Assembly (NCBI GenBank): GCA_028825265.1 | Contig: JAPKAM010000004.1 | Span: 333 to 64,332, forward strand | Direction of reading: 5' to 3' | DNA from: Planctomycetota bacterium | GTDB taxonomy: Bacteria > Planctomycetota > UBA8108 > UBA1146 | DNA: 64,000 bases | In this document: piece after piece, positions 1 through 64,000 of the stretch | Position numbering within the stretch: position 1 is the stretch's first letter | Layout of the letters: the number at the start of each line of letters is the position of its first letter | Notes under the pieces: model-generated | Database searches by the model: none | Told to the model about the DNA's origin: nothing | What the model saw: only the letters and a program-made list of their open reading frames with translations | Made by a program: the position numbers and the translations under genes

Positions 1-1152
1 CCAGGAAAGGGTGCCGCCATCGAATTTCTTTTTCCCATCGACACGGATGGCGAAATCGGCGCAGCCAATCCCCGCTTCCTCATCGGGAGGGCGACTGCTG
101 GCATCGATACCGGCGATGCCGACTAGGGTTCGATCACCCTCTTTGACCGCAAAGGTTAGGTAACTTCGGGAATGAACTCCGATTCCCGAAGAATATTGTC
201 GGGACCCGATCTGCAGTGGCTGACCCACTACATTGAGGTCTTTGCGCCAGGTCCACGGGAACCAGTCCGATCCGGGAATACCTTCATCCACTTTCAGCGG
301 CGGACGCTCGGTTAGCGGAATGATTCGACCCAGTTCAAAATGGATCTCAACGATTCGAGAGATGGGGATGGCGAGTTGCTGACGATCGGGTTGCTGCAAT
401 AGCAGGGAAGTTTCATCGCCCTGTAGTAATGCCCCGATGATCTCACTTCCTTCGATCGTCTGGACCCGCACCGGTAGCCCAACATCGGTGGCTGCGGGGC
501 GATCAGTGGGGATCTCCACCAGCCGGAAGGCGAGCAGTTTGGACCAAGGAATCGTCAGGGTTCCCAGGGAAGGGTCGTCAAACAGCACTCCTTCCGCCAG
601 TAAGGACTCGAGGATTCCCGTCAGCAAGGTCCCGTCACTGGTCAATAATTGGTCTGAATCGGTTTCCTGCAGCGGAAAGGGGGTGGCTGGAGCTCGATGG
701 GTTCGATATTCGATCAGATCCTCTAGCGAGATCTTCAACGGCGCCGAAAGCGAGGGGCTTTGCCACTGGATCGTCTCGGGACTCTGCTCCTGGTCGCGCA
801 GCAAATCCCCTTTCCAGAGGGTCCCATGACTCAGCAGGATCTGTTCCCTCGGCTGCCTCTCCAACGGATGAGAGGGGAATCGGATCGATAGGATGTCGCG
901 CATCGCCACGGTACGACCGGCCAACTCGATGCTCGGCTGGTCACCGCTAAAAGTGGGAATCGGAGCCTGAATTTTGCCATCGATGGTCTCGATCACCACC
1001 CCGACACCGTCCGCCTTGGAACGATCTAGTTCCGAGAAGAGTGAGGGGGGGGGATCTCCGCCTCCGAGATGGCTGGAGATCGTCATTGTCATGAAGAGTG
1101 CCATCCCTACTGTCAGTGGGGTGGTCCAGTTGGATCGGGCTACGCTGTTCAT
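1..1152 (-). CDS. Hypothetical secreted protein, 5' part only; the stop codon lies left of the window
   Basis: A minus-strand reading frame runs without stops from the ATG at 1152 (MNSVARSNWTTPLTVGMALFMTM..., hydrophobic N-terminus) to the window edge. It is absent from the ORF track only because there is no in-window stop. It contains a C9 run (plus-strand G9 at 1049-1057) that is read in frame. Confidence 0.45.
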   Translation of the reverse strand, partial: MNSVARSNWTTPLTVGMALFMTMTISSHLGGGDPPPSLFSELDRSKADGVGVVIETIDGKIQAPIPTFSGDQPSIELAGRTVAMRDILSIRFPSHPLERQPREQILLSHGTLWKGDLLRDQEQSPETIQWQSPSLSAPLKISLEDLIEYRTHRAPATPFPLQETDSDQLLTSDGTLLTGILESLLAEGVLFDDPSLGTLTIPWSKLLAFRLVEIPTDRPAATDVGLPVRVQTIEGSEIIGALLQGDETSLLLQQPDRQQLAIPISRIVEIHFELGRIIPLTERPPLKVDEGIPGSDWFPWTWRKDLNVVGQPLQIGSRQYSSGIGVHSRSYLTFAVKEGDRTLVGIAGIDASSRPPDEEAGIGCADFAIRVDGKKKFDGGTLSW

Positions 1153-1312
1153 CGACTCCCTTCCCGCAGATGTCGCGGACCTCTAAGGCGGGGACCGTAT
1201 CCACCATGATGAAGTCGGAATCGCTTTAACGCAACGCGTGCTTCTTGACCAGTCCCCTTTGCTCACCTATTCTCCCGTCAGGTACATGCCGGAAGATCAA
1301 TAAGGGGGAACT

Positions 1313-2215
1313 TTGGGGCGTCGAGATGATTTGAGCATGTTTGAAGTGCTTCATCAGCAGGGGAGTTCGTTACCTTCGCAGGAGCGGTCCAGTTCCGAAC
1401 CCTCAAATCCTGCATCCGCTTCTGCCAGTACGGATGACTCGACCAAGCCACCGGGGACCGGTTCGCGTCGACGAGTCTCTCTCGATGATCGGGCCAAGCG
1501 GAGTCCTGGTTCTCGACAATTGCCGGAGATTCCGGCGGCGAGCTCCTCCGGCGGATCGGCCGATGTGCCCCCCGCACGAGAGACCTTTCTCGCCGCAACG
1601 ATCGAGATCCGGCGGGCCACGTTGCTGGTCTTTGGCTTCGCCTCCCTGTTATTGATGGCGCTCTCATACATGACCGGAAAAAGTACCGCTCCGGTGCAAG
1701 AACCTGCTGGAATCGCAGAGATGGAGCGGACCCCCGTGAGTGACGATTCAAGTTGGCCGTTACTCGATCCAGAACCGGGAATCCGCCCCGCCATCCGGAA
1801 CATCGTGCAGCAGGCGGTGGCCCCCAGCAGTGCCGACTCCACGCAGAACTCCGATGTCGTAGTCGCGGTGGCTTCGGTCGCGGATGTCGTCGCGGTACCG
1901 GTGCAGCAAAATCTTTACGCGGTGTGGATCGGACAACACCTCAGCAAAGATCCAGCCGTGATCGATAAGTTGGTTCAATATGTGGACTCTGGATTAACTC
2001 GTTCGAAAGCAAGAGTTCGCATCAGCGATTCGGTCGGGGGGAAGCGGTACTTCAGCGTCTACGTTGGACCCTTCGAAAACCTCGACGACGCCCGATCTGC
2101 ACTGCGAGAAATCCAAGTCCTTCGACCTCATCAGGGAGTTCGTTTCCGCGATGCATTCCCGACCAATATGGTGTTCACCTCGGTTGAACTTCAAAATTTC
2201 CAGATGGGACGCTGA
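1313..2215 (+). CDS. Membrane-anchored SPOR-domain protein (peptidoglycan binding)
   Basis: One TM helix (LLVFGFASLLLMALSYM) and a C-terminal SPOR-like segment (RYFSVYVGPFENLDDARSALREIQ). The start could be the downstream M at 1337. Confidence 0.55.
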   Translation: MGRRDDLSMFEVLHQQGSSLPSQERSSSEPSNPASASASTDDSTKPPGTGSRRRVSLDDRAKRSPGSRQLPEIPAASSSGGSADVPPARETFLAATIEIRRATLLVFGFASLLLMALSYMTGKSTAPVQEPAGIAEMERTPVSDDSSWPLLDPEPGIRPAIRNIVQQAVAPSSADSTQNSDVVVAVASVADVVAVPVQQNLYAVWIGQHLSKDPAVIDKLVQYVDSGLTRSKARVRISDSVGGKRYFSVYVGPFENLDDARSALREIQVLRPHQGVRFRDAFPTNMVFTSVELQNFQMGR

Positions 2216-2218
2216 CCC

Positions 2219-3109
2219 TTGTCACGCTTTGTTCCACAGTGCTATCCGTGCGCTCTTCGGAGAGCACTCTGTACTGCAGAGCGAATCAGTGATGACGATT
2301 GGTTGCAGCAAAAAGTGGTCGACGAATCGATGCGGATCCTTCGCCAAGCGGAAACGGGGCAATCTCCGGCCGAGATGGTCGGCGGCTTGCTGAAAAGTGT
2401 CCACTCGGTGCTTGGCTCGGCAGATCCGTGGAGAGAGGTTCGGGAACGTTGGTTGGCCGAGATGCAGGAAGCGTTGCCAGGGATGCGCCAGCAAGCAGCG
2501 CAGGACTCGGATCCGCTCGGTCGAGCGCTCTTGATCTCGGCACGATGTAATGTCTTCGCCAACGAGATCCTCCAGTCGAAGGCGATCCGTGAGGATCTGA
2601 GAAGACTGGGGATGCGAGCCGGAGATCCGATGGATGGAGAATTTGTCCATGACGAGCGAAAAGCACTCGATCGGGCCCTCTCGGGGGCTTCTCGGCTGCT
2701 GTTCTTGCACGATACAGCCCCCGAATTGCCGGCAGATCTGGTGCTGCTGGAACAGTTGAAACAAGCGCGTAGCGGGCTTCATATCACCAGTGTCGTCCGA
2801 GAATCGCCGATGCTGCTGAAGGCGTGCCAGGAAGACGCAGATCGAGTCGAACTGGTCGGAGACCAGCGCGCAGACGATCTCTTCACGGTCGGCGGAGATG
2901 GCCTGGGATTGATGCTGGACGAGGTGGGGGAGTCGCTGCGGAAACGACTCGATCAGGCGGATCTGATCCTGGCCAAGGGGTCGTCTCATCAGCAGACCCT
3001 GGCCGCCAGCGGATTGCCGGTCTTCTTCCTGGTGCGGGCCAAATGTCCGGTCACTGCTGCTGCCCAGAGTTGCCGTATCGGCGAACTGCTACTAATCCGC
3101 TCCGACTGA
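2219..3109 (+). CDS. DUF89 / ARMT1-like damage-control phosphatase family protein
   Basis: N-terminal CxxC (CYPCALRR), then ...ILAKGSSHQQTL...FFLVRAKCPVTAAAQSCRIGELLL. This matches the DUF89 signature (IIAKGQGNFETL...FFLLKAKCP...). The antisense ORF 2222..2989 is spurious. Confidence 0.7.
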   Translation: MSRFVPQCYPCALRRALCTAERISDDDWLQQKVVDESMRILRQAETGQSPAEMVGGLLKSVHSVLGSADPWREVRERWLAEMQEALPGMRQQAAQDSDPLGRALLISARCNVFANEILQSKAIREDLRRLGMRAGDPMDGEFVHDERKALDRALSGASRLLFLHDTAPELPADLVLLEQLKQARSGLHITSVVRESPMLLKACQEDADRVELVGDQRADDLFTVGGDGLGLMLDEVGESLRKRLDQADLILAKGSSHQQTLAASGLPVFFLVRAKCPVTAAAQSCRIGELLLIRSD

Positions 3110-3305
3110 TCGGGGAATATTGGCAGCTTCGGCGGTTCGGTCCCTTCTCGGAGTCTCGCCGTGTGACTTCTCGTGGGATTGATTCCTCTAGATCTGTGTG
3201 TGAAGTTGACACACCACGTCCTGCCACATAGGATCCACCCTCTCTCTTCGCTCCATTATTTTGGAGGCGAAGGGGCTTCCGATCTGAAACGATCTGGGTC
3301 ATCGG

Positions 3306-3352
3306 CTTAGACCTACGACTTAGACCTACGACTTCGATCATTGACTTAGACC
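3306..3352. repeat. Direct repeats CTTAGACCTACGA x2 plus a partial third (GACTTAGACC)
   Basis: atcggCTTAGACCTACGA CTTAGACCTACGA cttcgatcattGACTTAGACCatcg, in a 375-bp intergenic region. Confidence 0.7.
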
Positions 3353-3441
3353 ATCGATGGATGGCATGCGTTTCGGGCCGGGCAGGGGTCGAAGTACACC
3401 TGCAATGAAGGGGAAGGAGGAGGACCATCCAGAATAATGCA

Positions 3442-3480
3442 ATTGATCACACGGGTATTGATCACACGTGTATTGAGCAT
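3442..3480. repeat. Tandem 15-bp repeats ATTGATCACACG(G/T)GT x2 plus a partial third, ending 3 bp before the ATG at 3484
   Basis: aATTGATCACACGGGTATTGATCACACGTGTATTGAGCATgag ATG. Confidence 0.7.
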
Positions 3481-3483
3481 GAG

Positions 3484-4767
3484 ATGATGGCGTCTTCCAT
3501 TTCGAGGTTCGGATCCCTGGTCAGTTCCTGTCTCGGTGTCGTACTCCTGCTGCTGACGATTGGACTGCTGACGATCGGATCTCCGATCCAGGCTCAGGAT
3601 GATCCGGTGAGAGGGCAGCCGACACTTCAACCCTGGATGGGTGAAGTGACGGGGAGTGTCGTCAATATCAGAACCGGTCCATCGACCAATCACTTGGCCT
3701 TCTTCCAGTTGGGTGGAGGGACTGCCCTCATCGCGCTGGGTGGCCAGGGAGATTGGGTCGAGGTTGCGGTTCCGGCCGATCGGCCAGTCTGGGTACATGG
3801 TGATTATCTGGCTGCGGATGGGGATACCCTCCGTGTCACAGGAAGTCGTGTGAGACTTCGTGCTTCTGCAGGCACGAAACATGCGCCGCTCGGGTTGACC
3901 GTCGCGGGCCAGAAATTGAAAGCGACCGGCAAGACCGATGCGAATGGAGACTGGATTGAAGTGTTTGCGCCTCTCAATGCGCATGCATGGATTCATGGAG
4001 ATTATATTCGTCGTAGTTCGTCAAAAATCCAATCGCTGCACCTATCCAGGCAGCACCAACAGATTCGAAGTTTCGGCGGGACCGTAACTACGGGAGTCGC
4101 TAATCCTGTCGGGAAAGAGCCCGAGTCTGCGGTGGAACCGATCGCCAGTGGCGATACAGGACCGGGTGCCGGAAATGCCGAGCCCGAGCAAGTTCTAGAT
4201 CCAAACACGGTCAAGATACCTGCGTTTGAATCTGCGAAATTGAAGAGATTGTTCGAGGATTTCCGTACAGAGACGCAAAAGAACCCAGTGGAATGGAACT
4301 TCAGTTCCTTGCTGGAGCAGATGAAAAGCATTGAGAATTCCAGTGAAGACATCGGAGAGGTCGAGGTCGTCCGAGATCTTTCCAGCACCATTTTAGAACA
4401 CTTCATGCCACTACATCGCCGACTGGTCGAGATCCAGCGGCAACAGCAAAAGGCCAAGATCGAGCGAGAGCTCGCCAAAGCCAAAGAGAATGAAATTTTG
4501 CGAAGGACAGGACATCGCAGCACGAGCCCTGGTGTCAAATACCAGGCCGTTGGCTGGGTCGTCCCGCTTGGGAAACACCGGGATGTCGAGGCAACTCACA
4601 AGTTGATGAAGGGGAATCAACTCCTCTTCTACCTCGATGGCGGCAAATTGAAACTTGATCCATACGTGAATAAAAGAGTTGGCATCGTTGGGTCTGTTGA
4701 AGAACAGGCCCCCAGTACTGGAGCCCGACTCATCCGAATCCGTAGTATCGAGGTTCTGTCGCAGTAG
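3484..4767 (+). CDS. Secreted protein with two bacterial SH3-like repeats and a coiled-coil C-terminal region
   Basis: Signal peptide (LVSSCLGVVLLLLTIGLLTIGSPIQA), then two SH3b-like units (VNIRTGPS...GDWVEVAVPADRPVWVHGDYL and RVRLRASAGT...GDWIEVFAPLNAHAWIHGDYI). Confidence 0.55.
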   Translation: MMASSISRFGSLVSSCLGVVLLLLTIGLLTIGSPIQAQDDPVRGQPTLQPWMGEVTGSVVNIRTGPSTNHLAFFQLGGGTALIALGGQGDWVEVAVPADRPVWVHGDYLAADGDTLRVTGSRVRLRASAGTKHAPLGLTVAGQKLKATGKTDANGDWIEVFAPLNAHAWIHGDYIRRSSSKIQSLHLSRQHQQIRSFGGTVTTGVANPVGKEPESAVEPIASGDTGPGAGNAEPEQVLDPNTVKIPAFESAKLKRLFEDFRTETQKNPVEWNFSSLLEQMKSIENSSEDIGEVEVVRDLSSTILEHFMPLHRRLVEIQRQQQKAKIERELAKAKENEILRRTGHRSTSPGVKYQAVGWVVPLGKHRDVEATHKLMKGNQLLFYLDGGKLKLDPYVNKRVGIVGSVEEQAPSTGARLIRIRSIEVLSQ

Positions 4768-4827
4768 CCCCTCGGGGCCGCCTTCCTCTGGTCTTTCCCC
4801 TGCAGTGCCTTCTGCGGGAGGAATGAT

Positions 4828-6456
4828 TTGATCAAATTTCTAGTACTGTCCCCAGAGCTGTCCTCAGCCCTGTCGCCTGCCCTATCCCCTACCCTGTCTC
4901 TTGCACAGGTCAATACCGCTGACTGGCTGGTTCCAGTGGGCCTGATCCTGGCTGCACTAATTGGGATCGCCGTCATGACTCAGCGATCTCAGGCTCGTAA
5001 TCGTGAAGAGCGCCGTGTCTTGCTCGAGGAAAGCCGGGAAGAGGCGGACCGGATTCGCAAGGACACTCGCACGGAGACCCAGGATTGGGTCAAGCATCAA
5101 CGAAGCGATGTCCTGCAGCAGCAACGCGAACTTCGGGATGAGGCCAAGGAATCAGAAAAGCAGTTCAGCAAGCGTGAGGATGGACTCGAGCGCCGGATGG
5201 CCCTTCTCACCAAGAAGGAAACGGGTCTTCAATCGGAAGAGTCCGATCTCAACAACCGGGTGCTTCGCATCAAGACCCGTGAGGAAGAGTTGGACGAGGT
5301 GCTCGATACTGAGCGTGAAAACCTCGAACGAATTGCAGACATGACGCGAGAGGAAGCTCGCAACTCCCTGGTCCAGAAGATGGAGAAAGAAGTCGAACAC
5401 GAGGGAGATATCCTCATCCAGCGGATGGTGGAACGGGTCAAGGATACTGCCGATTCCAAGGCTCGAGATATCCTGGCCTCGACTCTGCAGCGTATTTCTT
5501 CCGGATATTGTCAGGAGTCAACGGTCACCACTATCGACATCATTTCTGACGATATGAAGGGCCGGATCATCGGTCGTGAGGGACGTAACATCCGTGCTTT
5601 CGAAAAAGCTACAGGCGTCGATGTGATCGTCGATGATAGTCCCGGCGTGATCACTCTTTCTTGTTTTGATCCGATTCGGCGCGAGATGGCGGGGCGTTCA
5701 CTCAATAAACTTTTGGCCGATGGACGGATTCACCCCAGTCGCATCGAAGAGGTCGTGGCAGAGGCGAAGAAATCTCTCAACGAGGAAATCCAGAAAACAG
5801 GAGTTCAGGTCTCCTATGACCTCGATCTTCCCGGTGTCCATCCAAAACTGGTGACGATGCTAGGTCGTCTCAAATACCGGACATCCTATGGGCAAAACAT
5901 GCTCTCTCATTCCGTGGAGTGTGCCCAGATGTGCGGCATGATTGCTGCTGAGTTTGGTCTCGATCAGGATCTGGCCAAGCGTTGTGGATTGTTTCATGAC
6001 ATCGGCAAGGCGGTCGATCACCAGTACGAAGGTGGACATCCGGAGATCGGCGCGACCATCCTCAAAAGGTATGACGAACCGAAAGAAGTCGTGAACTCTG
6101 CGGCCAGTCACCACAACGATGTTCCGCAGGAGAGTCTCTACGCAGTGCTCGTCCAGGCGGCTGATTCCATCAGTGGCAGCCGTCCCGGGGCGAGAGGCGA
6201 ATCTCTGGATCGCTATGTCGAACGCCTCGAGAAACTGGAGGGATTGGTCAATTCCTTTGCTGGAGTCTCCAATGCACAGGCGATTCAAGCGGGCCGTGAA
6301 GTGAGAGTGTTCGTCAATGCTCACAAGGTCAGTGACAAGAAGGCGGTTCGACTGGCTCATGAGGTGGCCAAGCAGATCGAGGATCAATTGACTTACCCCG
6401 GCGAGATCAAAATTACCCTGATCAGAGAAACCCGTGTGGTCGAATATGCCCGCTGA
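4828..6456 (+). CDS. rny: Ribonuclease Y
   Basis: N-terminal TM helix, KH domain (GRIIGREGRNIRAFEKATGVDVIVDD) and HD domain (HSVECAQMCGMIAAEFG...HDIGKA). There is a ~30-aa N-terminal extension before the TM helix, so the true start is uncertain. Confidence 0.85.
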   Translation: MIKFLVLSPELSSALSPALSPTLSLAQVNTADWLVPVGLILAALIGIAVMTQRSQARNREERRVLLEESREEADRIRKDTRTETQDWVKHQRSDVLQQQRELRDEAKESEKQFSKREDGLERRMALLTKKETGLQSEESDLNNRVLRIKTREEELDEVLDTERENLERIADMTREEARNSLVQKMEKEVEHEGDILIQRMVERVKDTADSKARDILASTLQRISSGYCQESTVTTIDIISDDMKGRIIGREGRNIRAFEKATGVDVIVDDSPGVITLSCFDPIRREMAGRSLNKLLADGRIHPSRIEEVVAEAKKSLNEEIQKTGVQVSYDLDLPGVHPKLVTMLGRLKYRTSYGQNMLSHSVECAQMCGMIAAEFGLDQDLAKRCGLFHDIGKAVDHQYEGGHPEIGATILKRYDEPKEVVNSAASHHNDVPQESLYAVLVQAADSISGSRPGARGESLDRYVERLEKLEGLVNSFAGVSNAQAIQAGREVRVFVNAHKVSDKKAVRLAHEVAKQIEDQLTYPGEIKITLIRETRVVEYAR

Positions 6457-7300
6457 TAGTTCCGCCACTCGAATCCTCCTGATTGGTGACATTGTCGGTA
6501 GACCCGGTAGAAGAATCGTTCAAGAAATGCTGCCAGGTTTGCGTGATTCATTGAATCTTGACCTGGTGATCGCCAATGCCGAAAATTCGGCAGCGGGATC
6601 GGGGATCACCCCGAAGATTTTCGCAGAGCTTCTGGCAGCGGGGGTCGATCTAATGACTCTGGGTGATCATGCGTGGAAACGCAGGGATAATCTCGAGGTT
6701 CTTGAGAAGGAACCCCTCTGTTTGCGACCGCATAATTATCCGGATGAGGCGCTGGGTACCGGCTGGGCTGTGGTGGAAACTGCCGGTGGAGTGAAGGTCG
6801 CTCACATCATCGTCCTGGGACGTGTCTTCATGGACTCCGTCGCATGTCCTTTCCGCACTGTGGATGCGGTCTTGCAGGAAATCCCTGAAGAAGTGAAAAT
6901 CCGGATCGTCGAGTTCCATGCCGAAGCGACCAGCGAGAAACAAGCCGCGGGCTGGCATTTCGATGGTCGTGTGAGTGCTGTGGTCGGCACTCATACTCAT
7001 GTAATGACTGCTGACGCCCGAATCCTGCCCGGAGGCACCGGATATCTTTCCGATATGGGAATGACCGGACCCTACGATGGTGTCATCGGGCGAGACTCCC
7101 GACCGGTTCTGCACAAGTTCCTGACCTCGATGCATGCTCCATTCACGGTGGCTGAAAACAATGCTCACCTCTGCGGAGTGTTGCTCACGGTCGATCCCAC
7201 CTCGGGAAAACCGACCTCTTTCAGATCCGTCGATATCGCCGAAGCGCCGGAAGGTGCCTTCTTCCACGATGTCATTGAGGGGCCCGATTTGACCATCTAG
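6434..7300 (+). CDS. ymdB: YmdB-like metallophosphoesterase (TIGR00282 family)
   Basis: ILLIGDIVGRPGRR...VIANAEN...GDHAW motifs. It sits directly downstream of rny, overlapping its end, as in the conserved rny-ymdB pair. Confidence 0.75.
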   Translation: MWSNMPADSSATRILLIGDIVGRPGRRIVQEMLPGLRDSLNLDLVIANAENSAAGSGITPKIFAELLAAGVDLMTLGDHAWKRRDNLEVLEKEPLCLRPHNYPDEALGTGWAVVETAGGVKVAHIIVLGRVFMDSVACPFRTVDAVLQEIPEEVKIRIVEFHAEATSEKQAAGWHFDGRVSAVVGTHTHVMTADARILPGGTGYLSDMGMTGPYDGVIGRDSRPVLHKFLTSMHAPFTVAENNAHLCGVLLTVDPTSGKPTSFRSVDIAEAPEGAFFHDVIEGPDLTI

Positions 7301-7362
7301 CCAGGTTCTCCTCCTGGTCATCTCGATTCCTGATATCATCGCGAGATGGATATGGAGGTGAT

Positions 7363-7815
7363 GTGCGTGTACTGGTACAGCGAGTTCTGCAAGCCCAAGT
7401 CGAGGTCGATGGCGTAACGGTCGGTTCCATCGGCGCCGGCCTGCTGCTGCTGATCGGTCTCGGCATTGGCGATGGTTCTGCGGAACTGGAGTGGATGGCA
7501 CGTAAGGTGGCAGGACTACGAATTTTCCCCGATACCGAGGGCCAGATGAATCTCGATTTGACTCAGGTGGACGGAGCCATCCTGGCAGTGAGCCAGTTCA
7601 CTCTTTACGGAGATTGCAGTCATGGTCGGCGCCCTTCATGGATGAAGGCGCTTGAACCGGGCCTGGCGGAGCCATTATTCGAACAGTTTGTAGATCTAGT
7701 TCGCGAGCAAGGTATTCCCACAGTGGAGACTGGACGCTTTGGAGCCGACATGAAGGTCCACATGATCAACGACGGACCGGTGACTCTCTGGATCGAACGT
7801 GAGGCCGTCAGTTGA
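7363..7815 (+). CDS. dtd: D-aminoacyl-tRNA deacylase
   Basis: MRVLVQRV...VEVDG...SQFTLYGD...NDGPVT; typical 150-aa Dtd. Confidence 0.85.
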   Translation: MRVLVQRVLQAQVEVDGVTVGSIGAGLLLLIGLGIGDGSAELEWMARKVAGLRIFPDTEGQMNLDLTQVDGAILAVSQFTLYGDCSHGRRPSWMKALEPGLAEPLFEQFVDLVREQGIPTVETGRFGADMKVHMINDGPVTLWIEREAVS

Positions 7816-8621
7816 AGAATGGATTCGTAGATCACTACTTGGTCCTTCGTGTCGATCCCGATTGCAGGCAAGAGCAGATACGCGTTTCTTTTCGCAAACG
7901 CTTGCTGGAGATTCATCCCGATAAGACGGAACACCCGAAGGATCCTGAAGAGATGCGTGCGCTATTACTGGCGTTTGAGATCCTCTCCGATACCGAGCGA
8001 CGCGACAATTACGACAATATGTGGAAGATCGTCGCCGGGAAAAATTCGGATCTGTCATCGATCCCTCATGTTACGGAAAGTGGCAGGCCTGCGGCTCGTG
8101 TGAGATCGGTCCTTTTCTTGTTACTAGAACAGCGGAACGAAGAAGCACTCGAACGACTTTCGGAGTTGGAACCAGGAAGTCGGATTCTGCTGCGGAACCA
8201 TCTTGCGACTAGTGAATTCGTGGATGCTTGCTTCTTGCTGGGGGAGATCGACGAGGATCGCAAGAACTGGAGCGGTGCGCTCGAATGGTACGAGGAACTG
8301 ATCCGAGTAGAACAACCTCGAAATGTCAAACGACCCTGTTTCACCGAAGCGATGGAAAGAGCCAGAAAGCTGTTGCTGAAACGTACGACCGGGCGACTCG
8401 ATCCCCGAATCGGCCTGGAATATCTTCGCCGTGCAGAGATCCTCGGACTCGATCGGGCCGGTCATGCGGAGGTCGCCAAGAAAAGAGCGAGTTGCTACCT
8501 CGAAATGGAAATGAAAGTCGAGGCGGCCAAGCATTTCAAGGAGTACTTGAAACTTCAGCCTCGAGCCAAGGGAGTGGATCGGCTCAAATCGGCACTGCAG
8601 GGATATCTGGAAGATGAGTGA
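7812..8621 (+). CDS. J-domain (DnaJ-like) protein with TPR-like C-terminus
   Basis: DHYLVLRVDPDCRQEQIRVSFRKRLLEIHPDK (HPD motif). TTG start overlapping the dtd stop. Confidence 0.65.
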   Translation: MKNGFVDHYLVLRVDPDCRQEQIRVSFRKRLLEIHPDKTEHPKDPEEMRALLLAFEILSDTERRDNYDNMWKIVAGKNSDLSSIPHVTESGRPAARVRSVLFLLLEQRNEEALERLSELEPGSRILLRNHLATSEFVDACFLLGEIDEDRKNWSGALEWYEELIRVEQPRNVKRPCFTEAMERARKLLLKRTTGRLDPRIGLEYLRRAEILGLDRAGHAEVAKKRASCYLEMEMKVEAAKHFKEYLKLQPRAKGVDRLKSALQGYLEDE

Positions 8622-9807
8622 AGCACTGCATGTGGTCATCCTGGCAGGAGGCGGGGGGCAGCGTCTGTGGCCCTGGAGTCGCAAGGATCGTCCCAAACCT
8701 TGTCTGCCACTACTGAATGATCGCTCCCTTCTGAAGCAAACCCTCGACCGGGCATCGCAACTGGCGACCGCACAGCAGATTCACCTGGTGGCCGGGCCAG
8801 AACTGGTCGATTGGGCTGAAGGATGTCAATTCCTCGAAGAGGCCGTCAGTCGCAATACCGCACCCGCCATCATCTCTGCAGTGACCGAAATCGCCCAACG
8901 AGATCCTACTGCGTTGGTCCTGGTGGTTCCGGCAGATCATCACGTGCAAGATCCCGATCAATATCTGCAGTACATCAGGAATACCATCGAAAAAGCGGCT
9001 TCGGCCCCGGATCGGCTGTGGTTGTTCGGGACCTCTGCTGAATCGGATCGGGCCTACGGATTCATCGTTCCCGAAAATCTAGAGCCGGTCTCCTCGGTGC
9101 TAGAATTCGTAGAGAAGCCGGCTGCCGCCGATCAACCACGCCTCGATGATGCCGGAGCCCTTCGGAACTGTGGCGTGTTGCTCTTTCGAGCTCAGTTCTT
9201 GCTGGATCTGGTCGGCGCAACGATGCTCGATGATGATTCTCGATCGCAGAGTGCGGACTCGATACCGGCGATTTCCTTCGATCACTTCCTGTTGTCACGA
9301 CCAGAGATTCAACCGCATCTGATGGTCGTCCGGGTCGACCCCATCTGGCACGATCTGGGCTCATGGCCGGCGCTTCGCCGCTGGCATGATGTCGACGATC
9401 AGGGCAATCTTCGATTCCAGATCGACACCTCTCCCATCGAGAGAATCGAACCCGGATCGCCCATCTCGATTCGTGCGGAACCATCTCACCTTGAAAGTGA
9501 TGGTGTTCGTCAATTGGTGCTGCTCGGAACCGGGCCCTTAAATCTTGAATCGGTGCGGGATGGTGTCACCGTGGATATGAGAGAAGGAGGTGAGGATCCC
9601 ATCGAATCGGGTGATTCACTGAGCGATTGCCAGCAACTGATTTGCCTGGTAGAGGGGGAGATCGCTGTCCAGGTGATCTCTGCACGAGGAGGCCTGGTGG
9701 CGGTGTCTCCAGACCTAGTGCTGGTGGCGACTGAAGCGGAAATCGGTTCGGGAGGATTGCGTGATGTCTTGAAGGTACTCGAACAACGCGAAGGAGAGTG
9801 CCGATGA
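8614..9807 (+). CDS. Sugar-phosphate nucleotidyltransferase (mannose-1-phosphate guanylyltransferase-like)
   Basis: HVVILAGGGGQRLWPWSRKDRPKPCLPL N-terminus and LVVPADHHV motif. Confidence 0.6.
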   Translation: MSEALHVVILAGGGGQRLWPWSRKDRPKPCLPLLNDRSLLKQTLDRASQLATAQQIHLVAGPELVDWAEGCQFLEEAVSRNTAPAIISAVTEIAQRDPTALVLVVPADHHVQDPDQYLQYIRNTIEKAASAPDRLWLFGTSAESDRAYGFIVPENLEPVSSVLEFVEKPAAADQPRLDDAGALRNCGVLLFRAQFLLDLVGATMLDDDSRSQSADSIPAISFDHFLLSRPEIQPHLMVVRVDPIWHDLGSWPALRRWHDVDDQGNLRFQIDTSPIERIEPGSPISIRAEPSHLESDGVRQLVLLGTGPLNLESVRDGVTVDMREGGEDPIESGDSLSDCQQLICLVEGEIAVQVISARGGLVAVSPDLVLVATEAEIGSGGLRDVLKVLEQREGECR

Positions 9808-10235
9808 GTGTCTGGATCGGAGTCGACCCTGGTGAGAAGAGAATCGGGATTTCTCGCGGAGATCCTCTCGGTGTGCTGGCGACTCCGCGAGCGGTGGTGG
9901 CCACTCGACAGGATCTGGTTCGCTGGATCGAGGCTGCGGATCAGGAGTTCGGCGTGATCGGCGTACTGATCGGCATGCCTCGCAACATGGACGGCTCCTT
10001 TGGTCCGATGGCGATTCGTTCCCTGCAACTGGTGCGGTGGCTGCGGGAGCAGGTCGACTTGGACTTCCAACTGTGGGATGAGCGTTTGACTTCTTCTCAG
10101 GCGGAGAAGGTCGGGACTCACTCCGGACTCGACCAGAAGGCGGCAGCGATCCTCTTACAATCGTTCCTCGACGCGGGGACCCCGTCTTTGCCCGATCCTC
10201 CAGGGTTGGTGGAGGCGGCCGAGCGGGCAAAATAG
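9804..10235 (+). CDS. ruvX: Holliday junction resolvase-like RNase (YqgF/RuvX)
   Basis: [28 protein letters not shown]...[25 protein letters not shown]; ATGA overlap with the upstream gene. Confidence 0.8.
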
Positions 10236-10414
10236 AGCCGTTTCTGCCAATTTTACCTCCCTGGGCCTTACATTGTCTTGCCCTTCCTGGGCCTCGCTGT
10301 AGCATCCACCACTGGTCTGGTTGGACCGAGCCGTTGCGGGAATCCGCTGGCTTAGGTCACAGGATTTTAGTTCATCGCAGACAGGGTTACATACAGACAG
10401 GGTTGCATCGGCAA

Positions 10415-10684
10415 ATGAGCATCACAGCAGAACGCAAGACCGCATTGATTGTTGAGTACCGTACTTCGGAAAACGACAAGGGATCTGTTCAGGTCCAGGT
10501 CGCGATCCTGACGGAGAGAATCCGGAATATTACGGATCATCTTCGTTCTCGGAAGAAAGATTACGCAAGTCAGCGTGGCCTGCTCATTCTGGTGGGAAAG
10601 CGTAAGCGTCTCCTCCAGTACCTGATGCGCAAGAATCGGCCCGAATACCGGCTCTTGATCGAATCCCTCGGATTGCGTCGTTAG
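10415..10684 (+). CDS. rpsO: 30S ribosomal protein S15
   Basis: [15 protein letters not shown]...[16 protein letters not shown], 89 aa. The ORF-track start at 10334 is an upstream extension. Confidence 0.9.
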
Positions 10685-10886
10685 TTCGACCGTTGCCGTG
10701 TAGTGGCTTTCGAGATCGAGTCGAGGATAGTCCTGCGGAGTGTCGTGTGGCCGCTGGCCACTGACCCGTACAGAGACTTCAATCCTCCCTTCCAGTAAGA
10801 ATATAAATCAGAAGTAATTAAAGTTAGTAAGAATAGTGGATGAGGGCGCAAGGGCGCCCAGGCAGCAAGGGCTGCCAGGAGGATGG

Positions 10887-13139
10887 ATGAAACATATTGT
10901 AAGCCGGGAAATTGGTGGCCGTACCATCAGTATCGAAACCGGAGAAATTGCAAAACAAGCGGCAGGCTCGACCATCGTTCGCTGCGGCGATTGCGCGGTT
11001 TTCTGCGCAGTCACCTGGGGTGAGCCCCGCTGGGGTGGAGACTTCTTCCCCCTGACCGTCGACTATCGTGAGAATAACTATGCCGCGGGCAAGATCCCCG
11101 GTGGGTTCTTCAAGCGAGAAGGTCGCCCGACGACCAAGGAAGTGCTGACTTCCAGATTGATTGACCGCCCGGTGCGTCCTCTGTTCCCCGATGGGTACAT
11201 GAAGGACGTGATGGTGACGGTGGCGGTTCTTTCCGCAGATCGTGAGAACGACCCTGATATCCTGGCAATGATCGCGGCCTCTTCGGCGCTCTCCATCTCA
11301 GAGTTGCCATTCCAGGGTCCCATCGGAGCGGTTCGTATTGGACGCGTGGATGGAAAACTGATCATCAACCCGACACACCAACAGCGTGATCAGGGTGATA
11401 TCGACCTGGTGGTTGCCGGAACCGAGAAAGCGATCGTGATGGTGGAAGCGGGAGCCAAGGAAGTGGCCGAAGCCGAGATGATCGATGCACTTGAAAAGGC
11501 CCATGACGTCTCCACCGAGGTGGTTTCGATGGTGAAGGAGTTTGCCAAACTCGCAGGCAAGCCAAAAATCGAGTTCAAGGCTCCTGAGGTGAACGAGGAA
11601 CTGAAGGCCAAGGTCTTCTCGATGGCCTATGACGACGTTCGCAAGGTGATTCACACCGATGGCAAGTTCGCACGATCGAACGCCATGAGTGCCGTTTGTG
11701 ATGGAGTCTTCGATCAACTTTGCCCGAAGGAGCAGCGGGAAGCCGACAACTGCGAAAATGATCCGAAAGAGGTCAAGAAGTTCCTCTCGGGCGTCAAGAA
11801 AAAGGTCGAACGCGACATCATCATCGAGGATCAGAAGAGATGTGATGGCCGTTCATTCACCGATATTCGCAACATCGATACCGAATTGGCACTGTTGCCG
11901 AGAACCCATGGTTCTGCACTGTTCACCCGTGGTGAGACACAGGCGATCGTCACTGCAACTCTGGGTACATCCTTCGACGAACAGCGTGTGGATGGATTGA
12001 TCGACGAGAAGAAAGATCACTTCATGCTGCACTACAACTTCCCGGGATACTGTGTCGGGGAGTCGTGGCCCAATCGTGGACCCAAACGCCGAGAGATCGG
12101 CCACGGGGCCCTGGCAGAGCGTTCCATCCGTCACATCCTTCCCGATCACGATGACTTCCCTTACACGATTCGTATCGTCAGTGATATCACGGAGTCCAAT
12201 GGATCCTCGTCGATGGCGAGCGTCTGTGGAGGAACCCTGGCACTAATGGATGCTGGAGTTCCACTCAAGCGACCTGTTGCAGGAATCGCCATGGGATTGA
12301 TCGAAGATGGTAGTGATCACTACATCCTCTCCGACATCCTCGGTAGTGAAGACCACAACGGAGACATGGATTTCAAGGTGGCCGGATCGCAGAACGGGAT
12401 CACCGCACTCCAGATGGATGTGAAGATTTCCGGACTTAGTCGCGAACTGATGGGCCGTGCTCTCGAGCAAGCTCGTGAGGGGCGTCTGCATATCCTCAGG
12501 GAGATGCTGAAAAAACTCGATCGTCCGAGAACCGAAGTTTCTCCGCTGGCACCCAAGATCATGCGCATCAACATCGATCCGGAAAAGATCGGTCTGGTGA
12601 TCGGGCCTGGCGGCAAGGTGATCAAGGGAATCCAGGAAGCGACCGGTGCGACGATTGAAATTGTCGATTCCGGAGTCATCACCATCTGGGGCAAAGATTT
12701 CGACAGTGCCAACGAGGCTCGTGAGCAGATCGAGATGATCACTCAAGACGTCGAGGTGGGACGTACCTACGATGGAAAGGTCGTCTCCATCAAGGATTTC
12801 GGCTGCTTTGTCGAGGTTCTACCGGGCCAGGAAGGCCTGGTTCACGTTTCTGAACTCTCCGGAGACTTTGTCGATGATGTTTCCTCCGTGGTGAAACGGG
12901 GAGATGCTCTCAGGGTCAAGGTCCTCGAATGTGATCCACAGGGTCGACTGCGACTCTCGCACAAGGCGGTTCTCATCGAAGAGGGCAAATTGGAAGAGAC
13001 CGTGGCTACTGGAGATTCAGGCCGTAGCGGAGGATCCGATCGTGGGAGTCGCGGCGGCGGTGGCGGCGACCGTGATCGTCGCGGCGGCGGCGGCGGCGGA
13101 GGCCGAGATGGCGGAGGCGACCGCGGAGGTCGTCGCTGA
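10887..13139 (+). CDS. pnp: Polyribonucleotide nucleotidyltransferase (PNPase) with C-terminal Gly/Arg-rich tail
   Basis: MKHIVSREIGGRTISIETGEIAKQAAGS, two RNase PH domains, KH and S1 domains; AGGAGG RBS. The tail is GDSGRSGGSDRGSRGGGGGDRDRRGGGGGGGRDGGGDRGGRR. Confidence 0.9.
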   Translation: MKHIVSREIGGRTISIETGEIAKQAAGSTIVRCGDCAVFCAVTWGEPRWGGDFFPLTVDYRENNYAAGKIPGGFFKREGRPTTKEVLTSRLIDRPVRPLFPDGYMKDVMVTVAVLSADRENDPDILAMIAASSALSISELPFQGPIGAVRIGRVDGKLIINPTHQQRDQGDIDLVVAGTEKAIVMVEAGAKEVAEAEMIDALEKAHDVSTEVVSMVKEFAKLAGKPKIEFKAPEVNEELKAKVFSMAYDDVRKVIHTDGKFARSNAMSAVCDGVFDQLCPKEQREADNCENDPKEVKKFLSGVKKKVERDIIIEDQKRCDGRSFTDIRNIDTELALLPRTHGSALFTRGETQAIVTATLGTSFDEQRVDGLIDEKKDHFMLHYNFPGYCVGESWPNRGPKRREIGHGALAERSIRHILPDHDDFPYTIRIVSDITESNGSSSMASVCGGTLALMDAGVPLKRPVAGIAMGLIEDGSDHYILSDILGSEDHNGDMDFKVAGSQNGITALQMDVKISGLSRELMGRALEQAREGRLHILREMLKKLDRPRTEVSPLAPKIMRINIDPEKIGLVIGPGGKVIKGIQEATGATIEIVDSGVITIWGKDFDSANEAREQIEMITQDVEVGRTYDGKVVSIKDFGCFVEVLPGQEGLVHVSELSGDFVDDVSSVVKRGDALRVKVLECDPQGRLRLSHKAVLIEEGKLEETVATGDSGRSGGSDRGSRGGGGGDRDRRGGGGGGGRDGGGDRGGRR

Positions 13140-13157
13140 TCAGCAACGTATTTCAAA

Positions 13158-13192
13158 GGGGGACGGTCCAGGTAGGATCGTCCCCCTTTTTT
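13158..13192 (+). terminator. Rho-independent terminator after pnp
   Basis: GGGGGACG ...13 nt... CGTCCCCC followed by TTTTTT. Confidence 0.6.
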
Positions 13193-13208
13193 CATGCTGG
13201 AGGTGTGA

Positions 13209-14729
13209 GTGGGCGCCTGGTTACTGCGAGGCGTGAAAAGATTCCCAGGTGATCCAGGGAATCGATACGATTTGCGAATTGATGATGGGGTGATCACGAA
13301 TTGGTGCAATGCCGGTCGGGGCGATTCCAACGATGCACAGGTTCGAGATCTCGATGATCATTGGATTCTGCCAGCCTTTGTCGATAGTCACCTTCACCTG
13401 TTGTATTCCCTCGAGCATGCTCGTCAGCTCGACCTTTCAAATCTGACACCAGAATCGATTCGATCGCTGCTGACGCCCAGTGATCGGGTCGGGGACGCGG
13501 CCACCCGGGTGGTCGGACATGGCTGGAAGGATCCGCTCGGCGAGCAACTCCGACCTGACCCACGTCGTTTTCTCGATTCAATTCTTCCCGACAGTGCGGT
13601 GTTCCTGTGGAACTCCGATCATCACCGAGCCTTGGTTTCATCCGTGGCGTTGGAGTCGGCAGGAATCGAACCCGTCGGCCATAGCGGCGTCGTGACGGAA
13701 CAGGATGCCGAAAGGGTATGGGCTTCGCTCGGTCCGCCACCACAACCGGATGCTGCTGCGGCATCTCGCTGGCTTCTCGAGCGTGGCATCACTGCAGCCA
13801 CGACCTTTGATCGAGGCGACTCCATCGAATGTCTTCGCCGAGAAAACTCCGAAGGCCAACTTGGCGTACGTCTGCGTCATGGATTGCCAGAGTGCCAGTT
13901 CCTCGAAATTCTCGAGAGCGGCGCGGGTTGTCACCCCGAGGGTGGTGAAGACAGTTCTTTCGCCATGCCATGGATCAAGATCTTCCTCGACGGAACCCTC
14001 GGATCGCGGACCGCTTGGATGAAATCTGAATATGACGATGATCCCAACAATTTCGGCGTCGTACGAAGGACTGCCGAGACTCTCGAAAAAACCGCACGGC
14101 TCGCTGCAGAGCATGGTTGGGCTCTTGCAATCCATGCCATCGGCGATGCCGCTGTGGCGGAAGCAAACCGCTGGATCCACTTCACACGAGAACTTCGAGG
14201 ATCTGATTTGCCCGATCGAATCGAGCATTTCCAGTGTTTTGACCCGGCCGACCTGGCGGCAATTCGGCAAGCCGGTTCCATCGCATCGATGCAACCGTGT
14301 CATCTGTTTCAGGATCGTAAAATCATCGAGAGTCGATGGGGTTCTCGTGCTGCCCATGCGTTGGCGATGAACTCCATCGATGAAGCCGGGATTCCCATCG
14401 TCATGGGATCGGACGCTCCTATCGAAAGTGCCGACCCTTGGCTGGATATCGATGCCGCTGTCCGCCGTCTCGATCGCGATGGCGAAGGAAATAGTTTCTA
14501 TCCTCAGCAACGTGTTTCGTTCGAGAAGGCGTTTGGTTGGAGAACCGCTGCTGCTGCATTCGCAAACATGCTGCCTTCCGGATGGGGGACACTCGAACCG
14601 GGGAGTGTTGCCGATCTTCAGATCATCGGCGCAGATGATCCTTCCCAGGTACGATGTGTGGCGGATGCGAAGTTGATCGACGTATTCAGTTTGGGACAGT
14701 GGCGCCTCGGGGATCGGGAGGACCGATGA
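13209..14729 (+). CDS. Amidohydrolase-3 family metal-dependent hydrolase (YtcJ-like)
   Basis: ILPAFVDSHLHL metal-binding motif, IHAIGDAAV, GSDAPIE C-terminal motif. Confidence 0.65.
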   Translation: MGAWLLRGVKRFPGDPGNRYDLRIDDGVITNWCNAGRGDSNDAQVRDLDDHWILPAFVDSHLHLLYSLEHARQLDLSNLTPESIRSLLTPSDRVGDAATRVVGHGWKDPLGEQLRPDPRRFLDSILPDSAVFLWNSDHHRALVSSVALESAGIEPVGHSGVVTEQDAERVWASLGPPPQPDAAAASRWLLERGITAATTFDRGDSIECLRRENSEGQLGVRLRHGLPECQFLEILESGAGCHPEGGEDSSFAMPWIKIFLDGTLGSRTAWMKSEYDDDPNNFGVVRRTAETLEKTARLAAEHGWALAIHAIGDAAVAEANRWIHFTRELRGSDLPDRIEHFQCFDPADLAAIRQAGSIASMQPCHLFQDRKIIESRWGSRAAHALAMNSIDEAGIPIVMGSDAPIESADPWLDIDAAVRRLDRDGEGNSFYPQQRVSFEKAFGWRTAAAAFANMLPSGWGTLEPGSVADLQIIGADDPSQVRCVADAKLIDVFSLGQWRLGDREDR

Positions 14730-15667
14730 GAGTGGATCTGCATGTCGATACGTTGTGGCGACTCGAGGAGAAGGGCGGAGGCCTGTACCCTCGACGAGAT
14801 GAACTTCATATCGATGCGCAACGCTGTCGTGAAGGTGCGGTTCGATTGCTCTGTACCGCAGTCTTCACGGAAGATCGGAACCCGGATCCGTGGGGGCATT
14901 GCAATCGCCTGCTCGATGTCCGTGATCGATTACATGAAAGCCGTGAGGAACCATTCCAGATGGTCACGGCTCCCTCCGAACTGGCCACCTTGCCCATCGA
15001 GATGACCGGCATGCTGGCCACCATCGAGAATGCATCCTGTCTCGAGGGAGATCTGTCGAGGATTGAGGAACTGCACCGAAGAGGGGTGAGAATTCTCGGG
15101 GTGACTTGGAACGGCGCGAATCAATTGGGCCAGGGTGTCCTTCAAGATGATCACGAGGGGTTAACTCCGTTCGGCATGGAGGCGATCCAACTGGCTACCG
15201 AATTAGGGTGGGCCATCGATGTTTCTCATCTGAATCGTGAGGGAGTCATCGACGTTTGCCAAACGGGAGCGACTGTTATGGCCACCCATTCCAATGTCCG
15301 GTCGATTCATGATCACCCCAGAAATTTATCGGACGAGTTGATTGAGATGATCGGGAGTCGTGGGGGAATGGTGGGGGTCAACCTGTACCCTCCCTTCCTC
15401 GGACCGAAGGACCATTCCATCACACTGGAAACCGTGACACAACACGTACTACACCTGCTGGAGATCCTCGGAGAGGATCGGGTAGGAGTGGGTACCGATC
15501 TGGACGGGATCGAGCAAACTCCGCAAGGGTTCCGCGATCATCGAGACCTGCCTTGCCTGGCCGATGCGCTCCAAAGCGGGGGGATCCCGCTGGCCACGGT
15601 CGATAAGATACTGGGGACTGGATTCATTGGTTGGTGGGAGTCCTGGAGCCAGAAAAGCCACTCATGA
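14726..15667 (+). CDS. Membrane dipeptidase (peptidase M19 family)
   Basis: MRVDLHVDTLWRL...ATHSNVRSIHDHPRNLSDE, typical M19. ATGA overlap with the upstream gene; the ORF track starts it earlier, at 14654. Confidence 0.7.
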   Translation: MRVDLHVDTLWRLEEKGGGLYPRRDELHIDAQRCREGAVRLLCTAVFTEDRNPDPWGHCNRLLDVRDRLHESREEPFQMVTAPSELATLPIEMTGMLATIENASCLEGDLSRIEELHRRGVRILGVTWNGANQLGQGVLQDDHEGLTPFGMEAIQLATELGWAIDVSHLNREGVIDVCQTGATVMATHSNVRSIHDHPRNLSDELIEMIGSRGGMVGVNLYPPFLGPKDHSITLETVTQHVLHLLEILGEDRVGVGTDLDGIEQTPQGFRDHRDLPCLADALQSGGIPLATVDKILGTGFIGWWESWSQKSHS

Positions 15668-16888
15668 GGCGTGACCTTGAGAGAGTCCGGGGCTTCCCGG
15701 TTCGGTGGATTGTCGAACTCGATCGATCAAGGCGTGCGCCCTCGTTTTAGTCATTGGAACCCAGCGAGAACGAGCGATTCTTGATTGAATCGAGTCCGTG
15801 CTATAAACGGCACTGGTGATATGCCTTCCGCTAGAGGTGAAGATGTGGATTCTTCCCTGTGGACCACGAAGGACGATGGTCGATTCCCTGCGGTCCTCGA
15901 ACAGGTCCGATTCGTCGCCATCGAGAAGGTCTGACAGCGCCGCAGAAGTGGGTCGATTGGGGTCTTCCGAGCGTTGCTGCGCATGTTTGGTTCGTCGATC
16001 ATTGCGCCGCCGTAACGTTTCCAACTGAGATCTTGATTCGATGAGCAGATCGACGATTCTTTGGCGTGAACTCTTTAATGAGGCTCGCTTGCCTTTCGAA
16101 GCATCGACCAGTAACTGCTCCTGGAAATGATGCAGTGAGGATCGAAGCGCGCCGATCCAACCCGACATGATCGAGCGCGAGTGGTCCGCGGTGATGGTGT
16201 CGATGTGATGGGGCGCAGGGACTGCACAGAGCAGGTTGAGTGAGTATCGAGGAACCACCCTTCCCACTCTCGATTCAAGAATCAGCGCAGTGATGCAAAG
16301 GGATTCGGATGCCTGACCAGGGATCGGAAAACCGCCCGCCAGTAACGCACCGACCGGTCGGGCGAAGAGAGAATCGTTGAGGTATTCCGGCAAGATTTCA
16401 CCGAGCAGTTCACCCTCACCCAGCCAGCAGACTGCCGGACCTGGATGTTCGCCATAGAGCAGGTCGATCTGGGGATCCCCGTTCTCGATGAAGAGGGATG
16501 CCAACTCTCTCCAGATCGGGATTCCTGTGGCGGACCACCCGACCAGAATGGAGCGAGAATCGGGTGGCTGCGAATGCTGGCAGACCGGTGCTTGGCACCA
16601 GTAACAAGGTGCATGGCCAGTACGATGCCCGAGAGATTCGGTTTCTCCCTGGATCCGAAGTGTTTCGACCTGTGCGAGGAGTGAGTCGGCGAATTGCACA
16701 GAATCGCGGTGATCATTCTCTTGTAGATGGATGGGAATCCGGAGCCGCAACTCGATGTGGTCTGGAAGGCCAGCGAGTGAGTCGCCGTCAGTCCCATTCA
16801 GGAGAGCCTTCACCACTCCTCGGATCCTTCGGTGAATCGCTTCCGCGGCTCGGGATCTGGGTTTTCTGTGTGGGCCTTGTGGTTCCAT
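15662..16888 (-). CDS. Hypothetical Cys-containing protein, the only opposite-strand gene in this block
   Basis: 408-aa ORF with no recognisable motif (CYWCQAPVCQHSQ). Confidence 0.35.
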   Translation of the reverse strand: MEPQGPHRKPRSRAAEAIHRRIRGVVKALLNGTDGDSLAGLPDHIELRLRIPIHLQENDHRDSVQFADSLLAQVETLRIQGETESLGHRTGHAPCYWCQAPVCQHSQPPDSRSILVGWSATGIPIWRELASLFIENGDPQIDLLYGEHPGPAVCWLGEGELLGEILPEYLNDSLFARPVGALLAGGFPIPGQASESLCITALILESRVGRVVPRYSLNLLCAVPAPHHIDTITADHSRSIMSGWIGALRSSLHHFQEQLLVDASKGKRASLKSSRQRIVDLLIESRSQLETLRRRNDRRTKHAQQRSEDPNRPTSAALSDLLDGDESDLFEDRRESTIVLRGPQGRIHIFTSSGRHITSAVYSTDSIQSRIARSRWVPMTKTRAHALIDRVRQSTEPGSPGLSQGHAS

Positions 16889-16999
16889 GATGTTTCTCCT
16901 ACTCGATCCTAGTCGCTGATCAACGGCTAGTCAGCCTTGTGATCTCCCTCTTCCGGGTCTAGTCTTGCGGAGGATCAGTAGGCATCAGGAGGTATCTGG

Positions 17000-18472
17000 A
17001 TGAGAAAACCGAAAAATCATTCTGTTGACGATTTCCGACCGGTTCTCGCACTACTGGTCGGACTTCTTCTGGCCTTCATCGCACCTTCGCTACTGGCGGG
17101 GTCAGACCTGGTCGATTCGATCATGGCGGAAGCCAAGAAACTAGGATTGAAGGAAACTGAAATTTCTTTCTCGATACGAATCCCTGCTGGAGAGGTGCTC
17201 GAGCACCGTGGATCCCAGCTTCGGGCACCGGCGTCGTGCATGAAGTTGGTGGTGGCTGCAGCGACACTGGATCGGCTCGGACCCGATCATTTACTGCAGA
17301 CTGAATTGATGCATCTCGGGGAGATCCAGGACGGGGTACTTCAGGGAGATCTTCTGGTGATCGGTGGTGGAGATCCAGCCATCTGTGGCCGAGAAAACAA
17401 GGACGATCTGTTGTGGGAATTGCGCCCGTGGATCTCTCGCCTGAAGGAACTGGGCATCCGGCGAATCGACGGTCGTGTCCTCGCCGATGTTCGCTACCTA
17501 TCGGGTCCAGGGATTCACCCCGATTGGCCCGTTGAACAGTTAACCCGCTGGTACTGTGCTCCCTCGGGAGCGTTGAACCTCAATGATAACTGCATCGATG
17601 TCGTCATCGGTCCGGTGGTCGAGGGTCTGGTTTCGGTTCAACTCAAACCGGAGCATTCACTTCTTTCCCTTCGCAATCGGTTGATCCCGACCCGCAATAA
17701 AAAGGATCACCTCTATCGAATTGATCGGAAAGAGAAGGGCTGGGAGGTGACCGTTTCGGGGAAATTCCTGGCCACCTCCGGTGCCAGGACGGAATGGATC
17801 ACGGTTCCAGATCCAGCGGATGGATTTGCCAGCATCCTGCTGAAGATGATCGAGGATTCAGGGATTGAGGTGTTGGGAAAGACGCTCGCTCCTGCAGCGA
17901 AAGCCATTTCGGTGGCCAGAATTCACCACTCACTTTCATCCCGGTTACCGGTGATGCTCAAGCAGAGTCAGAATCTATACGCAGATGCATTGGCACGAGT
18001 GCTCGGACGAGAGAGCGGTGGAGATGGGTCCTTTGAGTCGGCGTCCTCGGCGCTGAAATCATGGATCGTGAAAAACCTATCGGTTCACGAAGGCGTGGTG
18101 ATTCGCGATGGATCGGGTCTCTCGCAACGCAATCGTCTCGACACTCGGCTACTGAGGGAACTGATGGAAAAGGCACTGGTGAGTCGCTGGGGTGGGGTAC
18201 TGCTCGACGGTCTACCGGTCGGTGCGATCGACGGGACGCTGGCCAAACGATTCCGATCATCGCCGCTGGCGGGAAAGGTGCGAGCCAAGACCGGCACCAT
18301 CCGGGGTGTCAGTTCGCTAACAGGGGTGCTGGAGACGAAGGAGACATCGGTCCCCTTCAGTTTGATCTATCAGGGTCGCCATGGCTTCACCTCTCGCGCT
18401 CGTGATTGGCAGGATAAATCACTGTATTTGCTCCATAAGGCATTTGGAGCCGACCTGAAGCCCTCTGGGTGA
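17000..18472 (+). CDS. dacB: D-alanyl-D-alanine carboxypeptidase/endopeptidase (PBP4, peptidase S13)
   Basis: Signal peptide, SxxK motif (ASCMK), S13-like length and SGLS motif. Confidence 0.75.
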   Translation: MRKPKNHSVDDFRPVLALLVGLLLAFIAPSLLAGSDLVDSIMAEAKKLGLKETEISFSIRIPAGEVLEHRGSQLRAPASCMKLVVAAATLDRLGPDHLLQTELMHLGEIQDGVLQGDLLVIGGGDPAICGRENKDDLLWELRPWISRLKELGIRRIDGRVLADVRYLSGPGIHPDWPVEQLTRWYCAPSGALNLNDNCIDVVIGPVVEGLVSVQLKPEHSLLSLRNRLIPTRNKKDHLYRIDRKEKGWEVTVSGKFLATSGARTEWITVPDPADGFASILLKMIEDSGIEVLGKTLAPAAKAISVARIHHSLSSRLPVMLKQSQNLYADALARVLGRESGGDGSFESASSALKSWIVKNLSVHEGVVIRDGSGLSQRNRLDTRLLRELMEKALVSRWGGVLLDGLPVGAIDGTLAKRFRSSPLAGKVRAKTGTIRGVSSLTGVLETKETSVPFSLIYQGRHGFTSRARDWQDKSLYLLHKAFGADLKPSG

Positions 18473-18514
18473 TCTGCACCCCCCTGTAAAATCCTCTTTA
18501 CATCTGGATTCTCC

Positions 18515-20659
18515 ATGCGACCATCTAGAAGTCCCTGGAATCCCATTCCAAGCCCAAAGATGGAGACTCAATTGGACGTGCCAGAACGAGCACGAGGTGA
18601 GAGGCAGTCGAACTCTTCGGCGAGCCCTACCCGACTGGTCATCCGTGATATGGCGGGGGAACGCTATGTCACGCTCGATGGCGATACCATCTCGATCGGT
18701 CGCTCTCGCGATAACGACATAGAGGTGGGAGACATCTCATCTTCTCGTCAGCATTGCCAGATGAAGAGGATTCAGGGGCGCTGGCACATCGAGGACTTAC
18801 GTAGTCGAAATGGAACTCTCGTCAACGGGATCCTCATCCGCCGTCAACCCTTGATGGGGGGAGATCTGATCGAGATCGGCAAGACCCAGATCTTTTTTGG
18901 CGAAATTCCTGAACTGCATCGGGAGAATGCTCCAGCGGGAGAGACCCTGATACTCAGCACCGAGTACTTTCTCGAGCCGATCGCAGAAGAGGTCACCACC
19001 GAAGATCCGATTCGATTCCAGAAGGAACGAGAAATCTTCCTCCGATTACTCGAGTTGACCAGGGATCTCGGAGCCATCCTCGTGACAGAAGAATTGTTCG
19101 AAGTTATTCTTCAGAATATCATCGAGATTTCCGGAGCCGAGCGGGGATTCCTGATCATCGAGGATGATCAGGAATTACGGGTGGCTTCTTCTCGAAACAT
19201 CGACCGTGATGTGGTTCGAAGAGCTCATTTGCAGGTGAGCCAGTCTCTCACTCGAAGAGTGATCGATTCAGGTGAGCCGGTTCTGACTGGCGATGCTCGA
19301 AGTGATCCTCGTTTTCATGATTCTGCATCGATCGCAAATCTGCGGCTGGAATCGGTTCTGTGCGTGCCCCTCCGATTGCGCGGCAAGATTCTGGGGGCTG
19401 CATATGTCGATAATCGATTTGAAAAGCACTCCTTCCACCAGGGGACTCTCCGTTTCGTTCAGTTTCTTGCGGACCAAGCAGCGATCTATATCGAAAATGC
19501 CCGATTGTTCGAGGAACTGCAGCGTAAGCAGGAAGCGATCCAAACCTCCAAGGATCAGGTCGAGGCGCTGAACCGGGAACTACAGGCGATGTTGATCGCT
19601 CGCGACGTGGAACCCGAGGATGTCCGGGAATTGCTCAAGCGTGGAGCGCGACCTGATCTGAAGCACTCCTTTGATCGAATCGTGACTCGCTCTCCGGTCA
19701 TGATCCGGGTCTTCGAGTTGCTCGATCGCATCATCGATACCGACATGCCGGTGTTGATTCTTGGAGAAAGTGGAACCGGGAAGGAACTGGTGGCTCAGGC
19801 GATCCATGTTGGATCGGATCGAAGAAGTGACGCCTTTGTTTCCCAGAACTGCGCGGCGATCCCTGAGAACTTGCTGGAGAGCGAATTCTTTGGTCACGTC
19901 AAGGGCGCCTTTACCGGTGCTCATCGTGACAAGAAGGGTCTTTTCGAATTGGCCGACGGAGGGACTCTGTTCCTCGATGAGATCGGAGATATGAGTACAG
20001 ATCTTCAGGCGAAGTTACTTCGGGTACTCGAAGACGGGGAAATTCGTCCAGTTGGGTCTCGAGATACGATTCGCGTGAAAGTGAGAATCATCTCCGCCAC
20101 CAATCAGAAACTGGAAGAGATGGTTCGCAACGGTAAATTCCGTGAAGATCTCTACTACCGATTGAATGTGCTGACGGTTCAGTTGCCTGCACTGCGGGAA
20201 CGCCGCGAGGATATCCCTCTGCTGGTAGACCATTTCATCGATGAGGTTTGTTCCCGTCATGATCGGGAGCGCCCCAAGATGGATCCGAGAACTTTGTATG
20301 CGCTTTACCACAGCCCTTGGCCTGGAAATGTTCGACAACTGGAAAATGAAATAGAGCGACTGGTGGCACTCTCCGAAGGTGTCATCGTGCCAGAAACGAT
20401 TTCTCCATCGGTGTTGTCGCATGGCCCTACGGCCGGTTCGGGAAATCGGGAGCCGATGCGTGGCACACTTCGGGAACTGGTCGCTGAAGCGACCGAGGGG
20501 CTGGAACGGCAGGTCATCAGTGCGACCCTCGAGGAGAACTCATGGAACAAAAGCCAGACCGCCCGACAATTGGGAGTCTCCAGGCCAACACTGGATCAGA
20601 AGATCGAGAAGTATCAACTGAAGCGCAAATCAGAGACGGATGGGGAGAATCTAGCATGA
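18515..20659 (+). CDS. Sigma-54-dependent transcriptional activator with N-terminal FHA domain and GAF domain
   Basis: FHA (ISIGRSRDNDIEVGD...SRQHCQM...NGTLVNG), GAF, AAA+ (GESGTGKELVAQAIH, GAFTGA, ESEFFGH) and Fis-type HTH (QTARQLGVSRPTLDQKIEKY). The real start may be the internal M at 18560 or 18650. Confidence 0.8.
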   Translation: MRPSRSPWNPIPSPKMETQLDVPERARGERQSNSSASPTRLVIRDMAGERYVTLDGDTISIGRSRDNDIEVGDISSSRQHCQMKRIQGRWHIEDLRSRNGTLVNGILIRRQPLMGGDLIEIGKTQIFFGEIPELHRENAPAGETLILSTEYFLEPIAEEVTTEDPIRFQKEREIFLRLLELTRDLGAILVTEELFEVILQNIIEISGAERGFLIIEDDQELRVASSRNIDRDVVRRAHLQVSQSLTRRVIDSGEPVLTGDARSDPRFHDSASIANLRLESVLCVPLRLRGKILGAAYVDNRFEKHSFHQGTLRFVQFLADQAAIYIENARLFEELQRKQEAIQTSKDQVEALNRELQAMLIARDVEPEDVRELLKRGARPDLKHSFDRIVTRSPVMIRVFELLDRIIDTDMPVLILGESGTGKELVAQAIHVGSDRRSDAFVSQNCAAIPENLLESEFFGHVKGAFTGAHRDKKGLFELADGGTLFLDEIGDMSTDLQAKLLRVLEDGEIRPVGSRDTIRVKVRIISATNQKLEEMVRNGKFREDLYYRLNVLTVQLPALRERREDIPLLVDHFIDEVCSRHDRERPKMDPRTLYALYHSPWPGNVRQLENEIERLVALSEGVIVPETISPSVLSHGPTAGSGNREPMRGTLRELVAEATEGLERQVISATLEENSWNKSQTARQLGVSRPTLDQKIEKYQLKRKSETDGENLA

Positions 20660-23217
20660 GTGGCAGGATTCGCGTGAAGGACCTCGGTCGCAAGACTATC
20701 GTCAACATTTCAGATCAACCGATCACTGTCGGCCGGGACCCCGATTCCCGCATCGTGATCGGCGATCGAGCGGCTTCTCGTAAACATGGAGTGTTTAGTT
20801 GGGAAGGGAGTGACTTTGTCTATCAAGATCTCTCCTCATCCAATGGAAGTGTCCTGGCGGGAAAGAAGATCGATAAGGTGTCGCTGTCTCATGGAGACTG
20901 CATCTACATCGGAGATGCGGAGTTCCAATTGGAACTGTTGGACGGGGCCCCTCTCGATGACGAGACCGATCGAACGCCGATCGATGGTGTTGTTTCCTCA
21001 CGAGGGAACGATGCACCTACTGGCCCTGGCCTAGTTTATCAACATGAAGGTACCGATCAGTGGGTCCAGGCGGTCGGAAGGATCGTTGTCGGTCGCTCCG
21101 AGGAAGCCGATGTGACCCTAAATGACGGTCGAGTGTCATCCAAGCACGCCGTCATGCTCGAACAAGATGGATGCTGGTACATGGCCGATCTTGGCTCCGG
21201 AAACGGCATTGTGGTGGGACAAACAAAGGTCAAGAAACTTGAACTCACCGATGGTGTTCAGTTTCGAATTGGTTCCACGGAGTTCAAGGCGAGAGGCTTC
21301 TTGAACCGGGCACAACCCTCCAGGGATGGCGGGACAGCCGCTTCGATCTCGACTCGGTCTGTCGCGAATCGGGCTGTCTCGAATCGATCTTCTGCGAATC
21401 GGCCTGTCGCGAATCCAGCGGCGGAGATGACGGTGGGGCGAAGTACCCGGGTCGATGTCGGTTCGGAGGGTTCCCAGGGTCTCTTTACCATCGCCTTCAT
21501 CTTGGTACTGGGGGTGGTGCTCTACTCCGGTTACGGCTGGCTTCAAGACCTCGCGAGTAATCCTGACCTGGTGGTCCCGGAGGGGGATCGACTCTCCGGT
21601 GCTGGTCATTTTGAACTGGTTCCCCCTGGGCCGCTCGATGATGGTCCGTGGCGCTGGATCAGTGGTGAGGGTTCACTCGTTGTCGAGCGAGGGGAAGCGG
21701 CTCCCCACGGCCAGCAATGGCTCTCTTGTCGCGGCTCCTCCGATCCACGAGGTGTCATGCGACTCGAATATGACACCGTTTTCGAGGTGCAACAGGGACA
21801 AGGGTTACGCCTTAGTGCACGGCTCCAGAATACAGGATTCGATCGAATCGGACTGTCCGTCCGCTGGATTGAATCACGCGATGAGGGCGATCGAATTGTC
21901 GATGAGCAATTCTCTTCCTTGAAATCATCTTCCAACTGGAGTGGTCATGCTGCCGAGTTTGCCCCTCCGGTGGCGGGCAAGGGAGGTTCTGCAAGAGTCT
22001 CCGTGGTTGCATTGGGTCAAGGCAGAGAAATCCAGGTGGATCAAATGGTGATTCGCACAGTCGAAGCGCAGCGAGATCAACTGATTCATATCACCGCAGG
22101 AGATGCCGAACAGAAGATGGATCTTGCCATCGACGCCTCGGGAGTCGGCAAGTTGGTGCGCGGGCGGCAGGAGCTGATTTCAGATTTGCGGATCGCGATC
22201 GGTCCTCCAAGGAGCATGCCCTGGGGCCAACTTTTACCGATTCGCCGTGAGCAAATCGTCAGCGGCGATGATGGTTCCATCCGGCTTGGCTTCGAACTCG
22301 ATGAACAAGGACAAGGAAAAGTAGCGATTCAGCAGTTTGCCCGTTCGATCGGCTGGAAGATTGCTGCCAGTTGGACTCCGCAACGACCCACTCCGATGAT
22401 CCTGGTGGGAAGGGTGCCGATCCGAAGGGGTTCTTCACCGGTGCAAGTTTTTGCCGGCAGTAAATCCGTCGCAGTGGCGGATCGTTGGACCGATCTTGAG
22501 CCCTGTTCCGGGACAGAGATCTCGATTGGAATCGGTAACGATCAGATGGTTGCGACCTTTCAGCAGCCGATGATGTTCTCAGTGATCCCCGGTCAGGACG
22601 GTCGAGGTGCACTGTTGGTGGCCGATGCTGGAATCGTCATCGCTGGAGGTTCTCTCGATGTTTCATTCTCCGCCAGTAGCGAGCGCGAGCAATCCCGGGT
22701 GCTGGAGGCTCTCGCCGAGGTGAACCGAACGCTGGACGCGAGATCTGAGGGAGAGGCGGCTCAACTGATCCGACTGGCCCGAGCCGATTTCCCTTGGAGA
22801 GTGGACTTGGCCCGCAAACTGGACCTGATCGAAGAACGCATCGAGGTCGAAGTCGACGCTGCGCTGGGCCAGATCGCTGCCGTACTCGAAGATTCGAGGA
22901 AGTATCCAGGATCCTCAACCAGCATGTATTTGGAGAGAATTTGTCGCGAGGCGGTTGGTAGATTTGTCGGACTAGATCCCGCCCAGGAGTCGCAGCAGAT
23001 CCTGGATCAGCGCAAGAGTGCCAGTCAAAACGCAAATGACCGGATGGCCGTGGGGAAAGTCGAACTACTGCTGGCTCGTGGGCGATCCGCTCTAGGGAAA
23101 CATCGTTTCGAGATCGCTCGCTTCTACTTCCGCATGCTACTGGATCAGTATCCAGAATCTCCCGGTGCGGCGATCGCGGCTCAGGAATTAAAACTCATCA
23201 CTGCGAGGGGGGACTGA
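20656..23217 (+). CDS. Membrane protein with two N-terminal FHA domains and a large periplasmic domain
   Basis: FHA1 (ITVGRDPDSRIVIGD...SRKHGVF...SSNGSVLAG) and FHA2 (IVVGRSEEADVTLND...SSKHAVM...GSGNGIVVG). One TM helix (LFTIAFILVLGVVLYSGYGWL), then ~570 periplasmic aa. ATGA overlap with the upstream activator; the ORF track starts it earlier, at 20542. Confidence 0.65.
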   Translation: MSGRIRVKDLGRKTIVNISDQPITVGRDPDSRIVIGDRAASRKHGVFSWEGSDFVYQDLSSSNGSVLAGKKIDKVSLSHGDCIYIGDAEFQLELLDGAPLDDETDRTPIDGVVSSRGNDAPTGPGLVYQHEGTDQWVQAVGRIVVGRSEEADVTLNDGRVSSKHAVMLEQDGCWYMADLGSGNGIVVGQTKVKKLELTDGVQFRIGSTEFKARGFLNRAQPSRDGGTAASISTRSVANRAVSNRSSANRPVANPAAEMTVGRSTRVDVGSEGSQGLFTIAFILVLGVVLYSGYGWLQDLASNPDLVVPEGDRLSGAGHFELVPPGPLDDGPWRWISGEGSLVVERGEAAPHGQQWLSCRGSSDPRGVMRLEYDTVFEVQQGQGLRLSARLQNTGFDRIGLSVRWIESRDEGDRIVDEQFSSLKSSSNWSGHAAEFAPPVAGKGGSARVSVVALGQGREIQVDQMVIRTVEAQRDQLIHITAGDAEQKMDLAIDASGVGKLVRGRQELISDLRIAIGPPRSMPWGQLLPIRREQIVSGDDGSIRLGFELDEQGQGKVAIQQFARSIGWKIAASWTPQRPTPMILVGRVPIRRGSSPVQVFAGSKSVAVADRWTDLEPCSGTEISIGIGNDQMVATFQQPMMFSVIPGQDGRGALLVADAGIVIAGGSLDVSFSASSEREQSRVLEALAEVNRTLDARSEGEAAQLIRLARADFPWRVDLARKLDLIEERIEVEVDAALGQIAAVLEDSRKYPGSSTSMYLERICREAVGRFVGLDPAQESQQILDQRKSASQNANDRMAVGKVELLLARGRSALGKHRFEIARFYFRMLLDQYPESPGAAIAAQELKLITARGD

Positions 23218-24836
23218 TGGCTTACAAGGGACAGGTCACTGTTCTCGAGTTGAAGTCCCACCGCTGGCGTGCAGTCCATGTGCGTGGAATCGGGCATACC
23301 GTTGAGGTGGTCTCGGTTAACGAGGTGGAATCCCCCGCAGATGAAGACATCGGGGCATGGGTCAAGGAACTGACGACCAGAAAATTTCCGACCGGAAACA
23401 TTGTACTTCTGCTCGATGGAGAGAGTTCATCACTTCGCTACCATAGCGTGCCTCCGGTACCTTCCTGGCGGCTCGACCTGATCCTTCATTACGAGATCGA
23501 GGAGATCGCAGAAAAGACTGGTGATGCCCTCTCCGGGGGGCACATCGAACTGCTGGTTCCGGAGAGCCTATCCGAGGACACCTTGTTGCTGCTTGGGGTC
23601 GGGAAAGACTCGGTGATCCAGCCCCTCATCGACCAAATCCGGGAGGGCCATGGACAAGTGAAGTTGGCCTTGCCTTCTGCGATCGGAACTTTCCACGGAC
23701 ATCTCGCCAGTCACGGACCTGAGAGCGAAGATCAGACGGTCTTGCTGTGCGATGTGCAGGAGACTGAAACACAGGTGCTCGTGGTTCGGGAAAACCGATT
23801 ACTTTTTGCTCGAAGTGTCGGATTTGGTCTTCAAGGAATGGTCGATCTGGTCACCGAACGAACATCGGTTTCTGAAGCGAAAGCACGTCAGATGATCGCC
23901 GCATTCGTTTCGGGAGATCTGATCGATGGAGAAGAAGCGATGGTCGGCTGTCACCGCGGCTGGACCAGTCAGTTGGGGCAAATGCTCACGTCTTCTCTCT
24001 CCTTCTGTAAAGCTCAGCTGAAGATTGACGATGTCATCGCAGATCGAGTACTACTTTCGGGTATCGGAGCAGAGCTCGTAAGTCGATGCGATCAGCTCCG
24101 TCGATTGATGGATAAAGATCTAGAGGTGGTCTCCTTCGCGGGAACCGCTGGATCGCAGTGGACTCTGAATATAGGGACTGCAGCAGCAGCCCTCGATTCC
24201 GACGATCGAATTGTCGATCTGCTGCCCACTGCCGAGCGCAAGCGCAGAACGTTTCGAGACCACACACGCTTTTTGTGGGCCGGTGTTGCTGCGTTGGTTT
24301 TGGCCGTCGGATTGCAGGCGATGGATGTGTCTGTTTCTGCCGCACGCGCTACCGGTGCATCCCAAACGATTCGTCAGTGGCGCGGCGATATTTCCAACTG
24401 GCGGTCGGCAGAAGAAGATGCTCGAAAAAGTAACGATGTGTTCCGGAAAAGGGAGACCAGGATCATCCAGGAGATCGAGACGGGGAAGTTTTACTCGAAG
24501 ATCCTCGACCGACTTCGGCAGGATCTTCCCTCCGAAATCTCACTGGAGCAGATCAGCCTTCGCAGGGTTGTCGGCGATTCAGAGATCGGTATCGAGATCG
24601 AACTGATCGGCCAGGCGGACAATTCTCGACGTAATGGCCTCGAAGCCATCGAGACGTTGCAGGGTAACCTCGAGGGTATTCCTGGTGTTGAACGGGTTCG
24701 TTCCACACCTGAAGACCAGAAATCAGGCGCCTATCCATTCAGTATCTTGGTTTCTCCGGATGAAAAGTTGCCGGAGAAGAGTAACCGGGGTCCTGGCAAC
24801 CGTCGTAGGAAGTCACCGTTCGGGGGGAGAGGATGA
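23217..24836 (+). CDS. GspL-like / PilM-PilN fusion-like inner-membrane assembly protein
   Basis: Cytoplasmic actin-like segment (LLCDVQETETQVLVV...FARSVGFG...RVLLSGIGAEL), single TM helix (FLWAGVAALVLAVGLQAM) and a periplasmic coiled-coil domain. TGATG overlap with the upstream gene. Confidence 0.4.
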   Translation: MAYKGQVTVLELKSHRWRAVHVRGIGHTVEVVSVNEVESPADEDIGAWVKELTTRKFPTGNIVLLLDGESSSLRYHSVPPVPSWRLDLILHYEIEEIAEKTGDALSGGHIELLVPESLSEDTLLLLGVGKDSVIQPLIDQIREGHGQVKLALPSAIGTFHGHLASHGPESEDQTVLLCDVQETETQVLVVRENRLLFARSVGFGLQGMVDLVTERTSVSEAKARQMIAAFVSGDLIDGEEAMVGCHRGWTSQLGQMLTSSLSFCKAQLKIDDVIADRVLLSGIGAELVSRCDQLRRLMDKDLEVVSFAGTAGSQWTLNIGTAAAALDSDDRIVDLLPTAERKRRTFRDHTRFLWAGVAALVLAVGLQAMDVSVSAARATGASQTIRQWRGDISNWRSAEEDARKSNDVFRKRETRIIQEIETGKFYSKILDRLRQDLPSEISLEQISLRRVVGDSEIGIEIELIGQADNSRRNGLEAIETLQGNLEGIPGVERVRSTPEDQKSGAYPFSILVSPDEKLPEKSNRGPGNRRRKSPFGGRG

Positions 24837-25639
24837 TCCAGGAAATCTGGCAAAAAAACCGCAAGGTTTTGATTCAGGTGCTTTCAGCACTGGCGATTTT
24901 TCTGGTCGCTACTAATGTCACTAGCAGTTATCGAGCCGACCATGAAAAAAACCTGATTCGACATGAAGAGGACGCCCAACTGGTCGCACAGGATCTCGAG
25001 GGGCTCGAAGGTGTGGTCGATGTGGAGAGAAAATCTCGGACCGCCCTTGAGGATCGGAATCTGGATCTCCTTAAGAAACTGGGGATCTCTTTTTCAGCAA
25101 TTCATCAACCATCGGTGGATGAGGCATCTGTCAGTACTGATTTCAAGAGAGCCAAGGACCTGGTCTGGAACAACTTCAGGGACCAGGCCAATCGAGCTGG
25201 AATGGTGACTCCCGCCGAGATTCCGAATTTTGATGAGCGTTCTGATCTGTCATTGCTGGAATGGGCCGATCGGTATCGACTGCTGGAAGTTCTCGATCGA
25301 TTCACCAGGGTCTGCCTTCAAACCGGGGTTGCGCGCCTTGATGATGTGATCCCTGCGAAACGGCTGCAGGAGGCATTAGAAGATCCTAACAAGGTGCTCG
25401 CTCGTTATCCGCTCCACGTCAAGATGCTCTGCAAGCCCGAGCAATTGGTGGAGATGCTGCTTCGTTTTCAGCGCGACGGCGGATTCCTGTCACTAGAGCC
25501 GACAAGGGTGACCCAGGAAAAGTCCGGCGGTGAGAAAATCGAAGTGGATTTACTAGTTGTTGGAATTGACATGGAAGACCCTCGAGTCGACAGCGGCTCG
25601 ACTCGTCGGGGATCCGACCGTTCGAGGAGGGGATTCTGA
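24833..25639 (+). CDS. Bitopic membrane protein, GspM/PilO-like by architecture
   Basis: N-terminal TM helix (VLIQVLSALAIFLVATNV) plus a periplasmic domain. ATGA-coupled within the operon. Confidence 0.35.
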   Translation: MIQEIWQKNRKVLIQVLSALAIFLVATNVTSSYRADHEKNLIRHEEDAQLVAQDLEGLEGVVDVERKSRTALEDRNLDLLKKLGISFSAIHQPSVDEASVSTDFKRAKDLVWNNFRDQANRAGMVTPAEIPNFDERSDLSLLEWADRYRLLEVLDRFTRVCLQTGVARLDDVIPAKRLQEALEDPNKVLARYPLHVKMLCKPEQLVEMLLRFQRDGGFLSLEPTRVTQEKSGGEKIEVDLLVVGIDMEDPRVDSGSTRRGSDRSRRGF

Positions 25640-26025
25640 TGCGCTGGAACATCGAAAAGGGATTCTGTGTTATCTGCCTCGGGTTTTTACTCCTGAGTGT
25701 TCTGGGGCTAGCTAAAACCTACATCCTGGAAGATCCACTGGCGGGGGTCGATCTCAGGGTCCCTGAATCCAGTGATGGGGGAACTGTCGGAGGGCTGGTG
25801 AGGCTGGAGTGGTATGAACCGGCTCCCATAGAAATGGCCAGAAATCCATTCTCCAGTGTCAGCGAATGGAAAACTGCTCCAACAGATTTGTTGGGCGTGC
25901 CGCCCCTCAGTCCCGTACTACGCAGGGTACCGCTGCCGGCACTGGTGTCTGGCGACCCCAGGACCCGCCTTCGTGCCGAACTGGCGACTCCCGTAGCGGT
26001 CGAAGATGAGAAGGAGTCTCAATGA
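25639..26025 (+). CDS. Small bitopic membrane protein (GspC/PilP-like position)
   Basis: TM helix (FCVICLGFLLLSVLGLA) and a Pro-rich periplasmic tail. Translationally coupled at both ends. Confidence 0.3.
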   Translation: MRWNIEKGFCVICLGFLLLSVLGLAKTYILEDPLAGVDLRVPESSDGGTVGGLVRLEWYEPAPIEMARNPFSSVSEWKTAPTDLLGVPPLSPVLRRVPLPALVSGDPRTRLRAELATPVAVEDEKESQ

Positions 26026-28352
26026 CGAAGTGGTTCAGTTGCCTGCTCTTCATCGCCTTTCTACTGTTCCCACGGGCAGTTCTTGAAGGTCAAACGGCCA
26101 TCGATCTAGAGATCCGTGCCTACGATGTCATCGAATTGAATAATGGAAATCAGTTCGAGGGCAGGATCATCGCAGAGTTATCGAATTTGATTCAATTTGA
26201 AACTGCGGCGGGAAAAGTCACCTTCCCTCTTTCAGATGTCCGTAACATCTTCTACAGAAATCCTCCCGAAAAGGTCTACCAGACTCGGCTGCAGGATGGA
26301 TTTGATGAGTCTTCAGCTGCCGAGCAATTTGAAATCGGCAGATGGTGCCTGGATCCAGCAGTCGGACTGCTGGAGCAAGCCGTGAATCACCTGGAGATGG
26401 CCGTCCAACTCGATCCGACATCGGCGGCTCCTTACCAGCTGTTGATCCCCATCTACCAGCAAGACGATGCTCGCCAATTCCAGTCCACTGATCATGAAAT
26501 GACTGCCGATGTGGCGATGACGCAGACACTTCTGAAGGGTGTTCGTGCCAACATCGAGATCGAAGGTCTCTTCGAACTCACGGTCACCCAACTGATCCAG
26601 ATCGGCGAATCAGAAGCGGCCGTGTTGCTGTTGATGCGCCAGAGTGAAGGTGACGTCACGATTCCTTCCGTCGCGGCGGCGCTGAAAAAATTGGTGGTAC
26701 TTCTCGATGCACTGGGTCGTAGTGAAGAGTCGAGACAGGCCGCCAGTCGACTTCGCAAAGGCGGTGGTGGAAGCGATGTCGAGGTCTTGCAGCGAGAAAT
26801 TCGATGGGCGGTCCTCGACTATGCCGCTGGATCGCTGGATTCACGCGATGCGATCGAACAGTTGTTCGATGATCTGATCGCCGCGGGTGGTGCGGATGGG
26901 CAGAGTTATCTCTATCGTGGTACGGCTCGGTTACTCGACGATCAACTAGTACTGGCGCAAGACGACTTCAAGAAGGCTTTTCGGGCCGGAAGTGTCGATG
27001 CCATTGCTGCCACCACTTTTGCCCTCTCCTTCGCCAGGATGGGCGATTTCGACAAAGCACTAGGACTACTGGGGCCCGCTTCCGAGGGGGACCAGGTCAA
27101 CGTGGATTGGCGACTCGTGGAAGCCTACGTACTGGAATCTCAGGGAGAATCCAGGGCTGCGGTAGATCTCTATCAGGAGGCGACCGAGCAGGCTGAGGCC
27201 ACCTGGCAATCACGCCTGTTAAGCATCGAAGCGAGGCGGAGGCTAGATCCGAACTGGGATCCGACTTCGGATGTTGAAAAGGTCATGCGACACGACGTGC
27301 TGTCCTCCGCTGCTTTTGCCGAATGCGCACTGGTGCTGGGAGACCATGCTCTTTCACGAGGAAAACAGGCGGAAGCCAGACGTTGGTTGGAATACGCCGT
27401 TGCCAGTGGGCTCGACGGTTCTGATGTGATGCTTCGCCTCGGTCTCGCACAACGCGGACCGGGTGGTGATCCGAAGAGAGCGCGAGATGCACTGACTCTG
27501 GTGACGATAGATCAGCCAAAGAACCCCGACGGTTGGAATGCTCTGGCGGAGTTCCTCCATTCCAATGGTGAACTCGAAGACGCTCGTTTAGCCCTGCGGA
27601 AGTCGCTGGACCTGTTCCCTGAAAAGATGCGAGATAACTGGGCGCCCGATGCGCCGGCTCCTTTGCGCTGGGCACTGCGCGCTCAGCGACGAATCAATCG
27701 GACCCTTTCAGAAGAGTACTGGTACGATGATTTTGATCGAGCAAATGACTCTTCACTACAGAATAACTGGCGTGAAGAAGAAGCCTTTGGTGTCTCCGTT
27801 TCTCTCAAGGATGGCATGGCGATCATCGAAGGAGTCCAGAAACATCAACCGGACCGCTTGACCTCGATGAAACGTGAAATCCTGACTTCTCGTCTGACAG
27901 GATTTCGGTCGACACTTCGGTTATTGGCTGCTGGCACTGGCACGCGGATTGCATTTCGTGTGGAAGACCAATCGGGTGGTGGGCTGATCTTCTTCCGAGA
28001 TCCCGATGGTGTCCTTGGTTTCGCCCTTCTCGGGGGGAAAGAGATCAAGATGGTTCGCAGCGACGATGCCGAACAGGGGGAGGACTTTGGTTTGATTGAA
28101 ACCATCTGGTCGCCGGACGATCGTGCTCACCAGTTGGAAATCATTTTCACGCGGGAAGGCAAGGAGGGCGCCGAGTTGTGGTTTGACGGCATCCTTGTGG
28201 CGCGGGAAATTCCATATCGACCGGCCAGGAAGGCTGGCTTGACGGCTGGTTTTTCCGGTCAGGCTCCTCTCGATGAAAAATATCATCTGGCCATCGAGGA
28301 GTTCGAGGTGTTTCGCCGAAAGGCGGTCTCAATCAGGGAGCAGGAGTACTAG
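26022..28352 (+). CDS. Secreted TPR-repeat protein with C-terminal beta-rich domain
   Basis: Signal peptide (WFSCLLFIAFLLFPRAVLEG), multiple TPR-like helical repeats and a ~200-aa non-TPR C-terminal domain. Coupled within the operon. Confidence 0.5.
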   Translation: MTKWFSCLLFIAFLLFPRAVLEGQTAIDLEIRAYDVIELNNGNQFEGRIIAELSNLIQFETAAGKVTFPLSDVRNIFYRNPPEKVYQTRLQDGFDESSAAEQFEIGRWCLDPAVGLLEQAVNHLEMAVQLDPTSAAPYQLLIPIYQQDDARQFQSTDHEMTADVAMTQTLLKGVRANIEIEGLFELTVTQLIQIGESEAAVLLLMRQSEGDVTIPSVAAALKKLVVLLDALGRSEESRQAASRLRKGGGGSDVEVLQREIRWAVLDYAAGSLDSRDAIEQLFDDLIAAGGADGQSYLYRGTARLLDDQLVLAQDDFKKAFRAGSVDAIAATTFALSFARMGDFDKALGLLGPASEGDQVNVDWRLVEAYVLESQGESRAAVDLYQEATEQAEATWQSRLLSIEARRRLDPNWDPTSDVEKVMRHDVLSSAAFAECALVLGDHALSRGKQAEARRWLEYAVASGLDGSDVMLRLGLAQRGPGGDPKRARDALTLVTIDQPKNPDGWNALAEFLHSNGELEDARLALRKSLDLFPEKMRDNWAPDAPAPLRWALRAQRRINRTLSEEYWYDDFDRANDSSLQNNWREEEAFGVSVSLKDGMAIIEGVQKHQPDRLTSMKREILTSRLTGFRSTLRLLAAGTGTRIAFRVEDQSGGGLIFFRDPDGVLGFALLGGKEIKMVRSDDAEQGEDFGLIETIWSPDDRAHQLEIIFTREGKEGAELWFDGILVAREIPYRPARKAGLTAGFSGQAPLDEKYHLAIEEFEVFRRKAVSIREQEY

Positions 28353-28994
28353 ATGAACCCTTCACCACGAGCCGGATTCACCCTGGTCGAACTACTGGTG
28401 GTGATTGCCATCATCGGCGTTTTGGCTGGACTGGGTTCGAAGATGCTGAGCTTTGCCACCAAGAGCAGTGCCATCGGCCTGGCCGAACAGGAGATGCAAC
28501 GATTGGTGCTGGGCGTGGAAACCTATCAACTCGATTTCGGCGATTTCCCACCCAGTTCGATGGAGCAAGAGTACGAGATCTCCGGCAATGGTCTAGACGA
28601 GGGAAACGAGAGTTTGGTGGCCCATCTCGCCAGTCGCTCGAGAGGCCGGAGTTACTTCGAGTTCAAGGAGGAGTTTCTCGAGAATCTCGATGATGATCGT
28701 ATCGGTGATGCAGATCTCTATCAGCAGATGCGCTGGGTTTTCGGCGATGAACAACTGAGAGAATACGTAGATCCCTGGGGAGTTCCTTACGTCTACATTC
28801 ACAATAGAGATTACGGCATCGATTACTCTGTGACTCAAGAATCAGGCCCGATCAAGATCCACGCAGGGAATTCTCGTAAAACTGCGACCTATCATGAACC
28901 ACTTCGTTTCCAGATATGGTCAGCGGGGCCGGATGGTATTCACCAGATCGATGTCGATGATCCGGATGCCTCGGATGACGTGGCGCCATGGTGA
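28353..28994 (+). CDS. gspG: Major pseudopilin, GspG-like (type II secretion / type IV pilin-like)
   Basis: Class III signal RAG|FTLVELLVVIAIIGVLAGL with Glu+5, GspG 'DPWGVPYVY' motif, and C-terminal SAGPDG (cf. GspG GADG). 213 aa against a canonical ~145. Confidence 0.7.
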   Translation: MNPSPRAGFTLVELLVVIAIIGVLAGLGSKMLSFATKSSAIGLAEQEMQRLVLGVETYQLDFGDFPPSSMEQEYEISGNGLDEGNESLVAHLASRSRGRSYFEFKEEFLENLDDDRIGDADLYQQMRWVFGDEQLREYVDPWGVPYVYIHNRDYGIDYSVTQESGPIKIHAGNSRKTATYHEPLRFQIWSAGPDGIHQIDVDDPDASDDVAPW

Positions 28995-30376
28995 GAAGAA
29001 GTTTCGATTCGAATCACGGCGTGACCTTGATCGAGCTCCTGGTGGTGCTTTCGATCCTGTCGGTCATGCTCGGAATGTCGATGTCCGTTTTTCGGTCCTT
29101 CGGCGAGGCCCAGACGCTGGAGATCGCTTCCAGCAGCATCTCTACGACGGTCAGAGCTGCGCGGAACTGGTCGATCTCATCCGGGATGCAGAGCCGGATT
29201 CTGGTCGATCCAGAGCATCGTAAAGTGACCGCCTTCGGATTTCAATTGGCGGGTGCCTGGGGTTTCGAGGATTTTTACGGCCTTCCTGAAAAGCAGTTAT
29301 TGCCGCCGGGATCGGTGACCCTCGGTGCCTATCGCCAGCCAGCAGAACTGGTCGGCCAGGTGGAACCCTGTGCCGGATCGATCGGTCGAGGGGCGATGTT
29401 CGTCAACGATGGTGCCGCATTTCGTGCTCGTCGCCTGGCCAGTTACGAGGGTCGTAATGGGGTTTCCATCGAAGCGTGGGTTCATTTCTGGAAGCCGCCC
29501 TGGCGTCCAGAAGATGGAATTGAGCCGGATGGGGGCTTTTCCGATCCGCGGCGGGAGATGCGCATGGCCGTGCTTGGCATTCCCGATTCATTCGAGATGG
29601 GAATCCTCGGCGATGGCGCCGTTTACATGCAGATCGGTGATCCGCAGAGGGCCATCGATGGGCAATACATCCGCGCCCAGACGGAGGGATCTGCGGTCCT
29701 TGCGGATCGATGGGTACACCTGAGAGCCACTTTTGATTGTACCGAACTGATTCTCGAGGTGGACGGCGTCGAGCAGGCTTGGATTCCTGAGGGCTTCGAA
29801 ATGATCGAACAGTGGCCGCCATTACCCACTGCAATCCCTCACAGCGATTCCGATCTGTGGATTAGTCATCCCAATCGATTTTTCATGGGAGCCATCGATC
29901 AGGTGGTCCTGAGGGTGGCAACGACACCAGAGATCGTCGAATTGCCCATCGATATCGAACTGTTGGGTCCCACGACGCTGATTTATCTCGACAGCCGAGG
30001 GGCTCTCGATCCGTTGCTGCACAATTTCCCTGTGGTGATTCACGTGGCGGAGGTCGGAGATTTTTCTGAAATTGAAGCCGCAGATGGAACTGCAGTTGCA
30101 AAAGAAGGATTCAGGGATCGCATCGAACGAGAGCGACAGGAACAGGCGGCTAGAGACGGTGAGATCGTCCAGGCATTTGGCGATCCCATCTCGGATCTGA
30201 TGAAGCATCTGGAAGGCTGGGAAACCGATCCAGATGCTCTCATCGAAGAGGAAGAAGAGAAGAACCCGGTGCCATTGACTCCAGGAATGCACTACGGAAT
30301 TGGCGATGTGGATGGAACATCAGTGCTTCGTCTTCATAACATCGTGATTGATATGACGGGAGCTATTCGTGGTTAA
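28988..30376 (+). CDS. Large pseudopilin-like protein (GspH-like position)
   Basis: Prepilin N-terminus NHG|VTLIELLVVLSIL with Glu+5. 462 aa. Confidence 0.5.
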   Translation: MVRRSFDSNHGVTLIELLVVLSILSVMLGMSMSVFRSFGEAQTLEIASSSISTTVRAARNWSISSGMQSRILVDPEHRKVTAFGFQLAGAWGFEDFYGLPEKQLLPPGSVTLGAYRQPAELVGQVEPCAGSIGRGAMFVNDGAAFRARRLASYEGRNGVSIEAWVHFWKPPWRPEDGIEPDGGFSDPRREMRMAVLGIPDSFEMGILGDGAVYMQIGDPQRAIDGQYIRAQTEGSAVLADRWVHLRATFDCTELILEVDGVEQAWIPEGFEMIEQWPPLPTAIPHSDSDLWISHPNRFFMGAIDQVVLRVATTPEIVELPIDIELLGPTTLIYLDSRGALDPLLHNFPVVIHVAEVGDFSEIEAADGTAVAKEGFRDRIERERQEQAARDGEIVQAFGDPISDLMKHLEGWETDPDALIEEEEEKNPVPLTPGMHYGIGDVDGTSVLRLHNIVIDMTGAIRG

Positions 30377-33300
30377 GCCAGAGAGAAATCTTGAACGAGG
30401 AATGGCCTTGTTGATGGTCATCCTGGTGCTCTCCGCGCTGGCAGCGATCGGTACTCCGTTTGTGATTTCGATGAAACTTCAAGAAAGAGGTGCCGCTCGG
30501 GCAATCGCACAGCAGCACGCACAACTCGCTGCGCAAAGTGCCAGAGGACATGCTCTTAGCCGATTGTTCGATACTCATCATAGTCGAGAACGAGATCGCT
30601 GGCGCCCCGGAGTGGAGGCTCCTGACTTGGTCGATGGACTGGACGAATTGAAAGTCGACTTTCCTGGTGTGATCACAACTGTACCTGTGGTCGGTACACC
30701 TCCGGAGGATTTTCAAATTCGAGGTAATTCTCAGGTGATCCTCGATGCTCGCGTGACTGACGAGCAGGGCAAGATCAACATCAACTCTGCGATGCCTAAT
30801 CTCATGGGCAACTTGTTGGCCGGGAGTCATCTGTCCGAAGCGATCAGCTATGAAACGGATCTGGGAGAGTTGCCACTCGACGACACCTCTTCTTTTCCCG
30901 CGGATGATGATCCGGAGACGATTGATGGTGTCGTCGTGATCCTCAATCCGATCTTCTTCACTGTCGAGGCGATTTCATACACTGGAAAAACTGAAACAGC
31001 GTTGACCGGGATCTTCAGGGGACAATACCTGTCGGGGACATGGGAGCACCAGAAAGGTTGGCCAGTCTTCGACCTTCGTGGGTTGAAGGTCTTCTTGCAT
31101 CGGCTCGCCAATCTCTCTGACGGTGAAATCGCGACCTTCCGTACTCCGATTGGAATCCGTCAGATTGCCGATTGGTCGGTGGTTCCCTATTTCCTCAAGA
31201 CCCTGGCAGTGGTGGGGCTCAATTTCAAGAACATGGCGGAATGGGGTCTGACCACAGAGATGCTGGTGCGTGCGGGGATCGATCCATCCTTGCTCCAGGG
31301 GGATACAGAACAAGTGGATGAAGCGGAATATCGTAAAGCACGAAAGATGTTTCTCGATAATAACATCCCCAAGGATGTGGTCGATCTGGTCGAGTCGATT
31401 CGTGGAAAAGCTGCGGTGATCGAAGCGGCTGAGGTGGTCGCGGGCTTTGGTCTGACCAAGGCCAGGGGGAATGCATTCAAGGGTGTCTATCTGACCTTCA
31501 TCGCACCGGAGCTGAAGAAGATCAAGAAGAGGGGCAAGAGTTATTTCCCCAGCGCCATCCTCGCTTACCAGGAAATTTTTGATCTCCCCGGAATGGAAAC
31601 CTTTTCAGCTTTTGAGTTTGAGCAAATCCGCGACCTGATCACGACCACCTCGACCCAGCCGAGGGCATGGTCGCAGGAACAGATGGTCGAGGGAGAGATC
31701 ACCGATAGTGCGCTACTCGGAGTCCCGCAGATGCGTCTGCCACGGTATGACTTCTTCAATCCTGGAACTGTGGTGAGAATCCGCAGCATCGATGATCCCT
31801 CGAAGGTTGAATATGGACTCGCTGCGGGGGCTTTCCCGACTCCTCGGGGAGGATTCCGGGGATTGGGAGCTGGCTCCATCTTTCAGGGCGGTGTGATTCT
31901 CAAGGAACCCTTGAAATATCAGTGGGGCGAGCGCGAGGCGATGGTTAGTGCCGCACTTCGGCATCCGGTCAACATCAATACCGCCCCTCGTAGGGTCCTC
32001 GAAGCGGTCTTGACCGGGCTCTCCACCGATCGGTTCGAGGCACGATTCAACGGAGTGACCGTCGAAGAAGCGCGTGGATTGACCGACCTCCTGATGGAAG
32101 CGATGCCGATTTCTGGTTTCGCCGCTTTGCGGGAGGTGGTGGAAGCCGCTCAGATGAGTGGCGTCCTCGATGGCGGTGATTCCGAAGCGATTCTCATTAA
32201 CGCACTGAACCCAAATCAGCCACGACTCTCCATCTCCACCACGGGATTTTGTTACGCCACTTCTGAGATCTACACCGTTGAATCGACCGGAGTGGCCAGG
32301 AGCCCGGTGGGTACTCCTCAAGCGACGGTTCGCCTTCGTGAGGTGATCGAGGTTGCACCTCCGGATCCGCTTTCGCTAAGGCTGGAAACGCAGGAGGACT
32401 GGTCTTCCATCTTTCTCACACGTAATTCGAGCGGTGGGATGTTCTCTCGATTCAACACGACTTTCGTCCCCGGTCGGGCGTCGAACCTGGTGATCAGTGG
32501 TCCGATCCCTCTCAACCGTCGCAAGTTCACCGGGCCTTCTCTCGATGAAGGAACTCTTCGTGGAGCGACCATCTCGTATGATCGAGATTCAGGGAACTAC
32601 GGTTTCGGCTCGGTCGGCTTGCTGGATGTCGAGCACTTTAGCGAAACCATCGAGGGGTATGAACTGGAAGACGGTTCCTGGAAGCGATCGATTCTCCTCC
32701 AGCAAGAAACCGAACCGACTCGGGGCCGAGGACGCAGGGGGGCGGCGCCTGATCCCCAAGTTTTGGATCAAAATTCGACTGAAGACGCCCTTTCGACCAT
32801 CCCTGCGATGATTGATTTCTGGTACCGCCCGCGCTGGGGCTCGCGAAGTGGAAACCGAATTATCTTCGATACCGTGGGCCCGACCCTGGATCGATATCGT
32901 GATCGTGTGCGATTGTTCTTCTCCGGGGATACACAGGAACTGGTGCTGCAGGTCTTTGATGAGACCGGATCTGCAGTGGCGTGGGATACCAATGTTCTAC
33001 CTGCGGCAGAGGTTCGGCACTCGGTCACGACCATCAACTTTGCAGATGACACCTGGTATCACATCTCTGCGGGATGGAGATCGACGAGGCCTGGAGATCT
33101 GGTGCTGATGATCGATCGTCGGCCGGTCGGTCGTCAGTCCTGGTTGTCACGCCTCAATGGTGCGCTTTCATTCTCGGGCAATCGTGTTTCCATCGTCGAT
33201 GGTGACATGGCGACCCGGTTCCCCCCGATGGGCACCTTGCTGGTGGGTTCTGAAGCGATCGATTACTCGGGTCGGGAAGGGGCTGCCTTCATCGTCAGGT

Positions 33301-36092
33301 CACCAGGGCTCAACGGCTCTCCTCCGATCGGGCGCGGAGTTCGTGGGACGGTTCGGTCGAGCCATGCTGCGGGCACTCCTGTAAGGCTTCTGGGGTATTC
33401 ATTGCCCATCGCCAATTCTGATCCACGACGCGGACTGGCCGATTCCTCCAGTGACATCATCATCGGTCCTGGTGGGGCATCTCTGGAGATTGAGATCACT
33501 CCGACGATGAGGGTTGCGGCCTTCAACACCGGTACAGGTGCAGTGGAATTGACGCCTGCGACATTTTCACGTGCCTCGACCCAGATCCCCTTCTCTGCCG
33601 GAAGTCCCGTGACCAGTACCCTGGAATTGGAGCCGTTTGCGGCCACTTCGTCTTCCTTGCTGGTTCAGACCAACGGAAGCCATCCTCTGGAACTGGGTTT
33701 TCCGCCGCGAGGATATCTTCATATCCAACAGTGGACCCAGCAGGGGATCGAAAGGGCGCAATTGGTGGCGTCTGAATTCGCCAAGTACTCCTCCATCACT
33801 CCGGGACCGATCCCTGGCCTCTATCGCTTCACCGCCATGGGTAGAGCGCTGCTAAACTCGACGGCGACCCAGGGTGTCATCACGGCCACCTCCACAACCA
33901 CCCTGCAGGTCAGGGGTGTTTCTATCGAGTCGAATGCGACCGATTTGAATCTGAGTTATGCACCTTCCGGTGTGATTCAGATCGATTACATGCCTGGCTC
34001 GCAGAGTCTCGGGCTGCTCCAGGATGCCGAATGGATTCGATACACGCAGATCGCCGAGGGCAAGTTCTTCATCTGTGATCCGGATCAGGTCGAGGCCTTT
34101 CGTGGCTTCACCGGGGACCAGTACATCAACACCAGTGATCCATTCCGTCGTAATCGGCCACTGTGGGATATGAATGGCATCGTGCGCCATGCTGCCGGAC
34201 AGGAGATCACTCAGGTGGTCCGCGCGGTCGGGGCCTCTGCTGGATTTGGTGACGAAGTGATCCTCGGGGATGGCTATGGCGATCCGACTACCCGGCTGCG
34301 AGAAGAAACGCCGCTGAGAGTTCGCAAGGTCCGCGAAACCGACAGTGGCACCTATGTCAGCTTTTACTGGCCTCCTGAGGGAATCTATCGGCCGGGACAG
34401 GATCCACGAATCCGTCGTTTCCCCAGTGGTGGTTTACCTTCTTCATCCAACGGGGAGATTCGCTTCGGGTCATCGATGATCAGCGGCGATGGGATCGATG
34501 CACCGGGGACCCTGGACGAGGTTCGTTTTAGTCGCCTCGACTCGAGTGACGTCGACACCTATGCATTTCCCGCCGCTTCCAATGGTGGGTTCCGGACGAT
34601 GCCGATCCAGGCTTCGCCGGGATTGCCGTCGGGGGTTCGAACCGAGGTGCTGCGTAGCGGATACACGGAACAGGATTCTGAACAGCCGGGCGGAGTGCTC
34701 GACAAGATTCACTTGTTGGCTCGTTCAAAACTCACCGCTTCCGCTGTGACGCCACCGGAAGGTGCCACTGATTTCACTGCAGGATCGGTTCGATCCTTTT
34801 CAGTCGGCGATCCTCGAGGATTTGGGCTGGGAAAACGAGAAGGATTGTTTCAGGTCGATGATGAGGTGATGCATTACACCTTTGACCCCGGCTCGGTCGA
34901 GGCCTCGGTGGTGATCCAGTTGGAGCAGGATCTTCCGCGCGATCCTTACCTGGATGAAGATGCGCTCGGTGAAGGGGAGGTGGTTCCCTATGACCCCAAC
35001 CGAGACCTGAGAGTGGAAGTGGTCAACATTGTCCGGGTCAACAACACCGCCAACCTACCTCCCAACGGCGGATTCCTTGAGATGATCTCCGGACCCACCA
35101 ACGAAGTGCTCTACTACCAGCAAGCTTCGAACGGGGTGCTACGCAATGTGCTGCGCGGCCAGCTCGGATCATCGGTGGGTGGGTATGTTTATCAGTGGTC
35201 CTACACCGACGCCGCCGGTGCTGTTCAAGTTGTGACCAATACCCACCAATTGCGGTTGATCCCCAGTCGTACCATCGATGTGATGACCCGAGGAATGCTC
35301 ACCACGGAACGTGCTAGCAATGAGTTGGGACACGAACCTCTGGTTCCGCTCCCCAGTATCCCAGTGGCACGGCTCGCCGGGCAGGTCGCTGAATCGGGTT
35401 TGACGCTGGAGGTGATGGGACTTCCCGGAAACGAAGGTGAGAATCGCCAGCTGCTGGGATTCCCTTCCGGCGAGGGATATCTGCTGGTGGATGACGGAAT
35501 CGTCTCGACACCCGACGAGATCATCGCTCACACCGGAGCGCAGGGCGGTAGCTTTGGACTGTTCCGTGACGATCGCACTGGCAAGGGAATTTTCCGCGGT
35601 CGCTTCGGCACCGATTTTAAGGTCCATGCCGCGGGTACCCCTGTCATCGAACTTCTGGCTCGACATCACGATCGTTATCAGCCGCTGGTGGAATCGAAGG
35701 ATCTCCAGTATCTCGAGCGGGCCTGGACGATGCCAGGAACGATGTGGGACCGCATCAGTTGGGCTGTGGAACAGTCTCGAAACCGTTCCACCGCCGGAAC
35801 CGTACGAATACTCGCCCGTTTTGATGGCATCCCTGGTTGGGATTCCACTCCGACCAATGCACCGGGTGGGCTCTATCTGTTCGACGATCCAGATGACGCG
35901 AATCGACTGGGGAGATTTGGTGATGCGATTGAAATTCGGATTCACTATCGTCACCGAAAAGGAGCCTTTGGCCTGACGCGTCAGTCGGGGATCTGGAATG
36001 ACGAATGGAAACATCTTCCCATCTTGAAAAGCGTAGCGATCGAGCACCGCAAGGAGTGGCGTATCTTGCATCACGAGGAATACCCGTATTGA
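30369..36092 (+). CDS. Giant GspK-like minor pseudopilin (1907 aa)
   Basis: GTG start. GspK-type N-terminus RG|MALLMVILVLSALAAIG lacking Glu+5, as in GspK. GspK family motif HPVNINTAPRRVLEAVLTGLS, followed by >1500 aa of extra sequence. Confidence 0.5.
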   Translation: MVKPERNLERGMALLMVILVLSALAAIGTPFVISMKLQERGAARAIAQQHAQLAAQSARGHALSRLFDTHHSRERDRWRPGVEAPDLVDGLDELKVDFPGVITTVPVVGTPPEDFQIRGNSQVILDARVTDEQGKININSAMPNLMGNLLAGSHLSEAISYETDLGELPLDDTSSFPADDDPETIDGVVVILNPIFFTVEAISYTGKTETALTGIFRGQYLSGTWEHQKGWPVFDLRGLKVFLHRLANLSDGEIATFRTPIGIRQIADWSVVPYFLKTLAVVGLNFKNMAEWGLTTEMLVRAGIDPSLLQGDTEQVDEAEYRKARKMFLDNNIPKDVVDLVESIRGKAAVIEAAEVVAGFGLTKARGNAFKGVYLTFIAPELKKIKKRGKSYFPSAILAYQEIFDLPGMETFSAFEFEQIRDLITTTSTQPRAWSQEQMVEGEITDSALLGVPQMRLPRYDFFNPGTVVRIRSIDDPSKVEYGLAAGAFPTPRGGFRGLGAGSIFQGGVILKEPLKYQWGEREAMVSAALRHPVNINTAPRRVLEAVLTGLSTDRFEARFNGVTVEEARGLTDLLMEAMPISGFAALREVVEAAQMSGVLDGGDSEAILINALNPNQPRLSISTTGFCYATSEIYTVESTGVARSPVGTPQATVRLREVIEVAPPDPLSLRLETQEDWSSIFLTRNSSGGMFSRFNTTFVPGRASNLVISGPIPLNRRKFTGPSLDEGTLRGATISYDRDSGNYGFGSVGLLDVEHFSETIEGYELEDGSWKRSILLQQETEPTRGRGRRGAAPDPQVLDQNSTEDALSTIPAMIDFWYRPRWGSRSGNRIIFDTVGPTLDRYRDRVRLFFSGDTQELVLQVFDETGSAVAWDTNVLPAAEVRHSVTTINFADDTWYHISAGWRSTRPGDLVLMIDRRPVGRQSWLSRLNGALSFSGNRVSIVDGDMATRFPPMGTLLVGSEAIDYSGREGAAFIVRSPGLNGSPPIGRGVRGTVRSSHAAGTPVRLLGYSLPIANSDPRRGLADSSSDIIIGPGGASLEIEITPTMRVAAFNTGTGAVELTPATFSRASTQIPFSAGSPVTSTLELEPFAATSSSLLVQTNGSHPLELGFPPRGYLHIQQWTQQGIERAQLVASEFAKYSSITPGPIPGLYRFTAMGRALLNSTATQGVITATSTTTLQVRGVSIESNATDLNLSYAPSGVIQIDYMPGSQSLGLLQDAEWIRYTQIAEGKFFICDPDQVEAFRGFTGDQYINTSDPFRRNRPLWDMNGIVRHAAGQEITQVVRAVGASAGFGDEVILGDGYGDPTTRLREETPLRVRKVRETDSGTYVSFYWPPEGIYRPGQDPRIRRFPSGGLPSSSNGEIRFGSSMISGDGIDAPGTLDEVRFSRLDSSDVDTYAFPAASNGGFRTMPIQASPGLPSGVRTEVLRSGYTEQDSEQPGGVLDKIHLLARSKLTASAVTPPEGATDFTAGSVRSFSVGDPRGFGLGKREGLFQVDDEVMHYTFDPGSVEASVVIQLEQDLPRDPYLDEDALGEGEVVPYDPNRDLRVEVVNIVRVNNTANLPPNGGFLEMISGPTNEVLYYQQASNGVLRNVLRGQLGSSVGGYVYQWSYTDAAGAVQVVTNTHQLRLIPSRTIDVMTRGMLTTERASNELGHEPLVPLPSIPVARLAGQVAESGLTLEVMGLPGNEGENRQLLGFPSGEGYLLVDDGIVSTPDEIIAHTGAQGGSFGLFRDDRTGKGIFRGRFGTDFKVHAAGTPVIELLARHHDRYQPLVESKDLQYLERAWTMPGTMWDRISWAVEQSRNRSTAGTVRILARFDGIPGWDSTPTNAPGGLYLFDDPDDANRLGRFGDAIEIRIHYRHRKGAFGLTRQSGIWNDEWKHLPILKSVAIEHRKEWRILHHEEYPY

Positions 36093-37174
36093 TGAACAAA
36101 GAACAAGGAATGACTCTGATCGAGATTCTCGTATCGCTGGGTATCTTCGTGATGCTCGGGAGTGGCCTGGTTGTGTTTCTGAAAGATGGAATTTCCACCT
36201 GGCAAGTCGGCGAATCGAGACGTGAAGCGATCGAACGATCGGAGGCGATTCTGCAGCCGCTTTGTGCCGATCTGAGATCTCTCTTCTCGCAACCCGATCC
36301 TGGACCTGGTGGTGGACTCGTCGATGTACTGCTGCTGTGTGATCGTGACGCTCTGGGTCGATCCCGATTGCGCATGGTCAGTGTGCTTGACGAGGAGGTT
36401 CGCAATCCGATCACCCGGATTGCTGGATCGCTGACGGGCGGTCTTGCCGACATCGATTACCGAAATGATGCGATGGAAGCTCGGCTGGGAATTCTTCGTG
36501 CCCCTGGCGGCCTGTGCGAGGTGAGCTATTCGATGGGACCCGCGGCAGGTTCCGAAGTGTTGTGGAAGGGGTTCAAGAGCCCCATCGGGGGCGAAGGCAC
36601 CCTTTTCAATCAGGCCAACTTGGCGCCCGATGTCGATGGCACTCCGATGCGGAGTCGCCCCATCGCCGATGGTGTGCTCTACATCGAATGGTCCTTCTGG
36701 GGTGGAGATCGTCGTCGCTGGGTCGATGGCAAAATCCAGCCCCCGATCACCCGCTGGGATTCGACTCGCGGTATCTTGCCGATGGATCGAAAAACTGGAA
36801 TTCGCTGGGATCCTGACAGTCGAGATGATCCCTCCGATGATGTGTTCCCCGACACCGTCGAGGTGCTGCTGGTTCTGAGACCTGCCCGGTCGATGGCTCT
36901 AGCAAGACTGATTTCGGATATCGACGATAGAACCGCTGAGATTCGGGTTGATTCCACCGCGCAGTATCCAGTGGGTCCTGATCATTACATCCGCATCGAC
37001 TCCGAATGGATTCGCGTGGGGCGCATCACACGAGGTGCTTTTCTCGATTGCGAAAGAGGAATGCGAGGTTCGGTAGCGCAGCAACACGCACGTCTGCGGC
37101 CGGTGGTCCACGGCTCTGAATTCCGGAAAACGGTTCGGATTCCAGGATCCCGGGATCCGGGGGGGCAGCGATGA
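36092..37174 (+). CDS. Pseudopilin-like protein (GspJ-like position)
   Basis: QG|MTLIEILVSLGIFVMLGS with Glu+5. TGATG overlap with the giant gene; the ORF track starts it earlier, at 36005. Confidence 0.55.
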   Translation: MNKEQGMTLIEILVSLGIFVMLGSGLVVFLKDGISTWQVGESRREAIERSEAILQPLCADLRSLFSQPDPGPGGGLVDVLLLCDRDALGRSRLRMVSVLDEEVRNPITRIAGSLTGGLADIDYRNDAMEARLGILRAPGGLCEVSYSMGPAAGSEVLWKGFKSPIGGEGTLFNQANLAPDVDGTPMRSRPIADGVLYIEWSFWGGDRRRWVDGKIQPPITRWDSTRGILPMDRKTGIRWDPDSRDDPSDDVFPDTVEVLLVLRPARSMALARLISDIDDRTAEIRVDSTAQYPVGPDHYIRIDSEWIRVGRITRGAFLDCERGMRGSVAQQHARLRPVVHGSEFRKTVRIPGSRDPGGQR

Positions 37175-37596
37175 AAGTGCAGCACAAAGAATCAGGATTC
37201 ACCTTGCTCGAGGTGGTCGTGGCTCTCGGAATCCTGACGGTCGGAGTCAGTGCTGCCATCTCCCTGTTCGCCGCAGGTACCGCTTCGCATCGGCGTGCGG
37301 TCGATCGGATCCGGGCCATCGAGGTCTCGGAAGTGGTCCTCTCCGCCCTCGAAGGGACGATTCGCGACGGAGCAACGGTGACCGATTTGATCCAGAATCC
37401 ACCGTGGCAACCATTGATCTCTCGGTGGCCTGGAATCTCAGTGGAGGTGCGTTATGGCACCGTTCCCAAGGTAGACTTCACCGATGAGCTGCTGGTCGAG
37501 ATTCATGTGCAGTGGATCTCTCGCGGGCTCGATAGTGAGGAAGTGTTTCGACAGATCGTTCCGAGGATGAGAAGTATCCGATTGGATGCGCCCTGA
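37171..37596 (+). CDS. Small pseudopilin (GspI-like)
   Basis: SG|FTLLEVVVALGILTVGVSAAISLF with Glu+5. 141 aa. ATGA overlap. Confidence 0.6.
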   Translation: MKVQHKESGFTLLEVVVALGILTVGVSAAISLFAAGTASHRRAVDRIRAIEVSEVVLSALEGTIRDGATVTDLIQNPPWQPLISRWPGISVEVRYGTVPKVDFTDELLVEIHVQWISRGLDSEEVFRQIVPRMRSIRLDAP

Positions 37597-37608
37597 GACG
37601 GGATCGGG

Positions 37609-38730
37609 TCAGACGCTGACCACTGCGCGCTCGATCAACTCTACCGGTAAAGCTCCACTACCACTCTTGAGTTGCCAGTCCATCTCGATCAAGGTTTCGA
37701 TGATCCGCAGGGTTCTGGGAAGATCGCAACTTTTGTACTGCTTGCGAATCCTCGGCAGGAACGGGCGGGCGATCCCTGCTTGTTCGAGAATTTGCTGTTC
37801 TCCTCCGCCTTCGGCAACGATTCGATGCACGCTTCTCAACTCTCGGGCACGTTTGAGCGATAGGGCGAGAAACTGAAGCAACAACCTCTGGGGGTCTCGA
37901 ACTCGTTGGTTCTTTTCATCGAGAGCCCCTCGGGCAACGATATCGGAAAGCACCCGGAGTGATCGTGCTCGGTCCTGCTCGAACCAGGAATCCACCAGTT
38001 CAAAAGCGGACCCGTCGCCTCCGGCCGCACTGTTATCGATGACGATGCTCTCGGAGACCTGCTGAATCTGACGAGAATCACAGATGGTGGAGATCTTCTC
38101 GATGGTTCCGGCGAGTTGATCCATCTGCGGACCGATTCGATCGATGAGAAGTTGGGCCACCGGAGCCGTCACCTTCAAAGATTGTTTTTGAAATCGATGG
38201 ATCACCCAGGTATTCAACTCGTGTTCCCAAGGCTTGGCATCGGGCTGCCAGGGGGGTGGCCGGTGAAAGGGTCGATCTGCGGAGATGGAAAGACCGAATT
38301 TGGTGATCGCCTTGGCCACCTTGCTTCGACCGTCGAGTGCGTCGGCGGTGAGGATCAGCAGGGATCCGGTGGGGGCCGCTGAGAAAAACTTGACCCAGGC
38401 ATCGGGATCTGATTTGAACCAGTTCTGAGCGTCCTGGACGATCACTACAGGACCTCCTCCGAACAGGCTCGGAGTCCTCAGTTCGTCAAATATTTCACGA
38501 ATCTGATCGTCGGAGGCGGAGCGGGTTCCCTGGTAGCGGATGATCGAGTCGGAGTCTGGAGTGCCGCCCGGGAGGGATTCCAGGAGCATTTCGATCGCTT
38601 CACGGCGCAGCAGTTGTTCCTGTCCTACCACCATGGAGATGGCCGGTGGCCCCTCTTTGAGTCGTGCGGGCAGGGTGGTCACGGTCACCTTGCGGTCAGA
38701 AGATCGAGTTCTGGAAGCTGATTTCGCCAT
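37609..38730 (-). CDS. holA: DNA polymerase III delta subunit
   Basis: MAKSASR...VVGQEQLLRREAIEML...LILTADALDGRSKVAKAI. The ORF-track extension to 39135 is an in-frame stop-free run in high-GC DNA. The ATG at 38730 gives 373 aa. Confidence 0.7.
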   Translation of the reverse strand: MAKSASRTRSSDRKVTVTTLPARLKEGPPAISMVVGQEQLLRREAIEMLLESLPGGTPDSDSIIRYQGTRSASDDQIREIFDELRTPSLFGGGPVVIVQDAQNWFKSDPDAWVKFFSAAPTGSLLILTADALDGRSKVAKAITKFGLSISADRPFHRPPPWQPDAKPWEHELNTWVIHRFQKQSLKVTAPVAQLLIDRIGPQMDQLAGTIEKISTICDSRQIQQVSESIVIDNSAAGGDGSAFELVDSWFEQDRARSLRVLSDIVARGALDEKNQRVRDPQRLLLQFLALSLKRARELRSVHRIVAEGGGEQQILEQAGIARPFLPRIRKQYKSCDLPRTLRIIETLIEMDWQLKSGSGALPVELIERAVVSV

Positions 38731-38825
38731 GACCCCAGTGTCCGGCCGTATCTGGCTCAATTCAACTGTTGGTCCTTGAACCGGGGTAAAAGGTTTTGTA
38801 TCTAGGGCCGTGACAGGATTGATCC

Positions 38826-38995
38826 GGGGCAACCTGGATCGGAAGTGTGGTGAGATTCCACCGCGGTGCCGCCGCTGTAACCGGGGACAACCCCTGCACT
38901 CCAGGTTTGAGCCTGGAAAGCCACTACGGGATTCCGTGGCAAGGCGCAGGGAGAGGATGATCCGGGAGCCAGAAGACCTCCTGTCAGGCGAATCG
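38826..38995 (+). promoter_or_regulatory. Probable cobalamin (AdoCbl) riboswitch; boundaries approximate
   Basis: GGUGAGAUUCCACCGCGGUGCCGCCGCUGUAACCGGGGA matches the cobalamin aptamer core (GGUGnnAAnUCCnnnGCGGUCCCGCCACUGUnAnCGGnGA). Downstream GAGCCAGAAGACCUCC matches the B12-box (btuB AAGCCCGAAGACCUGCC). It is followed by a hairpin, GGCCCG-UUUGUG-CGGGUC. Confidence 0.6.
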
Positions 38996-39095
38996 GGCCC
39001 GTTTGTGCGGGTCTGATTCCAACCTGGATGGCTCCGGTGTACGCACAGTGCGTGACTCCGGCATCCAGCACTCCGAGCAGAGAGGTGAGGTCCCG

Positions 39096-40463
39096 TTGCT
39101 TTCAGCGCTTTTTTCACTCCTATCTGTGGATTCAACCACTACACCTTTGCGAATCTTTGTGCTGATGGGTTGTTGGGTGCCGGTCCTCGGTTTTTGCGGG
39201 GATCCGATCGCCGAGGTTTCATTTTCGAATCCTTCTTCGATCGTCGATTCTCACCCTTACTCGATTGTGATCGATGACCTTCACCAGTTTGGCTATGCCT
39301 CGATCTGTGGGGATGTGGCTCCGATGGGTGAGCCGGTCGAGGATCACAGCGGCCATCAGGTGGTCGAGTTTGATGCTCGCTCTCTCAAGGTGCTGAGAAC
39401 TTTCGATGTCGGCTACTACCCGACCGATATGTTGATCTCTGGCTCCGATCTGTGGGTCAGTTGCTCCACCGTCAGCAGTCTGTTCAGGGTCGATCTGGTC
39501 AGCGGCGAGGTCTCTTCGGTACCGTTCACGGACAGTTCTGGATCCGACATCGGATATCCATCGGGACTGGCCCTCGGCTGGAACGGGGAAATCATCGTCT
39601 CTTCCAATGGCGGTAATTTTGACGGATCCGATGAAAACATCGTGATTCTGAATCCGCTGACCGAGGAAGTTATTCAGCACATCGAAGTCGCAGGAGGCAT
39701 CTCTACCATGGCGGCACTCGAAGATGGTTCCCTGCTGGTTCCGGTCGGTTTCCCCGGCAATGACTTCACGGCGGCGCCGCTGTTGCAGTGGATCAACCCG
39801 ATCGATGGTCAACTGCTCGATCAACTCATCATCGATGTCGAGACTTCAGATTTTCCTGCACCGAGTGACCTGGAGATCCTGGATGACCAAAGTGCGCTGC
39901 TGACCATCTTCGGAGGAAGTGCGGTGGTTTACCGCATCGACCTCATCAACCGGACCCTGATGATGGAATACCCGATGGATTCGGTCGATCCGGTTCAGAG
40001 TGCCGTGGTCCAGGGGGATTCCGACACCTTCCTCGTGGCTGAATATTTCGCAGGAACCGTGTCACGATATCAGCTCGATAGCGGTGAACTGGTCGAAACT
40101 CTCACCGGGGGAGATCTTCCCAATCGGATCTGTGTCTCGGGAGGGCGGATTTTTACCACCCAACAGGGTGTCGAGTCGATCACCGTTCACGGCGGGGTCG
40201 GGGCCTTTGTCCGCGCGGATCTGAATCTGGACGGACAGGTGGATCTGGCCGATCCGATCCGATTACTCAATTACTTGTTTCTTGGGACATCGCTGGATTG
40301 CCTCGATTCCGCCGACAGCAACGACGATGGGGCGCTGGATCTCTCCGATGTGATCCACATCTTATCTTTCCTCTTTTCACAGGGGCCGTCTCCGCTATAC
40401 CCTTTCCCAGTGGCCGGTGGAGACCTGAGCGATGACAACCTGGATTGCGAGACCACCGGATGA
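39096..40463 (+). CDS. Beta-propeller (YVTN/NHL-like repeat) protein with C-terminal dockerin-like Ca-binding domain
   Basis: Repeated blade-like units (VGYYPTDMLISGSDLWVSCS...). C-terminal DLNLDGQVDLADPIRLLNYLF...DSNDDGALDLSDVIHILSFLF (dockerin type-I-like repeats). Start uncertain: TTG at 39096 follows AGGTGAGG; ATG at 39165. The ORF-track ATG at 39003 lies inside the riboswitch. Confidence 0.5.
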   Translation: MLSALFSLLSVDSTTTPLRIFVLMGCWVPVLGFCGDPIAEVSFSNPSSIVDSHPYSIVIDDLHQFGYASICGDVAPMGEPVEDHSGHQVVEFDARSLKVLRTFDVGYYPTDMLISGSDLWVSCSTVSSLFRVDLVSGEVSSVPFTDSSGSDIGYPSGLALGWNGEIIVSSNGGNFDGSDENIVILNPLTEEVIQHIEVAGGISTMAALEDGSLLVPVGFPGNDFTAAPLLQWINPIDGQLLDQLIIDVETSDFPAPSDLEILDDQSALLTIFGGSAVVYRIDLINRTLMMEYPMDSVDPVQSAVVQGDSDTFLVAEYFAGTVSRYQLDSGELVETLTGGDLPNRICVSGGRIFTTQQGVESITVHGGVGAFVRADLNLDGQVDLADPIRLLNYLFLGTSLDCLDSADSNDDGALDLSDVIHILSFLFSQGPSPLYPFPVAGGDLSDDNLDCETTG

Positions 40464-40504
40464 AACTTACAACCTGCCCATCCCCGTTCGAGAGAGGAAA
40501 CTTC

Positions 40505-41776
40505 ATGTCCTTCCCCAGCAAGATTCTGCTCTGTTGTGCGATCGTTTTTTCGACTTGGATCGGTTTTCCGACAGGTCTTCTCGGTCAGGGGGCCTGGTAC
40601 GGTGACCAGCAGAATCTTTGGGTCCACGGGGAGGCGGGTTCGACACCCATAGTGAATCTCTCCACCGATCTGCGAGCCATCGCTCGAACCGCCGATGGCG
40701 GCGGTTGGATCGCCATCGATGGCAGCCAGCAGGTGATTCATGTCGATGCCAGTGGATCCATCGTCGAAGTGGTCGATACCGTGGTGGGCGTACAGTCGCT
40801 GGCCATCGATGCCAGCGGCCTGGTGTGGGGAACCCGACCGGGACTCGATGATTTGATCGTGATCGAATCGGGTTCGGGGATCATCGCCACTCATTCGGTC
40901 GGCTCGGTCCCCTATGGTCTCTCGATCGATTCCGATGGACGGATCTGGGTCAGTTGCTCCTATGCGAACCAGATCGATCTTCTCGATGGATCCGGGTCGC
41001 TGCTTGCGAGTTTCCCGGTGGGTTTCTTCCCGACCGGAATCAGTGCGGCTCACGGGGGAGGTGTCTGGGTTGCCGAGAAAGGCGGCTTGAAGCGATTGTC
41101 TTCTACCGGAGAGGTGCTGTGGAGCGAGACGGTCGGCACCTTTCCCATCGCCGTCACCACCGACCTGCAGGGGCGAGCTTGGTTTTGCTGTCAAACCAGC
41201 GATCAGGTAGTGGTGGTGGGCGATCTGGGTGTCGAATCGATCATCGATGTGCCCGCTCGTCCATTGGGCATCAGTGCCAACGGAGATGGGACCGTTACGG
41301 TGGTTTGTCGGGATGGATCGGCACTGGTGAGGATCTCCTCTCAGAGTGAGATCCTTTCGTTGGAAATGGTTGCGAATCCCATCGGTCACGGCGATCTGAC
41401 TGGCCTCCAGCGAGCTTTGCTGGCGGATCCACTCGGAGATCAGGATTTCGACGGGGTGGCCAATCTCGAAGAGGCGCAGTTCGGGTTCAATCCCCTCGAT
41501 GCGGCTTCGGTTCCGGCACTCTTTGTCCGAGGCGATACCAACCGCGATGGAATGGTCGATCTCGCGGACGCGATTCATGAATTGTTGGTGCTGTTTGGGG
41601 TGGCCACGAGCCCCTGCCTGGAAGCCTTGGATGTGGATGACGATGCAAGGTTGACCCTGGCAGATCCGATCCGGATCCTTGATTTTGTCTTTTCTGCGGG
41701 ACCTCCTCCTGGGGCTCCATTCCCCGAATACGGTCTGGATCCATCTCCTATGCAGGGTTTTCCTTGCTCCCCCTGA
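40505..41776 (+). CDS. Paralogous beta-propeller protein with C-terminal dockerin-like domain
   Basis: Signal peptide MSFPSKILLCCAIVFSTWIGFPTGLLGQ. YVTN-like repeats (VGSVPYGLSIDSDGRIWVSCS..). C-terminal RGDTNRDGMVDLADAIHELLVLF...LDVDDDARLTLADPIRILDFVF. Confidence 0.55.
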   Translation: MSFPSKILLCCAIVFSTWIGFPTGLLGQGAWYGDQQNLWVHGEAGSTPIVNLSTDLRAIARTADGGGWIAIDGSQQVIHVDASGSIVEVVDTVVGVQSLAIDASGLVWGTRPGLDDLIVIESGSGIIATHSVGSVPYGLSIDSDGRIWVSCSYANQIDLLDGSGSLLASFPVGFFPTGISAAHGGGVWVAEKGGLKRLSSTGEVLWSETVGTFPIAVTTDLQGRAWFCCQTSDQVVVVGDLGVESIIDVPARPLGISANGDGTVTVVCRDGSALVRISSQSEILSLEMVANPIGHGDLTGLQRALLADPLGDQDFDGVANLEEAQFGFNPLDAASVPALFVRGDTNRDGMVDLADAIHELLVLFGVATSPCLEALDVDDDARLTLADPIRILDFVFSAGPPPGAPFPEYGLDPSPMQGFPCSP

Positions 41777-42030
41777 TGGCACTCTCTGTCTCTTCGGAAG
41801 ATCGGTGCCCGAGCGGGGTTGCATCGACGGGGGAGGACATGGCATGATGTGCAGGTCTGCTTCTCGCCGGAGAAGCCGCTCGTCGATCCTCGGTTGGGGA
41901 TTGACCACTCGTTCAGCCTTGAATCCCCCGAGTGGGAGTCAAGAAGGACGAATTCTCCAGATGAACTGGCGTCCCTTCCCGTTTTCAGGAATGTAGGACT
42001 CGCCGGTACCCCGATCGAAGGGGGACTGAA

Positions 42031-42822
42031 TTGAACAATAACAAGGCGGAGCCGGAGCACCAGATCGCCGTATTTGTCGACCTCGACAACATCGCCATCG
42101 GTGTCAAGGAAGCCAAAATTGCCAAACTGGATATTTCCAAGATTCTCGACCGACTGGTCGAGAAGGGCAAAATCACAGTCAAGCGAGCTTACGCTGACTG
42201 GTCCAACTGGACTCATTACAAGCGACCCTTTCATGAGTGTGCGATCGAACTGATCGACATTCCCCAGCGCAGGATGGGTGGCAAGAATAGCGCTGATATC
42301 AAGATGGTGGTCGATGCCCTGGAACTGTCTTACTCGAAACCGCACGTCGATACCTTCGTGTTGATCTCGGGTGATAGTGACTTCTCGCCACTGGTCTCTC
42401 AGTTACGAGAGAACAACAAGAAGATCATCGGGCTCGGGGTCAAGCATTCATCCAGTAACCTGCTCATCGATAACTGCGATGAGTTCATCTTTTACGAAGA
42501 TCTGGTTCGGACTCGCAAGAAGAGAATCCGCAAGACGACCAAGAAGGCCTCTCCCAAGGTCAGCAAAGATCAAGAGGCCGCTTTCTCACTGTTGATCAGT
42601 TCGATCGCTGCCCTGCAACGAGAGAACTACGAAATTATCTGGGCGTCGATGGTCAAGCAAACAATGAAGCGCAAGCAGCCGACCTTTAGCGAGGAATATC
42701 ACGGCTACACCCACTTTTCCAAGTTGCTTGTCGATGCCGAAAAGCATCAATTGATCAGTGTCCACAAGGACCAGCGATCGGGCACCTACATCATCGACGA
42801 GTTGCTCGAAGACGAGATCTAG
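42031..42822 (+). CDS. NYN-domain (PIN-like RNase) protein with C-terminal OST-HTH/LOTUS domain
   Basis: IAVFVDLDNIAIG...RAYADWSNW...FVLISGDSDFSPL (NYN). C-terminal LLISSIAALQRENYEIIWASMV...HGYTHFSKLL (OST-HTH-like). Confidence 0.65.
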   Translation: MNNNKAEPEHQIAVFVDLDNIAIGVKEAKIAKLDISKILDRLVEKGKITVKRAYADWSNWTHYKRPFHECAIELIDIPQRRMGGKNSADIKMVVDALELSYSKPHVDTFVLISGDSDFSPLVSQLRENNKKIIGLGVKHSSSNLLIDNCDEFIFYEDLVRTRKKRIRKTTKKASPKVSKDQEAAFSLLISSIAALQRENYEIIWASMVKQTMKRKQPTFSEEYHGYTHFSKLLVDAEKHQLISVHKDQRSGTYIIDELLEDEI

Positions 42823-43658
42823 TCCTGATCGATACGATCCTCTGGCAAGCATGCGATTCGGTGAGTCCTTCCGCCCGCTAGCGAGAAGGCCACCAGGTCA
42901 CCTCCATAGACGCAACCCGCGTCGATGCTGATGTGCTTCTCATGGCGAACCAGCCCTAGAGCGGCCCAGTGGCCAGAGACACTCGCGTGTTCCCGGGTGA
43001 GTCGATTCTCGATCTGGAACCAAGGGGTCACCGATGGAGGCCAAGAACTTGGATGTCCGGTCCACTGATCCGCCAGTGACAGGTCTGCATTGAATCCTCT
43101 CAGACGGGTCAGGATGGCTGCGGTATATCCATCAGGATCGGTGATGTTTCGGTACCAAGACCAATCACCGCTGCGAAGACGATGGGAGAGACTCTCAGCT
43201 CTGATCAGCACTTCGGCGACACTCCACTGCGGATGGATTCCCGCGTGAACCAACAACCACGGGGTTCCGGTCGAATCGGATTGGAGCAGGGCGAGAGGCT
43301 TTTGCTCCAGCCAACGAACCCAGCACCACGAGGATGGAGGTGAAGGTTCCGCTTCTTCGAGGCACGGTTCCAGCAGATCACCAGGGCGAGATTTCGCCAC
43401 CTGTGCATGAACCGCAAGCAGATGCAGATCATGATTGCCGAGAATCACCTGGGCACGATCCCCCAGCGAATCGACGGTTTTTAGCACCTCGAGACTGGCG
43501 GGGCCCTTACCGACGAGGTCCCCGACGAAAACGAATCGACTATCAAGATCGATTTCCAGCAACGAATCGAGCAGCTTTTTGAGGGTGGAGTGGCAACCGT
43601 GGACATCCCCGATGACCCAGGTGTCGGGACCTTCCTGCTCCGTAGTGGGTGAATTCAA
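42819..43658 (-). CDS. ApaH/PrpE-like metallophosphoesterase (bis(5'-nucleosyl)-tetraphosphatase-like)
   Basis: VIGDVHGCH...GDLVGKGP...GNHD motifs. The ORF track's GTG start at 43745 lies inside tRNA-Arg. The first start past the tRNA is the TTG at 43658, so the start is uncertain. Confidence 0.55.
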   Translation of the reverse strand: MNSPTTEQEGPDTWVIGDVHGCHSTLKKLLDSLLEIDLDSRFVFVGDLVGKGPASLEVLKTVDSLGDRAQVILGNHDLHLLAVHAQVAKSRPGDLLEPCLEEAEPSPPSSWCWVRWLEQKPLALLQSDSTGTPWLLVHAGIHPQWSVAEVLIRAESLSHRLRSGDWSWYRNITDPDGYTAAILTRLRGFNADLSLADQWTGHPSSWPPSVTPWFQIENRLTREHASVSGHWAALGLVRHEKHISIDAGCVYGGDLVAFSLAGGRTHRIACLPEDRIDQD

Positions 43659-43715
43659 AGATCCTCCCGCAAAGAAGCCCGCGCCGGGAGCGAGGGCTCC
43701 CGGCGCCGATTTGAA

Positions 43716-43788
43716 TGACCCTGGCACGATTCGAACGTGCGACACCCGGCTTCGGAGGCCGGTGCTCTATCCACTGAGCTACAGGGCC
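43716..43788 (-). tRNA. tRNA-Arg (anticodon CCG)
   Basis: Manual fold: acceptor GGCCCUG/CAGGGUC, D-arm GCUC-AGUGGAUA-GAGC, anticodon stem CCGGC/GCCGG with loop CUCCGAA, T-arm GCACG-UUCGAAU-CGUGC, discriminator A. Confidence 0.85.
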
Positions 43789-43916
43789 CTGTTGACAGGG
43801 AATAGGGGTTGTCGGACTGGATTGAACCCCGATGTCGTGCCGTTTTTTAGCAGATCCACCGACCAGAATCCAGACGCACTGGCCCCAAGAGCCGAGTTCC
43901 TGCACAATCAATCGCC

Positions 43917-45512
43917 ATGAACTTCATCTCCTACTCCTGCCGTGTATTGATGCCAGTCACCGCTTTGATGGTGCTGGGCCCTTGGTTCCTCAGTCCGACG
44001 GGTAGCACGCCGGTCGAGGGATGGGCCACGCTCCCCCTCGCAATGGGGTTTGTGGCCCTGATCGAGTTGCTCCTGCAAATTCGAATCGGCGCTTTTCGCA
44101 CTGCTCTACCCGGATTTACGGTGCTGCTGCTGTGCTTGACTGGCGCCATTTGGAGTCATGAAGTGCTGGTCATCATCGGTGCCCTGCTGGCTCTTGGATT
44201 CAGTCTGTTGCGAGCGCTTTCTTTCCTGCTCGATCGAATGCGACGGGGCGGCGCTCTGGTGGTTTTCCTCTTCTTCTTGGCGCCAGTGCTAGTCGGAGCG
44301 CTGCTACTGGTGCAACCTCGTTGCCAGGGGGGTGGCGACCCGCTGACCGGTTCGGAGGCGATCTTCACCGCCGTCAGTGCCGTGACGGTCACAGGCCTGA
44401 CCGTCATCGATGTTGGCTCCCGATTGTCGGTCGAGGGACAGTGGCTGCTGCTGGGATTGATTCAACTGGGAGGCCTCGGTGTCATCAGTCTGTTTGCCTT
44501 TTTTGCCATGGTACTGAGCAATGGCCTAGGAATCCGTCAGGGCAGAGCTGTACGAGACGCGCTCGATGGAGTCGGAATCGCTGAATTGAAGCAATTGTTG
44601 AGTGTGATCGTGATCTCCACACTACTGGTGGAGACGATCGGCACCTTGCTGTTGTTCCTTGCGCCAGAATCGAAGGGTTCCTTCTTCGATGCTCTATTCC
44701 ATGCCATCAGTGCTTTCTGCAATGCGGGATTTTCACTCCATTCCACATCACTGGAGTCGTATCCGACGATATCACGTGCGGTGATGGCACTACTGATCAT
44801 CGTCGGCGGACTCGGATTTCCGGTACTTCTCGATCTGTGGCGCCACTATCGTTCGGGAAGAAGCCAGCGAGTCCCACTCCAGACCCGGTTAATTCTCTCG
44901 GTTAGTTTTATCTTGCTGGCGGTTGGAGGCCTACTCCTGTCCATCACCGGAGCGGGGCCCGATGCATGGTTTTGGACCGTGACGGCTAGGACTGCCGGAT
45001 TCAATACGTCGTCAACCAGCCAACTCCCTCTGGCCAGTACCCTGGTTTTGATGTTCCTGATGGGCATTGGAGCCTCTCCAGGGTCGACGGGCGGGGGCTT
45101 GAAGACGACGACCCTCGGTGTCTTGGTCCTGGCGACTTGGTCGGAGTTGCGTGGCGGGGGTCCGGTGGTGGCCTGGAAACGCTGGATACCCGACACGGTG
45201 ATCCGGACCGCAGCAGTCCTGACGATCATCGGAATGCTGCTGTGGGGAATCCTGCTGGGCTTGCTACTGCTGGTTGAAAAAGGCCAATCCTACCAATTCA
45301 TCGATTATGCCTTCGAGGTGACCAGTGCACTGGCGACCGTGGGATTGAGTCGAGGTGTGACCTCAGAGTTGAGTGTTTCGGGTCAGTGGATCATCGAGGT
45401 GGCGATGATCTGCGGTCGATTGGGGCCGCTGGCGCTGGTTCTGGCGATGGCATCGATTTCCAGTACCACGACGCGTGGCGAGCGACCTGCCGGTCGCGTG
45501 ATGCTGGGCTAG
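43917..45512 (+). CDS. trkH: Trk-type potassium uptake protein, membrane subunit
   Basis: Multi-pass membrane protein with repeated GGLGVISL / GIGASPGSTGGGLKTTT selectivity-filter-like motifs. Confidence 0.8.
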   Translation: MNFISYSCRVLMPVTALMVLGPWFLSPTGSTPVEGWATLPLAMGFVALIELLLQIRIGAFRTALPGFTVLLLCLTGAIWSHEVLVIIGALLALGFSLLRALSFLLDRMRRGGALVVFLFFLAPVLVGALLLVQPRCQGGGDPLTGSEAIFTAVSAVTVTGLTVIDVGSRLSVEGQWLLLGLIQLGGLGVISLFAFFAMVLSNGLGIRQGRAVRDALDGVGIAELKQLLSVIVISTLLVETIGTLLLFLAPESKGSFFDALFHAISAFCNAGFSLHSTSLESYPTISRAVMALLIIVGGLGFPVLLDLWRHYRSGRSQRVPLQTRLILSVSFILLAVGGLLLSITGAGPDAWFWTVTARTAGFNTSSTSQLPLASTLVLMFLMGIGASPGSTGGGLKTTTLGVLVLATWSELRGGGPVVAWKRWIPDTVIRTAAVLTIIGMLLWGILLGLLLLVEKGQSYQFIDYAFEVTSALATVGLSRGVTSELSVSGQWIIEVAMICGRLGPLALVLAMASISSTTTRGERPAGRVMLG

Positions 45513-45517
45513 TCGAA

Positions 45518-46180
45518 CTAAGAGTCCAACTGCTTCAGATTCGCCAGTCGATCCTTCGATCCGAGCAAGTAGATCTTGTCTCCTTCCAGGAGAGGATCAT
45601 CGATCGCTGGGCTGAAGTCTGCTTCTGCCGTTCCGGCGCGTTGGATGCAGATCAGGTTGAGAGCATGTTTCTGGCGGATATTAATCTCGCCAATGGTTTG
45701 GCCGAGCCAGGATTCCGGCACCGGGATCTCGACGATGGCCTGATCTTCCATCATCGGCAGGGAATCGACGAAGTTGGGCACCGCCAATTTCTGCGCCATC
45801 TGGTGAGCGGCTTTTTTCTCCGGCGAATAGACATCGTCGGCACCCAGTTTGAGGAGAATTTTTTTAGCGGTATTTCCGTGAGCTCGAACAAGAATCCGCG
45901 GGATATCCAACTCCTTGGCGATGGTGGTTAGCAAGATTCCTGGCATCGGAGTTTCTCCGATGCACACCACCAGCGTCTGGACTCCGGTGAGATGATCTCG
46001 GATCGCCTCTTCATCGAGGATATCTAGAGTCAGGGCGTCGTCACAATATTCGGCGATCTCCTCGACCTTTCGAGGATCCTTGTCGATGGCGAGAATCTCG
46101 ACCTTATTGCGGGCCAGTTCACGAACCAAGGAAGTGCCGAATTGTCCCAGTCCAATGACCGCGATTCGTTCTTTATTCAT
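45518..46180 (-). CDS. trkA: Trk/Ktr system NAD-binding subunit (TrkA-N/KtrA-like)
   Basis: MNKERIAVIGLGQFGTSLVRELARNKVEILAIDKD Rossmann motif. GGAG RBS before the ATG at 46180. The ORF-track start at 46315 is an extension. Confidence 0.75.
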   Translation of the reverse strand: MNKERIAVIGLGQFGTSLVRELARNKVEILAIDKDPRKVEEIAEYCDDALTLDILDEEAIRDHLTGVQTLVVCIGETPMPGILLTTIAKELDIPRILVRAHGNTAKKILLKLGADDVYSPEKKAAHQMAQKLAVPNFVDSLPMMEDQAIVEIPVPESWLGQTIGEINIRQKHALNLICIQRAGTAEADFSPAIDDPLLEGDKIYLLGSKDRLANLKQLDS

Positions 46181-46194
46181 CGGGGATCTCCTCG

Positions 46195-47145
46195 CTAAAA
46201 ACCTGTGCTTTTGACGATATCCAGCTTCAACAGGCGAAGTTGATGACGGATTTGCAAGTATCGCGTCTGCGATGAGTAACTCTGGGTTCCATGCATGTCT
46301 AGCCACTGGTCCCACAGGTCGAGTTTTTCCAGGACTTCTCTACGTTGCTCGGTCGGGAATCCTTCCCTCAGCCTTGAACGGATCGAGGACATCCAACGTT
46401 CCAGTTGTTCCGTTGATTTGCCATCCGCCTCGGGAAGTGGAGATGTGGGAAGACTCCAGGCGATTCTGGTCAGATTTTGGAGCCGTTTCGATCGTTCCGA
46501 GGGGATCAGGCGTACCAGTCCCTCGGGACCCCCTTGTTGAATCCAGGCGTTCCAGCGGACCTTTTCGATCGGCTCATCTCTGCCGATGCTCTCGATCATA
46601 GAGAGGGTGTCGACCAGGCTACCCGGTGGAAGTGTGTGGGCTGGTGCGGTCGGCGCAGCAACGCGTGTTGCGCGGATGCGTGATGTTGGGACTCGGATCA
46701 CCAGACCTCCGGGGAGTTCGATTTCTCCGGTACCGGCGTGGATACGCAGCGATCGATAGGCGAGTGATGCACCGCCTTTGAGGTTCATGTAGAGCAGTGG
46801 TTCTGCAGCGGTGCCTGCACTCTGTCCGAGGCGTCTCAGTTCTCGCTGACAAATCGATTCGAGGAGCAGCAGTTGATCCTCTGTGGAAGAATCGGCTCGA
46901 TCTAATTCGTTGCGGTCGATGGGAGACCAACTAGAGAGACGTGCTTGGATCGAGCGCCTTTGTTCCGGAGACCACGACTTGGGCTGCGGGACCGGCTCGA
47001 CCGCTCGGGGATCGGATTCAAGTTCCGTGTTGGTGGAAGTCGTAACAGAGTACTCGATGAATTCGACCTTCGGTGGGCGATCCTGCAGTGCTTGTAAAAG
47101 CACTCCGGTCGTCAACATGGCACAGAAGATCAACATCCTCGTCAT
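46195..47145 (-). CDS. Hypothetical secreted protein
   Basis: Signal peptide MTRMLIFCAMLTTGVLLQALQ. No recognisable domain. Confidence 0.4.
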   Translation of the reverse strand: MTRMLIFCAMLTTGVLLQALQDRPPKVEFIEYSVTTSTNTELESDPRAVEPVPQPKSWSPEQRRSIQARLSSWSPIDRNELDRADSSTEDQLLLLESICQRELRRLGQSAGTAAEPLLYMNLKGGASLAYRSLRIHAGTGEIELPGGLVIRVPTSRIRATRVAAPTAPAHTLPPGSLVDTLSMIESIGRDEPIEKVRWNAWIQQGGPEGLVRLIPSERSKRLQNLTRIAWSLPTSPLPEADGKSTEQLERWMSSIRSRLREGFPTEQRREVLEKLDLWDQWLDMHGTQSYSSQTRYLQIRHQLRLLKLDIVKSTGF

Positions 47146-48242
47146 CTGGACTTTCCTTTTCCATGTTGGAGAAATGCACGGATCAAATGCTGGGCAGGTT
47201 TCCCCGCTGGAGTGTAACTTGGGTCTTGCTCACCGCCATCCATGTGAAGTGCATAGAAGAAGACACCCTGCAGGTGAGGATCCGCCGAAAAAGTGTCAAA
47301 GAAGGACTGATAACCCCGAGCCTGAATCCAGGGGTCTGCAGGTAACTGCACGGTATGATTCCACGGCTCCTTGAGCCCCAGGGAATGAGCTGGGAATCCC
47401 AATTCGCTGAAAAAAACCGGGATGCCAGATTGCACCGTCCAGCGATGGATTTGGGATCGAAATGGTAGCCATCGAGCGATCAGCGCTTCATTCCGATCAT
47501 GCGGGTCGGTCGCCAGCGGGATGTAGCCGTTGAGGCCCAGTGCGTCGAGGTGTCTGGCAAATTCGATCTGCTGCCAATCATCCCAGTTGGCGGAATAACT
47601 GATCCACCCGGAAAATGAAAGCCTGACCTGCTCGATGATGTGATTCCAGCGAACGGTGTCACGCTGCATCGAGGACAACTCACTTCCGATGAAGAACAGA
47701 TCCACCTGATGCTGCTGAGCCAGTTGAGCCAGATCGAGAATCCACCGCTTGTAACTCTCAAACCAGCGCGATCGGTGGTCCGGTTTCAGTTGCCCTCGCC
47801 AGTGAGGATCCAGTGGGTCCTGGATCAGTAAAAGAGGGTGGAGGGCGACCTGCATGCCGGCATTCTTGGCGCAGATGATGGCATCCGAAAGGCTCTCCAG
47901 TGATGGACTCCTGTGATCTTCGATCGGGAAATTAGTAGAATCGAAACGCCGCTGGTATGCCGGAAAAGAAATCTGGATCCAGTCGAAACCCAGCTGACGA
48001 GCCCACTGAAGGTTGGCGGGGAATCTTGCCGGTGGATCTTCTCCCATCAGCAAAATGGTCATTCCTAGCGGTGCACTCCATGGCGGGCTGGGTTCGACAG
48101 AAGAGGTTGGTCTGGATGGAGCCTGCGGGCCTGCCGAGAAACTGACGGGTGGAAGGGAGACCAGAAGGATGGCCAGCAAGATCACCGGTGAGATGGAAGC
48201 GAGGAAGCGGAAATTCAACAATCTTCTCCTGGAGTCCATCAT
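47142..48242 (-). CDS. Putative secreted TIM-barrel glycoside hydrolase (GH5/GH113-like)
   Basis: Signal peptide MMDSRRRLLNFRFLASISPVILLAILLVSL. Candidate catalytic glutamates in FFIGSELSS and FFSELGFPA. The GTG start at 48329 in the ORF track would add a repeat-encoded extension. Confidence 0.4.
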   Translation of the reverse strand: MMDSRRRLLNFRFLASISPVILLAILLVSLPPVSFSAGPQAPSRPTSSVEPSPPWSAPLGMTILLMGEDPPARFPANLQWARQLGFDWIQISFPAYQRRFDSTNFPIEDHRSPSLESLSDAIICAKNAGMQVALHPLLLIQDPLDPHWRGQLKPDHRSRWFESYKRWILDLAQLAQQHQVDLFFIGSELSSMQRDTVRWNHIIEQVRLSFSGWISYSANWDDWQQIEFARHLDALGLNGYIPLATDPHDRNEALIARWLPFRSQIHRWTVQSGIPVFFSELGFPAHSLGLKEPWNHTVQLPADPWIQARGYQSFFDTFSADPHLQGVFFYALHMDGGEQDPSYTPAGKPAQHLIRAFLQHGKGKSR

Positions 48243-48274
48243 GGGCCTATCTGGGAGTGGTAGGGATCGCACTG

Positions 48275-48326
48275 TGGGGATGGCATTGTGGGGATGGAAT
48301 GGCTGGGATGGAATGGCTGGGATGGA
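48275..48326. repeat. Tandem ~14-bp repeats TGGGGATGG(C/A)ATGGC x ~3.7
   Basis: Read directly: tggggatggcattg tggggatggaatggc tgggatggaatggc tgggatgg. They lie between divergent genes, upstream of the GH-like gene. Confidence 0.7.
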
Positions 48327-48498
48327 CACGAGCCGTTCCTGTCGCCAGAATCACATCCTCGCTGGTGGTTTGAAGTGGACAGGATAACCTGTATCGGGTC
48401 GCTTTCATCGAGTGGCGGTAGACACTGGATTGACCGCGCTGGTTCATCGGAAGCGATACCCGACCAGCGACATCTCGGATCCTCGTGGAGGTATTTCA

Positions 48499-50202
48499 AT
48501 GTTCGATGGTTCAAGGCTCACCGCTTTCTCCCGAATCTTCCTGCTCTTTGTTTTGATGCTCTACTCCTCTTCCACTGACGTGGAGGCGCAGGGACTGGAC
48601 CATTGGAAGGAACAATTCCGCCAGCAAAAAAATCTGGAAGTACTGGAACGAATCGATGCGATCCAGAAGATCGGCGAAATGGACACCTTGGAAGCTTCTG
48701 AATTTTTGGCCAAGATCATCGAGGATCGAGCCGAGAAAACTTCGATCATCGAGTCCGCAATTCGATTGGTGGCTCTCCATCGCCATGCGGTCGGTCTCAA
48801 GGCTGTGGTGGAATCGGGGTTCACGATTCTTCCGACCCGCTCCTACTGGGTGATCAGGGATTGCTGGGACCGGGATCTGAGTCAGGAAGAAGCGGATTAC
48901 CTCGCAGAGACCGGGATTCTCAGGGTTCCGGCTCTCGATATTGAATCGCAGAATATTCTCTTATCGATGGCGCTCAGGGCCGACAATTCCGTGGCGGGTG
49001 AGTCCGCTGCGAAAATACTCGGAAATCGAAAAATCGCTCCGCACAACCAGGCATTGATCGTCGATCTGATCCGCTTACATCGGGTCGATTCGGTCAACAA
49101 GAAACTGGGGAAACTGTTCCGGGTCAACGATGCCAAGTTACAGGTCGCGGTGCTTCAAGCGCTTCAGCAGTTGGAAGCCGATGATCAGAGTCGCACTTTC
49201 CACAAAGCCCTCAAGAGTACTCACTGGACCGTTCGTGCCTGTGCGGTGGATATCTTCGGTGACACTCACGACCCGGATGTGGTCAAGGTCTTGCTTCCGA
49301 TGCTGAAGGATCCTTTTGTCGAGGTGCAAGTGTCGACGGTCATGGCATTGCGCAAGATTGGCGGTAAGGAAGTGGCCAAGGCTCTGGTCAAACAGGTGGG
49401 CCAGCAAAAGGGCCGGGTACTCGATGATATCTGTGATGCGCTGGTCTGGTTGACGGGGCAGGACTACGGCCCCAGCGAGGTCTCCTGGACCTCATGGTGG
49501 GACCGAGAAGGTGCGGATGCGAAGATCGAGGGGATCTCTCGTGAAGAGTACGAGCGGATTCGAGCCGAAGCGTCAGAGAGCAGCACAGGAACCTATTATG
49601 GACTGCGGGTGATCAGTCGCTTCGTGACCTTCATCGTCGATATTTCGGGGAGCATGGAGGAGCCCTACGAGGTGGATTCGATCAAATTACCAGGAGGGCG
49701 CATCCAACGCGGTGGCACCGGTGTGGCCCCCGGCGATTCAGGTAAGACGCGCAAGCGGGAAAAGCTGGCCAAGATCGAGGTCGCTCGGCGGGAGTTAGTG
49801 AGGGTTCTCGACGGAATACCGAATGGAACGCAGTTCAATATCATTGCCTTTGAGAGTACTTTCACGCCCTGGAGACCTGCCCTTGTCGAGATGGAGGAGG
49901 GGATCCGATCGGATGCCATGGATTACGTGAGATCCCTCGGCCCCCGTGGCATGACCAATGTTTACGACACACTGGTCTCCGCTTTCGACGATCCGGATGT
50001 GAACACCATCTACTTCCTCAGCGATGGATCTCCAACGATGGGGAAAATCGTCGAACCGGGGGGCATCCTGGCTGCGATTCGATCACTAAATCAGCAGCGC
50101 AAGGTCAAAATCCACACCATTGGATTTCATCTGGATCCTGCAGCTTCGCAATTGATGCGCCTGCTGGCCGAAGAAAATCATGGGACCTTCGTCGAGCGTT
50201 GA
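48499..50202 (+). CDS. HEAT-repeat protein with C-terminal von Willebrand factor A domain
   Basis: Signal-like N-terminus, PBS-lyase HEAT-like repeats (AVLQALQQLEADD.., VDIFGDTHDPDV..), VWA MIDAS motif (VTFIVDISGSM). Confidence 0.6.
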   Translation: MFDGSRLTAFSRIFLLFVLMLYSSSTDVEAQGLDHWKEQFRQQKNLEVLERIDAIQKIGEMDTLEASEFLAKIIEDRAEKTSIIESAIRLVALHRHAVGLKAVVESGFTILPTRSYWVIRDCWDRDLSQEEADYLAETGILRVPALDIESQNILLSMALRADNSVAGESAAKILGNRKIAPHNQALIVDLIRLHRVDSVNKKLGKLFRVNDAKLQVAVLQALQQLEADDQSRTFHKALKSTHWTVRACAVDIFGDTHDPDVVKVLLPMLKDPFVEVQVSTVMALRKIGGKEVAKALVKQVGQQKGRVLDDICDALVWLTGQDYGPSEVSWTSWWDREGADAKIEGISREEYERIRAEASESSTGTYYGLRVISRFVTFIVDISGSMEEPYEVDSIKLPGGRIQRGGTGVAPGDSGKTRKREKLAKIEVARRELVRVLDGIPNGTQFNIIAFESTFTPWRPALVEMEEGIRSDAMDYVRSLGPRGMTNVYDTLVSAFDDPDVNTIYFLSDGSPTMGKIVEPGGILAAIRSLNQQRKVKIHTIGFHLDPAASQLMRLLAEENHGTFVER

Positions 50203-50212
50203 TGAAATGGAT

Positions 50213-50253
50213 CCGCAGTGAATCTAGAAATAGATTTCGCTGCGGCTCTTTTC
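50213..50253. terminator. Bidirectional hairpin terminator between convergent genes
   Basis: Near-perfect inverted repeat ccgcagTgaatcta-gaaa-tagatttcGctgcgg, then ctcttttc. The minus-strand stop codon (CTA at 50224-50226) lies in the stem. Confidence 0.45.
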
Positions 50254-50685
50254 ATATCGAGCGGCGAAGACGAGGGTGATCAAGAAAAACAAGATGGTTC
50301 CACCGAGCAGTGAATAGTTCAGCGCCGGGCCGAGTTCTGTCGTAGATCCTGCCGAGTTCAACTGCATCAGATAGATCAGTCCGATGAGGATGAACAGAAT
50401 CCCTGGAACTGAAGCAGAGATGAGGGCTTTCTTTTCACTCGCTTTAGCCATCGATATTCTGGCGATCTCACCGGAGTCTGGAACCTGGCCGCTGTGCATG
50501 CAGATGGGACAGTTTGCGGATGTACTGGAACTGTTTTGCATGAACAAGAAGTCAGAGTAGCACTCACTACAGACGACGGGGATGCCGCCTGAAGTTGGAG
50601 CTGTCGCGACTAACTTCGGGGTGTTCTTCTTGCTGGATCCACCGCGTTTAGTTTTTCTTGCGGAGGGTTTGCTTCGCTTGGCCAT
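50224..50685 (-). CDS. Small membrane protein with zinc-ribbon-like Cys motifs
   Basis: CSECYSDFLF...CPICMHSG pairs, then two TM helices. Confidence 0.4.
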   Translation of the reverse strand: MAKRSKPSARKTKRGGSSKKNTPKLVATAPTSGGIPVVCSECYSDFLFMQNSSSTSANCPICMHSGQVPDSGEIARISMAKASEKKALISASVPGILFILIGLIYLMQLNSAGSTTELGPALNYSLLGGTILFFLITLVFAARYEKSRSEIYF

Positions 50686-50823
50686 CGGTTCCTCTCGGGT
50701 TCGTTCAGGAATCTAAAATCCTAGCAAGCAGAGAAATCGGGTCAAGGTGAGAAGATGGTGGAATCGGAGACTCTCCCATGACCCGGAGGGGCTGCCAGGG
50801 ACCCTCATCGAAGCCGATGTGGA

Positions 50824-51834
50824 TCAGGTATTGTGATCCAGAGCACCCAGGTCCTGCTGGGAGCGACGCTGGGCTTCCAGTGTGCTGACTGGAGATAATC
50901 GAGGAGATCGGCCCTTGTGCCGCTCAGCACCATCGATTTGACCTGGATGCCTTCGCTTTCCGGCTCCCGGAGGGGTTCGTCGCTCCCCGGCTCCCGGAGG
51001 AGGTCTTCGTTCCCCGGCTCCCGGAGGGAGTCTTCGCTCCTCGGCTCCCTGAGGGGGTCTTCGGCGCAGCCGATGTCGACCCATTCTCTGCTGGCGTCGC
51101 TCCATCCCCTTTCGAAGCATTCTCTGAATTCGTTGCTTCATTTGACTGCTCAACTGCTGGACCACTGTTTGCAGATGAGGGTGGCTTCCATCCAATTCAC
51201 CGCTCTCGATGAATCGTTCCATCTGGACGCGATCGAGATCGCGGGCCAGATCCAAGACACGGTGGGCGGCCGGGGACAGCGAGGAGAGGCGGTGGTTCTT
51301 TCTTCTCATCAATTCCAGCCGTTGCTGTCGTGCAGGCAACTGTTCGATCCGTTGGCGTTCTAGGGGTGGGAGAGTGGCGAGGATGCGCGGTATACGCAAT
51401 TTGATTTCATCGTCGATGATGGCCATCTTCTCCGCCGCAGAACCCTGGCGAAATAGCTTTCGATCTGCCGTGGAAAGCTCGATATCCCATAACCGTAATG
51501 CAGTTCGTTTTTGACGCACCACTTTTTGGGCCGCATCGGATGACTTCAAGAACTGATGAAGTTTTCGAATCACCTTGGGTGCCTCTCTGGGGGACAGTTC
51601 TCTCAATCTCTGAATCAACTGGCTTCGCTGCTGTTCAGAAAGATGTTGAAGAGCCGTATGGATTCGGACCAGTGATCGACGCTTCTCGATGGGCAATGAC
51701 TTCCAGCGATCGAGCGCATCCGAGGCGCTGGTGGAAGCGGTGTCGGCCGGCGTTTGTGCGTGATTCGGTGATGACGATCCCAGTAGAAGAAGGGTCCCGA
51801 AGATCAGCAGAAAGAATGTGTCTCTTTTCATCAC
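50824..51834 (-). CDS. Periplasmic helical protein with C-terminal RRxPPGAGE repeats (ECF-operon member)
   Basis: Signal peptide MMKRDTFFLLIFGTLLLLGSSSP. Helical Arg/Gln-rich body. C-terminal 4x repeat encoded by 30-bp DNA tandem repeats. Confidence 0.4.
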   Translation of the reverse strand: MMKRDTFFLLIFGTLLLLGSSSPNHAQTPADTASTSASDALDRWKSLPIEKRRSLVRIHTALQHLSEQQRSQLIQRLRELSPREAPKVIRKLHQFLKSSDAAQKVVRQKRTALRLWDIELSTADRKLFRQGSAAEKMAIIDDEIKLRIPRILATLPPLERQRIEQLPARQQRLELMRRKNHRLSSLSPAAHRVLDLARDLDRVQMERFIESGELDGSHPHLQTVVQQLSSQMKQRIQRMLRKGMERRQQRMGRHRLRRRPPQGAEERRLPPGAGERRPPPGAGERRTPPGAGKRRHPGQIDGAERHKGRSPRLSPVSTLEAQRRSQQDLGALDHNT

Positions 51835-52379
51835 TCCTCCTCTTGCTCGTCTACGAGTAGTTCCAGGGGTAGAGCTGCGAGATCGAGATCGAATCCATAA
51901 AGATCGAATCCATCGAGGGTGTCGATGTGAGTGGGAGCCAGAATCGCGATCAGTTCTGGATCCATTCCTTCGAGGAGTTCCAGCACGTAGAGTTGCTCCA
52001 GCAACTGGGAGGAAGGATTCTGGACCAGAACATGATCCAGTGTTGGAGGGGTGGAGCCGGGATCTGGCATGGTGTACGGAAAGATGATGGCGAACAGCAC
52101 CACTGCCGCGGCTGCGGCGGTGAACAATTTCTGGAGACGTTGACGACGCTGGAGCCGCTGATTCAGGCGGACCAAAAATGGCTCGGGATCGATCGTGTCG
52201 ACCGTCTCCTTGCGGGCCGCTTCGTCGAGGAGCGACTGCAATTCCAGGCTCTCATCATCGTGTTCGTGTTCATCGAGTTCGTGTTCATCGTGTTCGTGCT
52301 CATTCATCATCATACCTGCATTTCTCTGCGGAGCCGTGGGTGACCAGCCAAGATCACAGTCGCGGCGCTCAAGGACCAT
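51831..52379 (-). CDS. Putative anti-sigma factor with His/Glu-rich N-terminus
   Basis: Immediately downstream of, and overlapping, the ECF sigma gene. Cytoplasmic NEHEHDEHELDEHEHDDE, single TM helix (LFTAAAAAVVLFAIIFPY), periplasmic tail. The start is probably the internal M at 52313. Confidence 0.4.
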   Translation of the reverse strand: MVLERRDCDLGWSPTAPQRNAGMMMNEHEHDEHELDEHEHDDESLELQSLLDEAARKETVDTIDPEPFLVRLNQRLQRRQRLQKLFTAAAAAVVLFAIIFPYTMPDPGSTPPTLDHVLVQNPSSQLLEQLYVLELLEGMDPELIAILAPTHIDTLDGFDLYGFDLDLAALPLELLVDEQEEE

Positions 52380-52971
52380 CTCTTTTCGTATCGTCGATGT
52401 AAGCCTTCAACTCACTCAGTAACAACTTTCTAGCCCTGAACAGCACAGACTTGGTTGCCGGAATCGTCAAACCGAGCGACTCGGCAATTCTGGAAACCGG
52501 CCACTGTTCAAAGTTCTGCAGCCAGATCGCCTGTCGAGCGGGTTCCTCGAGGCGTTCAATCGCGTCCCTTACGGCCTGTTCTTTCTCCTGATTCAGGAGA
52601 CTCTGAGTCGGGTCTATCGAACGATTGGAGCCGCCCACCCAGTCGCTTCCCGCCTCCACGTCAGGATCGCTGGAAAGAGATGAACGAGGAATCCAGCGCT
52701 TCCTTTTTCGTGTACGAATCTCATTCAGAGCAATCCTGGTGGTGATTTTCGCGATCCAACCTCGAAAGGAGATGGCCTCGCGAAAGCGGTCTCTGGAGCT
52801 CCATACCCGCAGAAACACGGCCTGGGCCACATCCTCGGCTCCCGCCAGATCCTTGACGTAGCGTCGGGCATGACGCACCACGAAATCGAGATTTGTCCGG
52901 ACCAGCGTCTCGAAAGCGTCTGAATCACCTTGTTGGAAGCGACGCATCAGCAGTTCATCGTCATCTTTCAT
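52369..52971 (-). CDS. ECF (extracytoplasmic function) sigma-70 family factor
   Basis: Region 2 (LMRRFQQGDSDAFETLVRTNLDFVVRHARRY..DVAQAVFLRVW) and region 4 (ESLGLTIPATKSVLFRARKLL). Confidence 0.8.
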   Translation of the reverse strand: MKDDDELLMRRFQQGDSDAFETLVRTNLDFVVRHARRYVKDLAGAEDVAQAVFLRVWSSRDRFREAISFRGWIAKITTRIALNEIRTRKRKRWIPRSSLSSDPDVEAGSDWVGGSNRSIDPTQSLLNQEKEQAVRDAIERLEEPARQAIWLQNFEQWPVSRIAESLGLTIPATKSVLFRARKLLLSELKAYIDDTKRDGP

Positions 52972-53066
52972 CAAGATCTCTCCGACATGACATCTGAACC
53001 CCTCTAATTGGTCCCAGGTCGCTCGAATTAGAAGTATTCTGACGATATTGGCCACACTTTTACAGG

Positions 53067-54188
53067 TTGGAGCCTGATTTGCCTCCAAAATCGTCAGATA
53101 TTCACCACGATGGATTCCGGCCGACGGAGAACCCGGTTCCGGAGGTGCTCTATTCTGCGCTGGCCTGCGGCGATCGCGTCATCGACGTTCGTTCGCCGGG
53201 TGAGTTTGCCGAAGATCACATTCCTGGAGCTCGCAATGTGCCATTGCTCGACGATGAGGAGCGCAAGGTCACCGGCACCTTGTATCGTGTCGAGGGGGCT
53301 GATTCCGCGACCCAGTGGGCCTTGCAGAGGCTGAATCTGCGTCTGCAGGCATTCCTGTCCGAGTTGCTGTCCCACATCACAACCGACAGTGTTCCGATCA
53401 TCTGTTGTGCCAGGGGAGGCGATCGATCCGCCCACGTGGTCCAATTTTTGATCCAGTCGGGACTGGCTGCAAAGCAACTGATCGGCGGCTATCGCAGTTA
53501 CCGCAAGGATGTTTGTCAGCAACTGGAGCAATGCGATCTGAAGCAACTGTGGATCCTAGACGGATACACCGGAGTCGGGAAAACCGATGTCTTGCGCCAG
53601 ATTGCGCTTCAACAGCCAGATCGCATCATCGATCTGGAAGGTCATGCAGGGCATCGATCATCGATTCTTGGCGATCTCGGGTTGAAGCCGACCAGTCAGA
53701 AGCGATTCGAAAGTCTACTGGCTGCAGCACTGACGAAACTCGATCGACAAGCACGCTGGATTCTCATCGAAGGCGAAAGTCGTAAAGTGGGGAATCGGCA
53801 GATTCCTGCGGCTCTGTGGCAACGGATGGCCAAGGCTCCGCGGATCGAGTTGTTCGCCTCGATGGAACTACGGGTCCGCTGGTTGGTCGATGAGTACGAC
53901 ACCGGAGATGACTGGCGGCAACTTCATCAGAGAGTCGATCGTTTGCGAAGTTACCGTCAACTGGGAGATGAACGGGTCGATCATCTTCAAAAGTGTCTTG
54001 AACTGGGGGATCCTGAATCTGCAGCGCGCAGTTTACTGGAACATCATTACGATCCCCGATATCAGCATGGCCCACAGAAGAACTTCCAGATTCGGCTCGA
54101 AAACCTCGACGCTTGTCGAGCCGCTGTTGCGCTAGTGGAGCAACTGGAGCAGGTCACCACCGATCGCCCCGATGAAGCGGGAGCATGA
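53067..54188 (+). CDS. selU: tRNA 2-selenouridine synthase (rhodanese + P-loop)
   Basis: Rhodanese CCARGGDRSAHVVQFL, Walker A DGYTGVGKT, and EHHYDPRY matching E. coli SelU/YbbB. Confidence 0.7.
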   Translation: MEPDLPPKSSDIHHDGFRPTENPVPEVLYSALACGDRVIDVRSPGEFAEDHIPGARNVPLLDDEERKVTGTLYRVEGADSATQWALQRLNLRLQAFLSELLSHITTDSVPIICCARGGDRSAHVVQFLIQSGLAAKQLIGGYRSYRKDVCQQLEQCDLKQLWILDGYTGVGKTDVLRQIALQQPDRIIDLEGHAGHRSSILGDLGLKPTSQKRFESLLAAALTKLDRQARWILIEGESRKVGNRQIPAALWQRMAKAPRIELFASMELRVRWLVDEYDTGDDWRQLHQRVDRLRSYRQLGDERVDHLQKCLELGDPESAARSLLEHHYDPRYQHGPQKNFQIRLENLDACRAAVALVEQLEQVTTDRPDEAGA

Positions 54189-54192
54189 CCGC

Positions 54193-54927
54193 TCAGGAGC
54201 GGGGAGCGTCGTCAGAAAAGCGCCCATGAATCAAGAAATGAATGATTTCTTGCTGGGTACGGGTACGCCAGAAAACAAAGGTATGTGAGCCCGGCAGGTG
54301 GATCTGATCGGCCGCTCCATCGAGTTGGGTCAGTTCCTGGGGGACCAGAGTGTCGCTGTTGGCGGCAATCACTCCGGTGGTGGATCCAGGCATCGTTCCC
54401 CGTGGCAGCGGCCCACCCTCGCGGCTGGAGAGATCCTCGATCGTTGCGATCCACGGCCCCAGCACCCCCTCCAACTTCGAGGCCCAAGGCGATCCAAGAT
54501 TGGGTGGGCTGATCTGTACGACCCGTCCGATGCCGGGGATGGTCGGAGTCGTGGCCTTGACCGAGATCACGGCGCCAAGACTGTGTCCGACGACATGAAG
54601 CGGAACTTGCGGATCCCGGGCGATCTGGTCGACGAGGAACTGGCGTAGATTCCGCCCCAGTTCTTCGACACTCTTCTGGGTGGAAGGGTAACGATATTCG
54701 ATGACATGGAAGCCGGCTTCAGTCAGTGGCGTACGCAACGGCCGCATCGCGCGCTGGGTCCGGAATAAACCATGAACCACGACGACGTTTTGCTGCTCGG
54801 CGAGTTTCATTTGTTTCCCCTCGGTCAGATCGGGCAAGGAATTGCAGCCGACCAGATGGACCACCAGCCACGGCGTGAGCCAGATCCAGTGGCGGATGAT
54901 TGTGGTCAAACCGGAAACACGCTCCAT
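54193..54927 (-). CDS. Alpha/beta-hydrolase (lipase-like) lipoprotein
   Basis: Lipobox LVG|C after a hydrophobic stretch. GHSLG nucleophile elbow (VVGHSLGAV). The ORF-track start at 55086 abuts the tRNA. Confidence 0.5.
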   Translation of the reverse strand: MERVSGLTTIIRHWIWLTPWLVVHLVGCNSLPDLTEGKQMKLAEQQNVVVVHGLFRTQRAMRPLRTPLTEAGFHVIEYRYPSTQKSVEELGRNLRQFLVDQIARDPQVPLHVVGHSLGAVISVKATTPTIPGIGRVVQISPPNLGSPWASKLEGVLGPWIATIEDLSSREGGPLPRGTMPGSTTGVIAANSDTLVPQELTQLDGAADQIHLPGSHTFVFWRTRTQQEIIHFLIHGRFSDDAPRS

Positions 54928-55094
54928 CAATACTCCCCGATCTTCATGGAAACCCATTGGAACCGAACCCGAGTCGGCTGTCTCCGATGAACTTCGCCAT
55001 CCGCGCGGAACTAGCGCGTGATCAGTCATCTCCATCGCTGGGCACGAAGAAACCCGCCAAGCGGTAAAGCCTGGCGGGTTCTCCACTTGATTTC

Positions 55095-55170
55095 TGGTGG
55101 ACCTGAGGGGGCTCGAACCCCTGACCTCTGCGTTGCGAACGCAGCGCTCTCCCAGCTGAGCTACAGGCCC
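55095..55170 (-). tRNA. tRNA-Ala (anticodon CGC), CCA encoded
   Basis: Manual fold: acceptor GGGCCUG/CAGGUCC with G3:U70, anticodon stem CUGCG/CGCAG with loop UUCGCAA, T-arm AGGGG-UUCGAGC-CCCCU, ACCA 3' end. Confidence 0.85.
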
Positions 55171-55280
55171 TGATGATTAAACCTAACGGAACTCCAGCCG
55201 TCAGGGTGGCGCTGGAGTTGGGTCGAAGCGAGTCTCAATTTATAGAGAGACGCTGAGGAGACGGCAAGGGATAAAGAAGA

Positions 55281-56318
55281 TCAAGAACGATCGAGTAGAC
55301 CCTTGAGCTGACTTTCCAGATCTCGGATCCGTTCCCTCAGTTCGGGTAATTGTGAGATGACACCATAGATCTTGCGTGTCTGCCGAGCTTCCGCCGCCGG
55401 AGTGCCCATGAGGACCTGATTTCCTTCAAAACTGCGCATCACGGCTGATTTGGCCGCGACCTGGGTCTTGCTCCCCAGTTCCACGTGGCCAACCACTCCG
55501 CTTTGACCACCAAACGCACAATCATCACCGATGACGGTCGATCCGGCGATACCGACCTGTGCGGCGAAGAAACAACGTGAGCCGATCACCACATTATGAG
55601 CAATGTGCACCAGGTTGTCGATCTTGGTCGCCTCACCGATGTGGGTATCCTCGAGGGCTCCACGATCGATGGTGCAGTTGCAACCGATCTCGACATCTCG
55701 GCTGATCTGAACACCGCCGCGATGGGGGATCTTGCAAGGACCGTCGGTGCCCTGTGCGTATCCGAAACCATCTCCTCCGACCACGGTTCCCGAATGGATG
55801 GTGGTCCCTTCTCCGATGGTGGTATTTCCGTAGATCACCACATTCGCGTGCAACGTGACCCCGGCGGCGATGGTGGTTGGGCCCAGAATCACCACTCCTG
55901 GATGAATCACCGCTTCGGTGGAAACGACAACTTCGCCACCGATGAAGGCCCCGGGACCGATGGAAACGTGCTCCTCGATATGAGCATCGGGGTGAATTCG
56001 TGCCTGGTCGCTGATTCCGATGAAGGGGGGATCCGGTTCAGGATGGAGCAGCAAGATGGCTCGGGCAAAGGCTTCATTGGTATTGGAGTGTCGGATGATG
56101 GCGGGAACCTCGATCAGATTCTCGCATTCTCGATCGGGTCCGATGAGCACTGCGGAAGCGGCGATGCCCGCGGGTACCGTGCGGTCGTCCGCGATCCAGG
56201 CCAGATCTCCATCGCCCGCACTTTCCGGTGGGCGCACCCTGTGGAGCAGGGCATCGGACTGGCCTTCGAGCTGGCCACCAATTCGATCGGCAAGTTCCTG
56301 AGCTTCCATCGCCATCAT
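55281..56318 (-). CDS. lpxD: UDP-3-O-acylglucosamine N-acyltransferase
   Basis: 345 aa. N-terminal LpxD domain plus left-handed beta-helix hexapeptide repeats (HPGVVILGPTTIAAGVTLHANVVIYGNTTIGEGTTIHSGTVVGGDGFG). Confidence 0.8.
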   Translation of the reverse strand: MMAMEAQELADRIGGQLEGQSDALLHRVRPPESAGDGDLAWIADDRTVPAGIAASAVLIGPDRECENLIEVPAIIRHSNTNEAFARAILLLHPEPDPPFIGISDQARIHPDAHIEEHVSIGPGAFIGGEVVVSTEAVIHPGVVILGPTTIAAGVTLHANVVIYGNTTIGEGTTIHSGTVVGGDGFGYAQGTDGPCKIPHRGGVQISRDVEIGCNCTIDRGALEDTHIGEATKIDNLVHIAHNVVIGSRCFFAAQVGIAGSTVIGDDCAFGGQSGVVGHVELGSKTQVAAKSAVMRSFEGNQVLMGTPAAEARQTRKIYGVISQLPELRERIRDLESQLKGLLDRS

Positions 56319-57385
56319 CGACTCCCCGGTCGGACCACTCCGAGAAGGTCGATGACGAGTGGTTTTGACAGTTCGGTATCCAGCGTCACCGTCAACTTAC
56401 CGTAGATCCCACCTGGAGAATTCGGGAACGGTTCGGCGACAAAAGCGCGCATCTGAACGCTGCCATCGGTGAGATTCTTGGAGGTGAAGGAGAGTTCGAG
56501 ACCGCTCGGATGGCGAGTTAGATCGAGTCGGATATCGACCACCTTGAGCGGCTTGCCATCGACTCTTCGTAGCGTCAGCACACTGTCCGAAAATCCACAC
56601 TGTTTGACTTGGTTGAGGTTCCACGCTTGCGGCTGATACATCACCAGGCCAAAGGCGCGTCCCCGGATGGGGACGGTGAAGGGGAGTCCGTTACAGAATC
56701 CATGGATGCGACCGGCAAATCGACCGGGAGCGATCTCCGATCGTACGGTGACTTCGACTCGGGCACGATTCTTCAGCGGTTCGAGCAAGCGCACTCGGAA
56801 GTTCGAGTGGTCGCTGGTCAACTGGGTGATGACGGGCGCTTGGATCGCAGAGAGCGCCTCGAACTCGACCACCTGAGTCGCTTCCGGAATTTCTGCGACC
56901 TTCGAGGTGGACAGCACCAACTCGCGTCGTGATGTGCGAATGCCAGGGTGGAATTGGGCGATGACTGGAAGCCTGAGCACCGGTTGATTTCCGACATGGA
57001 CTTCGATTTTCTTGGAGAATGAGCCCCATCCACGACCGAAACTCAGGTCGAAGCGGAAAGTTCTTTTCTCTCCGGGGCCGAGCGGAGTCCTGACATCGGG
57101 AGATCTCATCTTCATGCAACCACAGGTCGGGTGAATCTTCGTCAGTTGGATCGGTTCCTTGGTCAGGTTGATCAGCTGGAACTCGAGAGTTTTCACCTGA
57201 CCATGGCCAACGACGCCGACATCGAGCTGCCTTGGAGCCAGTTCCAGCGAGGAAGCGGAGGATTGGCCAGCCAGCGGAATTGGCATCGATATTAGCATCG
57301 AGCCGATCAGGACCGAGAGCAGCAGCCCGCTGAGCAGCGACGGACGGCGACCAAGGGGCGAGAGGGCCTGTCGAAAGTGGTGCAT
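56315..57385 (-). CDS. Secreted DUF1573-like beta-sandwich protein
   Basis: Signal peptide. HPTCGCMKM motif (cf. the DUF1573 CGC motif). Beta-rich sequence. Confidence 0.4.
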   Translation of the reverse strand: MHHFRQALSPLGRRPSLLSGLLLSVLIGSMLISMPIPLAGQSSASSLELAPRQLDVGVVGHGQVKTLEFQLINLTKEPIQLTKIHPTCGCMKMRSPDVRTPLGPGEKRTFRFDLSFGRGWGSFSKKIEVHVGNQPVLRLPVIAQFHPGIRTSRRELVLSTSKVAEIPEATQVVEFEALSAIQAPVITQLTSDHSNFRVRLLEPLKNRARVEVTVRSEIAPGRFAGRIHGFCNGLPFTVPIRGRAFGLVMYQPQAWNLNQVKQCGFSDSVLTLRRVDGKPLKVVDIRLDLTRHPSGLELSFTSKNLTDGSVQMRAFVAEPFPNSPGGIYGKLTVTLDTELSKPLVIDLLGVVRPGSR

Positions 57386-57429
57386 CGGGTCTTCTCCTCG
57401 CGGGAGATTGTAACCTTTTCTGACCCGCT

Positions 57430-58167
57430 TTGGGGGTGCATCTGGTGCCTAGCGATCGGGTGGTCTATTTTCCAGTTCCCCTGCCGGATCGGGGGCAGAG
57501 AGTCGCAGCACAAAAAGGGGGCATCGTGGGCAAAGAGGTGGTCGAGCAGGTGTGGGGCATTTCCCGCCCGGTGATGGAGCAACAGATCGGTCGCTTCCAG
57601 GGCTTCCTTGCGGACCGAGGGGATCTGATCCGTCGCTGCCAGGCGCTGGAAGATCTGGGAACCTTTCGACCGCGAGATCAGGTCGAGGAGGATTCGAGCT
57701 GGAAACAGGTCATCCCCTACATGGTCTTGCGCCACGACCAGCAGATTTTGCAACTACGGCGTCTGTCGACCCAGGGGGAAGCTCGCTTGCATCATCGGAT
57801 TTCCATCGGAGTCGGAGGACATGTCAATCCGGAACCGGGTGCCCATGAACCGTTGTTGCTGCGCGGGATGCGACGTGAATTGGCCGAGGAGATCTGCATC
57901 GATGCCCAATCGGTTCAGTTTCGACTGCTGGGTTGGATCAATGACGATGAGACGGAAGTGGGGCAGGTTCACTTGGGCCTGGCGGTCGAGGCGTTTCTCG
58001 ACCACCGGCCAGAAATTCGTGAAACGGACCGGATGGAGGGGACCTGGCAGCGGTTGGATCGAATCGACGCGACCGATCCTGCCTGGGAATCGTGGTCTGC
58101 ACTGCTTCTTTCGGCTTTGGAGTCGGATCCTTCGGTCGCCGAGAGAAATATCAGTCATCTGAAGTGA
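57430..58167 (+). CDS. NUDIX-like hydrolase
   Basis: Degenerate Nudix box around GMRRELAEEICI. The start is uncertain. Confidence 0.4.
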   Translation: MGVHLVPSDRVVYFPVPLPDRGQRVAAQKGGIVGKEVVEQVWGISRPVMEQQIGRFQGFLADRGDLIRRCQALEDLGTFRPRDQVEEDSSWKQVIPYMVLRHDQQILQLRRLSTQGEARLHHRISIGVGGHVNPEPGAHEPLLLRGMRRELAEEICIDAQSVQFRLLGWINDDETEVGQVHLGLAVEAFLDHRPEIRETDRMEGTWQRLDRIDATDPAWESWSALLLSALESDPSVAERNISHLK

Positions 58168-58258
58168 AACCGACCCGGTGCGATTGACGCTCCATTCGGT
58201 GCCGGGATAGAATCACGGCGAGTCGAGCAGGATCGGCAGCAGCGATCGGGCGACAATC

Positions 58259-58310
58259 GGTGTCACTAGACACTGGTGTCACTAAACTCGGTGTCACTAC
58301 AGTTCGTCAC
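58259..58310 (+). repeat. Three direct copies of GGTGTCACTA at 15-16-bp spacing upstream of tRNA-Gln
   Basis: cGGTGTCACTAgacacTGGTGTCACTAaactcGGTGTCACTAcagttcGTCACgatgg; the last copy ends 26 bp before the tRNA. Confidence 0.7.
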
Positions 58311-58324
58311 GATGGAAATACAGC

Positions 58325-58399
58325 TACCCGGTGGTGTAATTGGCAACACAACTGGTTTTGGTCCAGTCATTCGAGGTTCGAGTCCTCGCCGGGTAGCCA
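58325..58399 (+). tRNA. tRNA-Gln (anticodon UUG), CCA encoded
   Basis: Manual fold: acceptor UACCCGG/CCGGGUA, D-arm GUGU-AAUUGGCA-ACAC, anticodon stem ACUGG/CCAGU with loop UUUUGGU, T-arm CGAGG-UUCGAGU-CCUCG, discriminator G, CCA. Confidence 0.85.
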
Positions 58400-58521
58400 T
58401 TCGTCAAAGTGTCGATTGAGACTCTGGGCATCGGTCAGCAATACCGAACAGCGACCGGATCTCCTTCGAATCTGTGGAATCTTTCGCCGGACAGGCGATG
58501 TAGCAGGACAGGACACCTTCG

Positions 58522-59841
58522 ATGGACATCCAGTTGTCCGCCATCATCCTGGCTGCCGGTCGCGGTTCACGGATGAAGTCCGATGTACCCAAGGTCCTAC
58601 ACCCAGTCCTCGGGATTCCGATGATCGAACTGGTCACCCAACAGGTACGTCAGTGTGGAGCGGATGACCTGACCTTGGTGCTGGGGCACGGCGCACCGTT
58701 GGTCGAGAAGGCGCTCGGGGATGCCCCGATCCGCTGTGCGATCCAGGAACCACAAAGAGGCACTGCGGATGCGGTGCTGGCCGGATTGTTACAGCAGCCG
58801 CCGTTGCATTCGGATGTACTGGTCGTCAACGGCGATCTTCCCGACCTCGATCCCAAGTTGCTGGCCCGTTTTGTCGCCGACCATCGCAGCGGCGGAGCCG
58901 CTTTTTCGGTGGCGACTGCCCAGGTCAGTGATCCCGTTGGGATGGGAAGAATCGTTCGAAATGATGAGGGCGCTTTCCAACAGATCGTCGAGCAACAGGA
59001 TGCAAATCCTGTCATCCAGCAGATCGATGAGGTCAACCTGGGGCTGTACATGCTCCAGGTCGAGACGATATTGCCGATCCTTCAGCAGGTCGTGACGGAG
59101 GATCTCTCTACCGCAGATGCGGGTTTTGAGAGTTATCTGACCCGAGTGGTCGAGGTGCTTGTCCAGAAGGACATTGCAGTGGCCGCGGTCCCAGTCGCTG
59201 CGGATCGCCAGTTCTTGCAGGTCAATGACCGGAGAGGGTTGGCTCGAGCCTCGAGAGTTCTACAAGATCGGCTCCAGCAACAGTTTCTCGAGGCAGGAGT
59301 GACCATCATCGACCCGCTCACCACCTGGATCGAACTGGAGGTCGAGATCGGCACTGACACAGTGATCCATCCCCAGACAGTGATTCGACGCGGAGTTCGT
59401 GTCGGTCGTCATTGCGAGATTGGCCCCTTTGCACACCTTCGCGAAGGTACCGTGATCGAGAACGATGTGAAGGTGGGGAACTTTGTCGAGATCAACCGCA
59501 GCCACCTGGCCAATGGTGTTCGGGCCAAGCACCTCGCCTACCTGGGAGACACCCAAGTCGAGAGAGGTGCCAACATCGGAGCCGGGGCGGTGGTCGCGAA
59601 CTACGACGGAACCAAGAAATCTCCGACCGTCATCGGCGAACGGGCATTTATCGGCAGCGGTAGTGTCATCGTGGCTCCTGGTCAGATCGGTGCGGATTCC
59701 ATCGTCGGGGCCGGGGCAGTCGTCCCACCTGGGAAACCAGTCGAGTCCGGCTCGATCGTCGTCGGTGTACCGGCACGAAAATTGAAACGAAATATTAACC
59801 GTCCCGGAGAAATCCGTGAGGATGAAAGAGGAATCCGATGA
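58522..59841 (+). CDS. glmU: Bifunctional GlcNAc-1-phosphate uridyltransferase / GlcN-1-phosphate acetyltransferase
   Basis: AIILAAGRGSRMKSDVPKVLHPVLG N-terminus. C-terminal hexapeptide repeats (GANIGAGAVVANYDG). Confidence 0.85.
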   Translation: MDIQLSAIILAAGRGSRMKSDVPKVLHPVLGIPMIELVTQQVRQCGADDLTLVLGHGAPLVEKALGDAPIRCAIQEPQRGTADAVLAGLLQQPPLHSDVLVVNGDLPDLDPKLLARFVADHRSGGAAFSVATAQVSDPVGMGRIVRNDEGAFQQIVEQQDANPVIQQIDEVNLGLYMLQVETILPILQQVVTEDLSTADAGFESYLTRVVEVLVQKDIAVAAVPVAADRQFLQVNDRRGLARASRVLQDRLQQQFLEAGVTIIDPLTTWIELEVEIGTDTVIHPQTVIRRGVRVGRHCEIGPFAHLREGTVIENDVKVGNFVEINRSHLANGVRAKHLAYLGDTQVERGANIGAGAVVANYDGTKKSPTVIGERAFIGSGSVIVAPGQIGADSIVGAGAVVPPGKPVESGSIVVGVPARKLKRNINRPGEIREDERGIR

Positions 59842-60791
59842 GCCAGAAACTGTCCGATCGAATGGTGGTTCTGAGTGGCAACTCGAATCGATCGCTGGCT
59901 GCGGATATCTGTTCCGAACTGGGACTGGAACCGGGCCGAGCGGATGTGACTCGGTTCCCCGACGGAGAGATCTCAGTGACACTCGGCGAAGATGTTCGTG
60001 GTAAGGATGTGTTTGTCGTCCAATCGACCTGTCCGCCAGTCAATGAGAACTTGATGGAACTGTTGGTGATGATCGACTGCGTCAAGCGATCGTCAGCCGC
60101 CCGGATTACCGCTGTCATTCCCTACTTTGGCTACGCTCGACAAGACCGTAGGGAGCAGGGTGCACGGGTCCCGATCACCGCCAAGATGGTCGCCAACTTG
60201 ATCGTGGCCTCCGGAGCCGATCGAGTGGTGACGATGGACCTACACTGCGAACAGATTCAGGGTTTCTTTGATATTCCGGTGGATCACGTTTACGCAGGAT
60301 CGGTCCTCGTCGATCACTACGCCCGCAAGAAAATGACCGACCTGGTGGTGGTCAGCCCCGATGTCGGAGCCATCAAGATGGCCCGTGCCTACAGTCGCGG
60401 CCTGGGAGCCAGACTGGCCACCGTCGATAAACGCCGAGTGAGTGGCGAGAAGACCGAGATCGGCTTCATCATTGGGGAGGTGGCCGGACTCCATGCGATT
60501 ATCGCCGATGATGTCATCGCCACCGGCGGGTCGATTACCGCTGCTGCCCAGTTGATCCTCGAGAAAGGGGCCAAATCGGTGTTTCTGGCCTGTACCCATC
60601 CGGTGCTCTGCGGCCCTGCGGTGGAGCGACTGCAGGCCAGTCCCGCCCAGGAGTTTGCATTCGTGGACACCATTCCCGTGGACGGAAAGTTATCTGGTGA
60701 TAGGGTAGTCCTGTTGTCAAGTGCCCCGGCCTTTGCCAATTCAATCCGGCAGATTCATAAATCTGCTTCGATAGGGCGCAACAGCTTGTGA
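59838..60791 (+). CDS. prs: Ribose-phosphate pyrophosphokinase
   Basis: LSGNSNRSLA...FPDGEISV...DLHCEQIQGFFDIPVDH...DDVIATGGS. ATGA overlap with glmU. Confidence 0.85.
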   Translation: MSQKLSDRMVVLSGNSNRSLAADICSELGLEPGRADVTRFPDGEISVTLGEDVRGKDVFVVQSTCPPVNENLMELLVMIDCVKRSSAARITAVIPYFGYARQDRREQGARVPITAKMVANLIVASGADRVVTMDLHCEQIQGFFDIPVDHVYAGSVLVDHYARKKMTDLVVVSPDVGAIKMARAYSRGLGARLATVDKRRVSGEKTEIGFIIGEVAGLHAIIADDVIATGGSITAAAQLILEKGAKSVFLACTHPVLCGPAVERLQASPAQEFAFVDTIPVDGKLSGDRVVLLSSAPAFANSIRQIHKSASIGRNSL

Positions 60792-60835
60792 TTTAGTAGG
60801 TCCGCAGAGGCTGGACCATGAAAGGCGACGAGACG

Positions 60836-61393
60836 ATGGACAAGTATGTGCTGGAGGGCCAGTCAAGAGAGGCCTCAAATCAGGGCACCCGTGCGGCCCG
60901 AAAACTCCGTAGTGATGGGCAGATGCCGGTCAACGTTTATGGAGCCGGAAAACCTAATCAATTCTTCTCAGTCAAAGCGACCGAGTTTTTTGGTGCGCTT
61001 GAGGGGAGTCACAGGCTCTTCGAGATCACCTGCAATGGGCAAACGGAGATGGGCCTCGTCAAAGAGGTCCAGTACGACACCTTTGGTGATCATGCGATCC
61101 ACGCCGATCTGAACCGTGTTTCGATGGATGACGTGGTCGATTCCACGATGCACATCAAGACGCTTGGCGTTCCCAAGGGTCTCAGTACTGGCGGCACCCT
61201 CGATGTCGCTTATCACCACATGCCAGTGCGCGGCAAGGTCAGCGCTCTGAAGGACTCCGTGGTGATCAATATCGAAAATCTCGCATCCGACGAATCGATT
61301 CGAGCGCGAGATATCGATCTTCCCGCTGGTGTCGAGACGCCATTACCCGAGGGAACTCCGATCATCATCGTGCACGGTCGCCGCGGCGGTTAA
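60836..61393 (+). CDS. rplY: 50S ribosomal protein L25 / general stress protein Ctc
   Basis: MDKYVLEGQSRE..GTRAARKLRSDGQMPVNVYG. Long Ctc-type form. Confidence 0.8.
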   Translation: MDKYVLEGQSREASNQGTRAARKLRSDGQMPVNVYGAGKPNQFFSVKATEFFGALEGSHRLFEITCNGQTEMGLVKEVQYDTFGDHAIHADLNRVSMDDVVDSTMHIKTLGVPKGLSTGGTLDVAYHHMPVRGKVSALKDSVVINIENLASDESIRARDIDLPAGVETPLPEGTPIIIVHGRRGG

Positions 61394-61428
61394 TCGTCGC
61401 GTGAGATCTGTATGGGGAGGCCGAAGCG

Positions 61429-62079
61429 TTGCAGCACTCTTCAGTGCAAGAACGGGGACCTGATCGATCGGTCCCACTGGTGCTGATCGGGCTCGGGAAT
61501 CCTGGCCCCGAATACCTCGGAAGCCGCCACAATGTCGGATTCACAGTGGCGGACCAGGTCGTCGAGCGATTGCGCCGACCGGTCGAGGGTTCTGCGACCG
61601 GCGCATTTGTCACCTCCGGCTCCTGGAAGTGGCGCAAGGTCCACGTGCTCAAACCCAATCGCTTCATGAATCTGAGTGGTGATCCGGTCAGGATCTTCCT
61701 CGAACGTCATCAACTGACCCCAAAGCAATGCCTGGTGGTGGTCGATGATCTGGATCTTCCGCCAGGAACCCTCCGTATCCGCGGCCAGGGTTCTTCCGGG
61801 GGGCAGAAGGGGCTGGAAGATATCATCTCGGCCCTGGGAACCCCGAACATCGCGCGTTGCCGGATCGGCATCGGTCGTCCGGAAGCGGGCCAGGATGTCT
61901 CCAAGCATGTGCTGGAAAGACCGGCCGGGCAGCAGAAACTCGATTTTGAGCGATCTCTGACCCGGGCGACCGATTCCGTACTTTGCTGGTTGGTTGAGGG
62001 TGTATTGAATGCGGCTCGTCGCTACAATGGGCCGCTTCCTGGACCGGAGATCGAGATTCCGGAGGGGCTGGAAAACTAG
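61429..62079 (+). CDS. pth: Peptidyl-tRNA hydrolase
   Basis: LVLIGLGNPGPEYLGSRHNVGF, FMNLSG, VVVDDLDLPPG. Confidence 0.8.
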   Translation: MQHSSVQERGPDRSVPLVLIGLGNPGPEYLGSRHNVGFTVADQVVERLRRPVEGSATGAFVTSGSWKWRKVHVLKPNRFMNLSGDPVRIFLERHQLTPKQCLVVVDDLDLPPGTLRIRGQGSSGGQKGLEDIISALGTPNIARCRIGIGRPEAGQDVSKHVLERPAGQQKLDFERSLTRATDSVLCWLVEGVLNAARRYNGPLPGPEIEIPEGLEN

Positions 62080-62302
62080 TTTGTGGAGTGAATAGGATCG
62101 CAGTCCCAGTGGCTCGATCGCCTGCTGATTGCAGGTCCGCTGGCTGCAAGTCCGCTAGTTGCAAGTCGGCTGGCTGTAGGTCACTGGTTGAGTTGAATAT
62201 CGCGCAGAAAAAACAGGTGCTGCCATTGCATAGATTCCCTGAAGGTCATCGGGGGGGCAGGGCGGCGGATCATGATCTTGGATAGATCTAGAGGAGACCA
62301 TT

Positions 62303-62950
62303 TTGACCGAACGACTTTACGAGGGCTTATTCCTCGTCGCTGCGACAGAAGCAGCATCTGAATGGACCGCGATCGAGGGACAGATTCGTGCCATGATCGA
62401 GAGCCACGGCGCGACCATCGAATATGCTGAACGGTGGCCGGAGCAGCGCCTGGCCTATCCGGTCAAGGGAGTGAAGCGAGGAGTTTATTTCCTGGCCTAC
62501 TTTACCTCTGATACTGGAGCCATCGCATCGATTCGAACCGATGGTCAACTGAATGAAAAAATCTTGCGTATGCTGATCATCCAAGAGGACTTCCTCGTGA
62601 CAGAGATGGCCAAGCGCAAAGAATCTGCGGCTCGTTCAGCCGAATATGCGGCCAAAAAAGCCAGTGCAGAAGCCGAATCCACGAGTGCCGATGCGAAGGC
62701 TGCGGATGCCACAGTTGCAGATGCCACCGATACAGATACAGATGCCGCGGATGCGGATGCCACAGTTGCGGATGCCACGGATTCTGTGCCAGCAGCGGCT
62801 GGAGCCACAGATGCTGGCGAGGCTGCCGTGGATGCTCCGGTCAGCTCCGACGAGACGGTCGCCGCTGCGGATGAGGAGCGCGTTGTGGCCCAGGTCGATG
62901 AAGAGTCGCCGGTCGAAGAGGTCGCCAATACAGAAGAAGAAACGCAGTAA
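62303..62950 (+). CDS. rpsF: 30S ribosomal protein S6 with ~110-aa acidic, Ala/Asp/Thr-rich C-terminal extension
   Basis: YEGLFLV...RWPEQRLAYPVKGVKRGVYFL S6 core, then a repetitive tail (ADATVADATDTDTDAADADATVADATDS...). Confidence 0.8.
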   Translation: MTERLYEGLFLVAATEAASEWTAIEGQIRAMIESHGATIEYAERWPEQRLAYPVKGVKRGVYFLAYFTSDTGAIASIRTDGQLNEKILRMLIIQEDFLVTEMAKRKESAARSAEYAAKKASAEAESTSADAKAADATVADATDTDTDAADADATVADATDSVPAAAGATDAGEAAVDAPVSSDETVAAADEERVVAQVDEESPVEEVANTEEETQ

Positions 62951-62974
62951 TTTCTGAAACGAGAAGAGGGAGTC

Positions 62975-63424
62975 ATGGAAATCAACAGAGTCATCATCGC
63001 GGGCAATCTGACGAGGGATCCAGAACTCAAGATGATTGCTGGAGGCACGGCAGTCTGTGATCTAGGGCTCGCCTCGAATCGGCGCTTTCGCAAGAAAGAT
63101 TCGGAACAGATGCAGGAAGAAACTTGCTATGTTTCGATCACCGTGTGGGGGCGCCAGGCCGAAACTTGCAACCAGTACCTGAGCAAGGGCAAGCAAGTCG
63201 TGGTCGAGGGAAGACTCAAGTACGACCAGTGGGTCGACAAGGACAGTGGTAAAAATCGTAACAAGTTGACAGTGGTGGCCGATCGGGTCCACTTCATGCC
63301 TCGCTCTAGCGAGGGAGGATCCACACCGGGTGGCTACTCCACGACCGGCGAGCAGAGCTCGGGAGAAAAAACTCCCAGCGACTTCCCCCAGGGCCAACCA
63401 TTTAACGACGAGGTGCCCTTCTAG
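62975..63424 (+). CDS. ssb: Single-stranded DNA-binding protein
   Basis: OB-fold N-terminus (NRVIIAGNLTRDPEL). Gly-rich tail ending in the acidic tip NDEVPF. Confidence 0.8.
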   Translation: MEINRVIIAGNLTRDPELKMIAGGTAVCDLGLASNRRFRKKDSEQMQEETCYVSITVWGRQAETCNQYLSKGKQVVVEGRLKYDQWVDKDSGKNRNKLTVVADRVHFMPRSSEGGSTPGGYSTTGEQSSGEKTPSDFPQGQPFNDEVPF

Positions 63425-63441
63425 GGCAGAAAGAGATCAAC

Positions 63442-63648
63442 ATGTTTGGACGCAGAGATAAAAAGTCGGTGGTCGCGGATATGACCTACATCGACTACAA
63501 GAATGTCGACCTTTTACACAAGTTGCTGACCGGTGGAGGAAAACTCACCTCTCGCCGGCAGATCGGCTGTGATGCGAGGATGCAACACCGCATCAAGCGA
63601 GCGGTCCATCAGGCCCGTTTCATGGCATTGGTTCCGTACGGACAGTGA
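63442..63648 (+). CDS. rpsR: 30S ribosomal protein S18
   Basis: IDYKNVDLLHKLLTGGGKLTSRRQIG...QHRIKRAVHQARFMALVPY. Confidence 0.85.
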   Translation: MFGRRDKKSVVADMTYIDYKNVDLLHKLLTGGGKLTSRRQIGCDARMQHRIKRAVHQARFMALVPYGQ

Positions 63649-63703
63649 TTCCTTACGGACAGTGATTCCAAACGGAGAGTGAATTCGAACGAATAGTGAT
63701 TCC
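63634..63703 (+). repeat. Four tandem ~17-bp repeats (ACGGACAGTGATTCC-like) spanning the rpsR stop and the rpsR-rplI spacer
   Basis: ccgtacggacagtgattcc / ttacggacagtgattcc / aaacggagagtgaattc / gaacgaatagtgattcc. Confidence 0.7.
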
Positions 63704-63767
63704 TTCGGAGACTCAAAATACTTTGTAGACATCCCCCAAGGGGGAAATGGTAACTGGAGCCAAATCG

Positions 63768-64000
63768 ATGAAATTGTTTCTCAAGAAGAATATCAAGGAA
63801 CTGGGTGAGATCGGCGAAGTGATCGATGTGAAAACTGGTTACGCCCGGAACTTCCTGATTCCTCAGGGAATTGGTGTCGAGGTGGGGCAGGCAAACCTGC
63901 AGTGGATCGATGCACAAAAGCGACGCCTGGTCGTGGAAGAAACTGAGCGCAATGCAGAGATGAAGGATCTCGCAGATCGCATCAATGGCGCTTCCTGTAC
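63768..64000 (+). CDS. rplI: 50S ribosomal protein L9, N-terminal part (runs off the window)
   Basis: MKLFLKKNIKELGEIGEVIDVKTGYARNFLIPQG matches the L9 N-domain. There is no stop in the window. Confidence 0.75.
   Translation, partial: MKLFLKKNIKELGEIGEVIDVKTGYARNFLIPQGIGVEVGQANLQWIDAQKRRLVVEETERNAEMKDLADRINGASC

What the first reader, a model, noticed from the sequence alone, without database searches (positions are those of the whole stretch)
18515..37596. A 19-kb, 12-gene translationally coupled operon linking an FHA-sigma54 regulator to a complete, enlarged pseudopilin set
Every junction from 20656 to 37171 is an ATGA/TGATG overlap or a 0-8-nt gap, so the block reads as one transcription/translation unit. 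The order is: FHA-GAF-sigma54 activator, dual-FHA membrane protein, GspL-like, GspM-like, small bitopic protein, TPR secreted protein, then pseudopilins G, H, K, J, I. This couples a phospho-threonine-reading (FHA) sigma54 regulatory module directly to a T2SS/T4P-like fibre module. No ATPase (GspE/PilB), platform (GspF/PilC) or secretin is present in the window. The system is therefore either split across the genome or an unusual, incompletely described fibre apparatus. Enlarged pseudopilins, a giant GspK and FHA control in one operon are not the textbook T2SS arrangement.
Basis: partly seen in the sequence, partly recalled or inferred. Interest (0 to 1): 0.85.

Follow-up and report, generated by a model that had tools for sequence, protein, structure and literature searches.

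The report
Planctomycete pilus cassette with giant tip pilin
This is a real, conserved operon of uncultured marine Planctomycetota that encodes part of a type IV pilus / type II secretion-like fibre machine, including a 1,907-residue lectin-bearing tip subunit and phosphothreonine-reading regulators, but not the motor, so it is an unusual variant of a known machine rather than a new kind.

Summary
Eleven (not twelve) + strand genes run from 18515/18560 to 37596, and all ten junctions are overlaps of 1-8 nt or abutting. No GspE/F/D-type gene lies in the window.

Identities are mostly confirmed:
- FHA-GAF-sigma54 activator with a GAFTGA loop.
- Membrane protein with two FHA domains.
- Two bitopic proteins; PilO/GspM-likeness is untested.
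- Secreted TPR protein.
- GspG-like major pseudopilin and H-, K-, J- and I-like minor pseudopilins.

K is a modular pilin: a GspK-like module, a LamG lectin fold, and about 950 further all-beta residues.

The nine-gene core (PilMN to I) recurs in distant Planctomycetota MAGs, never beside an ATPase, platform protein or secretin. Two lineages lack the FHA protein and the activator, so those are accessories.

The operon has no conserved sigma54 promoter. Instead, a 26-nt element with a perfect palindrome sits just upstream of the activator gene and is invariant across lineages.

Best reading: a type IV filament sub-assembly with a lectin-like tip, driven by a motor encoded elsewhere and gated by Ser/Thr phosphorylation. 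This is a new variant of a known kind, of moderate interest.

The parts
18477..18502 (+). Conserved non-coding element CACCCCCCTGTAAAATCCTCTTTACA, with the perfect inverted repeat TGTAAA-N6-TTTACA at 18485-18502. It is a candidate promoter/operator at the head of the operon. TTTACA is -35-like, and 16 nt downstream lies GACCAT, whose A, A and T are invariant.
   Evidence: 24 of 26 nt are invariant in 11 diverse orthologous loci, while the flanks are not conserved. There is one copy per locus in all 22 loci that hold this region and none elsewhere in the window, where 0.01 is expected by chance. It is not a sigma54 promoter: the GG is not kept in the window, L001 or L014, and there is no GC at -12.
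18515..20659 (+). Sigma54 enhancer-binding protein with FHA, GAF, AAA+ (GAFTGA loop) and Fis-type HTH domains. The probable true start is 18560.
   Evidence: Pfam gives Sigma54_activat 3e-72, GAF_2 3.5e-17, FHA 1.8e-16 and HTH_8 4.4e-13. GAFTGA and the FHA residues GR...SRQH...NG are seen in the translation. It is 72-92% identical in orthologous loci and overlaps the next gene by 4 nt in most of them.
20656..23217 (+). FHA2: a bitopic inner-membrane protein. It has two cytoplasmic FHA domains, one membrane span (aa 275-293), a roughly 550-aa periplasmic part of unknown fold, and a TPR-like C-terminus.
   Evidence: Pfam finds FHA at 6.3e-29 in two stretches. The pThr-binding residues G146 R147 S161 H164 N183 G184 are invariant. 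The periplasmic part has only a weak CpoB/TPR match. An exhaustive search found about 20-25 full-length relatives among 1.84 billion representatives. One clade has a single FHA domain.
23217..24836 (+). PilM-PilN fusion: an actin-like PilM domain, a PilN-type 'VDLLPxxxRKRR' motif (aa 333-345), a membrane span (aa 353-373), a long helix and a ferredoxin-like periplasmic domain. The domain order is the same as in GspL.
   Evidence: The AlphaFold model has pLDDT 81.6. Foldseek against PDB puts PilM 5eox/5eou at E = 1e-18 and the PilM-PilN complex 2ych at TM 0.76. V333, L336 and P337 are invariant. There are weak NCBIfam hits to pilM and the Amuc_1101 family. Homologs carry PF11104.
24833..25639 (+). 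A 268-aa bitopic protein with a membrane span at aa 12-30. It sits where PilO or GspM would be. Its identity is inferred only.
   Evidence: It is conserved in every cassette. It has no Pfam, NCBIfam or PDB sequence match and no significant profile match to the PilN-like part of the fusion.
25639..26025 (+). A 128-aa bitopic protein with a membrane span at aa 7-25 and a proline-rich periplasmic tail. Function unknown.
   Evidence: It is present in most cassettes at 122-140 aa. It has no family match.
26022..28352 (+). A secreted TPR protein (776 aa) with an N-terminal signal-like hydrophobic segment. It occupies the position that the secretin gene has in pilMNOPQ.
   Evidence: Pfam finds TPR_16 at 2.2e-13 and other TPR families. 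There is a weak sub-threshold PilW/PilF-type TPR hit. It is conserved in all cassettes.
28353..28994 (+). GspG-like major (pseudo)pilin of 213 aa. It has a class III signal peptide (G|FTLVE) and the GspG-type motifs DPWGxPYxY and SxGPDG, plus insertions.
   Evidence: Pfam N_methyl scores 1.6e-08. NCBIfam gspG scores 8.3e-11, below its cut-off. A profile search against PDB hits GspG 5wda at 1.9e-11, and the C-terminal motif region hits GspG structures weakly. The short ortholog in L110 hits Pfam T2SSG.
28988..30376 (+). GspH/FimU-like modular minor pilin of 462 aa that carries a LamG/ConA-like domain.
   Evidence: Hits are N_methyl 9.2e-07, Laminin_G_3 2.7e-05 (just below its cut-off) and NCBIfam gspH 1.2e-06, below its cut-off. 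Orthologs carry Laminin_G_3.
30369..36092 (+). A giant GspK/PilX-like modular minor pilin of 1,907 aa. It has a pilin helix without Glu5, the GspK motifs DEQGKININ (aa 131-139) and RHPVNINTAPRRVLEAVL (aa 531-548), a LamG-fold domain, and a large all-beta C-terminal region.
36092..37174 (+). GspJ/PilW-like minor pilin of 360 aa (G|MTLIE).
   Evidence: N_methyl scores 1.4e-05. Orthologs give sub-threshold hits to gspJ and to Verru_Chthon cassette protein C.
37171..37596 (+). GspI/PilV-like minor pilin of 141 aa (G|FTLLE).
   Evidence: N_methyl scores 1.9e-07. NCBIfam pilV scores 1.3e-05 and gspI 1.8e-05, both below their cut-offs.

Best explanation
The block is a vertically inherited Planctomycetota cassette that encodes the inner-membrane alignment part and all the fibre subunits of a type IV filament machine. 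That machine family includes type IVa pili and type II secretion systems.

Shown:
- A PilM-PilN fusion, two small bitopic proteins, a secreted TPR protein, and a GspG-like major subunit.
- Four minor subunits (H, K, J, I) of the kind that prime and cap such fibres.
- K is a modular pilin whose GspK-like module carries a LamG lectin-fold domain and about 950 further beta-rich residues. H also carries a LamG domain.
- In this lineage the cassette is headed by, and overlaps with, a membrane protein with two FHA domains and an FHA-GAF sigma54 activator.
- All three FHA domains keep the phosphothreonine-binding residues.

Inferred:
- The five pilins are cleaved by a prepilin peptidase and polymerised by an ATPase and platform protein encoded elsewhere.
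- H, I, J and K form the tip, so the fibre displays the roughly 200-kDa lectin-like K module, for binding a polysaccharide or a surface.
- A Ser/Thr kinase signal is read by the FHA domains. It gates assembly through the membrane FHA protein and transcription of sigma54-dependent genes located elsewhere through the activator.
- The operon itself is probably transcribed from a sigma70-type promoter within the invariant palindromic element at 18477-18502. The activator or another regulator may bind that element.
For: -
- Order is conserved in 20 species-level genomes with shared housekeeping flanks.
- Order is also conserved in distant lineages where K is only 30-43% identical.
- K (62%) and G (66%) are better conserved than PilMN (50%) or FHA2 (37%) over the same divergence. 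This points to strong constraint on the fibre subunits.
- FHA residues are invariant.
- The conserved upstream element is documented.
- The concept of modular pilins with PF13385 lectin grafts presented at fibre tips is in PMC8179133.
Against: - No extension ATPase, platform protein, prepilin peptidase or secretin was found in the window or next to any homologous cassette. I could not search the rest of the genome, so a working machine is assumed, not shown.
- The 268-aa and 128-aa proteins have no detectable similarity to PilO/GspM or PilP/GspC.
- All pseudopilin family hits are below curated cut-offs, except the N-terminal methylation motif.
- No sigma54 promoter was found.
- No kinase or phosphatase is in the window.
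- Two lineages carry the core without FHA2 or the activator, so regulation by FHA is not intrinsic to the machine.
- Ligand binding by the LamG domains is inferred from fold alone.
Confidence: 0.6

Rival explanations
1. It is the pseudopilus and platform half of a true type II secretion system. G forms a short periplasmic piston capped by H-I-J-K, and the system exports folded proteins through a secretin encoded elsewhere. The giant K would act as a substrate-recruiting cap.
For: - The G, H, I, J and K complement matches.
- K lacks Glu5 and carries GspK motifs.
- G has GspG-type C-terminal motifs, and its profile hits GspG 5wda.
- The M-N fusion has the domain order of GspL.
Against: - The fusion protein matches PilM and FtsA, not GspL structures, among the top 50 fold hits. 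It also keeps the PilN 'LLP' motif.
- No GspC, D, E, F or O lies in cis in any lineage.
- A roughly 200-kDa beta-rich lectin-like cap and a LamG-bearing H look like adhesin modules rather than piston parts.
- The gene order G-H-K-J-I and the TPR protein are not those of a T2SS.
Confidence: 0.2
2. The activator is a neighbour rather than a regulator of the fibre. It is co-transcribed but controls unrelated sigma54 promoters, and FHA2 alone links phosphorylation to the machine. A variant of this reading is that the activator only autoregulates the operon by binding the palindrome.
For: - The operon has no conserved -24/-12 site.
- The core cassette exists without the activator.
- The invariant palindrome TGTAAA-N6-TTTACA overlaps a sigma70-like promoter. 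That is the type of site a dimeric HTH protein binds.
Against: - The activator gene overlaps FHA2 by 4 nt in most loci of this lineage.
- It stays linked while the surrounding proteins diverge to 35-50% identity.
- The activator and FHA2 share the same kind of input domain.
Confidence: 0.3
3. The cassette does not build a polymerised fibre at all. The pilin-like proteins stay membrane-anchored and, with the TPR and FHA proteins, form a static envelope-spanning complex.
For: No motor, peptidase or secretin is linked to the cassette in any lineage.
Against: - Four of the five pilin-like proteins keep the full class III signal motif with Gly-1 and Glu5. This is kept across the divergent orthologs of G that were aligned, and all four show it in the window.
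- That motif is needed only for peptidase cleavage and helical assembly (established knowledge of type IV pilins).
- PilM-PilN proteins are known only as parts of assembly machines.
Confidence: 0.05

Closest known systems
Type IVa pilus machine (PilMNOPQ alignment complex plus the FimU-PilVWX-PilY1 priming/tip complex; Pseudomonas aeruginosa, Myxococcus xanthus)
   Same: - The PilM actin-like fold and the PilN N-terminal 'LLP' motif are present.
- The order M, N, then a bitopic protein matches.
- There are four minor pilins plus a very large tip module.
- The genes are split over several loci, with the motor encoded elsewhere.
   Different: - PilM and PilN are fused.
- PilO and PilP counterparts are not recognisable.
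- A TPR protein sits where pilQ would be.
- The large tip module is fused into the PilX/GspK-like pilin instead of being a separate PilY1. No PilY1 domain was found.
- The major subunit is GspG-like.
- FHA proteins head the operon.
Type II secretion system (GspC-O)
   Same: - It has five pseudopilins, with K lacking Glu5.
- K carries the GspK N-terminal and helix-hairpin-helix motifs.
- G carries GspG-type motifs.
- The platform protein has the fused domain order of GspL.
   Different: - The gene order is G-H-K-J-I.
- H, J and K are 2-6 times the usual size.
- No GspC, D, E, F or O is adjacent.
- The fold match is to PilM rather than GspL.
- All family scores are below curated cut-offs.
Akkermansia muciniphila MUL2 locus (Amuc_1099-1102; Amuc_1101 = PilM-like MUL2B), needed for mucin glycan uptake (PMC13174399, citing Davey et al. 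2023)
   Same: - It belongs to the same PVC superphylum.
- Its long PilM-like protein extends into a PilN-like region, and the window protein hits the Amuc_1101 family model there.
- It is a pilus-like system tied to glycan foraging, in bacteria that take glycans into the periplasm.
   Different: - The hit is 22 bits against a cut-off of 650.
- MUL2 has an archaeal-type pilin-like protein and Amuc_1100.
- MUL2 has no G/H/K/J/I set, no TPR protein and no FHA proteins.
'Verru_Chthon cassette' proteins A-D of Verrucomicrobia (TIGR02596, TIGR02598 and TIGR02599; the accession and large size of protein A are recalled from memory; function unknown)
   Same: - These are PVC cassettes of prepilin-type proteins of similar sizes.
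- I hits protein B, J orthologs hit protein C (a 361-position model), and G and H hit protein D. All these hits are sub-threshold.
   Different: - Every score is far below its cut-off.
- None of 18 K-family members hit any family other than GspK at E <= 0.01, so none hit a protein A model.
- No literature on these cassettes was found.
Modular type IV pilins (Streptococcus sanguinis PilB/PilC; Raynaud et al. 2021, PMC8179133)
   Same: A pilin module is fused to a functional module. The PF13385 ConA/LamG lectin graft is among the commonest, and such pilins are proposed to sit at the fibre tip and bind ligands.
   Different: K is far larger. It is built on a GspK-like rather than a simple pilin module, and most of its extension has no recognisable family.
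FHA-rich type IV filament and secretion systems: the Myxococcus Kil Tad-like apparatus (PMC8460266) and the T6SS TagH/Fha-PpkA-PppA threonine phosphorylation pathway
   Same: FHA-domain proteins are encoded inside the machine's gene cluster. They are thought to convert a Ser/Thr kinase signal into assembly.
   Different: - Kil is Tad-type, with FHA fused to the ATPase.
- Here the FHA domains sit on a bitopic membrane protein and on a sigma54 activator.
- No kinase is linked here.

Membership tests
Type II secretion system | Secretin GspD, ATPase GspE, platform GspF, GspC and prepilin peptidase GspO | tested here: not met
   None is in the window or in any related locus with called genes. Presence elsewhere in the genome could not be tested.
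Type II secretion system | Pseudopilins GspG, H, I, J and K reaching family thresholds | tested here: inconclusive
   All five carry the class III signal motif or, for K, the GspK-type variant. NCBIfam scores are gspG 42.1/88.9, gspH 28.7/80, gspI 25.1/44.4 and GspK 40.5/130 bits, all below their cut-offs. GspK is hit by 13 of 18 family members.
Type II secretion system | GspL and GspM platform proteins | tested here: not met
   The fused protein matches PilM and FtsA structures, and no GspL structure is in the top 50. The 268-aa protein has no detectable similarity to anything.
Type IVa pilus machine | PilM actin-like ATPase-fold protein that binds the PilN N-terminus | tested here: met
   Foldseek gives E = 1e-18 to PilM 5eox/5eou and TM 0.76 to the PilM-PilN complex 2ych. 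The PilN-type motif V333/L336/P337 is invariant. PF11104 is found in homologs.
Type IVa pilus machine | PilO, PilP and the PilQ secretin | tested here: inconclusive
   Bitopic proteins of 268 and 128 aa sit at the PilO and PilP positions but have no similarity to them. There is no secretin; a TPR protein sits at that position.
Type IVa pilus machine | PilB/PilT ATPases, PilC platform and PilD peptidase | tested here: not met
   These are absent from the window and from all related loci, by the same calls as for the T2SS. Whole genomes could not be searched with the scans left.
Bacterial sigma54 enhancer-binding proteins | AAA+ sigma54-interaction domain with a GAFTGA loop, plus a DNA-binding HTH | tested here: met
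   PF00158 scores 3e-72 against a cut-off of 20.2 bits, and HTH_8 scores 4.4e-13. GAFTGA is present in the translation.
Bacterial sigma54 enhancer-binding proteins | A cognate -24/-12 promoter near the regulated genes | tested here: not met
   The only perfect consensus (27938-27953) is not conserved at synonymous sites in more than 20 orthologs. No positionally conserved site was found. rpoN is not in the window.
FHA phosphothreonine-binding domains | FHA fold with the Gly-Arg, Ser-x-x-His and Asn-Gly binding residues | tested here: met
   Pfam FHA scores 1.8e-16 for the activator and 6.3e-29 in two stretches for FHA2. The residues are invariant in the second FHA domain and visible in the other two.
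Amuc_1101 family PilM-like pilus complex protein (NF045709) | Score at or above the curated cut-off of 650 bits | tested here: not met
   The score is 22 bits (E = 6e-05), and only over aa 319-440.
Verru_Chthon cassette proteins B, C and D | Scores at or above the curated cut-offs | tested here: not met
   Protein D scores 23.5 and 22.4 bits against 70. Protein B scores 15.4 against 51.4. Protein C scores 19-30 against 256.5 in J orthologs.
Modular type IV pilins | Class III signal peptide and pilin module plus an added non-pilin domain | tested here: met

The most novel reading that the evidence does not exclude
The nine-gene core is a Planctomycetota-specific type IV filament whose job is to catch polysaccharide with the LamG-bearing tip (K and H) and reel it to the cell for periplasmic uptake. 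This would be a planctomycetal counterpart of the pilus-dependent glycan uptake reported for Akkermansia MUL genes. In the marine lineage of the window, Ser/Thr phosphorylation read by three FHA domains would switch the system on. It would also be a type IV filament whose adhesin is built into a 1,900-residue GspK-like pilin.
Probability: 0.15. Interest if true: 0.8.

Novelty: new variant of a known kind. Interest (0 to 1): 0.45.

Why it matters
Planctomycetota are abundant polysaccharide degraders in the sea, and the function of their pilus-like fibres is unknown. This cassette is conserved across many uncultured lineages, is annotated almost entirely as hypothetical, and combines three things worth testing:
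- A PilM-PilN fusion.
- A tip pilin ten times the usual size that carries a lectin fold.
- Phosphothreonine-reading proteins at the head of the operon.

It gives concrete targets for asking how type IV filaments are adapted in PVC bacteria and how Ser/Thr signalling controls them. Those targets are the LamG domains, the invariant palindrome and the FHA domains. It does not overturn any current view of these machines.

Tried and rejected
1. A sigma54 promoter inside the operon. A perfect TGGCAC-N5-TTGCA lies at 27938, about 400 nt before the G gene. It falls on the codons for G-T-R-I-A. The GG/GC core decays at third-codon positions in most of 23 orthologs, so it was rejected. Relaxed scans found no positionally conserved site.
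2. The -24-like TGGCAC next to the conserved palindrome. The GG is lost in the window, L001 and L014, and there is no GC at -12, so it was rejected as a sigma54 promoter.
3. Testing whether the 268-aa protein is PilO/GspM-like. A profile search against PDB sequences gave nothing. hhalign against the PilN-like part of the fusion gave E = 0.1. Pfam and NCBIfam gave nothing. This remains unresolved.
4. Profile searches of the periplasmic part of FHA2 gave only a weak CpoB/TPR hit.
5. A profile search of the whole K family against PDB sequences gave no hit.
6. A second homolog search with the PilMN alignment returned the same 21 proteins.
7. The metagenome scan with the FHA2 alignment used a generic FHA pattern and returned mostly unrelated FHA proteins.
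8. I tested whether the 128-aa protein is fused to the TPR protein in locus L005. The layout fits, but BLAST gave E = 2.1.
9. Exact look-up of the window's own protein found no contig on record.
10. I could not see the region upstream of FHA2 in the distant lineages (L026, L027, L112), because loci extend only 10 kb from the K gene. It is therefore unknown whether the activator is linked there.


Full report
**Source and layout**

The window matches a Planctomycetota metagenome-assembled genome. The 539-aa protein is 100% identical to 'OSB09_00900 [Planctomycetota bacterium]' on a 64,740-bp contig. G+C is even at 0.54-0.59 across the window.

From 18515 to 37596 there are eleven + strand genes. 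Their junction distances are -4, -1, -4, -1, -4, 0, -7, -8, -1 and -4 nt. The 360-aa J-like gene starts at 36092 (TGATG), where its methylation motif begins.

Terminator-like and sigma70-like matches inside the block do not exceed shuffled expectation. Overlapping junctions are also common elsewhere in the window, so the stronger argument for one unit is conservation of the gene order.

**Gene identities**

- **18515-20659 (activator).** This is a sigma54 enhancer-binding protein with FHA, GAF, AAA+ and HTH_8 domains (PF00158 at 3e-72). It has a GAFTGA loop.
- **20656-23217 (FHA2).** It has two FHA domains (6.3e-29, two stretches), one membrane span at aa 275-293, and a periplasmic part of about 550 aa. 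That part matches nothing except a weak TPR/CpoB-like C-terminus. The phosphothreonine-binding residues (Gly-Arg, Ser-x-x-His, Asn-Gly) are invariant in its second FHA domain. They are also present in its first FHA domain and in the activator's FHA domain.
- **23217-24836 (PilMN).** It had no sequence match in PDB. An AlphaFold model built on 20 homologs (pLDDT 81.6) matches P. aeruginosa PilM at Foldseek E = 1e-18. It matches the Thermus PilM-PilN complex 2ych at TM 0.76, followed by FtsA.
  - After the PilM domain come an invariant 'VDLLP' motif (V333, L336, P337), a membrane span, a long helix and a beta-beta-alpha-beta-beta domain.
- This is a PilM-PilN fusion.
- **24833-25639 and 25639-26025.** These 268-aa and 128-aa proteins are bitopic and present in nearly all cassettes. 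They match no family, no PDB sequence and not the PilN-like domain. 'GspM-like' therefore remains an inference from position and topology.
- **26022-28352.** This is a TPR protein with a signal-like N-terminus.
- **G, H, J and I.** These carry G|F/V/M-T-L-x-E class III signal motifs. K carries the Glu5-less variant typical of GspK.
  - G has GspG-type motifs, and its profile hits GspG 5wda at 1.9e-11.
  - H carries a LamG domain.
  - All pseudopilin family scores are below curated cut-offs.

**The giant K protein**

NCBIfam T2SS_GspK matches aa 9-141 at 2.4e-10, and 13 of 18 family members match it. Pfam T2SSK matches the 'NINTA' helix-hairpin-helix region weakly in 11 of 18 members. Laminin_G_3 matches 13 of 18.

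K fits the 'modular pilin' concept, in which a functional module (often PF13385) is grafted onto a pilin and shown at the fibre tip (PMC8179133). It is far larger than the examples discussed there.

**Conservation**

The PilMN family has 21 clusters, and every source name given is a Planctomycetota MAG. The genome scan found 20 species-level genomes. In these the whole block and its housekeeping flanks are syntenic.

Between the window and the most divergent of these genomes, protein identities are: activator 72%, FHA2 37%, PilMN 50%, p268 52%, p128 58%, TPR 49%, G 66%, H 58% and K 62%.

The K family is wider. It has 39 clusters, with full-length members of 1,790-2,050 aa at 30-90% identity.

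- **Distant lineages with FHA2.** Where K is 30-39% identical (L026, L027, L112), the order FHA2-PilMN-p270-p130-TPR-G-H-K-J-I is the same and the flanks partly differ. L005 shows the same core.
- **Lineages without FHA2 or the activator.** L110 and L113 have PilMN-p267-p136-TPR-G-H-K-J-I with shorter K proteins (1,388 and 1,419 aa). An unrelated gene lies directly upstream.
- **A reduced set.** L109 has only a putative H-like gene (455 aa, no family hit), K, J and I.

The core is therefore nine genes, and FHA2 and the activator are add-ons of one sub-lineage. One clade has lost the first FHA domain. An exhaustive search found only about 20-25 full-length FHA2 relatives among 1.84 billion representatives. 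In no locus is an ATPase, platform protein, peptidase or secretin adjacent.

**Regulation**

The window contains one perfect sigma54 consensus, at 27938-27953 inside the TPR gene (0.05 expected). It lies on the codons for G-T-R-I-A, and its GG/GC core is lost at synonymous positions in most orthologs. I reject it. No other positionally conserved -24/-12 site exists.

There is instead a 26-nt element directly upstream of the activator gene, CACCCCCCTGTAAAATCCTCTTTACA (18477-18502). It contains the perfect inverted repeat TGTAAA-N6-TTTACA.

- It is invariant at 24 of 26 positions in 11 diverse loci, while its flanks are not conserved.
- It occurs exactly once in each of the 22 loci that hold this region and nowhere else in the window.
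- TTTACA is -35-like. Sixteen nt downstream lies GACCAT, with A, A and T invariant.
- In some lineages the upstream part reads TGGCAC. The GG is not universal and there is no GC at -12, so it is not a sigma54 promoter.

This element is the best candidate for the operon's promoter and operator. It also places the activator's start at 18560, because one ortholog has an in-frame stop after the upstream ATG. The targets of the activator remain unknown. Its link to the fibre genes is adjacency and overlap, conserved within this lineage only.

**Most likely mechanism**

The cassette supplies the alignment sub-complex and all the subunits of a type IV filament. The motor, platform protein, peptidase and any outer-membrane channel are supplied from other loci. 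Type IVa pilus genes are likewise typically dispersed across several loci (established knowledge).

H, I, J and K would prime and cap a G polymer and so display the lectin-like modules. The FHA protein and the activator would make assembly and expression respond to Ser/Thr kinase signalling. The T6SS Fha pathway and the FHA-rich Kil apparatus are analogies for this (PMC8460266).

A role in glycan capture is suggested only by three things:
- The LamG folds.
- The PVC precedent of pilus-dependent glycan uptake in Akkermansia (PMC13174399).
- Glycoside hydrolase genes near several cassettes, which may be coincidence in these genomes.

**Verdict**

The finding is real and mostly well read. It is a lineage-specific variant of a known machine family, not a new kind of system. 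No paper describing it was found.

Noticed in passing
window 18477-18502: A 26-nt non-coding element with the perfect palindrome TGTAAA-N6-TTTACA is nearly invariant across all lineages that carry the activator gene. There is one copy per locus. It is probably the promoter/operator of the operon.
   Followed up: yes
window 27938-27953 (+): A perfect sigma54 -24/-12 consensus (TGGCACGCGGATTGCA) lies inside the TPR gene, 400 nt before the major pseudopilin gene. It is not conserved at synonymous sites in relatives, so it is most likely a by-product of the coding sequence.
   Followed up: yes
window 38798-38998 (+): A cobalamin riboswitch (Rfam RF00174, 70.8 bits) lies just upstream of two genes of unknown function: 39003-40463 and the NHL-repeat protein at 40445-41776. 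It falls inside the 5' extension of the 508-aa ORF 37609-39135 (-), so that ORF is over-long. Its holA-like counterparts in other loci are 357-389 aa.
   Followed up: no
window 17000-18472 (+): A peptidase S13 (PBP4-type D-Ala-D-Ala carboxypeptidase) gene sits directly upstream in the same orientation. It is syntenic in all close relatives. The conserved element between it and the activator suggests that it is a separate transcription unit.
   Followed up: partly
L003, L016, L018, L025 (FHA2 orthologs, about 705-722 aa): One clade of the same lineage has lost the first of the two FHA domains of the membrane protein. 'Dual FHA' is therefore not a fixed feature.
   Followed up: partly
L110 2696-14875 and L113 2616-15845: More distant Planctomycetota carry the nine-gene core with a shorter K (about 1,400 aa) and no FHA protein or sigma54 activator upstream.
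   Followed up: partly
L109 8456-15607: A reduced set lies next to a polysaccharide export and synthesis cluster (Poly_export, Wzy_C, glycosyltransferases). The set is a 455-aa protein with no family hit, a 1,351-aa K-like protein, a J-like protein and an I-like protein.
   Followed up: no
L005 3398-3850: In this distant locus the small bitopic gene is missing. The TPR protein instead has an N-terminal membrane span and a proline-rich stretch laid out like the 128-aa protein, which suggests a fusion. The similarity is not significant (BLAST E = 2.1).
   Followed up: partly
L023 (QNYK01000100.1): A contig labelled 'Bacillota bacterium MAG 7' carries the full syntenic block at 67% PilMN identity. 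This is probably a mis-binned or mislabelled Planctomycetota contig.
   Followed up: no
window 47142-48329 (-); L026 22985-25853; L027 24695-26009; L110 19566-20558; L113 16644-19634: Glycoside hydrolase genes (GH113, GH20, GH116, GH130, GH123) lie within about 10 kb of the cassette in several lineages. This may be coincidence in glycan-degrading genomes.
   Followed up: no

What the first reader, a model, noticed from the sequence alone, without database searches (positions are those of the whole stretch)
18515..23217. FHA-GAF-AAA+-HTH sigma54 activator translationally coupled (ATGA) to a dual-FHA bitopic membrane protein
Enhancer-binding proteins whose receiver is replaced by an FHA domain are uncommon. 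Here one is followed by a protein with two tandem FHA domains, a TM helix and a ~570-aa periplasmic domain. This implies a Ser/Thr-phosphorylation relay: an unseen Hanks kinase, read by FHA, leading to sigma54 output. The two proteins could be alternative readers of the same phospho-signal, one transcriptional and one at the membrane apparatus.
Basis: partly seen in the sequence, partly recalled or inferred. Interest (0 to 1): 0.65.

Follow-up and report, generated by a model that had tools for sequence, protein, structure and literature searches.

The report
FHA-gated regulator pair heading a planctomycete pseudopilus operon
Two neighbouring genes of an uncultured marine planctomycete, a sigma-54 transcription activator and a membrane protein that both carry intact phospho-threonine-reading (FHA) domains, form the conserved regulatory head of a ten-gene pilus/type-II-secretion-like operon; this is a new variant of a known theme, not a new kind of system.

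Summary
The window has an FHA-GAF-AAA+(GAFTGA)-HTH_8 sigma-54 activator. Its stop overlaps (ATGA) the start of an 853-aa protein with two FHA domains, one TM helix and a roughly 550-aa periplasmic part.

Corrections:
- The activator probably starts at TTG 18572 (695 aa), not ATG 18515.
- ATGA-type overlaps link all ten genes from 18572 to 37174, so the coupling is not special to this pair.

The operon also encodes a PilM-PilN fusion, two small proteins, a TPR protein, GspG/GspH-like pseudopilins, a 1907-aa GspK-like pseudopilin and a fourth pseudopilin.

The phospho-Thr-binding residues (Arg, Ser, His, Asn) are conserved in all three FHA domains: Arg, Ser and His are invariant and Asn nearly so, in relatives as low as about 20% identical.

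In distant Planctomycetota with unrelated flanks the order activator, dual-FHA gene, PilMN, pseudopilins recurs. Where there is a gap upstream of the dual-FHA gene, it holds a sigma-54 -24/-12 site (4 of 4 loci). A palindrome, TGTWAA-N6-TTTACA, lies upstream of the activator gene in four lineages and is a candidate activator-binding site.

No Hanks kinase or PP2C is linked, so the phospho-relay is inferred. The closest analogues are the T6SS Fha/PpkA pathway, the Myxococcus Kil and GltG proteins, and Myxococcus FHA-EBPs. I rate it a new variant of a known kind, of moderate interest.

The parts
18477..18503 (+). Invariant non-coding element CACCCCCCTGTAAAATCCTCTTTACAT. It contains the perfect palindrome TGTAAA-N6-TTTACA (18485-18502). 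It is a candidate activator-binding site (operator/UAS), or alternatively an extended -10 promoter.
   Evidence: It is identical in 8 aligned species while the flanks diverge. It occurs once, at the same position, in 16 clade loci, and is the only copy in the window. Versions with at most 1 mismatch lie upstream of the activator gene in L007, L063 and L064, and upstream of the dual-FHA operon in L066. Its presence tracks the HTH recognition-helix type.
18572..20659 (+). Sigma-54 enhancer-binding protein, FHA-GAF-AAA+-HTH_8 (695 aa from TTG 18572; the longest ORF starts at ATG 18515). Domains: FHA about 18689-18880, GAF about 19088-19495, AAA+ about 19679-20179, HTH_8 about 20501-20614.
   Evidence: Pfam; NCBIfam NifA/NorR/NtrC-type matches, all below the equivalog cut-offs; GAFTGA and Walker motifs; start-codon argument; FHA residues conserved; GAF nearest to the PDE5 GAF and FHA nearest to GarA/Rv1747.
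20656..23217 (+). Dual-FHA bitopic inner-membrane protein (853 aa). Layout: FHA1 residues 1-95 (20656-20940), FHA2 125-213 (21028-21294), disordered Ser/Thr/Arg-rich linker 214-272, TM helix 273-301 (21472-21558), two jelly-roll beta-sandwiches 332-470 and 477-672 (21649-22671), helical TPR-like domain 676-850 (22681-23205).
   Evidence: Pfam; hydropathy; AlphaFold models; Foldseek hits to CBM22/CBM16/CBM61/MAM; weak CpoB-like C-terminus; small family, 29 representatives among 1.84 billion; 10 of 10 distant members carry two FHA domains.
23217..24836 (+). PilM-PilN fusion (GspL-like architecture), 539 aa.
   Evidence: The family profile matches M. xanthus PilM 3jc8_Ma (2.7e-22, positions 2-317) and PilN 3jc8_Na (0.0045, positions 353-477). 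Pfam PilM_2 is found in 5 of 6 orthologues. Weak Amuc_1101 and PilM NCBIfam hits.
24833..25639 (+). 268-aa protein with an N-terminal hydrophobic segment. By position it is a PilO/GspM candidate. No family match.
   Evidence: Conserved position in all related loci; no Pfam or NCBIfam hit.
25639..26025 (+). 128-aa protein with an N-terminal hydrophobic segment. By position it is a PilP candidate. No family match.
   Evidence: Conserved in the clade and in L007 (164 aa); absent from L006 and L008; no family hit.
26022..28352 (+). 776-aa protein with an N-terminal hydrophobic, signal-peptide-like segment (judged by eye) and TPR repeats.
   Evidence: Pfam TPR_16 and others; weak PilW/PrsT NCBIfam hits; conserved position.
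28353..28994 (+). GspG-like major pseudopilin (213 aa).
   Evidence: N_methyl 1.6e-08 and T2SSG; TIGR01710 8.3e-11, below cut-off.
28988..30376 (+). GspH-like pseudopilin with a Laminin_G_3 domain (462 aa).
30369..36092 (+). Giant (1907 aa) GspK-like minor pseudopilin, a candidate filament-tip protein.
   Evidence: NCBIfam T2SS_GspK 2.4e-10 on residues 9-141; N-terminal hydrophobic pseudopilin-like segment; 1668-1969-aa counterparts in relatives.
36092..37174 (+). Fourth pseudopilin-like protein. The prepilin motif QG|MTLIEILV follows ATG 36092.
   Evidence: N_methyl 1.4e-05; translation.

Best explanation
The two genes are the regulatory head of a Planctomycetota-specific type-IV-filament (pseudopilus, T2SS/T4P-like) operon.

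Shown:
- The activator is a complete sigma-54 enhancer-binding protein whose input is an FHA-GAF module.
- The dual-FHA protein is a bitopic membrane protein. It is always encoded immediately upstream of a PilM-PilN fusion and a pseudopilin set.
- All three FHA domains retain the phospho-Thr-binding residues.
- In distant relatives the dual-FHA-led operon has its own sigma-54-type promoter.

Inferred:
- An unlinked Hanks-type Ser/Thr kinase phosphorylates one or more targets. Candidates are the Ser/Thr-rich linkers of the dual-FHA protein itself, by analogy with Rv1747, or the cytoplasmic PilM domain.
- The activator's FHA, together with a GAF ligand, releases AAA+ oligomerisation. The activator binds the palindrome TGTWAA-N6-TTTACA and drives sigma-54 transcription of pseudopilus genes.
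- The dual-FHA protein uses pThr binding to nucleate or gate assembly of the inner-membrane platform. Its periplasmic CBM-like and TPR-like domains contact the cell wall or outer components.
- In the window's clade the activator gene has been merged into the operon (ATGA) and no sigma-54 site precedes the dual-FHA gene. Here the palindrome upstream of the activator most likely acts as an autoregulatory operator, and the activator's sigma-54 targets lie elsewhere in the genome.
For: - Domain content and motifs.
- Conserved pThr residues. Nearest solved FHA domains are GarA/OdhI, Rv1747 and FhaA.
- Synteny (activator, dual-FHA, PilMN, ~275 aa, TPR, pseudopilins, giant protein) in the clade and in distant genomes with different flanks: L006, L007, L008, L064.
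- In L066 the dual-FHA gene stays with PilMN without an adjacent activator.
- Sigma-54-type sites in the gap upstream of the dual-FHA gene: L006 TGGTACGGTCCTTGCT, L008 TGGAATAGCAGTTGCG, L064 CGGCACAATGATTGCT, L066 TGGTATGATATTTGCT. Each has p 0.004-0.025 against random windows of its own locus.
- Palindrome upstream of the activator in four lineages, and about 105 nt upstream of the L066 sigma-54 site. It co-varies with the HTH type SRPTLDxKIEKY.
- PilM-PilN identity of the next gene. GspK/GspG/GspH-like pseudopilins.
- Sigma-54 regulons, including pseudopilin COG2165, have been predicted for Planctomycetia (PMC12316311).
Against: - No kinase, phosphatase, rpoN, GspE/PilB ATPase, platform protein or secretin lies in the 64-kb window. 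A secretin is seen only 7-10 kb upstream in L006 and L008.
- No credible sigma-54 promoter exists anywhere in the window's operon. The one exact consensus, at 27938, is in coding sequence and decays in relatives.
- The palindrome could equally be an extended -10 promoter (TGnTAAGAT or TG-TAAAAT).
- FHA domains can also work without phosphate; YscD-type domains do.
- The periplasmic fold match is generic (jelly-roll/CBM, TM about 0.6 per domain), and one stretch of the model is low-confidence.
- All genomes are MAGs, and nothing here is experimental.
Confidence: 0.6

Rival explanations
1. Partner switch or sequestration. The dual-FHA membrane protein and the activator bind each other directly: one protein's FHA binds a pThr on the other. 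The membrane protein holds the activator inactive until the machine or envelope state changes, as PspA does for PspF or FlgM for sigma-28. In this reading the dual-FHA protein is primarily a regulator, not a structural part.
For: The two genes are adjacent in 5 of 6 lineages and translationally coupled in the window clade, which would give fixed stoichiometry. Both proteins carry functional-looking FHA domains and Ser/Thr-rich disordered segments.
Against: The dual-FHA gene is more tightly tied to PilMN (6 of 6 lineages) than to the activator. L066 has no adjacent activator, and L063 and L065 have activators without a dual-FHA gene. No conserved Thr was found in either protein's disordered parts across the whole family. 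No interaction prediction could be run.
Confidence: 0.15
2. Phospho-independent scaffold. The FHA domains act as plain protein-protein modules, like the YscD/PrgH cytoplasmic domains of T3SS or the FHA of GltG docking on GltI and AglR. No kinase is involved.
For: Pfam's Yop-YscD_cpl model matches all the FHA domains. No kinase or phosphatase is genetically linked in any locus. GltG has the same 2xFHA-TM-periplasmic layout and is modelled to bind partners without phosphate (PMC11761067).
Against: The pThr-contacting Arg/Ser/His/Asn residues are conserved down to about 20% identity in all three domains. The closest solved relatives are true pThr readers. From my own knowledge, YscD-type FHA domains have typically lost these residues.
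Confidence: 0.15
3. The gene neighbourhood is incidental. The activator controls unrelated genes, and the dual-FHA protein belongs to cell-wall or division control like mycobacterial FhaA/FhaB, given the PBP4-type DD-carboxypeptidase gene just upstream.
For: The best NCBIfam hit of the dual-FHA protein is FhaB/FipA (5.7e-30, below cut-off). The S13 peptidase gene is immediately upstream in the clade and in L146. The C-terminus is weakly CpoB-like.
Against: The S13 gene is absent from L006, L007, L008, L064 and L066, whereas the PilMN/pseudopilin genes always follow. The FhaB match covers only the FHA domains. Sigma-54 sites precede the dual-FHA-led operon.
Confidence: 0.05

Closest known systems
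T6SS threonine-phosphorylation pathway (PpkA/PppA with Fha1 or TagH; in Agrobacterium, Fha binds phospho-TssL)
   Same: An FHA protein encoded inside the gene cluster of an envelope-spanning machine gates assembly by reading pThr made by a Hanks kinase. The TagH NCBIfam model gives a domain-level hit (5e-16).
   Different: There are no T6SS genes here, and the kinase and phosphatase are not in the cluster. The FHA protein is a dual-FHA bitopic protein with a large periplasmic domain. The score is below the TagH cut-off (59.5 against 120).
Myxococcus xanthus Kil Tad-like apparatus (PMC8460266)
   Same: A type-IV-filament system whose gene clusters are rich in FHA-domain proteins, proposed to signal assembly.
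   Different: Kil is Tad-type (CpaF/KilF ATPase with its own FHA, Flp pilin). This cluster has a PilM-PilN fusion and GspG/H/K-like pseudopilins. No sequence relationship exists beyond the FHA domains, and the phylum differs.
GltG of the Myxococcus Agl-Glt gliding machinery (PMC11761067)
   Same: The same layout: an N-terminal FHA, a second FHA next to the TM helix, one TM helix and a long periplasmic part linking to outer components. NCBIfam gliding_GltG hits the FHA region (1.9e-12).
   Different: The score is far below cut-off (46.6 against 650). GltG ends in a TonB-C-like domain, whereas this protein has two CBM-like sandwiches and a helical TPR-like domain. The partner machine is different.
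Myxococcus FHA-containing enhancer-binding proteins (Jelsbak, Givskov & Kaiser 2005 PNAS 102:3010, as cited in PMC12288465; paper not held)
   Same: Sigma-54 activators whose receiver domain is replaced by an FHA domain, tying Ser/Thr kinase signalling to sigma-54 transcription.
   Different: This protein has an FHA-GAF tandem input. It sits at the head of a pseudopilus operon in Planctomycetota. No experimental data exist for it.
PilS/PilR-type sigma-54 control of type IV pilin genes (own knowledge)
   Same: A sigma-54 activator encoded next to pilus genes, activating a -24/-12 promoter for filament components.
   Different: The input is FHA-GAF instead of a His-Asp receiver. The regulated operon starts with assembly-platform genes, not only the pilin.
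Rv1747 of M. tuberculosis (tandem FHA domains joined by a phospho-acceptor linker; own knowledge for the mechanism)
   Same: Two pThr-binding FHA domains precede a membrane domain, with a disordered Ser/Thr-containing linker. FHA2 of the window protein matches Rv1747 FHA (5e-07).
   Different: Rv1747 is an ABC exporter. No kinase sites are known for the window protein.
T3SS inner-ring protein YscD/PrgH/CdsD
   Same: Cytoplasmic FHA-fold domain(s), one TM helix and a periplasmic domain. Pfam Yop-YscD_cpl matches (3.5e-24).
   Different: The periplasmic part is not made of ring-building motifs. Foldseek finds CBM-type jelly rolls. No T3SS genes are present, and the pThr residues are retained here.

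Membership tests
Bacterial enhancer-binding protein (sigma-54 activator) | AAA+ Sigma54_activat domain with Walker A/B | tested here: met
   PF00158 3e-72, full length 1-167/168; GESGTGKE and LFLDEIG in the translation.
Bacterial enhancer-binding protein (sigma-54 activator) | GAFTGA sigma-54 contact loop | tested here: met
   ...GHVKGAFTGAHRDKKG...; conserved in relatives.
Bacterial enhancer-binding protein (sigma-54 activator) | C-terminal Fis-type HTH and a cognate upstream activating sequence | tested here: inconclusive
   HTH_8 4.4e-13. The candidate site TGTWAA-N6-TTTACA co-varies with the HTH type, but binding was not tested.
Bacterial enhancer-binding protein (sigma-54 activator) | A sigma-54 (-24/-12) target promoter and rpoN in the genome | tested here: inconclusive
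   Significant sites upstream of the dual-FHA operon in 4 distant loci, and none in the window's own operon. rpoN could not be searched in the genome. Sigma-54 is reported for Planctomycetota (PMC12316311).
Phospho-Thr-binding FHA domain | Conserved Gly-Arg (beta3-beta4), Ser-x-x-His (beta4-beta5) and Asn-Gly (beta6-beta7) | tested here: met
   Dual-FHA protein: R27/S41/H44/N63 and R147/S161/H164/N183, invariant or at least 90% in 16 sequences down to 19% identity. Activator: R44/S58/H61/N80 in 12 sequences.
Phospho-Thr-binding FHA domain | A cognate Hanks kinase and a pThr ligand | tested here: not met
   No kinase appears by Pfam on 47 ORFs, by motif scan or by tblastn with a PknB probe recalled from memory, in the window or in any family locus. 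Unlinked kinases elsewhere in the genome cannot be excluded.
T3SS YscD/PrgH inner-ring family | Periplasmic ring-building motifs and a T3SS gene context | tested here: not met
   Periplasmic model: jelly-roll/CBM-like plus helical domain. No T3SS genes in the window.
GltG (NF033760) / TagH (TIGR03354) / FhaB-FipA (NF049868) | Whole-protein score above the curated cut-off | tested here: not met
   46.6 against 650, 59.5 against 120, and 104.4 against 125. The matches cover the FHA domains only.
Type IV filament (T4P/T2SS) assembly cluster | PilM/PilN (GspL-like) platform component | tested here: met
   Profile against PDB: PilM 2.7e-22, PilN 0.0045. PilM_2 in 5 of 6 orthologues.
Type IV filament (T4P/T2SS) assembly cluster | Prepilin-type (N_methyl) pilins or pseudopilins | tested here: met
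   Three N_methyl proteins and a GspK-like giant.
Type IV filament (T4P/T2SS) assembly cluster | GspE/PilB ATPase, GspF/PilC platform, prepilin peptidase, secretin | tested here: not met
   None in the 64-kb window. A secretin gene lies 7-10 kb upstream in L006 and L008 only. The rest are presumably encoded elsewhere.

The most novel reading that the evidence does not exclude
The dual-FHA membrane protein and the FHA-GAF activator form a direct, phospho-Thr-dependent checkpoint. The membrane protein reports the assembly or envelope state of the pseudopilus machine, through its CBM-like periplasmic domains. It captures or releases the activator at the membrane, so that sigma-54 transcription of filament genes is coupled to machine status. 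That would be a Ser/Thr-phosphorylation analogue of the PspA-PspF or FlgM checkpoints, so far undescribed for type IV filament systems.
Probability: 0.12. Interest if true: 0.7.

Novelty: new variant of a known kind. Interest (0 to 1): 0.45.

Why it matters
Planctomycetota carry very many Ser/Thr kinases and unusual envelope structures, yet almost nothing is known about how their pili or secretion-type filaments are controlled.

This locus gives a compact, conserved and testable module:
- an FHA-GAF sigma-54 activator with a predicted DNA site;
- a sigma-54 promoter in front of the machine genes in several lineages;
- a machine-resident dual-FHA protein.

If confirmed, it would extend the 'FHA reads a kinase signal to gate an envelope nanomachine' principle, known from T6SS and suspected for the Myxococcus Kil system. 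It would reach a T2SS/T4P-like system in another phylum, and link that gate to sigma-54 transcription in one operon.

Tried and rejected
1. The exact sigma-54 consensus TGGCAC-N5-TTGC at 27938-27952, 415 nt before the pseudopilin gene. It lies in coding sequence (Gly-Thr-x-Ile-Ala), is not exact in any of five relatives, and decays at the same position in L001 and L004. Rejected as a promoter.
2. GG-N10-GC upstream of the S13 peptidase gene. It is not conserved. The conserved pattern there is sigma-70-like: TTG(T/A)GA, 17 nt, TA(G/C)NCT.
3. A sigma-54 site between the palindrome and the activator start, or at the 3' end of the activator gene. None has the right spacing or conservation.
4. Reading GGA-N8-TTGGAC at 18562-18577 as a -24/-12 element. 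It is the Shine-Dalgarno plus the TTG start.
5. Anti-phage defence: PADLOC gives only the generic AAA+ similarity.
6. A known RNA motif in the leader: no Rfam match.
7. Kinase search: nothing in the window or the family loci.
8. A profile search with distant members returned no new family members. The genome scan with the distant alignment failed for lack of a conserved stretch. The metagenome scan keyed on an FHA motif gave only one new true locus, L066.
10. Two further activator contigs (L146, L147) end inside the gene and say nothing about the downstream neighbour.
11. The Jelsbak 2005 paper is not held.
Full report
**Observation**

The + strand between 18.5 and 37.2 kb carries a run of co-directional ORFs.

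- ORF 18515..20659 has FHA (1.8e-16), GAF (1e-16), Sigma54_activat (3e-72), AAA_lid_14 and HTH_8 (4.4e-13) domains. The translation shows GESGTGKE, LFLDEIG and GAFTGA.
- Its TGA (20657-20659) overlaps ATG 20656.
- The 853-aa product from 20656, which matches the start in the public annotation (P0001, 'MAG Planctomycetota'), has two FHA domains (6.3e-29) and one hydrophobic helix.
- About 550 residues follow the helix. Arg residues precede it and acidic residues follow it, which fits an N-in/C-out topology.

**Two corrections**

- In an alignment of eight species, 1-2-nt indels destroy the reading frame between 18515 and 18572. A TTG/GTG codon preceded by GGAG/AGGA is conserved at 18572, and two gene callers chose it in relatives. 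The activator is most likely 695 aa (18572..20659).
- Every junction from the activator to the last pseudopilin gene is an overlap or abutment: 20656/20659, 23217, 24833/24836, 25639, 26022/26025, 28352/28353, 28988/28994, 30369/30376 and 36092. ATGA coupling is a property of the whole ten-gene operon, not of this pair.

**What the neighbours are**

| Coordinates | Size | Assignment | Evidence |
|---|---|---|---|
| 23217..24836 | 539 aa | PilM-PilN fusion | Six-member family profile hits M. xanthus PilM (2.7e-22) and PilN (0.0045); five of six orthologues hit Pfam PilM_2 |
| 24833..25639 | 268 aa | No family match | |
| 25639..26025 | 128 aa | No family match | |
| 26022..28352 | 776 aa | TPR protein | |
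| 28353..28994 | 213 aa | GspG-like pseudopilin | |
| 28988..30376 | 462 aa | GspH-like pseudopilin with a LamG-type domain | |
| 30369..36092 | 1907 aa | N-terminus is GspK-like (2.4e-10) | |
| 36092..37174 | about 360 aa | Fourth prepilin-type protein | |

No ATPase, platform protein, secretin, kinase or phosphatase lies in the window. PADLOC and Rfam add nothing.

**Are the FHA domains real pThr readers?**

- In the dual-FHA family, G26 R27 S41 H44 G64 and G146 R147 S161 H164 S181 N183 G184 are invariant, and N63 is at least 90% conserved. This holds across 16 sequences that fall to 19% identity.
- In twelve FHA-GAF activators, G43 R44 S58 H61 G81 T82 are invariant and N80 nearly so (695-aa numbering).
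- The nearest solved sequences are GarA/OdhI, Rv1747 and FhaA, all established pThr readers (my own knowledge). The GAF is nearest to the PDE5 GAF.

The refutation criterion is not met.

**Is the pairing functional?**

The dual-FHA family is small:

- 18 hits among 5.8 billion clusters;
- 29 representatives among 1.84 billion for the periplasmic part;
- about 13 GTDB species, nearly all labelled Planctomycetota;
- all ten distant members tested have two FHA domains.

Close relatives share whole-region synteny, including housekeeping genes, so they are uninformative.

Activators only about 35% identical in their N-terminal half are informative, because they sit in genomes with unrelated flanks. 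In L006, L007, L008 and L064 they are again followed by a dual-FHA gene of 800-865 aa. In the three loci that extend far enough (L006, L007 and L008; the L064 contig ends just after the dual-FHA gene), PilM_2, a ~275-aa protein, a large protein (TPR-annotated in L006 and L008), pseudopilins and, in L006 and L007, a 1668-1969-aa protein follow.

L066 has the dual-FHA/PilMN/pseudopilin operon without an adjacent activator. L063 and L065 have FHA-GAF activators alone.

The dual-FHA gene is therefore bound to the machine genes in every lineage sampled. The activator is a frequent, not obligatory, neighbour. The FHA-GAF module itself is widespread with other outputs: SpoIIE phosphatase, GGDEF, adenylate cyclase, HD-GYP, or stand-alone.

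**Regulatory DNA**

Four loci have a non-coding gap upstream of the dual-FHA gene. In each, a sigma-54-type -24/-12 element lies in that gap. In L006 and L008 it is the top-scoring site of the scanned cluster region; in L064 and L066 one site elsewhere in the locus scores higher.

| Locus | Position | Sequence |
|---|---|---|
| L006 | 12017 | TGGTACGGTCCTTGCT |
| L008 | 12013 | TGGAATAGCAGTTGCG |
| L064 | 12080 | CGGCACAATGATTGCT |
| L066 | 5942 | TGGTATGATATTTGCT |

Against random windows of the same locus, each has p = 0.004-0.025.

In the window's clade there is no gap and no credible site. The only exact consensus in 64 kb (27938) is coding and decays in relatives.

Instead, the 99-nt leader before the activator gene holds an invariant 27-nt element with the perfect palindrome TGTAAA-N6-TTTACA (18485-18502). 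It is present once, at the same place, in all 16 clade loci. The same palindrome, with at most one mismatch, occurs:

- immediately upstream of the activator gene in L007, L063 and L064;
- about 105 nt upstream of the sigma-54 site of L066.

It is absent from L006, L008 and L065. Its presence matches the HTH recognition helix: SRPTL(D/Y)xK(I/L)(E/K)(K/R)Y in loci with the palindrome, against SRLGLRKK or HPNYLHRL in those without.

I read it as the activator's binding site, autoregulatory upstream of its own gene and a UAS in L066. An extended -10 promoter (TGnTAAGAT) is an unexcluded alternative. A conserved sigma-70-like promoter lies upstream of the S13 peptidase gene.

**Structure of the dual-FHA protein**

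AlphaFold gives:

- two confident FHA domains (residues 1-95 and 125-213);
- a disordered Ser/Thr/Arg-rich linker;
- a TM helix (273-301);
- in the periplasm-only model (mean pLDDT 73), two jelly-roll sandwiches (332-470 and 477-672, with one low-confidence stretch) and a confident helical domain (676-850).

Foldseek against the PDB finds tandem CBM22 (2e-06), CBM16, CBM61 and MAM domains, with per-domain TM of 0.56-0.67. It finds no T3SS ring-building or GspC HR domains. The extreme C-terminus is weakly CpoB/YbgF-like.

**Mechanism proposed**

Shown: a complete sigma-54 activator with an FHA-GAF input; a machine-linked dual-FHA bitopic protein; intact pThr pockets; sigma-54 promoters in front of the machine operon in distant lineages.

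Inferred:

- An unlinked Hanks kinase supplies pThr.
- The activator integrates pThr and a GAF ligand to switch on filament genes.
- The dual-FHA protein uses pThr binding to nucleate or gate the PilMN platform. This could be on its own linkers, as in Rv1747, or on the PilM domain. Its periplasmic domains contact the wall or outer components.
- In the window clade the activator has been merged into the operon and probably autoregulates it through the palindrome. Its sigma-54 targets are then elsewhere.

Rivals are a direct activator/dual-FHA partner switch, phospho-independent scaffolding, and incidental linkage to cell-wall control.

**Comparison with known systems**

The closest analogues are:

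- the T6SS PpkA/Fha pathway;
- the FHA-rich Kil Tad-like system (PMC8460266);
- GltG, which has the same 2xFHA-TM-periplasm layout but a TonB-C-like end (PMC11761067);
- Myxococcus FHA-EBPs (Jelsbak 2005, cited in PMC12288465);
- PilR-type sigma-54 control of pilins.

All curated family models for GltG, TagH and FhaB score below their cut-offs. Sigma-54 regulons, including pseudopilin COG2165, have been predicted in Planctomycetia (PMC12316311).

**Verdict**

This is a real, conserved module and a new variant of a known kind. The phospho-relay reading is plausible and passes its own falsification test, but the kinase, the ligands and the activator's target in this clade remain unknown. Interest 0.45.

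Noticed in passing
window 18477-18503 (palindrome 18485-18502); also L007 9947, L063 9963, L064 9890, L066 5835: An invariant 27-nt leader element holds the perfect palindrome TGTAAA-N6-TTTACA. It is conserved upstream of FHA-GAF activator genes in four divergent lineages and upstream of a sigma-54 site in L066. Its presence correlates with the HTH recognition-helix sequence.
   Followed up: partly
L006 12017, L008 12013, L064 12080, L066 5942: Sigma-54-type -24/-12 elements lie in the gap upstream of the dual-FHA gene in all four distant loci that have such a gap. The window's clade has lost the gap and has no such site.
   Followed up: yes
window 30369-36092: A 1907-aa protein has a GspK-like minor-pseudopilin N-terminus and no other family match. 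Counterparts of 1668-1969 aa occur in relatives. It may be a giant filament-tip protein.
   Followed up: partly
window 16927-16957 (intergenic, upstream of the S13 peptidase gene at 17000): A conserved sigma-70-like promoter, TTG(T/A)GA, 17 nt, TA(G/C)NCT, keeps a constant spacer length but a variable spacer sequence across seven species.
   Followed up: partly
window 18515-18571: The 5' end of the longest activator ORF is probably not coding. Frame-breaking indels occur among relatives, and a conserved block (A/G)TGCGA(C/A)CATC at 18515-18525 has no known role.
   Followed up: partly
window 27938-27952: The only exact TGGCAC-N5-TTGC in the 64-kb window lies inside the TPR gene, 415 nt before the pseudopilin gene. 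It is partly kept in L001 and lost in L004, so it is probably a coding coincidence.
   Followed up: yes
L064 5361-5376: A perfect sigma-54 consensus, TGGCACGTGCTTTGCT, sits in an 880-nt gap with no annotated downstream gene on that strand.
   Followed up: no
window 20956-20985 (dual-FHA residues ~101-110): The inter-FHA linker has a semi-conserved acidic Thr-Pro motif, D-[DE]-[TV]-T-x-x-P-[IV], within the clade. It is a candidate phospho-acceptor but is not conserved in distant members.
   Followed up: no
window 15662-16888 (- strand): A 408-aa ORF, divergent from the S13 peptidase gene, is conserved in the clade and has no Pfam or NCBIfam match.
   Followed up: no
L013 (QNYK01000100.1): A contig carrying a full-length family member (57% identity) is labelled 'Bacillota bacterium' MAG. 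All other members are Planctomycetota, so this is probably a binning or labelling error.
   Followed up: no

What the first reader, a model, noticed from the sequence alone, without database searches (positions are those of the whole stretch)
23217..26025. GspL/GspM/GspC-like inner-membrane trio inferred from architecture only
23217..24836 has a cytoplasmic actin-like region with PilM-like motifs, one TM helix and a periplasmic coiled-coil domain, which is the GspL = PilM+PilN layout. 24833..25639 and 25639..26025 are bitopic proteins with N-terminal TM helices in GspM/PilO- and GspC/PilP-like positions. Sequence similarity is too weak to call by eye, so these may be a very divergent platform-accessory complex.
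Basis: inference. Interest (0 to 1): 0.55.

Follow-up and report, generated by a model that had tools for sequence, protein, structure and literature searches.

The report
Divergent pilus-assembly platform genes, planctomycete
Three back-to-back genes in a marine planctomycete genome encode very divergent inner-membrane scaffold proteins of a pilus or secretion machine: a PilM-PilN fusion, a PilO-like protein resembling Akkermansia's Amuc_1100, and a small anchor protein that is not shown to be GspC or PilP.

Summary
The three ORFs are real, translationally coupled and under strong purifying selection (dN/dS about 0.08).

- **ORF1 (23217-24836)** is a PilM-PilN fusion. It has a full PilM-type actin-like domain (Foldseek top hits PilM, E 1e-18; family profile vs PDB PilM, 5e-11). 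A retained INLLP-like linker (VDLLP), one TM helix, a coiled coil and an alpha-beta-beta x2 periplasmic domain follow. It has the GspL layout but does not match GspL by sequence. Its nearest named relative is Akkermansia Amuc_1101 (hhalign 97.6%).
- **ORF2 (24833-25639)** is a bitopic PilO/GspM-superfamily protein. Its best structural match is Amuc_1100 (E 4e-7), followed by PilO. Eleven of 79 family members hit Pfam T2SSM_b.
- **ORF3 (25639-26025)** shows no detectable GspC or PilP homology. It is a proline-rich, membrane-anchored protein with an invariant R[ND]PF motif. In two distant lineages an equivalent module forms the N-terminus of the downstream TPR protein.

The trio sits in a deeply conserved operon: sigma-54 activator, 2xFHA membrane protein, the trio, a TPR protein and five pilin-like genes. 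No ATPase, platform protein, secretin or prepilin peptidase lies in the window.

These are new members of a known kind, of modest interest.

The parts
18515..20659 (+). Sigma-54 enhancer-binding protein (FHA-GAF-AAA+-HTH_8), the likely regulator of the cluster
   Evidence: Pfam Sigma54_activat 3e-72, GAF_2 3.5e-17, FHA 1.8e-16, HTH_8 4.4e-13. It holds the same position in L002, L004, L027 and the P0092 contig.
20542..23217 (+). Bitopic membrane protein with two cytoplasmic FHA domains, one TM helix (aa 309-335) and a ~550-aa periplasmic region of unknown fold. The true start is probably near 20656. Its stop overlaps the ORF1 start by one base.
   Evidence: Pfam FHA 7e-29 with two stretches. 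TM scan and junction sequence. The periplasmic part has no PDB sequence match. Conserved upstream of ORF1 in all long loci.
23217..24194 (+). ORF1 aa 1-326: PilM-type actin-like (ASKHA) cytoplasmic domain
   Evidence: Family profile vs PDB: M. xanthus PilM 4.9e-11, T. thermophilus PilM 2.7e-10. Foldseek top 10 are all PilM, E 1e-18 to 1.4e-16, TMt 0.60-0.76. hhalign to Amuc_1101 97.6%, E 3e-12.
24207..24248 (+). ORF1 aa 331-344, RIVDLLPTAERKRR: linker carrying the PilN N-terminal INLLP-like motif followed by basic residues
   Evidence: V333, L336 and P337 are invariant in the 20-sequence alignment A1. The same motif occurs in L026, L027, P0021 and Amuc_1101, and it aligns to INFLPWRQQRR of E. 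coli HofN.
24267..24344 (+). ORF1 aa 351-376: single transmembrane helix (N-in)
   Evidence: Kyte-Doolittle scan. It lies inside the continuous helix 338-436 of the AF2 model.
24345..24755 (+). ORF1 aa 377-513: periplasmic coiled-coil helix followed by a beta-beta-alpha-beta-beta core (PilN-like ferredoxin-type domain)
   Evidence: AF2 secondary structure: H338-436, E441-452, E457-468, H474-486, E493-498, E505-513. Colinear but weak hhalign to HofN, a member of Pfam PilN: 12.5-13.9%, E 0.002.
24833..25639 (+). ORF2: bitopic PilO/GspM-superfamily protein of the Amuc_1100 type. TM helix aa 11-31, coiled coil, helical region, and an alpha-beta-beta-beta-alpha-beta-beta core at aa 141-248. It ends in a disordered Arg-rich C-terminal tail.
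   Evidence: AF2 pLDDT 80.8. Foldseek: Amuc_1100 3.8e-7 to 1.4e-4 (TMt 0.63-0.71); PilO 3jc8_Oa 3.4e-3, 5uvr 9e-3, 2rjz 1.4e-2. Profile A3 vs PDB: PilO 2.3e-4, Amuc_1100 7e-4. hhalign A3 vs Amuc_1100 94.4%. 11/79 members hit T2SSM_b.
25639..26025 (+). ORF3: small membrane-anchored (aa ~8-27), proline-rich periplasmic protein. Conserved motifs are GG.VGG.VR.EW, R[ND]PF (aa 68-71, nt 25840-25851) and RR.PLP (aa 95-100, nt 25921-25938).
   Evidence: Alignments A4 and A5. 13 Pro in 97 periplasmic residues and dN/dS 0.076. No Pfam, NCBIfam or PDB hit. An equivalent module is fused to the TPR protein in L001 and L111.
26022..28352 (+). Periplasmic TPR protein (776 aa, own signal peptide) with a C-terminal beta-rich domain. 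It has no secretin domain. It is the likely partner of ORF3.
   Evidence: Pfam TPR_16 2e-13 and others; NCBIfam PilW 3.5e-7, below cut-off. No similarity to the TPR+secretin protein Amuc_1098. Homologous to the L001 TPR protein, E 6e-6.
28353..28994 (+). GspG-like major (pseudo)pilin, prepilin motif G|FTLVE
   Evidence: N_methyl 1.6e-8; TIGR01710 GspG 8e-11, below cut-off. N-terminus read.
28988..30376 (+). GspH-like minor pilin with a Laminin_G_3 domain, G|VTLIE
30369..36092 (+). Giant (1907 aa) GspK-like minor pilin, G|MALLM, with no Glu at position 5
   Evidence: NF037980 T2SS_GspK 2.4e-10, below cut-off. N-terminus read. Orthologues of 1870-2070+ aa in L002, L004, L027 and the P0092 contig.
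36005..37596 (+). Two further pilin-like genes. The first (36005-37174) probably starts at Met30, G|MTLIE. The second is 37171-37596, G|FTLLE, GspI/PilV-like.
   Evidence: N_methyl hits; NCBIfam PilV and GspI hits below cut-off; N-termini read.

Best explanation
The three genes encode the inner-membrane accessory ('alignment') subcomplex of a type IV filament machine (type IV pilus / type II secretion class) in a marine Planctomycetota lineage.

ORF1 is a covalent PilM-PilN fusion. Its cytoplasmic PilM-type actin-like domain would dock the machine's ATPase and platform protein. The linker keeps the PilN N-terminal INLLP-like peptide (VDLLP) that in two-gene systems binds PilM. Then follow one TM helix, a periplasmic coiled coil and a PilN-type ferredoxin-like core.

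ORF2 is the PilO/GspM-type partner, of the Amuc_1100 subtype known from Akkermansia. It would pair with the PilN half of ORF1 through the parallel coiled coils and cores.

ORF3 sits where PilP or GspC would sit, but it is not demonstrably either. It is a short membrane-anchored, proline-rich linker with an R[ND]PF motif. In two distant lineages an equivalent module is the N-terminus of the downstream TPR protein. It most likely tethers the periplasmic TPR protein to the platform.

Shown here: gene reality, the folds and homology of ORF1 and ORF2, operon conservation, and the fused state of the ORF3-like module with the TPR protein. Inferred: all protein-protein contacts, the role of ORF3, and the function of the filament. 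The motor ATPase, the PilC/GspF platform, the prepilin peptidase and any secretin must be encoded elsewhere in the genome.
For: ORF1, PilM half:
- Family profile vs PDB PilM 4.9e-11 and 2.7e-10.
- AF2 model pLDDT 81.6.
- Foldseek top 10 are all PilM, E 1e-18 to 1.4e-16.
- hhalign to Amuc_1101 97.6% over 376 columns, including the TM helix and coiled coil.

ORF1, PilN half:
- VDLLP plus a basic stretch is invariant in the family.
- hhalign to HofN is colinear but weak.

ORF2:
- AF2 model pLDDT 80.8.
- Foldseek top hit Amuc_1100 at 3.8e-7, with PilO further down.
- Family profile hits PilO at 2.3e-4 and Amuc_1100 at 7e-4.
- hhalign to Amuc_1100 94.4%.
- 11/79 relatives hit T2SSM_b, 3 hit T2SSM and 2 hit PilO.
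- One relative carries a precomputed PF28028 Amuc_1100 hit.

Gene order: it parallels Akkermansia Amuc_1101 then Amuc_1100.

Context:
- Five genes with class III (prepilin) signal peptides lie downstream.
- Junctions are translationally coupled.
- dN/dS is about 0.08 for all three genes.
- The same operon occurs in loci whose ORF2 is only 20-35% identical.

ORF3-TPR link: TM + x[SN]PF + Pro-rich module at the N-terminus of the TPR protein in L001 and L111. The alignment is colinear and beats 99 of 100 shuffles.
Against: - The window protein itself scores below the curated cut-offs of PilM models: Pfam 13.6 vs 27 bits, TIGR01175 20.9 vs 133 bits.
- The PilN assignment rests on a motif, topology and a predicted fold; sequence support is weak (hhalign 12.5-13.9%).
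- No ATPase, PilC/GspF, prepilin peptidase or secretin is present in 64 kb, or within 10 kb of the operon in relatives. The identity of the machine (pilus vs secretion pseudopilus) and its completeness are therefore unknown.
- The phosphate-1 motif of the actin fold looks degenerate (LELKSHRW versus GLDIG in relative P0021), so nucleotide binding is uncertain.
- ORF3's role is inference only. The similarity to the fused N-termini is statistically weak (hhalign E 0.13).
- The AF2 models come from shallow 20-sequence alignments.
Confidence: 0.75

Rival explanations
1. The trio is a bona fide, very divergent type II secretion GspL/GspM/GspC set: ORF1 = GspL, ORF2 = GspM, ORF3 = GspC contacting a secretin.
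For: ORF1 has the GspL domain layout. Relatives of ORF2 hit T2SSM_b, T2SSM and once GspL_C. The downstream pilins look like GspG, GspH, GspK and GspI. The gene order L-M-like, then a small bitopic protein, fits.
Against: ORF1 matches PilM rather than GspL. There is no T2SSL or GspL_C Pfam hit, no GspL chain in the Foldseek top 50, and hhalign to E. coli GspL gives 0.5% (N-terminal half) and <=1.5% (C-terminal half). ORF1 also retains the PilN INLLP-like motif. ORF3 shows nothing of GspC: hhalign 0.1% and no Pfam hit. No GspD, GspE, GspF or GspO is nearby.
Confidence: 0.1
2. ORF3 is a minimal PilP: a membrane anchor plus the disordered R[DN]PF-containing segment that binds the PilN-PilO pair. 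It has lost the C-terminal beta-domain that normally binds the secretin and instead uses a proline-rich tail to hold the TPR protein.
For: R[ND]PF is invariant in the 17 stand-alone ORF3-family sequences and degenerate in the fused L001 N-terminus. E. coli HofP, the fourth protein of the HofMNOPQ set, carries RDPF just after its signal sequence, and this is the only stretch hhalign aligns. ORF3 is encoded directly after the PilO-like gene, as PilP is. From memory only: PilP's N-terminal disordered region binds PilNO.
Against: The match is four residues (hhalign 1.3%). There is no Pfam PilP hit for any of the 18 members. The motif degenerates to ASPF and ESIF in the fused forms. Amuc_1099, at the equivalent position in Akkermansia, is unrelated and lacks the motif.
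Confidence: 0.3
3. ORF1 is an FtsA/MreB-like cytoskeletal or division protein unrelated to pili, and the neighbouring genes are coincidental.
For: FtsA structures follow PilM closely in the Foldseek list (E 2e-15 and weaker). Relatives carry weak FtsA and MreB_Mbl Pfam hits.
Against: PilM ranks first by both sequence profile and structure. FtsA lacks a TM helix followed by a periplasmic PilN-like domain. ORF1 is translationally coupled to a PilO-like gene and lies in an operon with five pilin genes that is conserved across distant relatives.
Confidence: 0.03

Closest known systems
Type IVa pilus alignment subcomplex PilM-PilN-PilO-PilP (P. aeruginosa, M. xanthus, T. thermophilus)
   Same: The ORF1 N-domain is the PilM fold. 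The linker keeps the PilN INLLP-like motif, followed by a TM helix, coiled coil and alpha-beta-beta x2 core. ORF2 has the PilO topology and matches PilO structures and sequence. The gene order M, N, O, then a small anchored protein is the same.
   Different: PilM and PilN are one polypeptide here. ORF2 has an extra helical region and an Arg-rich tail. There is no recognisable PilP beta-domain and no secretin gene after the set; a TPR protein follows instead. A 2xFHA membrane protein is coupled upstream. The pilins look T2SS-like (GspG, GspH, GspK).
Akkermansia muciniphila Amuc_1098-1102 cluster (MUL2 locus; Amuc_1101 PilM-like, Amuc_1100 'pili-like' PilO/PilN-like protein)
   Same: ORF1 is homologous to Amuc_1101 across the PilM domain, TM helix and coiled coil (hhalign 97.6%; NCBIfam NF045709 6e-5). 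ORF2's best structural match is Amuc_1100, with hhalign 94.4%. The adjacency and order are the same. The literature describes Amuc_1100 as structurally PilO/PilN-like and the cluster as pilus-related (bioRxiv 10.64898/2025.12.30.696933; PMC5332112; PMC13174399).
   Different: Identity is very low (10-19%). ORF3 (128 aa) is unrelated to Amuc_1099 (337 aa). Akkermansia has a TPR+secretin fusion, Amuc_1098, next in line, whereas the planctomycete TPR protein has no secretin domain. The pilin complements differ. The FHA proteins and sigma-54 activator are absent from the Akkermansia locus as read here.
Type II secretion GspL-GspM-GspC
   Same: The overall architecture of ORF1 matches GspL: an actin-like cytoplasmic domain, one TM helix and a ferredoxin-like periplasmic domain. 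The ORF2 family overlaps Pfam T2SSM_b and T2SSM. The associated pseudopilin-like genes are GspG, GspH, GspK and GspI-like.
   Different: No sequence or top-ranked structural match to GspL. ORF3 shows no GspC HR or PDZ features. GspD, GspE, GspF and GspO are not in the cluster.

Membership tests
PilM (Pfam PF11104 / TIGR01175) | Actin-like ASKHA fold most similar to PilM structures | tested here: met
   Foldseek top 10 are PilM chains, E 1e-18 to 1.4e-16, TMt 0.60-0.76. Family profile vs PDB PilM 4.9e-11 and 2.7e-10.
PilM (Pfam PF11104 / TIGR01175) | Score above the curated family cut-off | tested here: not met
   Window protein: PilM_2 13.6 bits vs cut-off 27; TIGR01175 20.9 vs 133. Eight more distant family members do carry precomputed PF11104 hits, and one is named PilM by NCBI.
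PilM (Pfam PF11104 / TIGR01175) | Binds the N-terminal INLLP peptide of PilN; binds ATP | not testable with these tools
   The motif is present in cis (VDLLP). The phosphate-1 motif appears degenerate in this lineage. Neither binding was tested.
PilN (Pfam PF05137) | INLLP-like N-terminal motif, basic stretch, one TM helix, coiled coil, ferredoxin-like core | tested here: met
   Motif and TM helix. AF2 topology H338-436 then beta-beta-alpha-beta-beta.
PilN (Pfam PF05137) | Detectable sequence homology to PilN family members | tested here: inconclusive
   No Pfam PilN hit. hhalign to E. coli HofN, a PF05137 member, gives 12.5-13.9%, E 0.002, colinear over 105-112 columns.
GspL (Pfam PF05134 T2SSL, PF12693 GspL_C) | Sequence or structural match to the GspL cytoplasmic and periplasmic domains | tested here: not met
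   No Pfam hit at E<=0.1. hhalign vs E. coli GspL 0.5% (N-terminal half), 1.5% and 0.8% (C-terminal half). No GspL chain in the Foldseek top 50.
GspL (Pfam PF05134 T2SSL, PF12693 GspL_C) | Domain layout: actin-like cytoplasmic domain, TM helix, periplasmic ferredoxin-like domain | tested here: met
   AF2 model and TM scan.
PilO / GspM superfamily (PF04350, PF04612, PF10741) | N-in bitopic protein with a coiled coil and a two-fold alpha-beta-beta core | tested here: met
   AF2 model. Foldseek PilO hits: 3jc8_Oa 3.4e-3, 5uvr 9e-3, 2rjz 1.4e-2 to 2e-2.
PilO / GspM superfamily (PF04350, PF04612, PF10741) | Sequence homology | tested here: inconclusive
   The window protein alone has no hit. The family profile hits PilO at 2.3e-4. 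11/79 relatives hit T2SSM_b (best 3.5e-8), 3 hit T2SSM and 2 hit PilO. The link is transitive, not direct.
Amuc_1100 family (Pfam PF28028; partner of the Amuc_1101 family NF045709) | Similarity to Amuc_1100 structure and sequence, and adjacency to an Amuc_1101-like PilM fusion | tested here: met
   Foldseek 3.8e-7, TMt 0.63-0.71. hhalign 94.4%, E 9e-8. Profile vs 6kny 7e-4. Gene order as in L036. PF28028 is not in the local Pfam copy; one relative carries a weak precomputed hit. ORF1 vs NF045709 scores 22 bits against a cut-off of 650, so this is not an equivalog.
GspC / PilP | HR (homology region) beta-sandwich domain that binds the secretin N0 domain | tested here: not met
   No Pfam, NCBIfam or PDB sequence hit for ORF3 or its 18-member family. 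hhalign vs E. coli GspC 0.1% and HofP 1.3%. 13 Pro in 97 periplasmic residues.
GspC / PilP | Membrane or lipid anchor and a gene position after the PilO/GspM gene | tested here: met
   Hydrophobic segment aa 4-31 and a start overlapping the ORF2 stop.
GspC / PilP | Cognate secretin encoded with it | tested here: not met
   No Secretin domain anywhere in the 64-kb window or in the flanks of related loci. The next gene is a TPR protein without a secretin domain.

The most novel reading that the evidence does not exclude
This widely conserved planctomycete operon may encode a variant type IV filament machine in which PilP and its contact with a secretin are replaced. In the replacement, a membrane-anchored proline-rich linker (ORF3, R[ND]PF motif) is coupled or fused to a large periplasmic TPR protein. 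A 2xFHA transmembrane protein and an FHA-GAF sigma-54 activator would put assembly under Ser/Thr-phosphorylation control. Such a machine, related to the Akkermansia MUL2 pilus locus implicated in mucin acquisition, might serve macromolecule capture or uptake into the planctomycete periplasm rather than classical twitching or secretion.
Probability: 0.15. Interest if true: 0.6.

Novelty: new member of a known kind. Interest (0 to 1): 0.3.

Why it matters
Two 'hypothetical proteins' of an uncultured marine Planctomycetota lineage now have an assignment: a PilM-PilN fusion and an Amuc_1100-type PilO/GspM homologue.

The result also shows that Amuc_1100, which is heavily studied as a probiotic effector, belongs to a broad inner-membrane platform family. 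About 100 clusters at 50% identity were found, and the family reaches into Planctomycetota within a conserved operon. This supports reading Amuc_1100 as a PilO-like assembly component.

A natural PilM-PilN fusion that still carries the INLLP-like peptide, sitting next to T2SS-like pseudopilins, is a useful comparison point for the proposed origin of GspL from PilM plus PilN.

The ORF3/TPR fusion pattern gives a concrete, testable hypothesis for how this variant platform is linked to the rest of the envelope.

None of this would greatly surprise a specialist in type IV filaments.

Tried and rejected
- **Single-sequence searches.** Pfam, NCBIfam and PDB searches of the three ORFs gave only sub-threshold PilM hits for ORF1 and nothing for ORF2 or ORF3.
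- **ORF3 homologue search.** A search with a 4-sequence profile found only the same narrow lineage (15 clusters, no Pfam). The ORF3 family profile had no PDB hit and no Pfam PilP or GspC hit even at E<=10.
- **ORF3 vs Amuc_1099.** Only the TM segment aligned (2.6%).
- **TPR protein vs the Akkermansia TPR+secretin Amuc_1098.** No similarity, so the TPR protein is not a hidden secretin.
- **Related-loci scans.** The search for related loci with the diverse ORF2 alignment failed for lack of conserved stretches. The scan with A1 recovered only close marine Planctomycetota MAGs.
- **Defence-system models.** PADLOC gave nothing relevant.
- **Sigma-54 promoter.** A perfect -24/-12 consensus at 27938-27952, 400 bp upstream of the GspG-like gene, is absent from all orthologous loci and is probably chance.
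- **2xFHA protein.** Its periplasmic part has no PDB sequence match.

Full report
**Observation**

The window is a chromosomal contig of a marine Planctomycetota MAG. ORF1, ORF2 and ORF3 are identical to NCBI proteins OSB09_00900, _00905 and _00910, all annotated 'hypothetical'. The three ORFs lie exactly where stated: 23217-24836 (539 aa), 24833-25639 (268 aa) and 25639-26025 (128 aa).

They overlap each other and their neighbours by 1-4 bases, and each start is preceded by a G-rich Shine-Dalgarno-like stretch. Against the 82-86% identical orthologues in locus L004, dN/dS is 0.083, 0.073 and 0.076. All three are therefore real genes under purifying selection. Each has one hydrophobic segment: ORF1 aa 351-376, ORF2 aa 11-31, ORF3 aa 4-31.

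**ORF1**

Alone, ORF1 gives only sub-threshold hits:
- Pfam PilM_2, E 0.033;
- TIGR01175 pilM, 1.5e-4;
- NF045709 'Amuc_1101 family PilM-like pilus complex protein', 6e-5.

Its family is narrow, with 21 clusters: 19 at 50-82% identity besides the query's own cluster, and one at 29%. A profile of 20 members (A1) hits solved PilM sequences at 4.9e-11 (M. xanthus) and 2.7e-10 (T. thermophilus), well ahead of FtsA and MreB.

The AlphaFold2 model (pLDDT 81.6) shows:
- an actin-like domain at aa 1-326;
- one continuous helix at aa 338-436, containing the TM segment and about 60 periplasmic residues;
- a beta-beta-alpha-beta-beta unit at aa 441-513;
- a disordered basic tail.

The Foldseek top 10 against the PDB are all PilM (E 1e-18 to 1.4e-16, TM-score to target 0.60-0.76), followed by FtsA. 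No GspL chain is in the top 50.

The linker RIVDLLPTAERKRR (aa 331-344) carries V333, L336 and P337, which are invariant in A1. It aligns colinearly with the INFLPWRQQRR start of E. coli HofN, a Pfam PilN member. The alignment continues through the TM helix to the 'LP.E..L' motif at the start of the core. Its significance is low, however (hhalign 12.5-13.9%, E 0.002). hhalign to E. coli GspL gives <=1.5% for either half.

ORF1 is therefore a PilM-PilN fusion. It has the layout of GspL but is not a GspL-family member.

**ORF2**

No Pfam, NCBIfam or PDB hit was found for the single sequence or for its close family. The AlphaFold2 model (pLDDT 80.8) has an N-terminal TM and coiled-coil helix (aa 2-57), further helices, and an alpha-beta-beta-beta-alpha-beta-beta core at aa 141-248.

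Foldseek results against the PDB:
- ranks 1-10 are all Amuc_1100 of Akkermansia muciniphila (E 3.8e-7 to 1.4e-4, TMt 0.63-0.71);
- PilO follows, with 3jc8_Oa at 3.4e-3, 5uvr at 9e-3 and 2rjz at 1.4e-2.

An exhaustive profile search of 1.84 billion representatives found 100 relatives, nearly all 260-290 aa. A 79-member alignment (A3) gave these results:
- PilO of M. xanthus at 2.3e-4 and Amuc_1100 at 7e-4 in the PDB sequence set;
- hhalign to full-length Amuc_1100 at 94.4%, E 9e-8, starting from the TM helix;
- 11 members matching Pfam T2SSM_b (best 3.5e-8), 3 T2SSM, 2 PilO and 1 GspL_C;
- one member carrying a precomputed PF28028 'Amuc_1100' hit.

ORF2 is a PilO/GspM-superfamily protein of the Amuc_1100 type.

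**Comparison with Akkermansia**

I fetched the Akkermansia locus (L036). Its genes are:
- Amuc_1102, 238 aa;
- Amuc_1101, 612 aa, PilM_2 4e-31;
- Amuc_1100, 317 aa;
- Amuc_1099, 337 aa;
- Amuc_1098, 906 aa, TPR + Secretin.

The ORF1 family aligns to Amuc_1101 at 97.6% (E 3e-12) over 376 columns, including the TM helix and coiled coil. The pair ORF1-ORF2 therefore corresponds to Amuc_1101-Amuc_1100.

Published work describes this cluster as pilus-related (PMC5332112). It is also called the MUL2 locus, conserved in Verrucomicrobiales (PMC13174399). Amuc_1100 is described as structurally PilO/PilN-like (bioRxiv 10.64898/2025.12.30.696933).

**ORF3**

Its family is confined to the same lineage (15 clusters, no Pfam). 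A broader alignment (A5) adds the orthologues from L026 and L027. It shows a TM segment and the conserved motifs GG.VGG.VR.EW, R[ND]PF and L..PP....RR.PLP.

No support for GspC or PilP was found:
- no Pfam hit to PilP or GspC at E<=10 for any member;
- no relevant PDB hit;
- hhalign 0.1% to E. coli GspC, and 1.3% to HofP, where only RNPF aligns to RDPF;
- only the TM segment aligns to Amuc_1099.

The periplasmic part has 13 prolines in 97 residues, which argues against a compact beta-sandwich.

Two distant loci have no separate ORF3. Instead their TPR protein is longer and begins with the same kind of module:
- L001: 927 aa, TM ... ESIF ... LPTPPLPPLSVRRP;
- L111: 873 aa, TM ... ASPF ... ELPPDDLEVPPVPP.

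The L001 alignment is colinear (63-99 vs 62-98). Its score was reached by 1 of 100 shuffles (hhalign E 0.13). This is suggestive rather than strong evidence. The fusion pattern makes ORF3 most likely the detachable membrane anchor and linker of the TPR protein. A 'mini-PilP' role for the R[ND]PF segment remains possible but rests on a four-residue motif.

**Context**

The trio sits in a + strand operon with these members:
- a sigma-54 activator (FHA-GAF-AAA+-HTH, 18515-20659);
- a 2xFHA protein with one TM helix and a ~550-aa periplasmic part (20542-23217);
- the trio;
- a 776-aa TPR protein with no secretin domain (26022-28352);
- five genes with prepilin-type N-termini: GspG-like, GspH-like with LamG, a 1907-aa GspK-like giant, and two more.

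The same order recurs in loci whose ORF2 is only 20-35% identical. These include a 1.86-Mb contig, and even the neighbouring Peptidase_S13 gene is conserved.

No PilB/GspE, PilC/GspF, prepilin peptidase or secretin gene lies in the 64-kb window or in the 10-kb flanks of relatives. As in Akkermansia, those parts must be elsewhere.

**Mechanism**

The following is inferred from the families involved:
- the PilM domain of ORF1 engages the ATPase and platform on the cytoplasmic face;
- its PilN half and ORF2 pair in the membrane and periplasm;
- ORF3 ties the TPR protein to this platform;
- the FHA proteins and the sigma-54 activator provide regulation.

The folds, homologies, operon conservation and fusions are shown here. 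All contacts and the biological role of the filament are inferred.

**Verdict**

ORF1 and ORF2 are divergent new members of known families. The ORF3/TPR arrangement may be a variant worth testing. Interest is modest.

Noticed in passing
window 20542-23217 (+): An 855-891 aa protein has two cytoplasmic FHA domains, one TM helix (aa 309-335) and a large periplasmic region with no PDB sequence match. It is translationally coupled to ORF1 and conserved upstream of it in every long related locus. Its layout recalls YscD/TagH-type FHA scaffold proteins of other secretion machines.
   Followed up: partly
window 18515-20659 (+): A sigma-54 enhancer-binding protein with an unusual FHA + GAF input module sits directly upstream and is conserved with the operon. 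This suggests phospho-threonine-dependent control.
   Followed up: partly
window 27938-27952 (+): The only perfect TGGCAC-N5-TTGC (sigma-54 -24/-12) match in the window lies inside the TPR gene, 400 bp upstream of the GspG-like pilin gene. It is absent from all orthologous loci, so it is probably chance.
   Followed up: yes
window 30369-36092 (+): A giant 1907-aa protein has a GspK-like prepilin N-terminus (G|MALLM, no Glu5) and otherwise no recognised domains. Orthologues of 1870-2070+ aa exist in related loci. It may be a tip adhesin fused to a minor pilin.
   Followed up: no
window 24756-24833 and 25580-25636 (+): Both ORF1 and ORF2 end in disordered, conserved Arg-rich periplasmic tails (...RRRKSPFGGRG and ...RRGSDRSRRGF). 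Of 79 ORF2-family members, 60 have >=5 Arg/Lys in the last 25 residues. ORF1's tail contains KSPF, reminiscent of ORF3's RNPF. The function is unknown.
   Followed up: partly
window 26022-28352 (+); L001 3398-6181; L111 1854-4475: The TPR protein has a conserved C-terminal beta-rich domain (about aa 560-776) with no family assignment. In L001 and L111 it also carries the ORF3-like TM and Pro-rich module at its N-terminus.
   Followed up: partly
L036 11913-14633 (Akkermansia Amuc_1098): The Akkermansia secretin is itself an N-terminal TPR + C-terminal Secretin fusion. The planctomycete operon has a TPR protein without a secretin domain at the same position.
   Followed up: partly
window 15662-16888 (-): A 408-aa ORF with no Pfam hit lies between the M19 dipeptidase and the S13 D-Ala-D-Ala carboxypeptidase. 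It is conserved in synteny (414 aa in L002/L003, 408 aa in L004).
   Followed up: no
window 23241-23270 (ORF1 aa 9-18): The phosphate-1 motif of the actin fold is degenerate in this lineage (VLELKSHRW, versus GLDIGEG in the distant relative P0021). The PilM domain may therefore not bind nucleotide.
   Followed up: no
window 40271-41908 (-) vs 40445-41776 (+): Two long ORFs overlap on opposite strands. Only the + strand one has domain hits (Vgb_lyase/NHL beta-propeller), so the 545-aa minus-strand ORF is probably spurious.
   Followed up: partly
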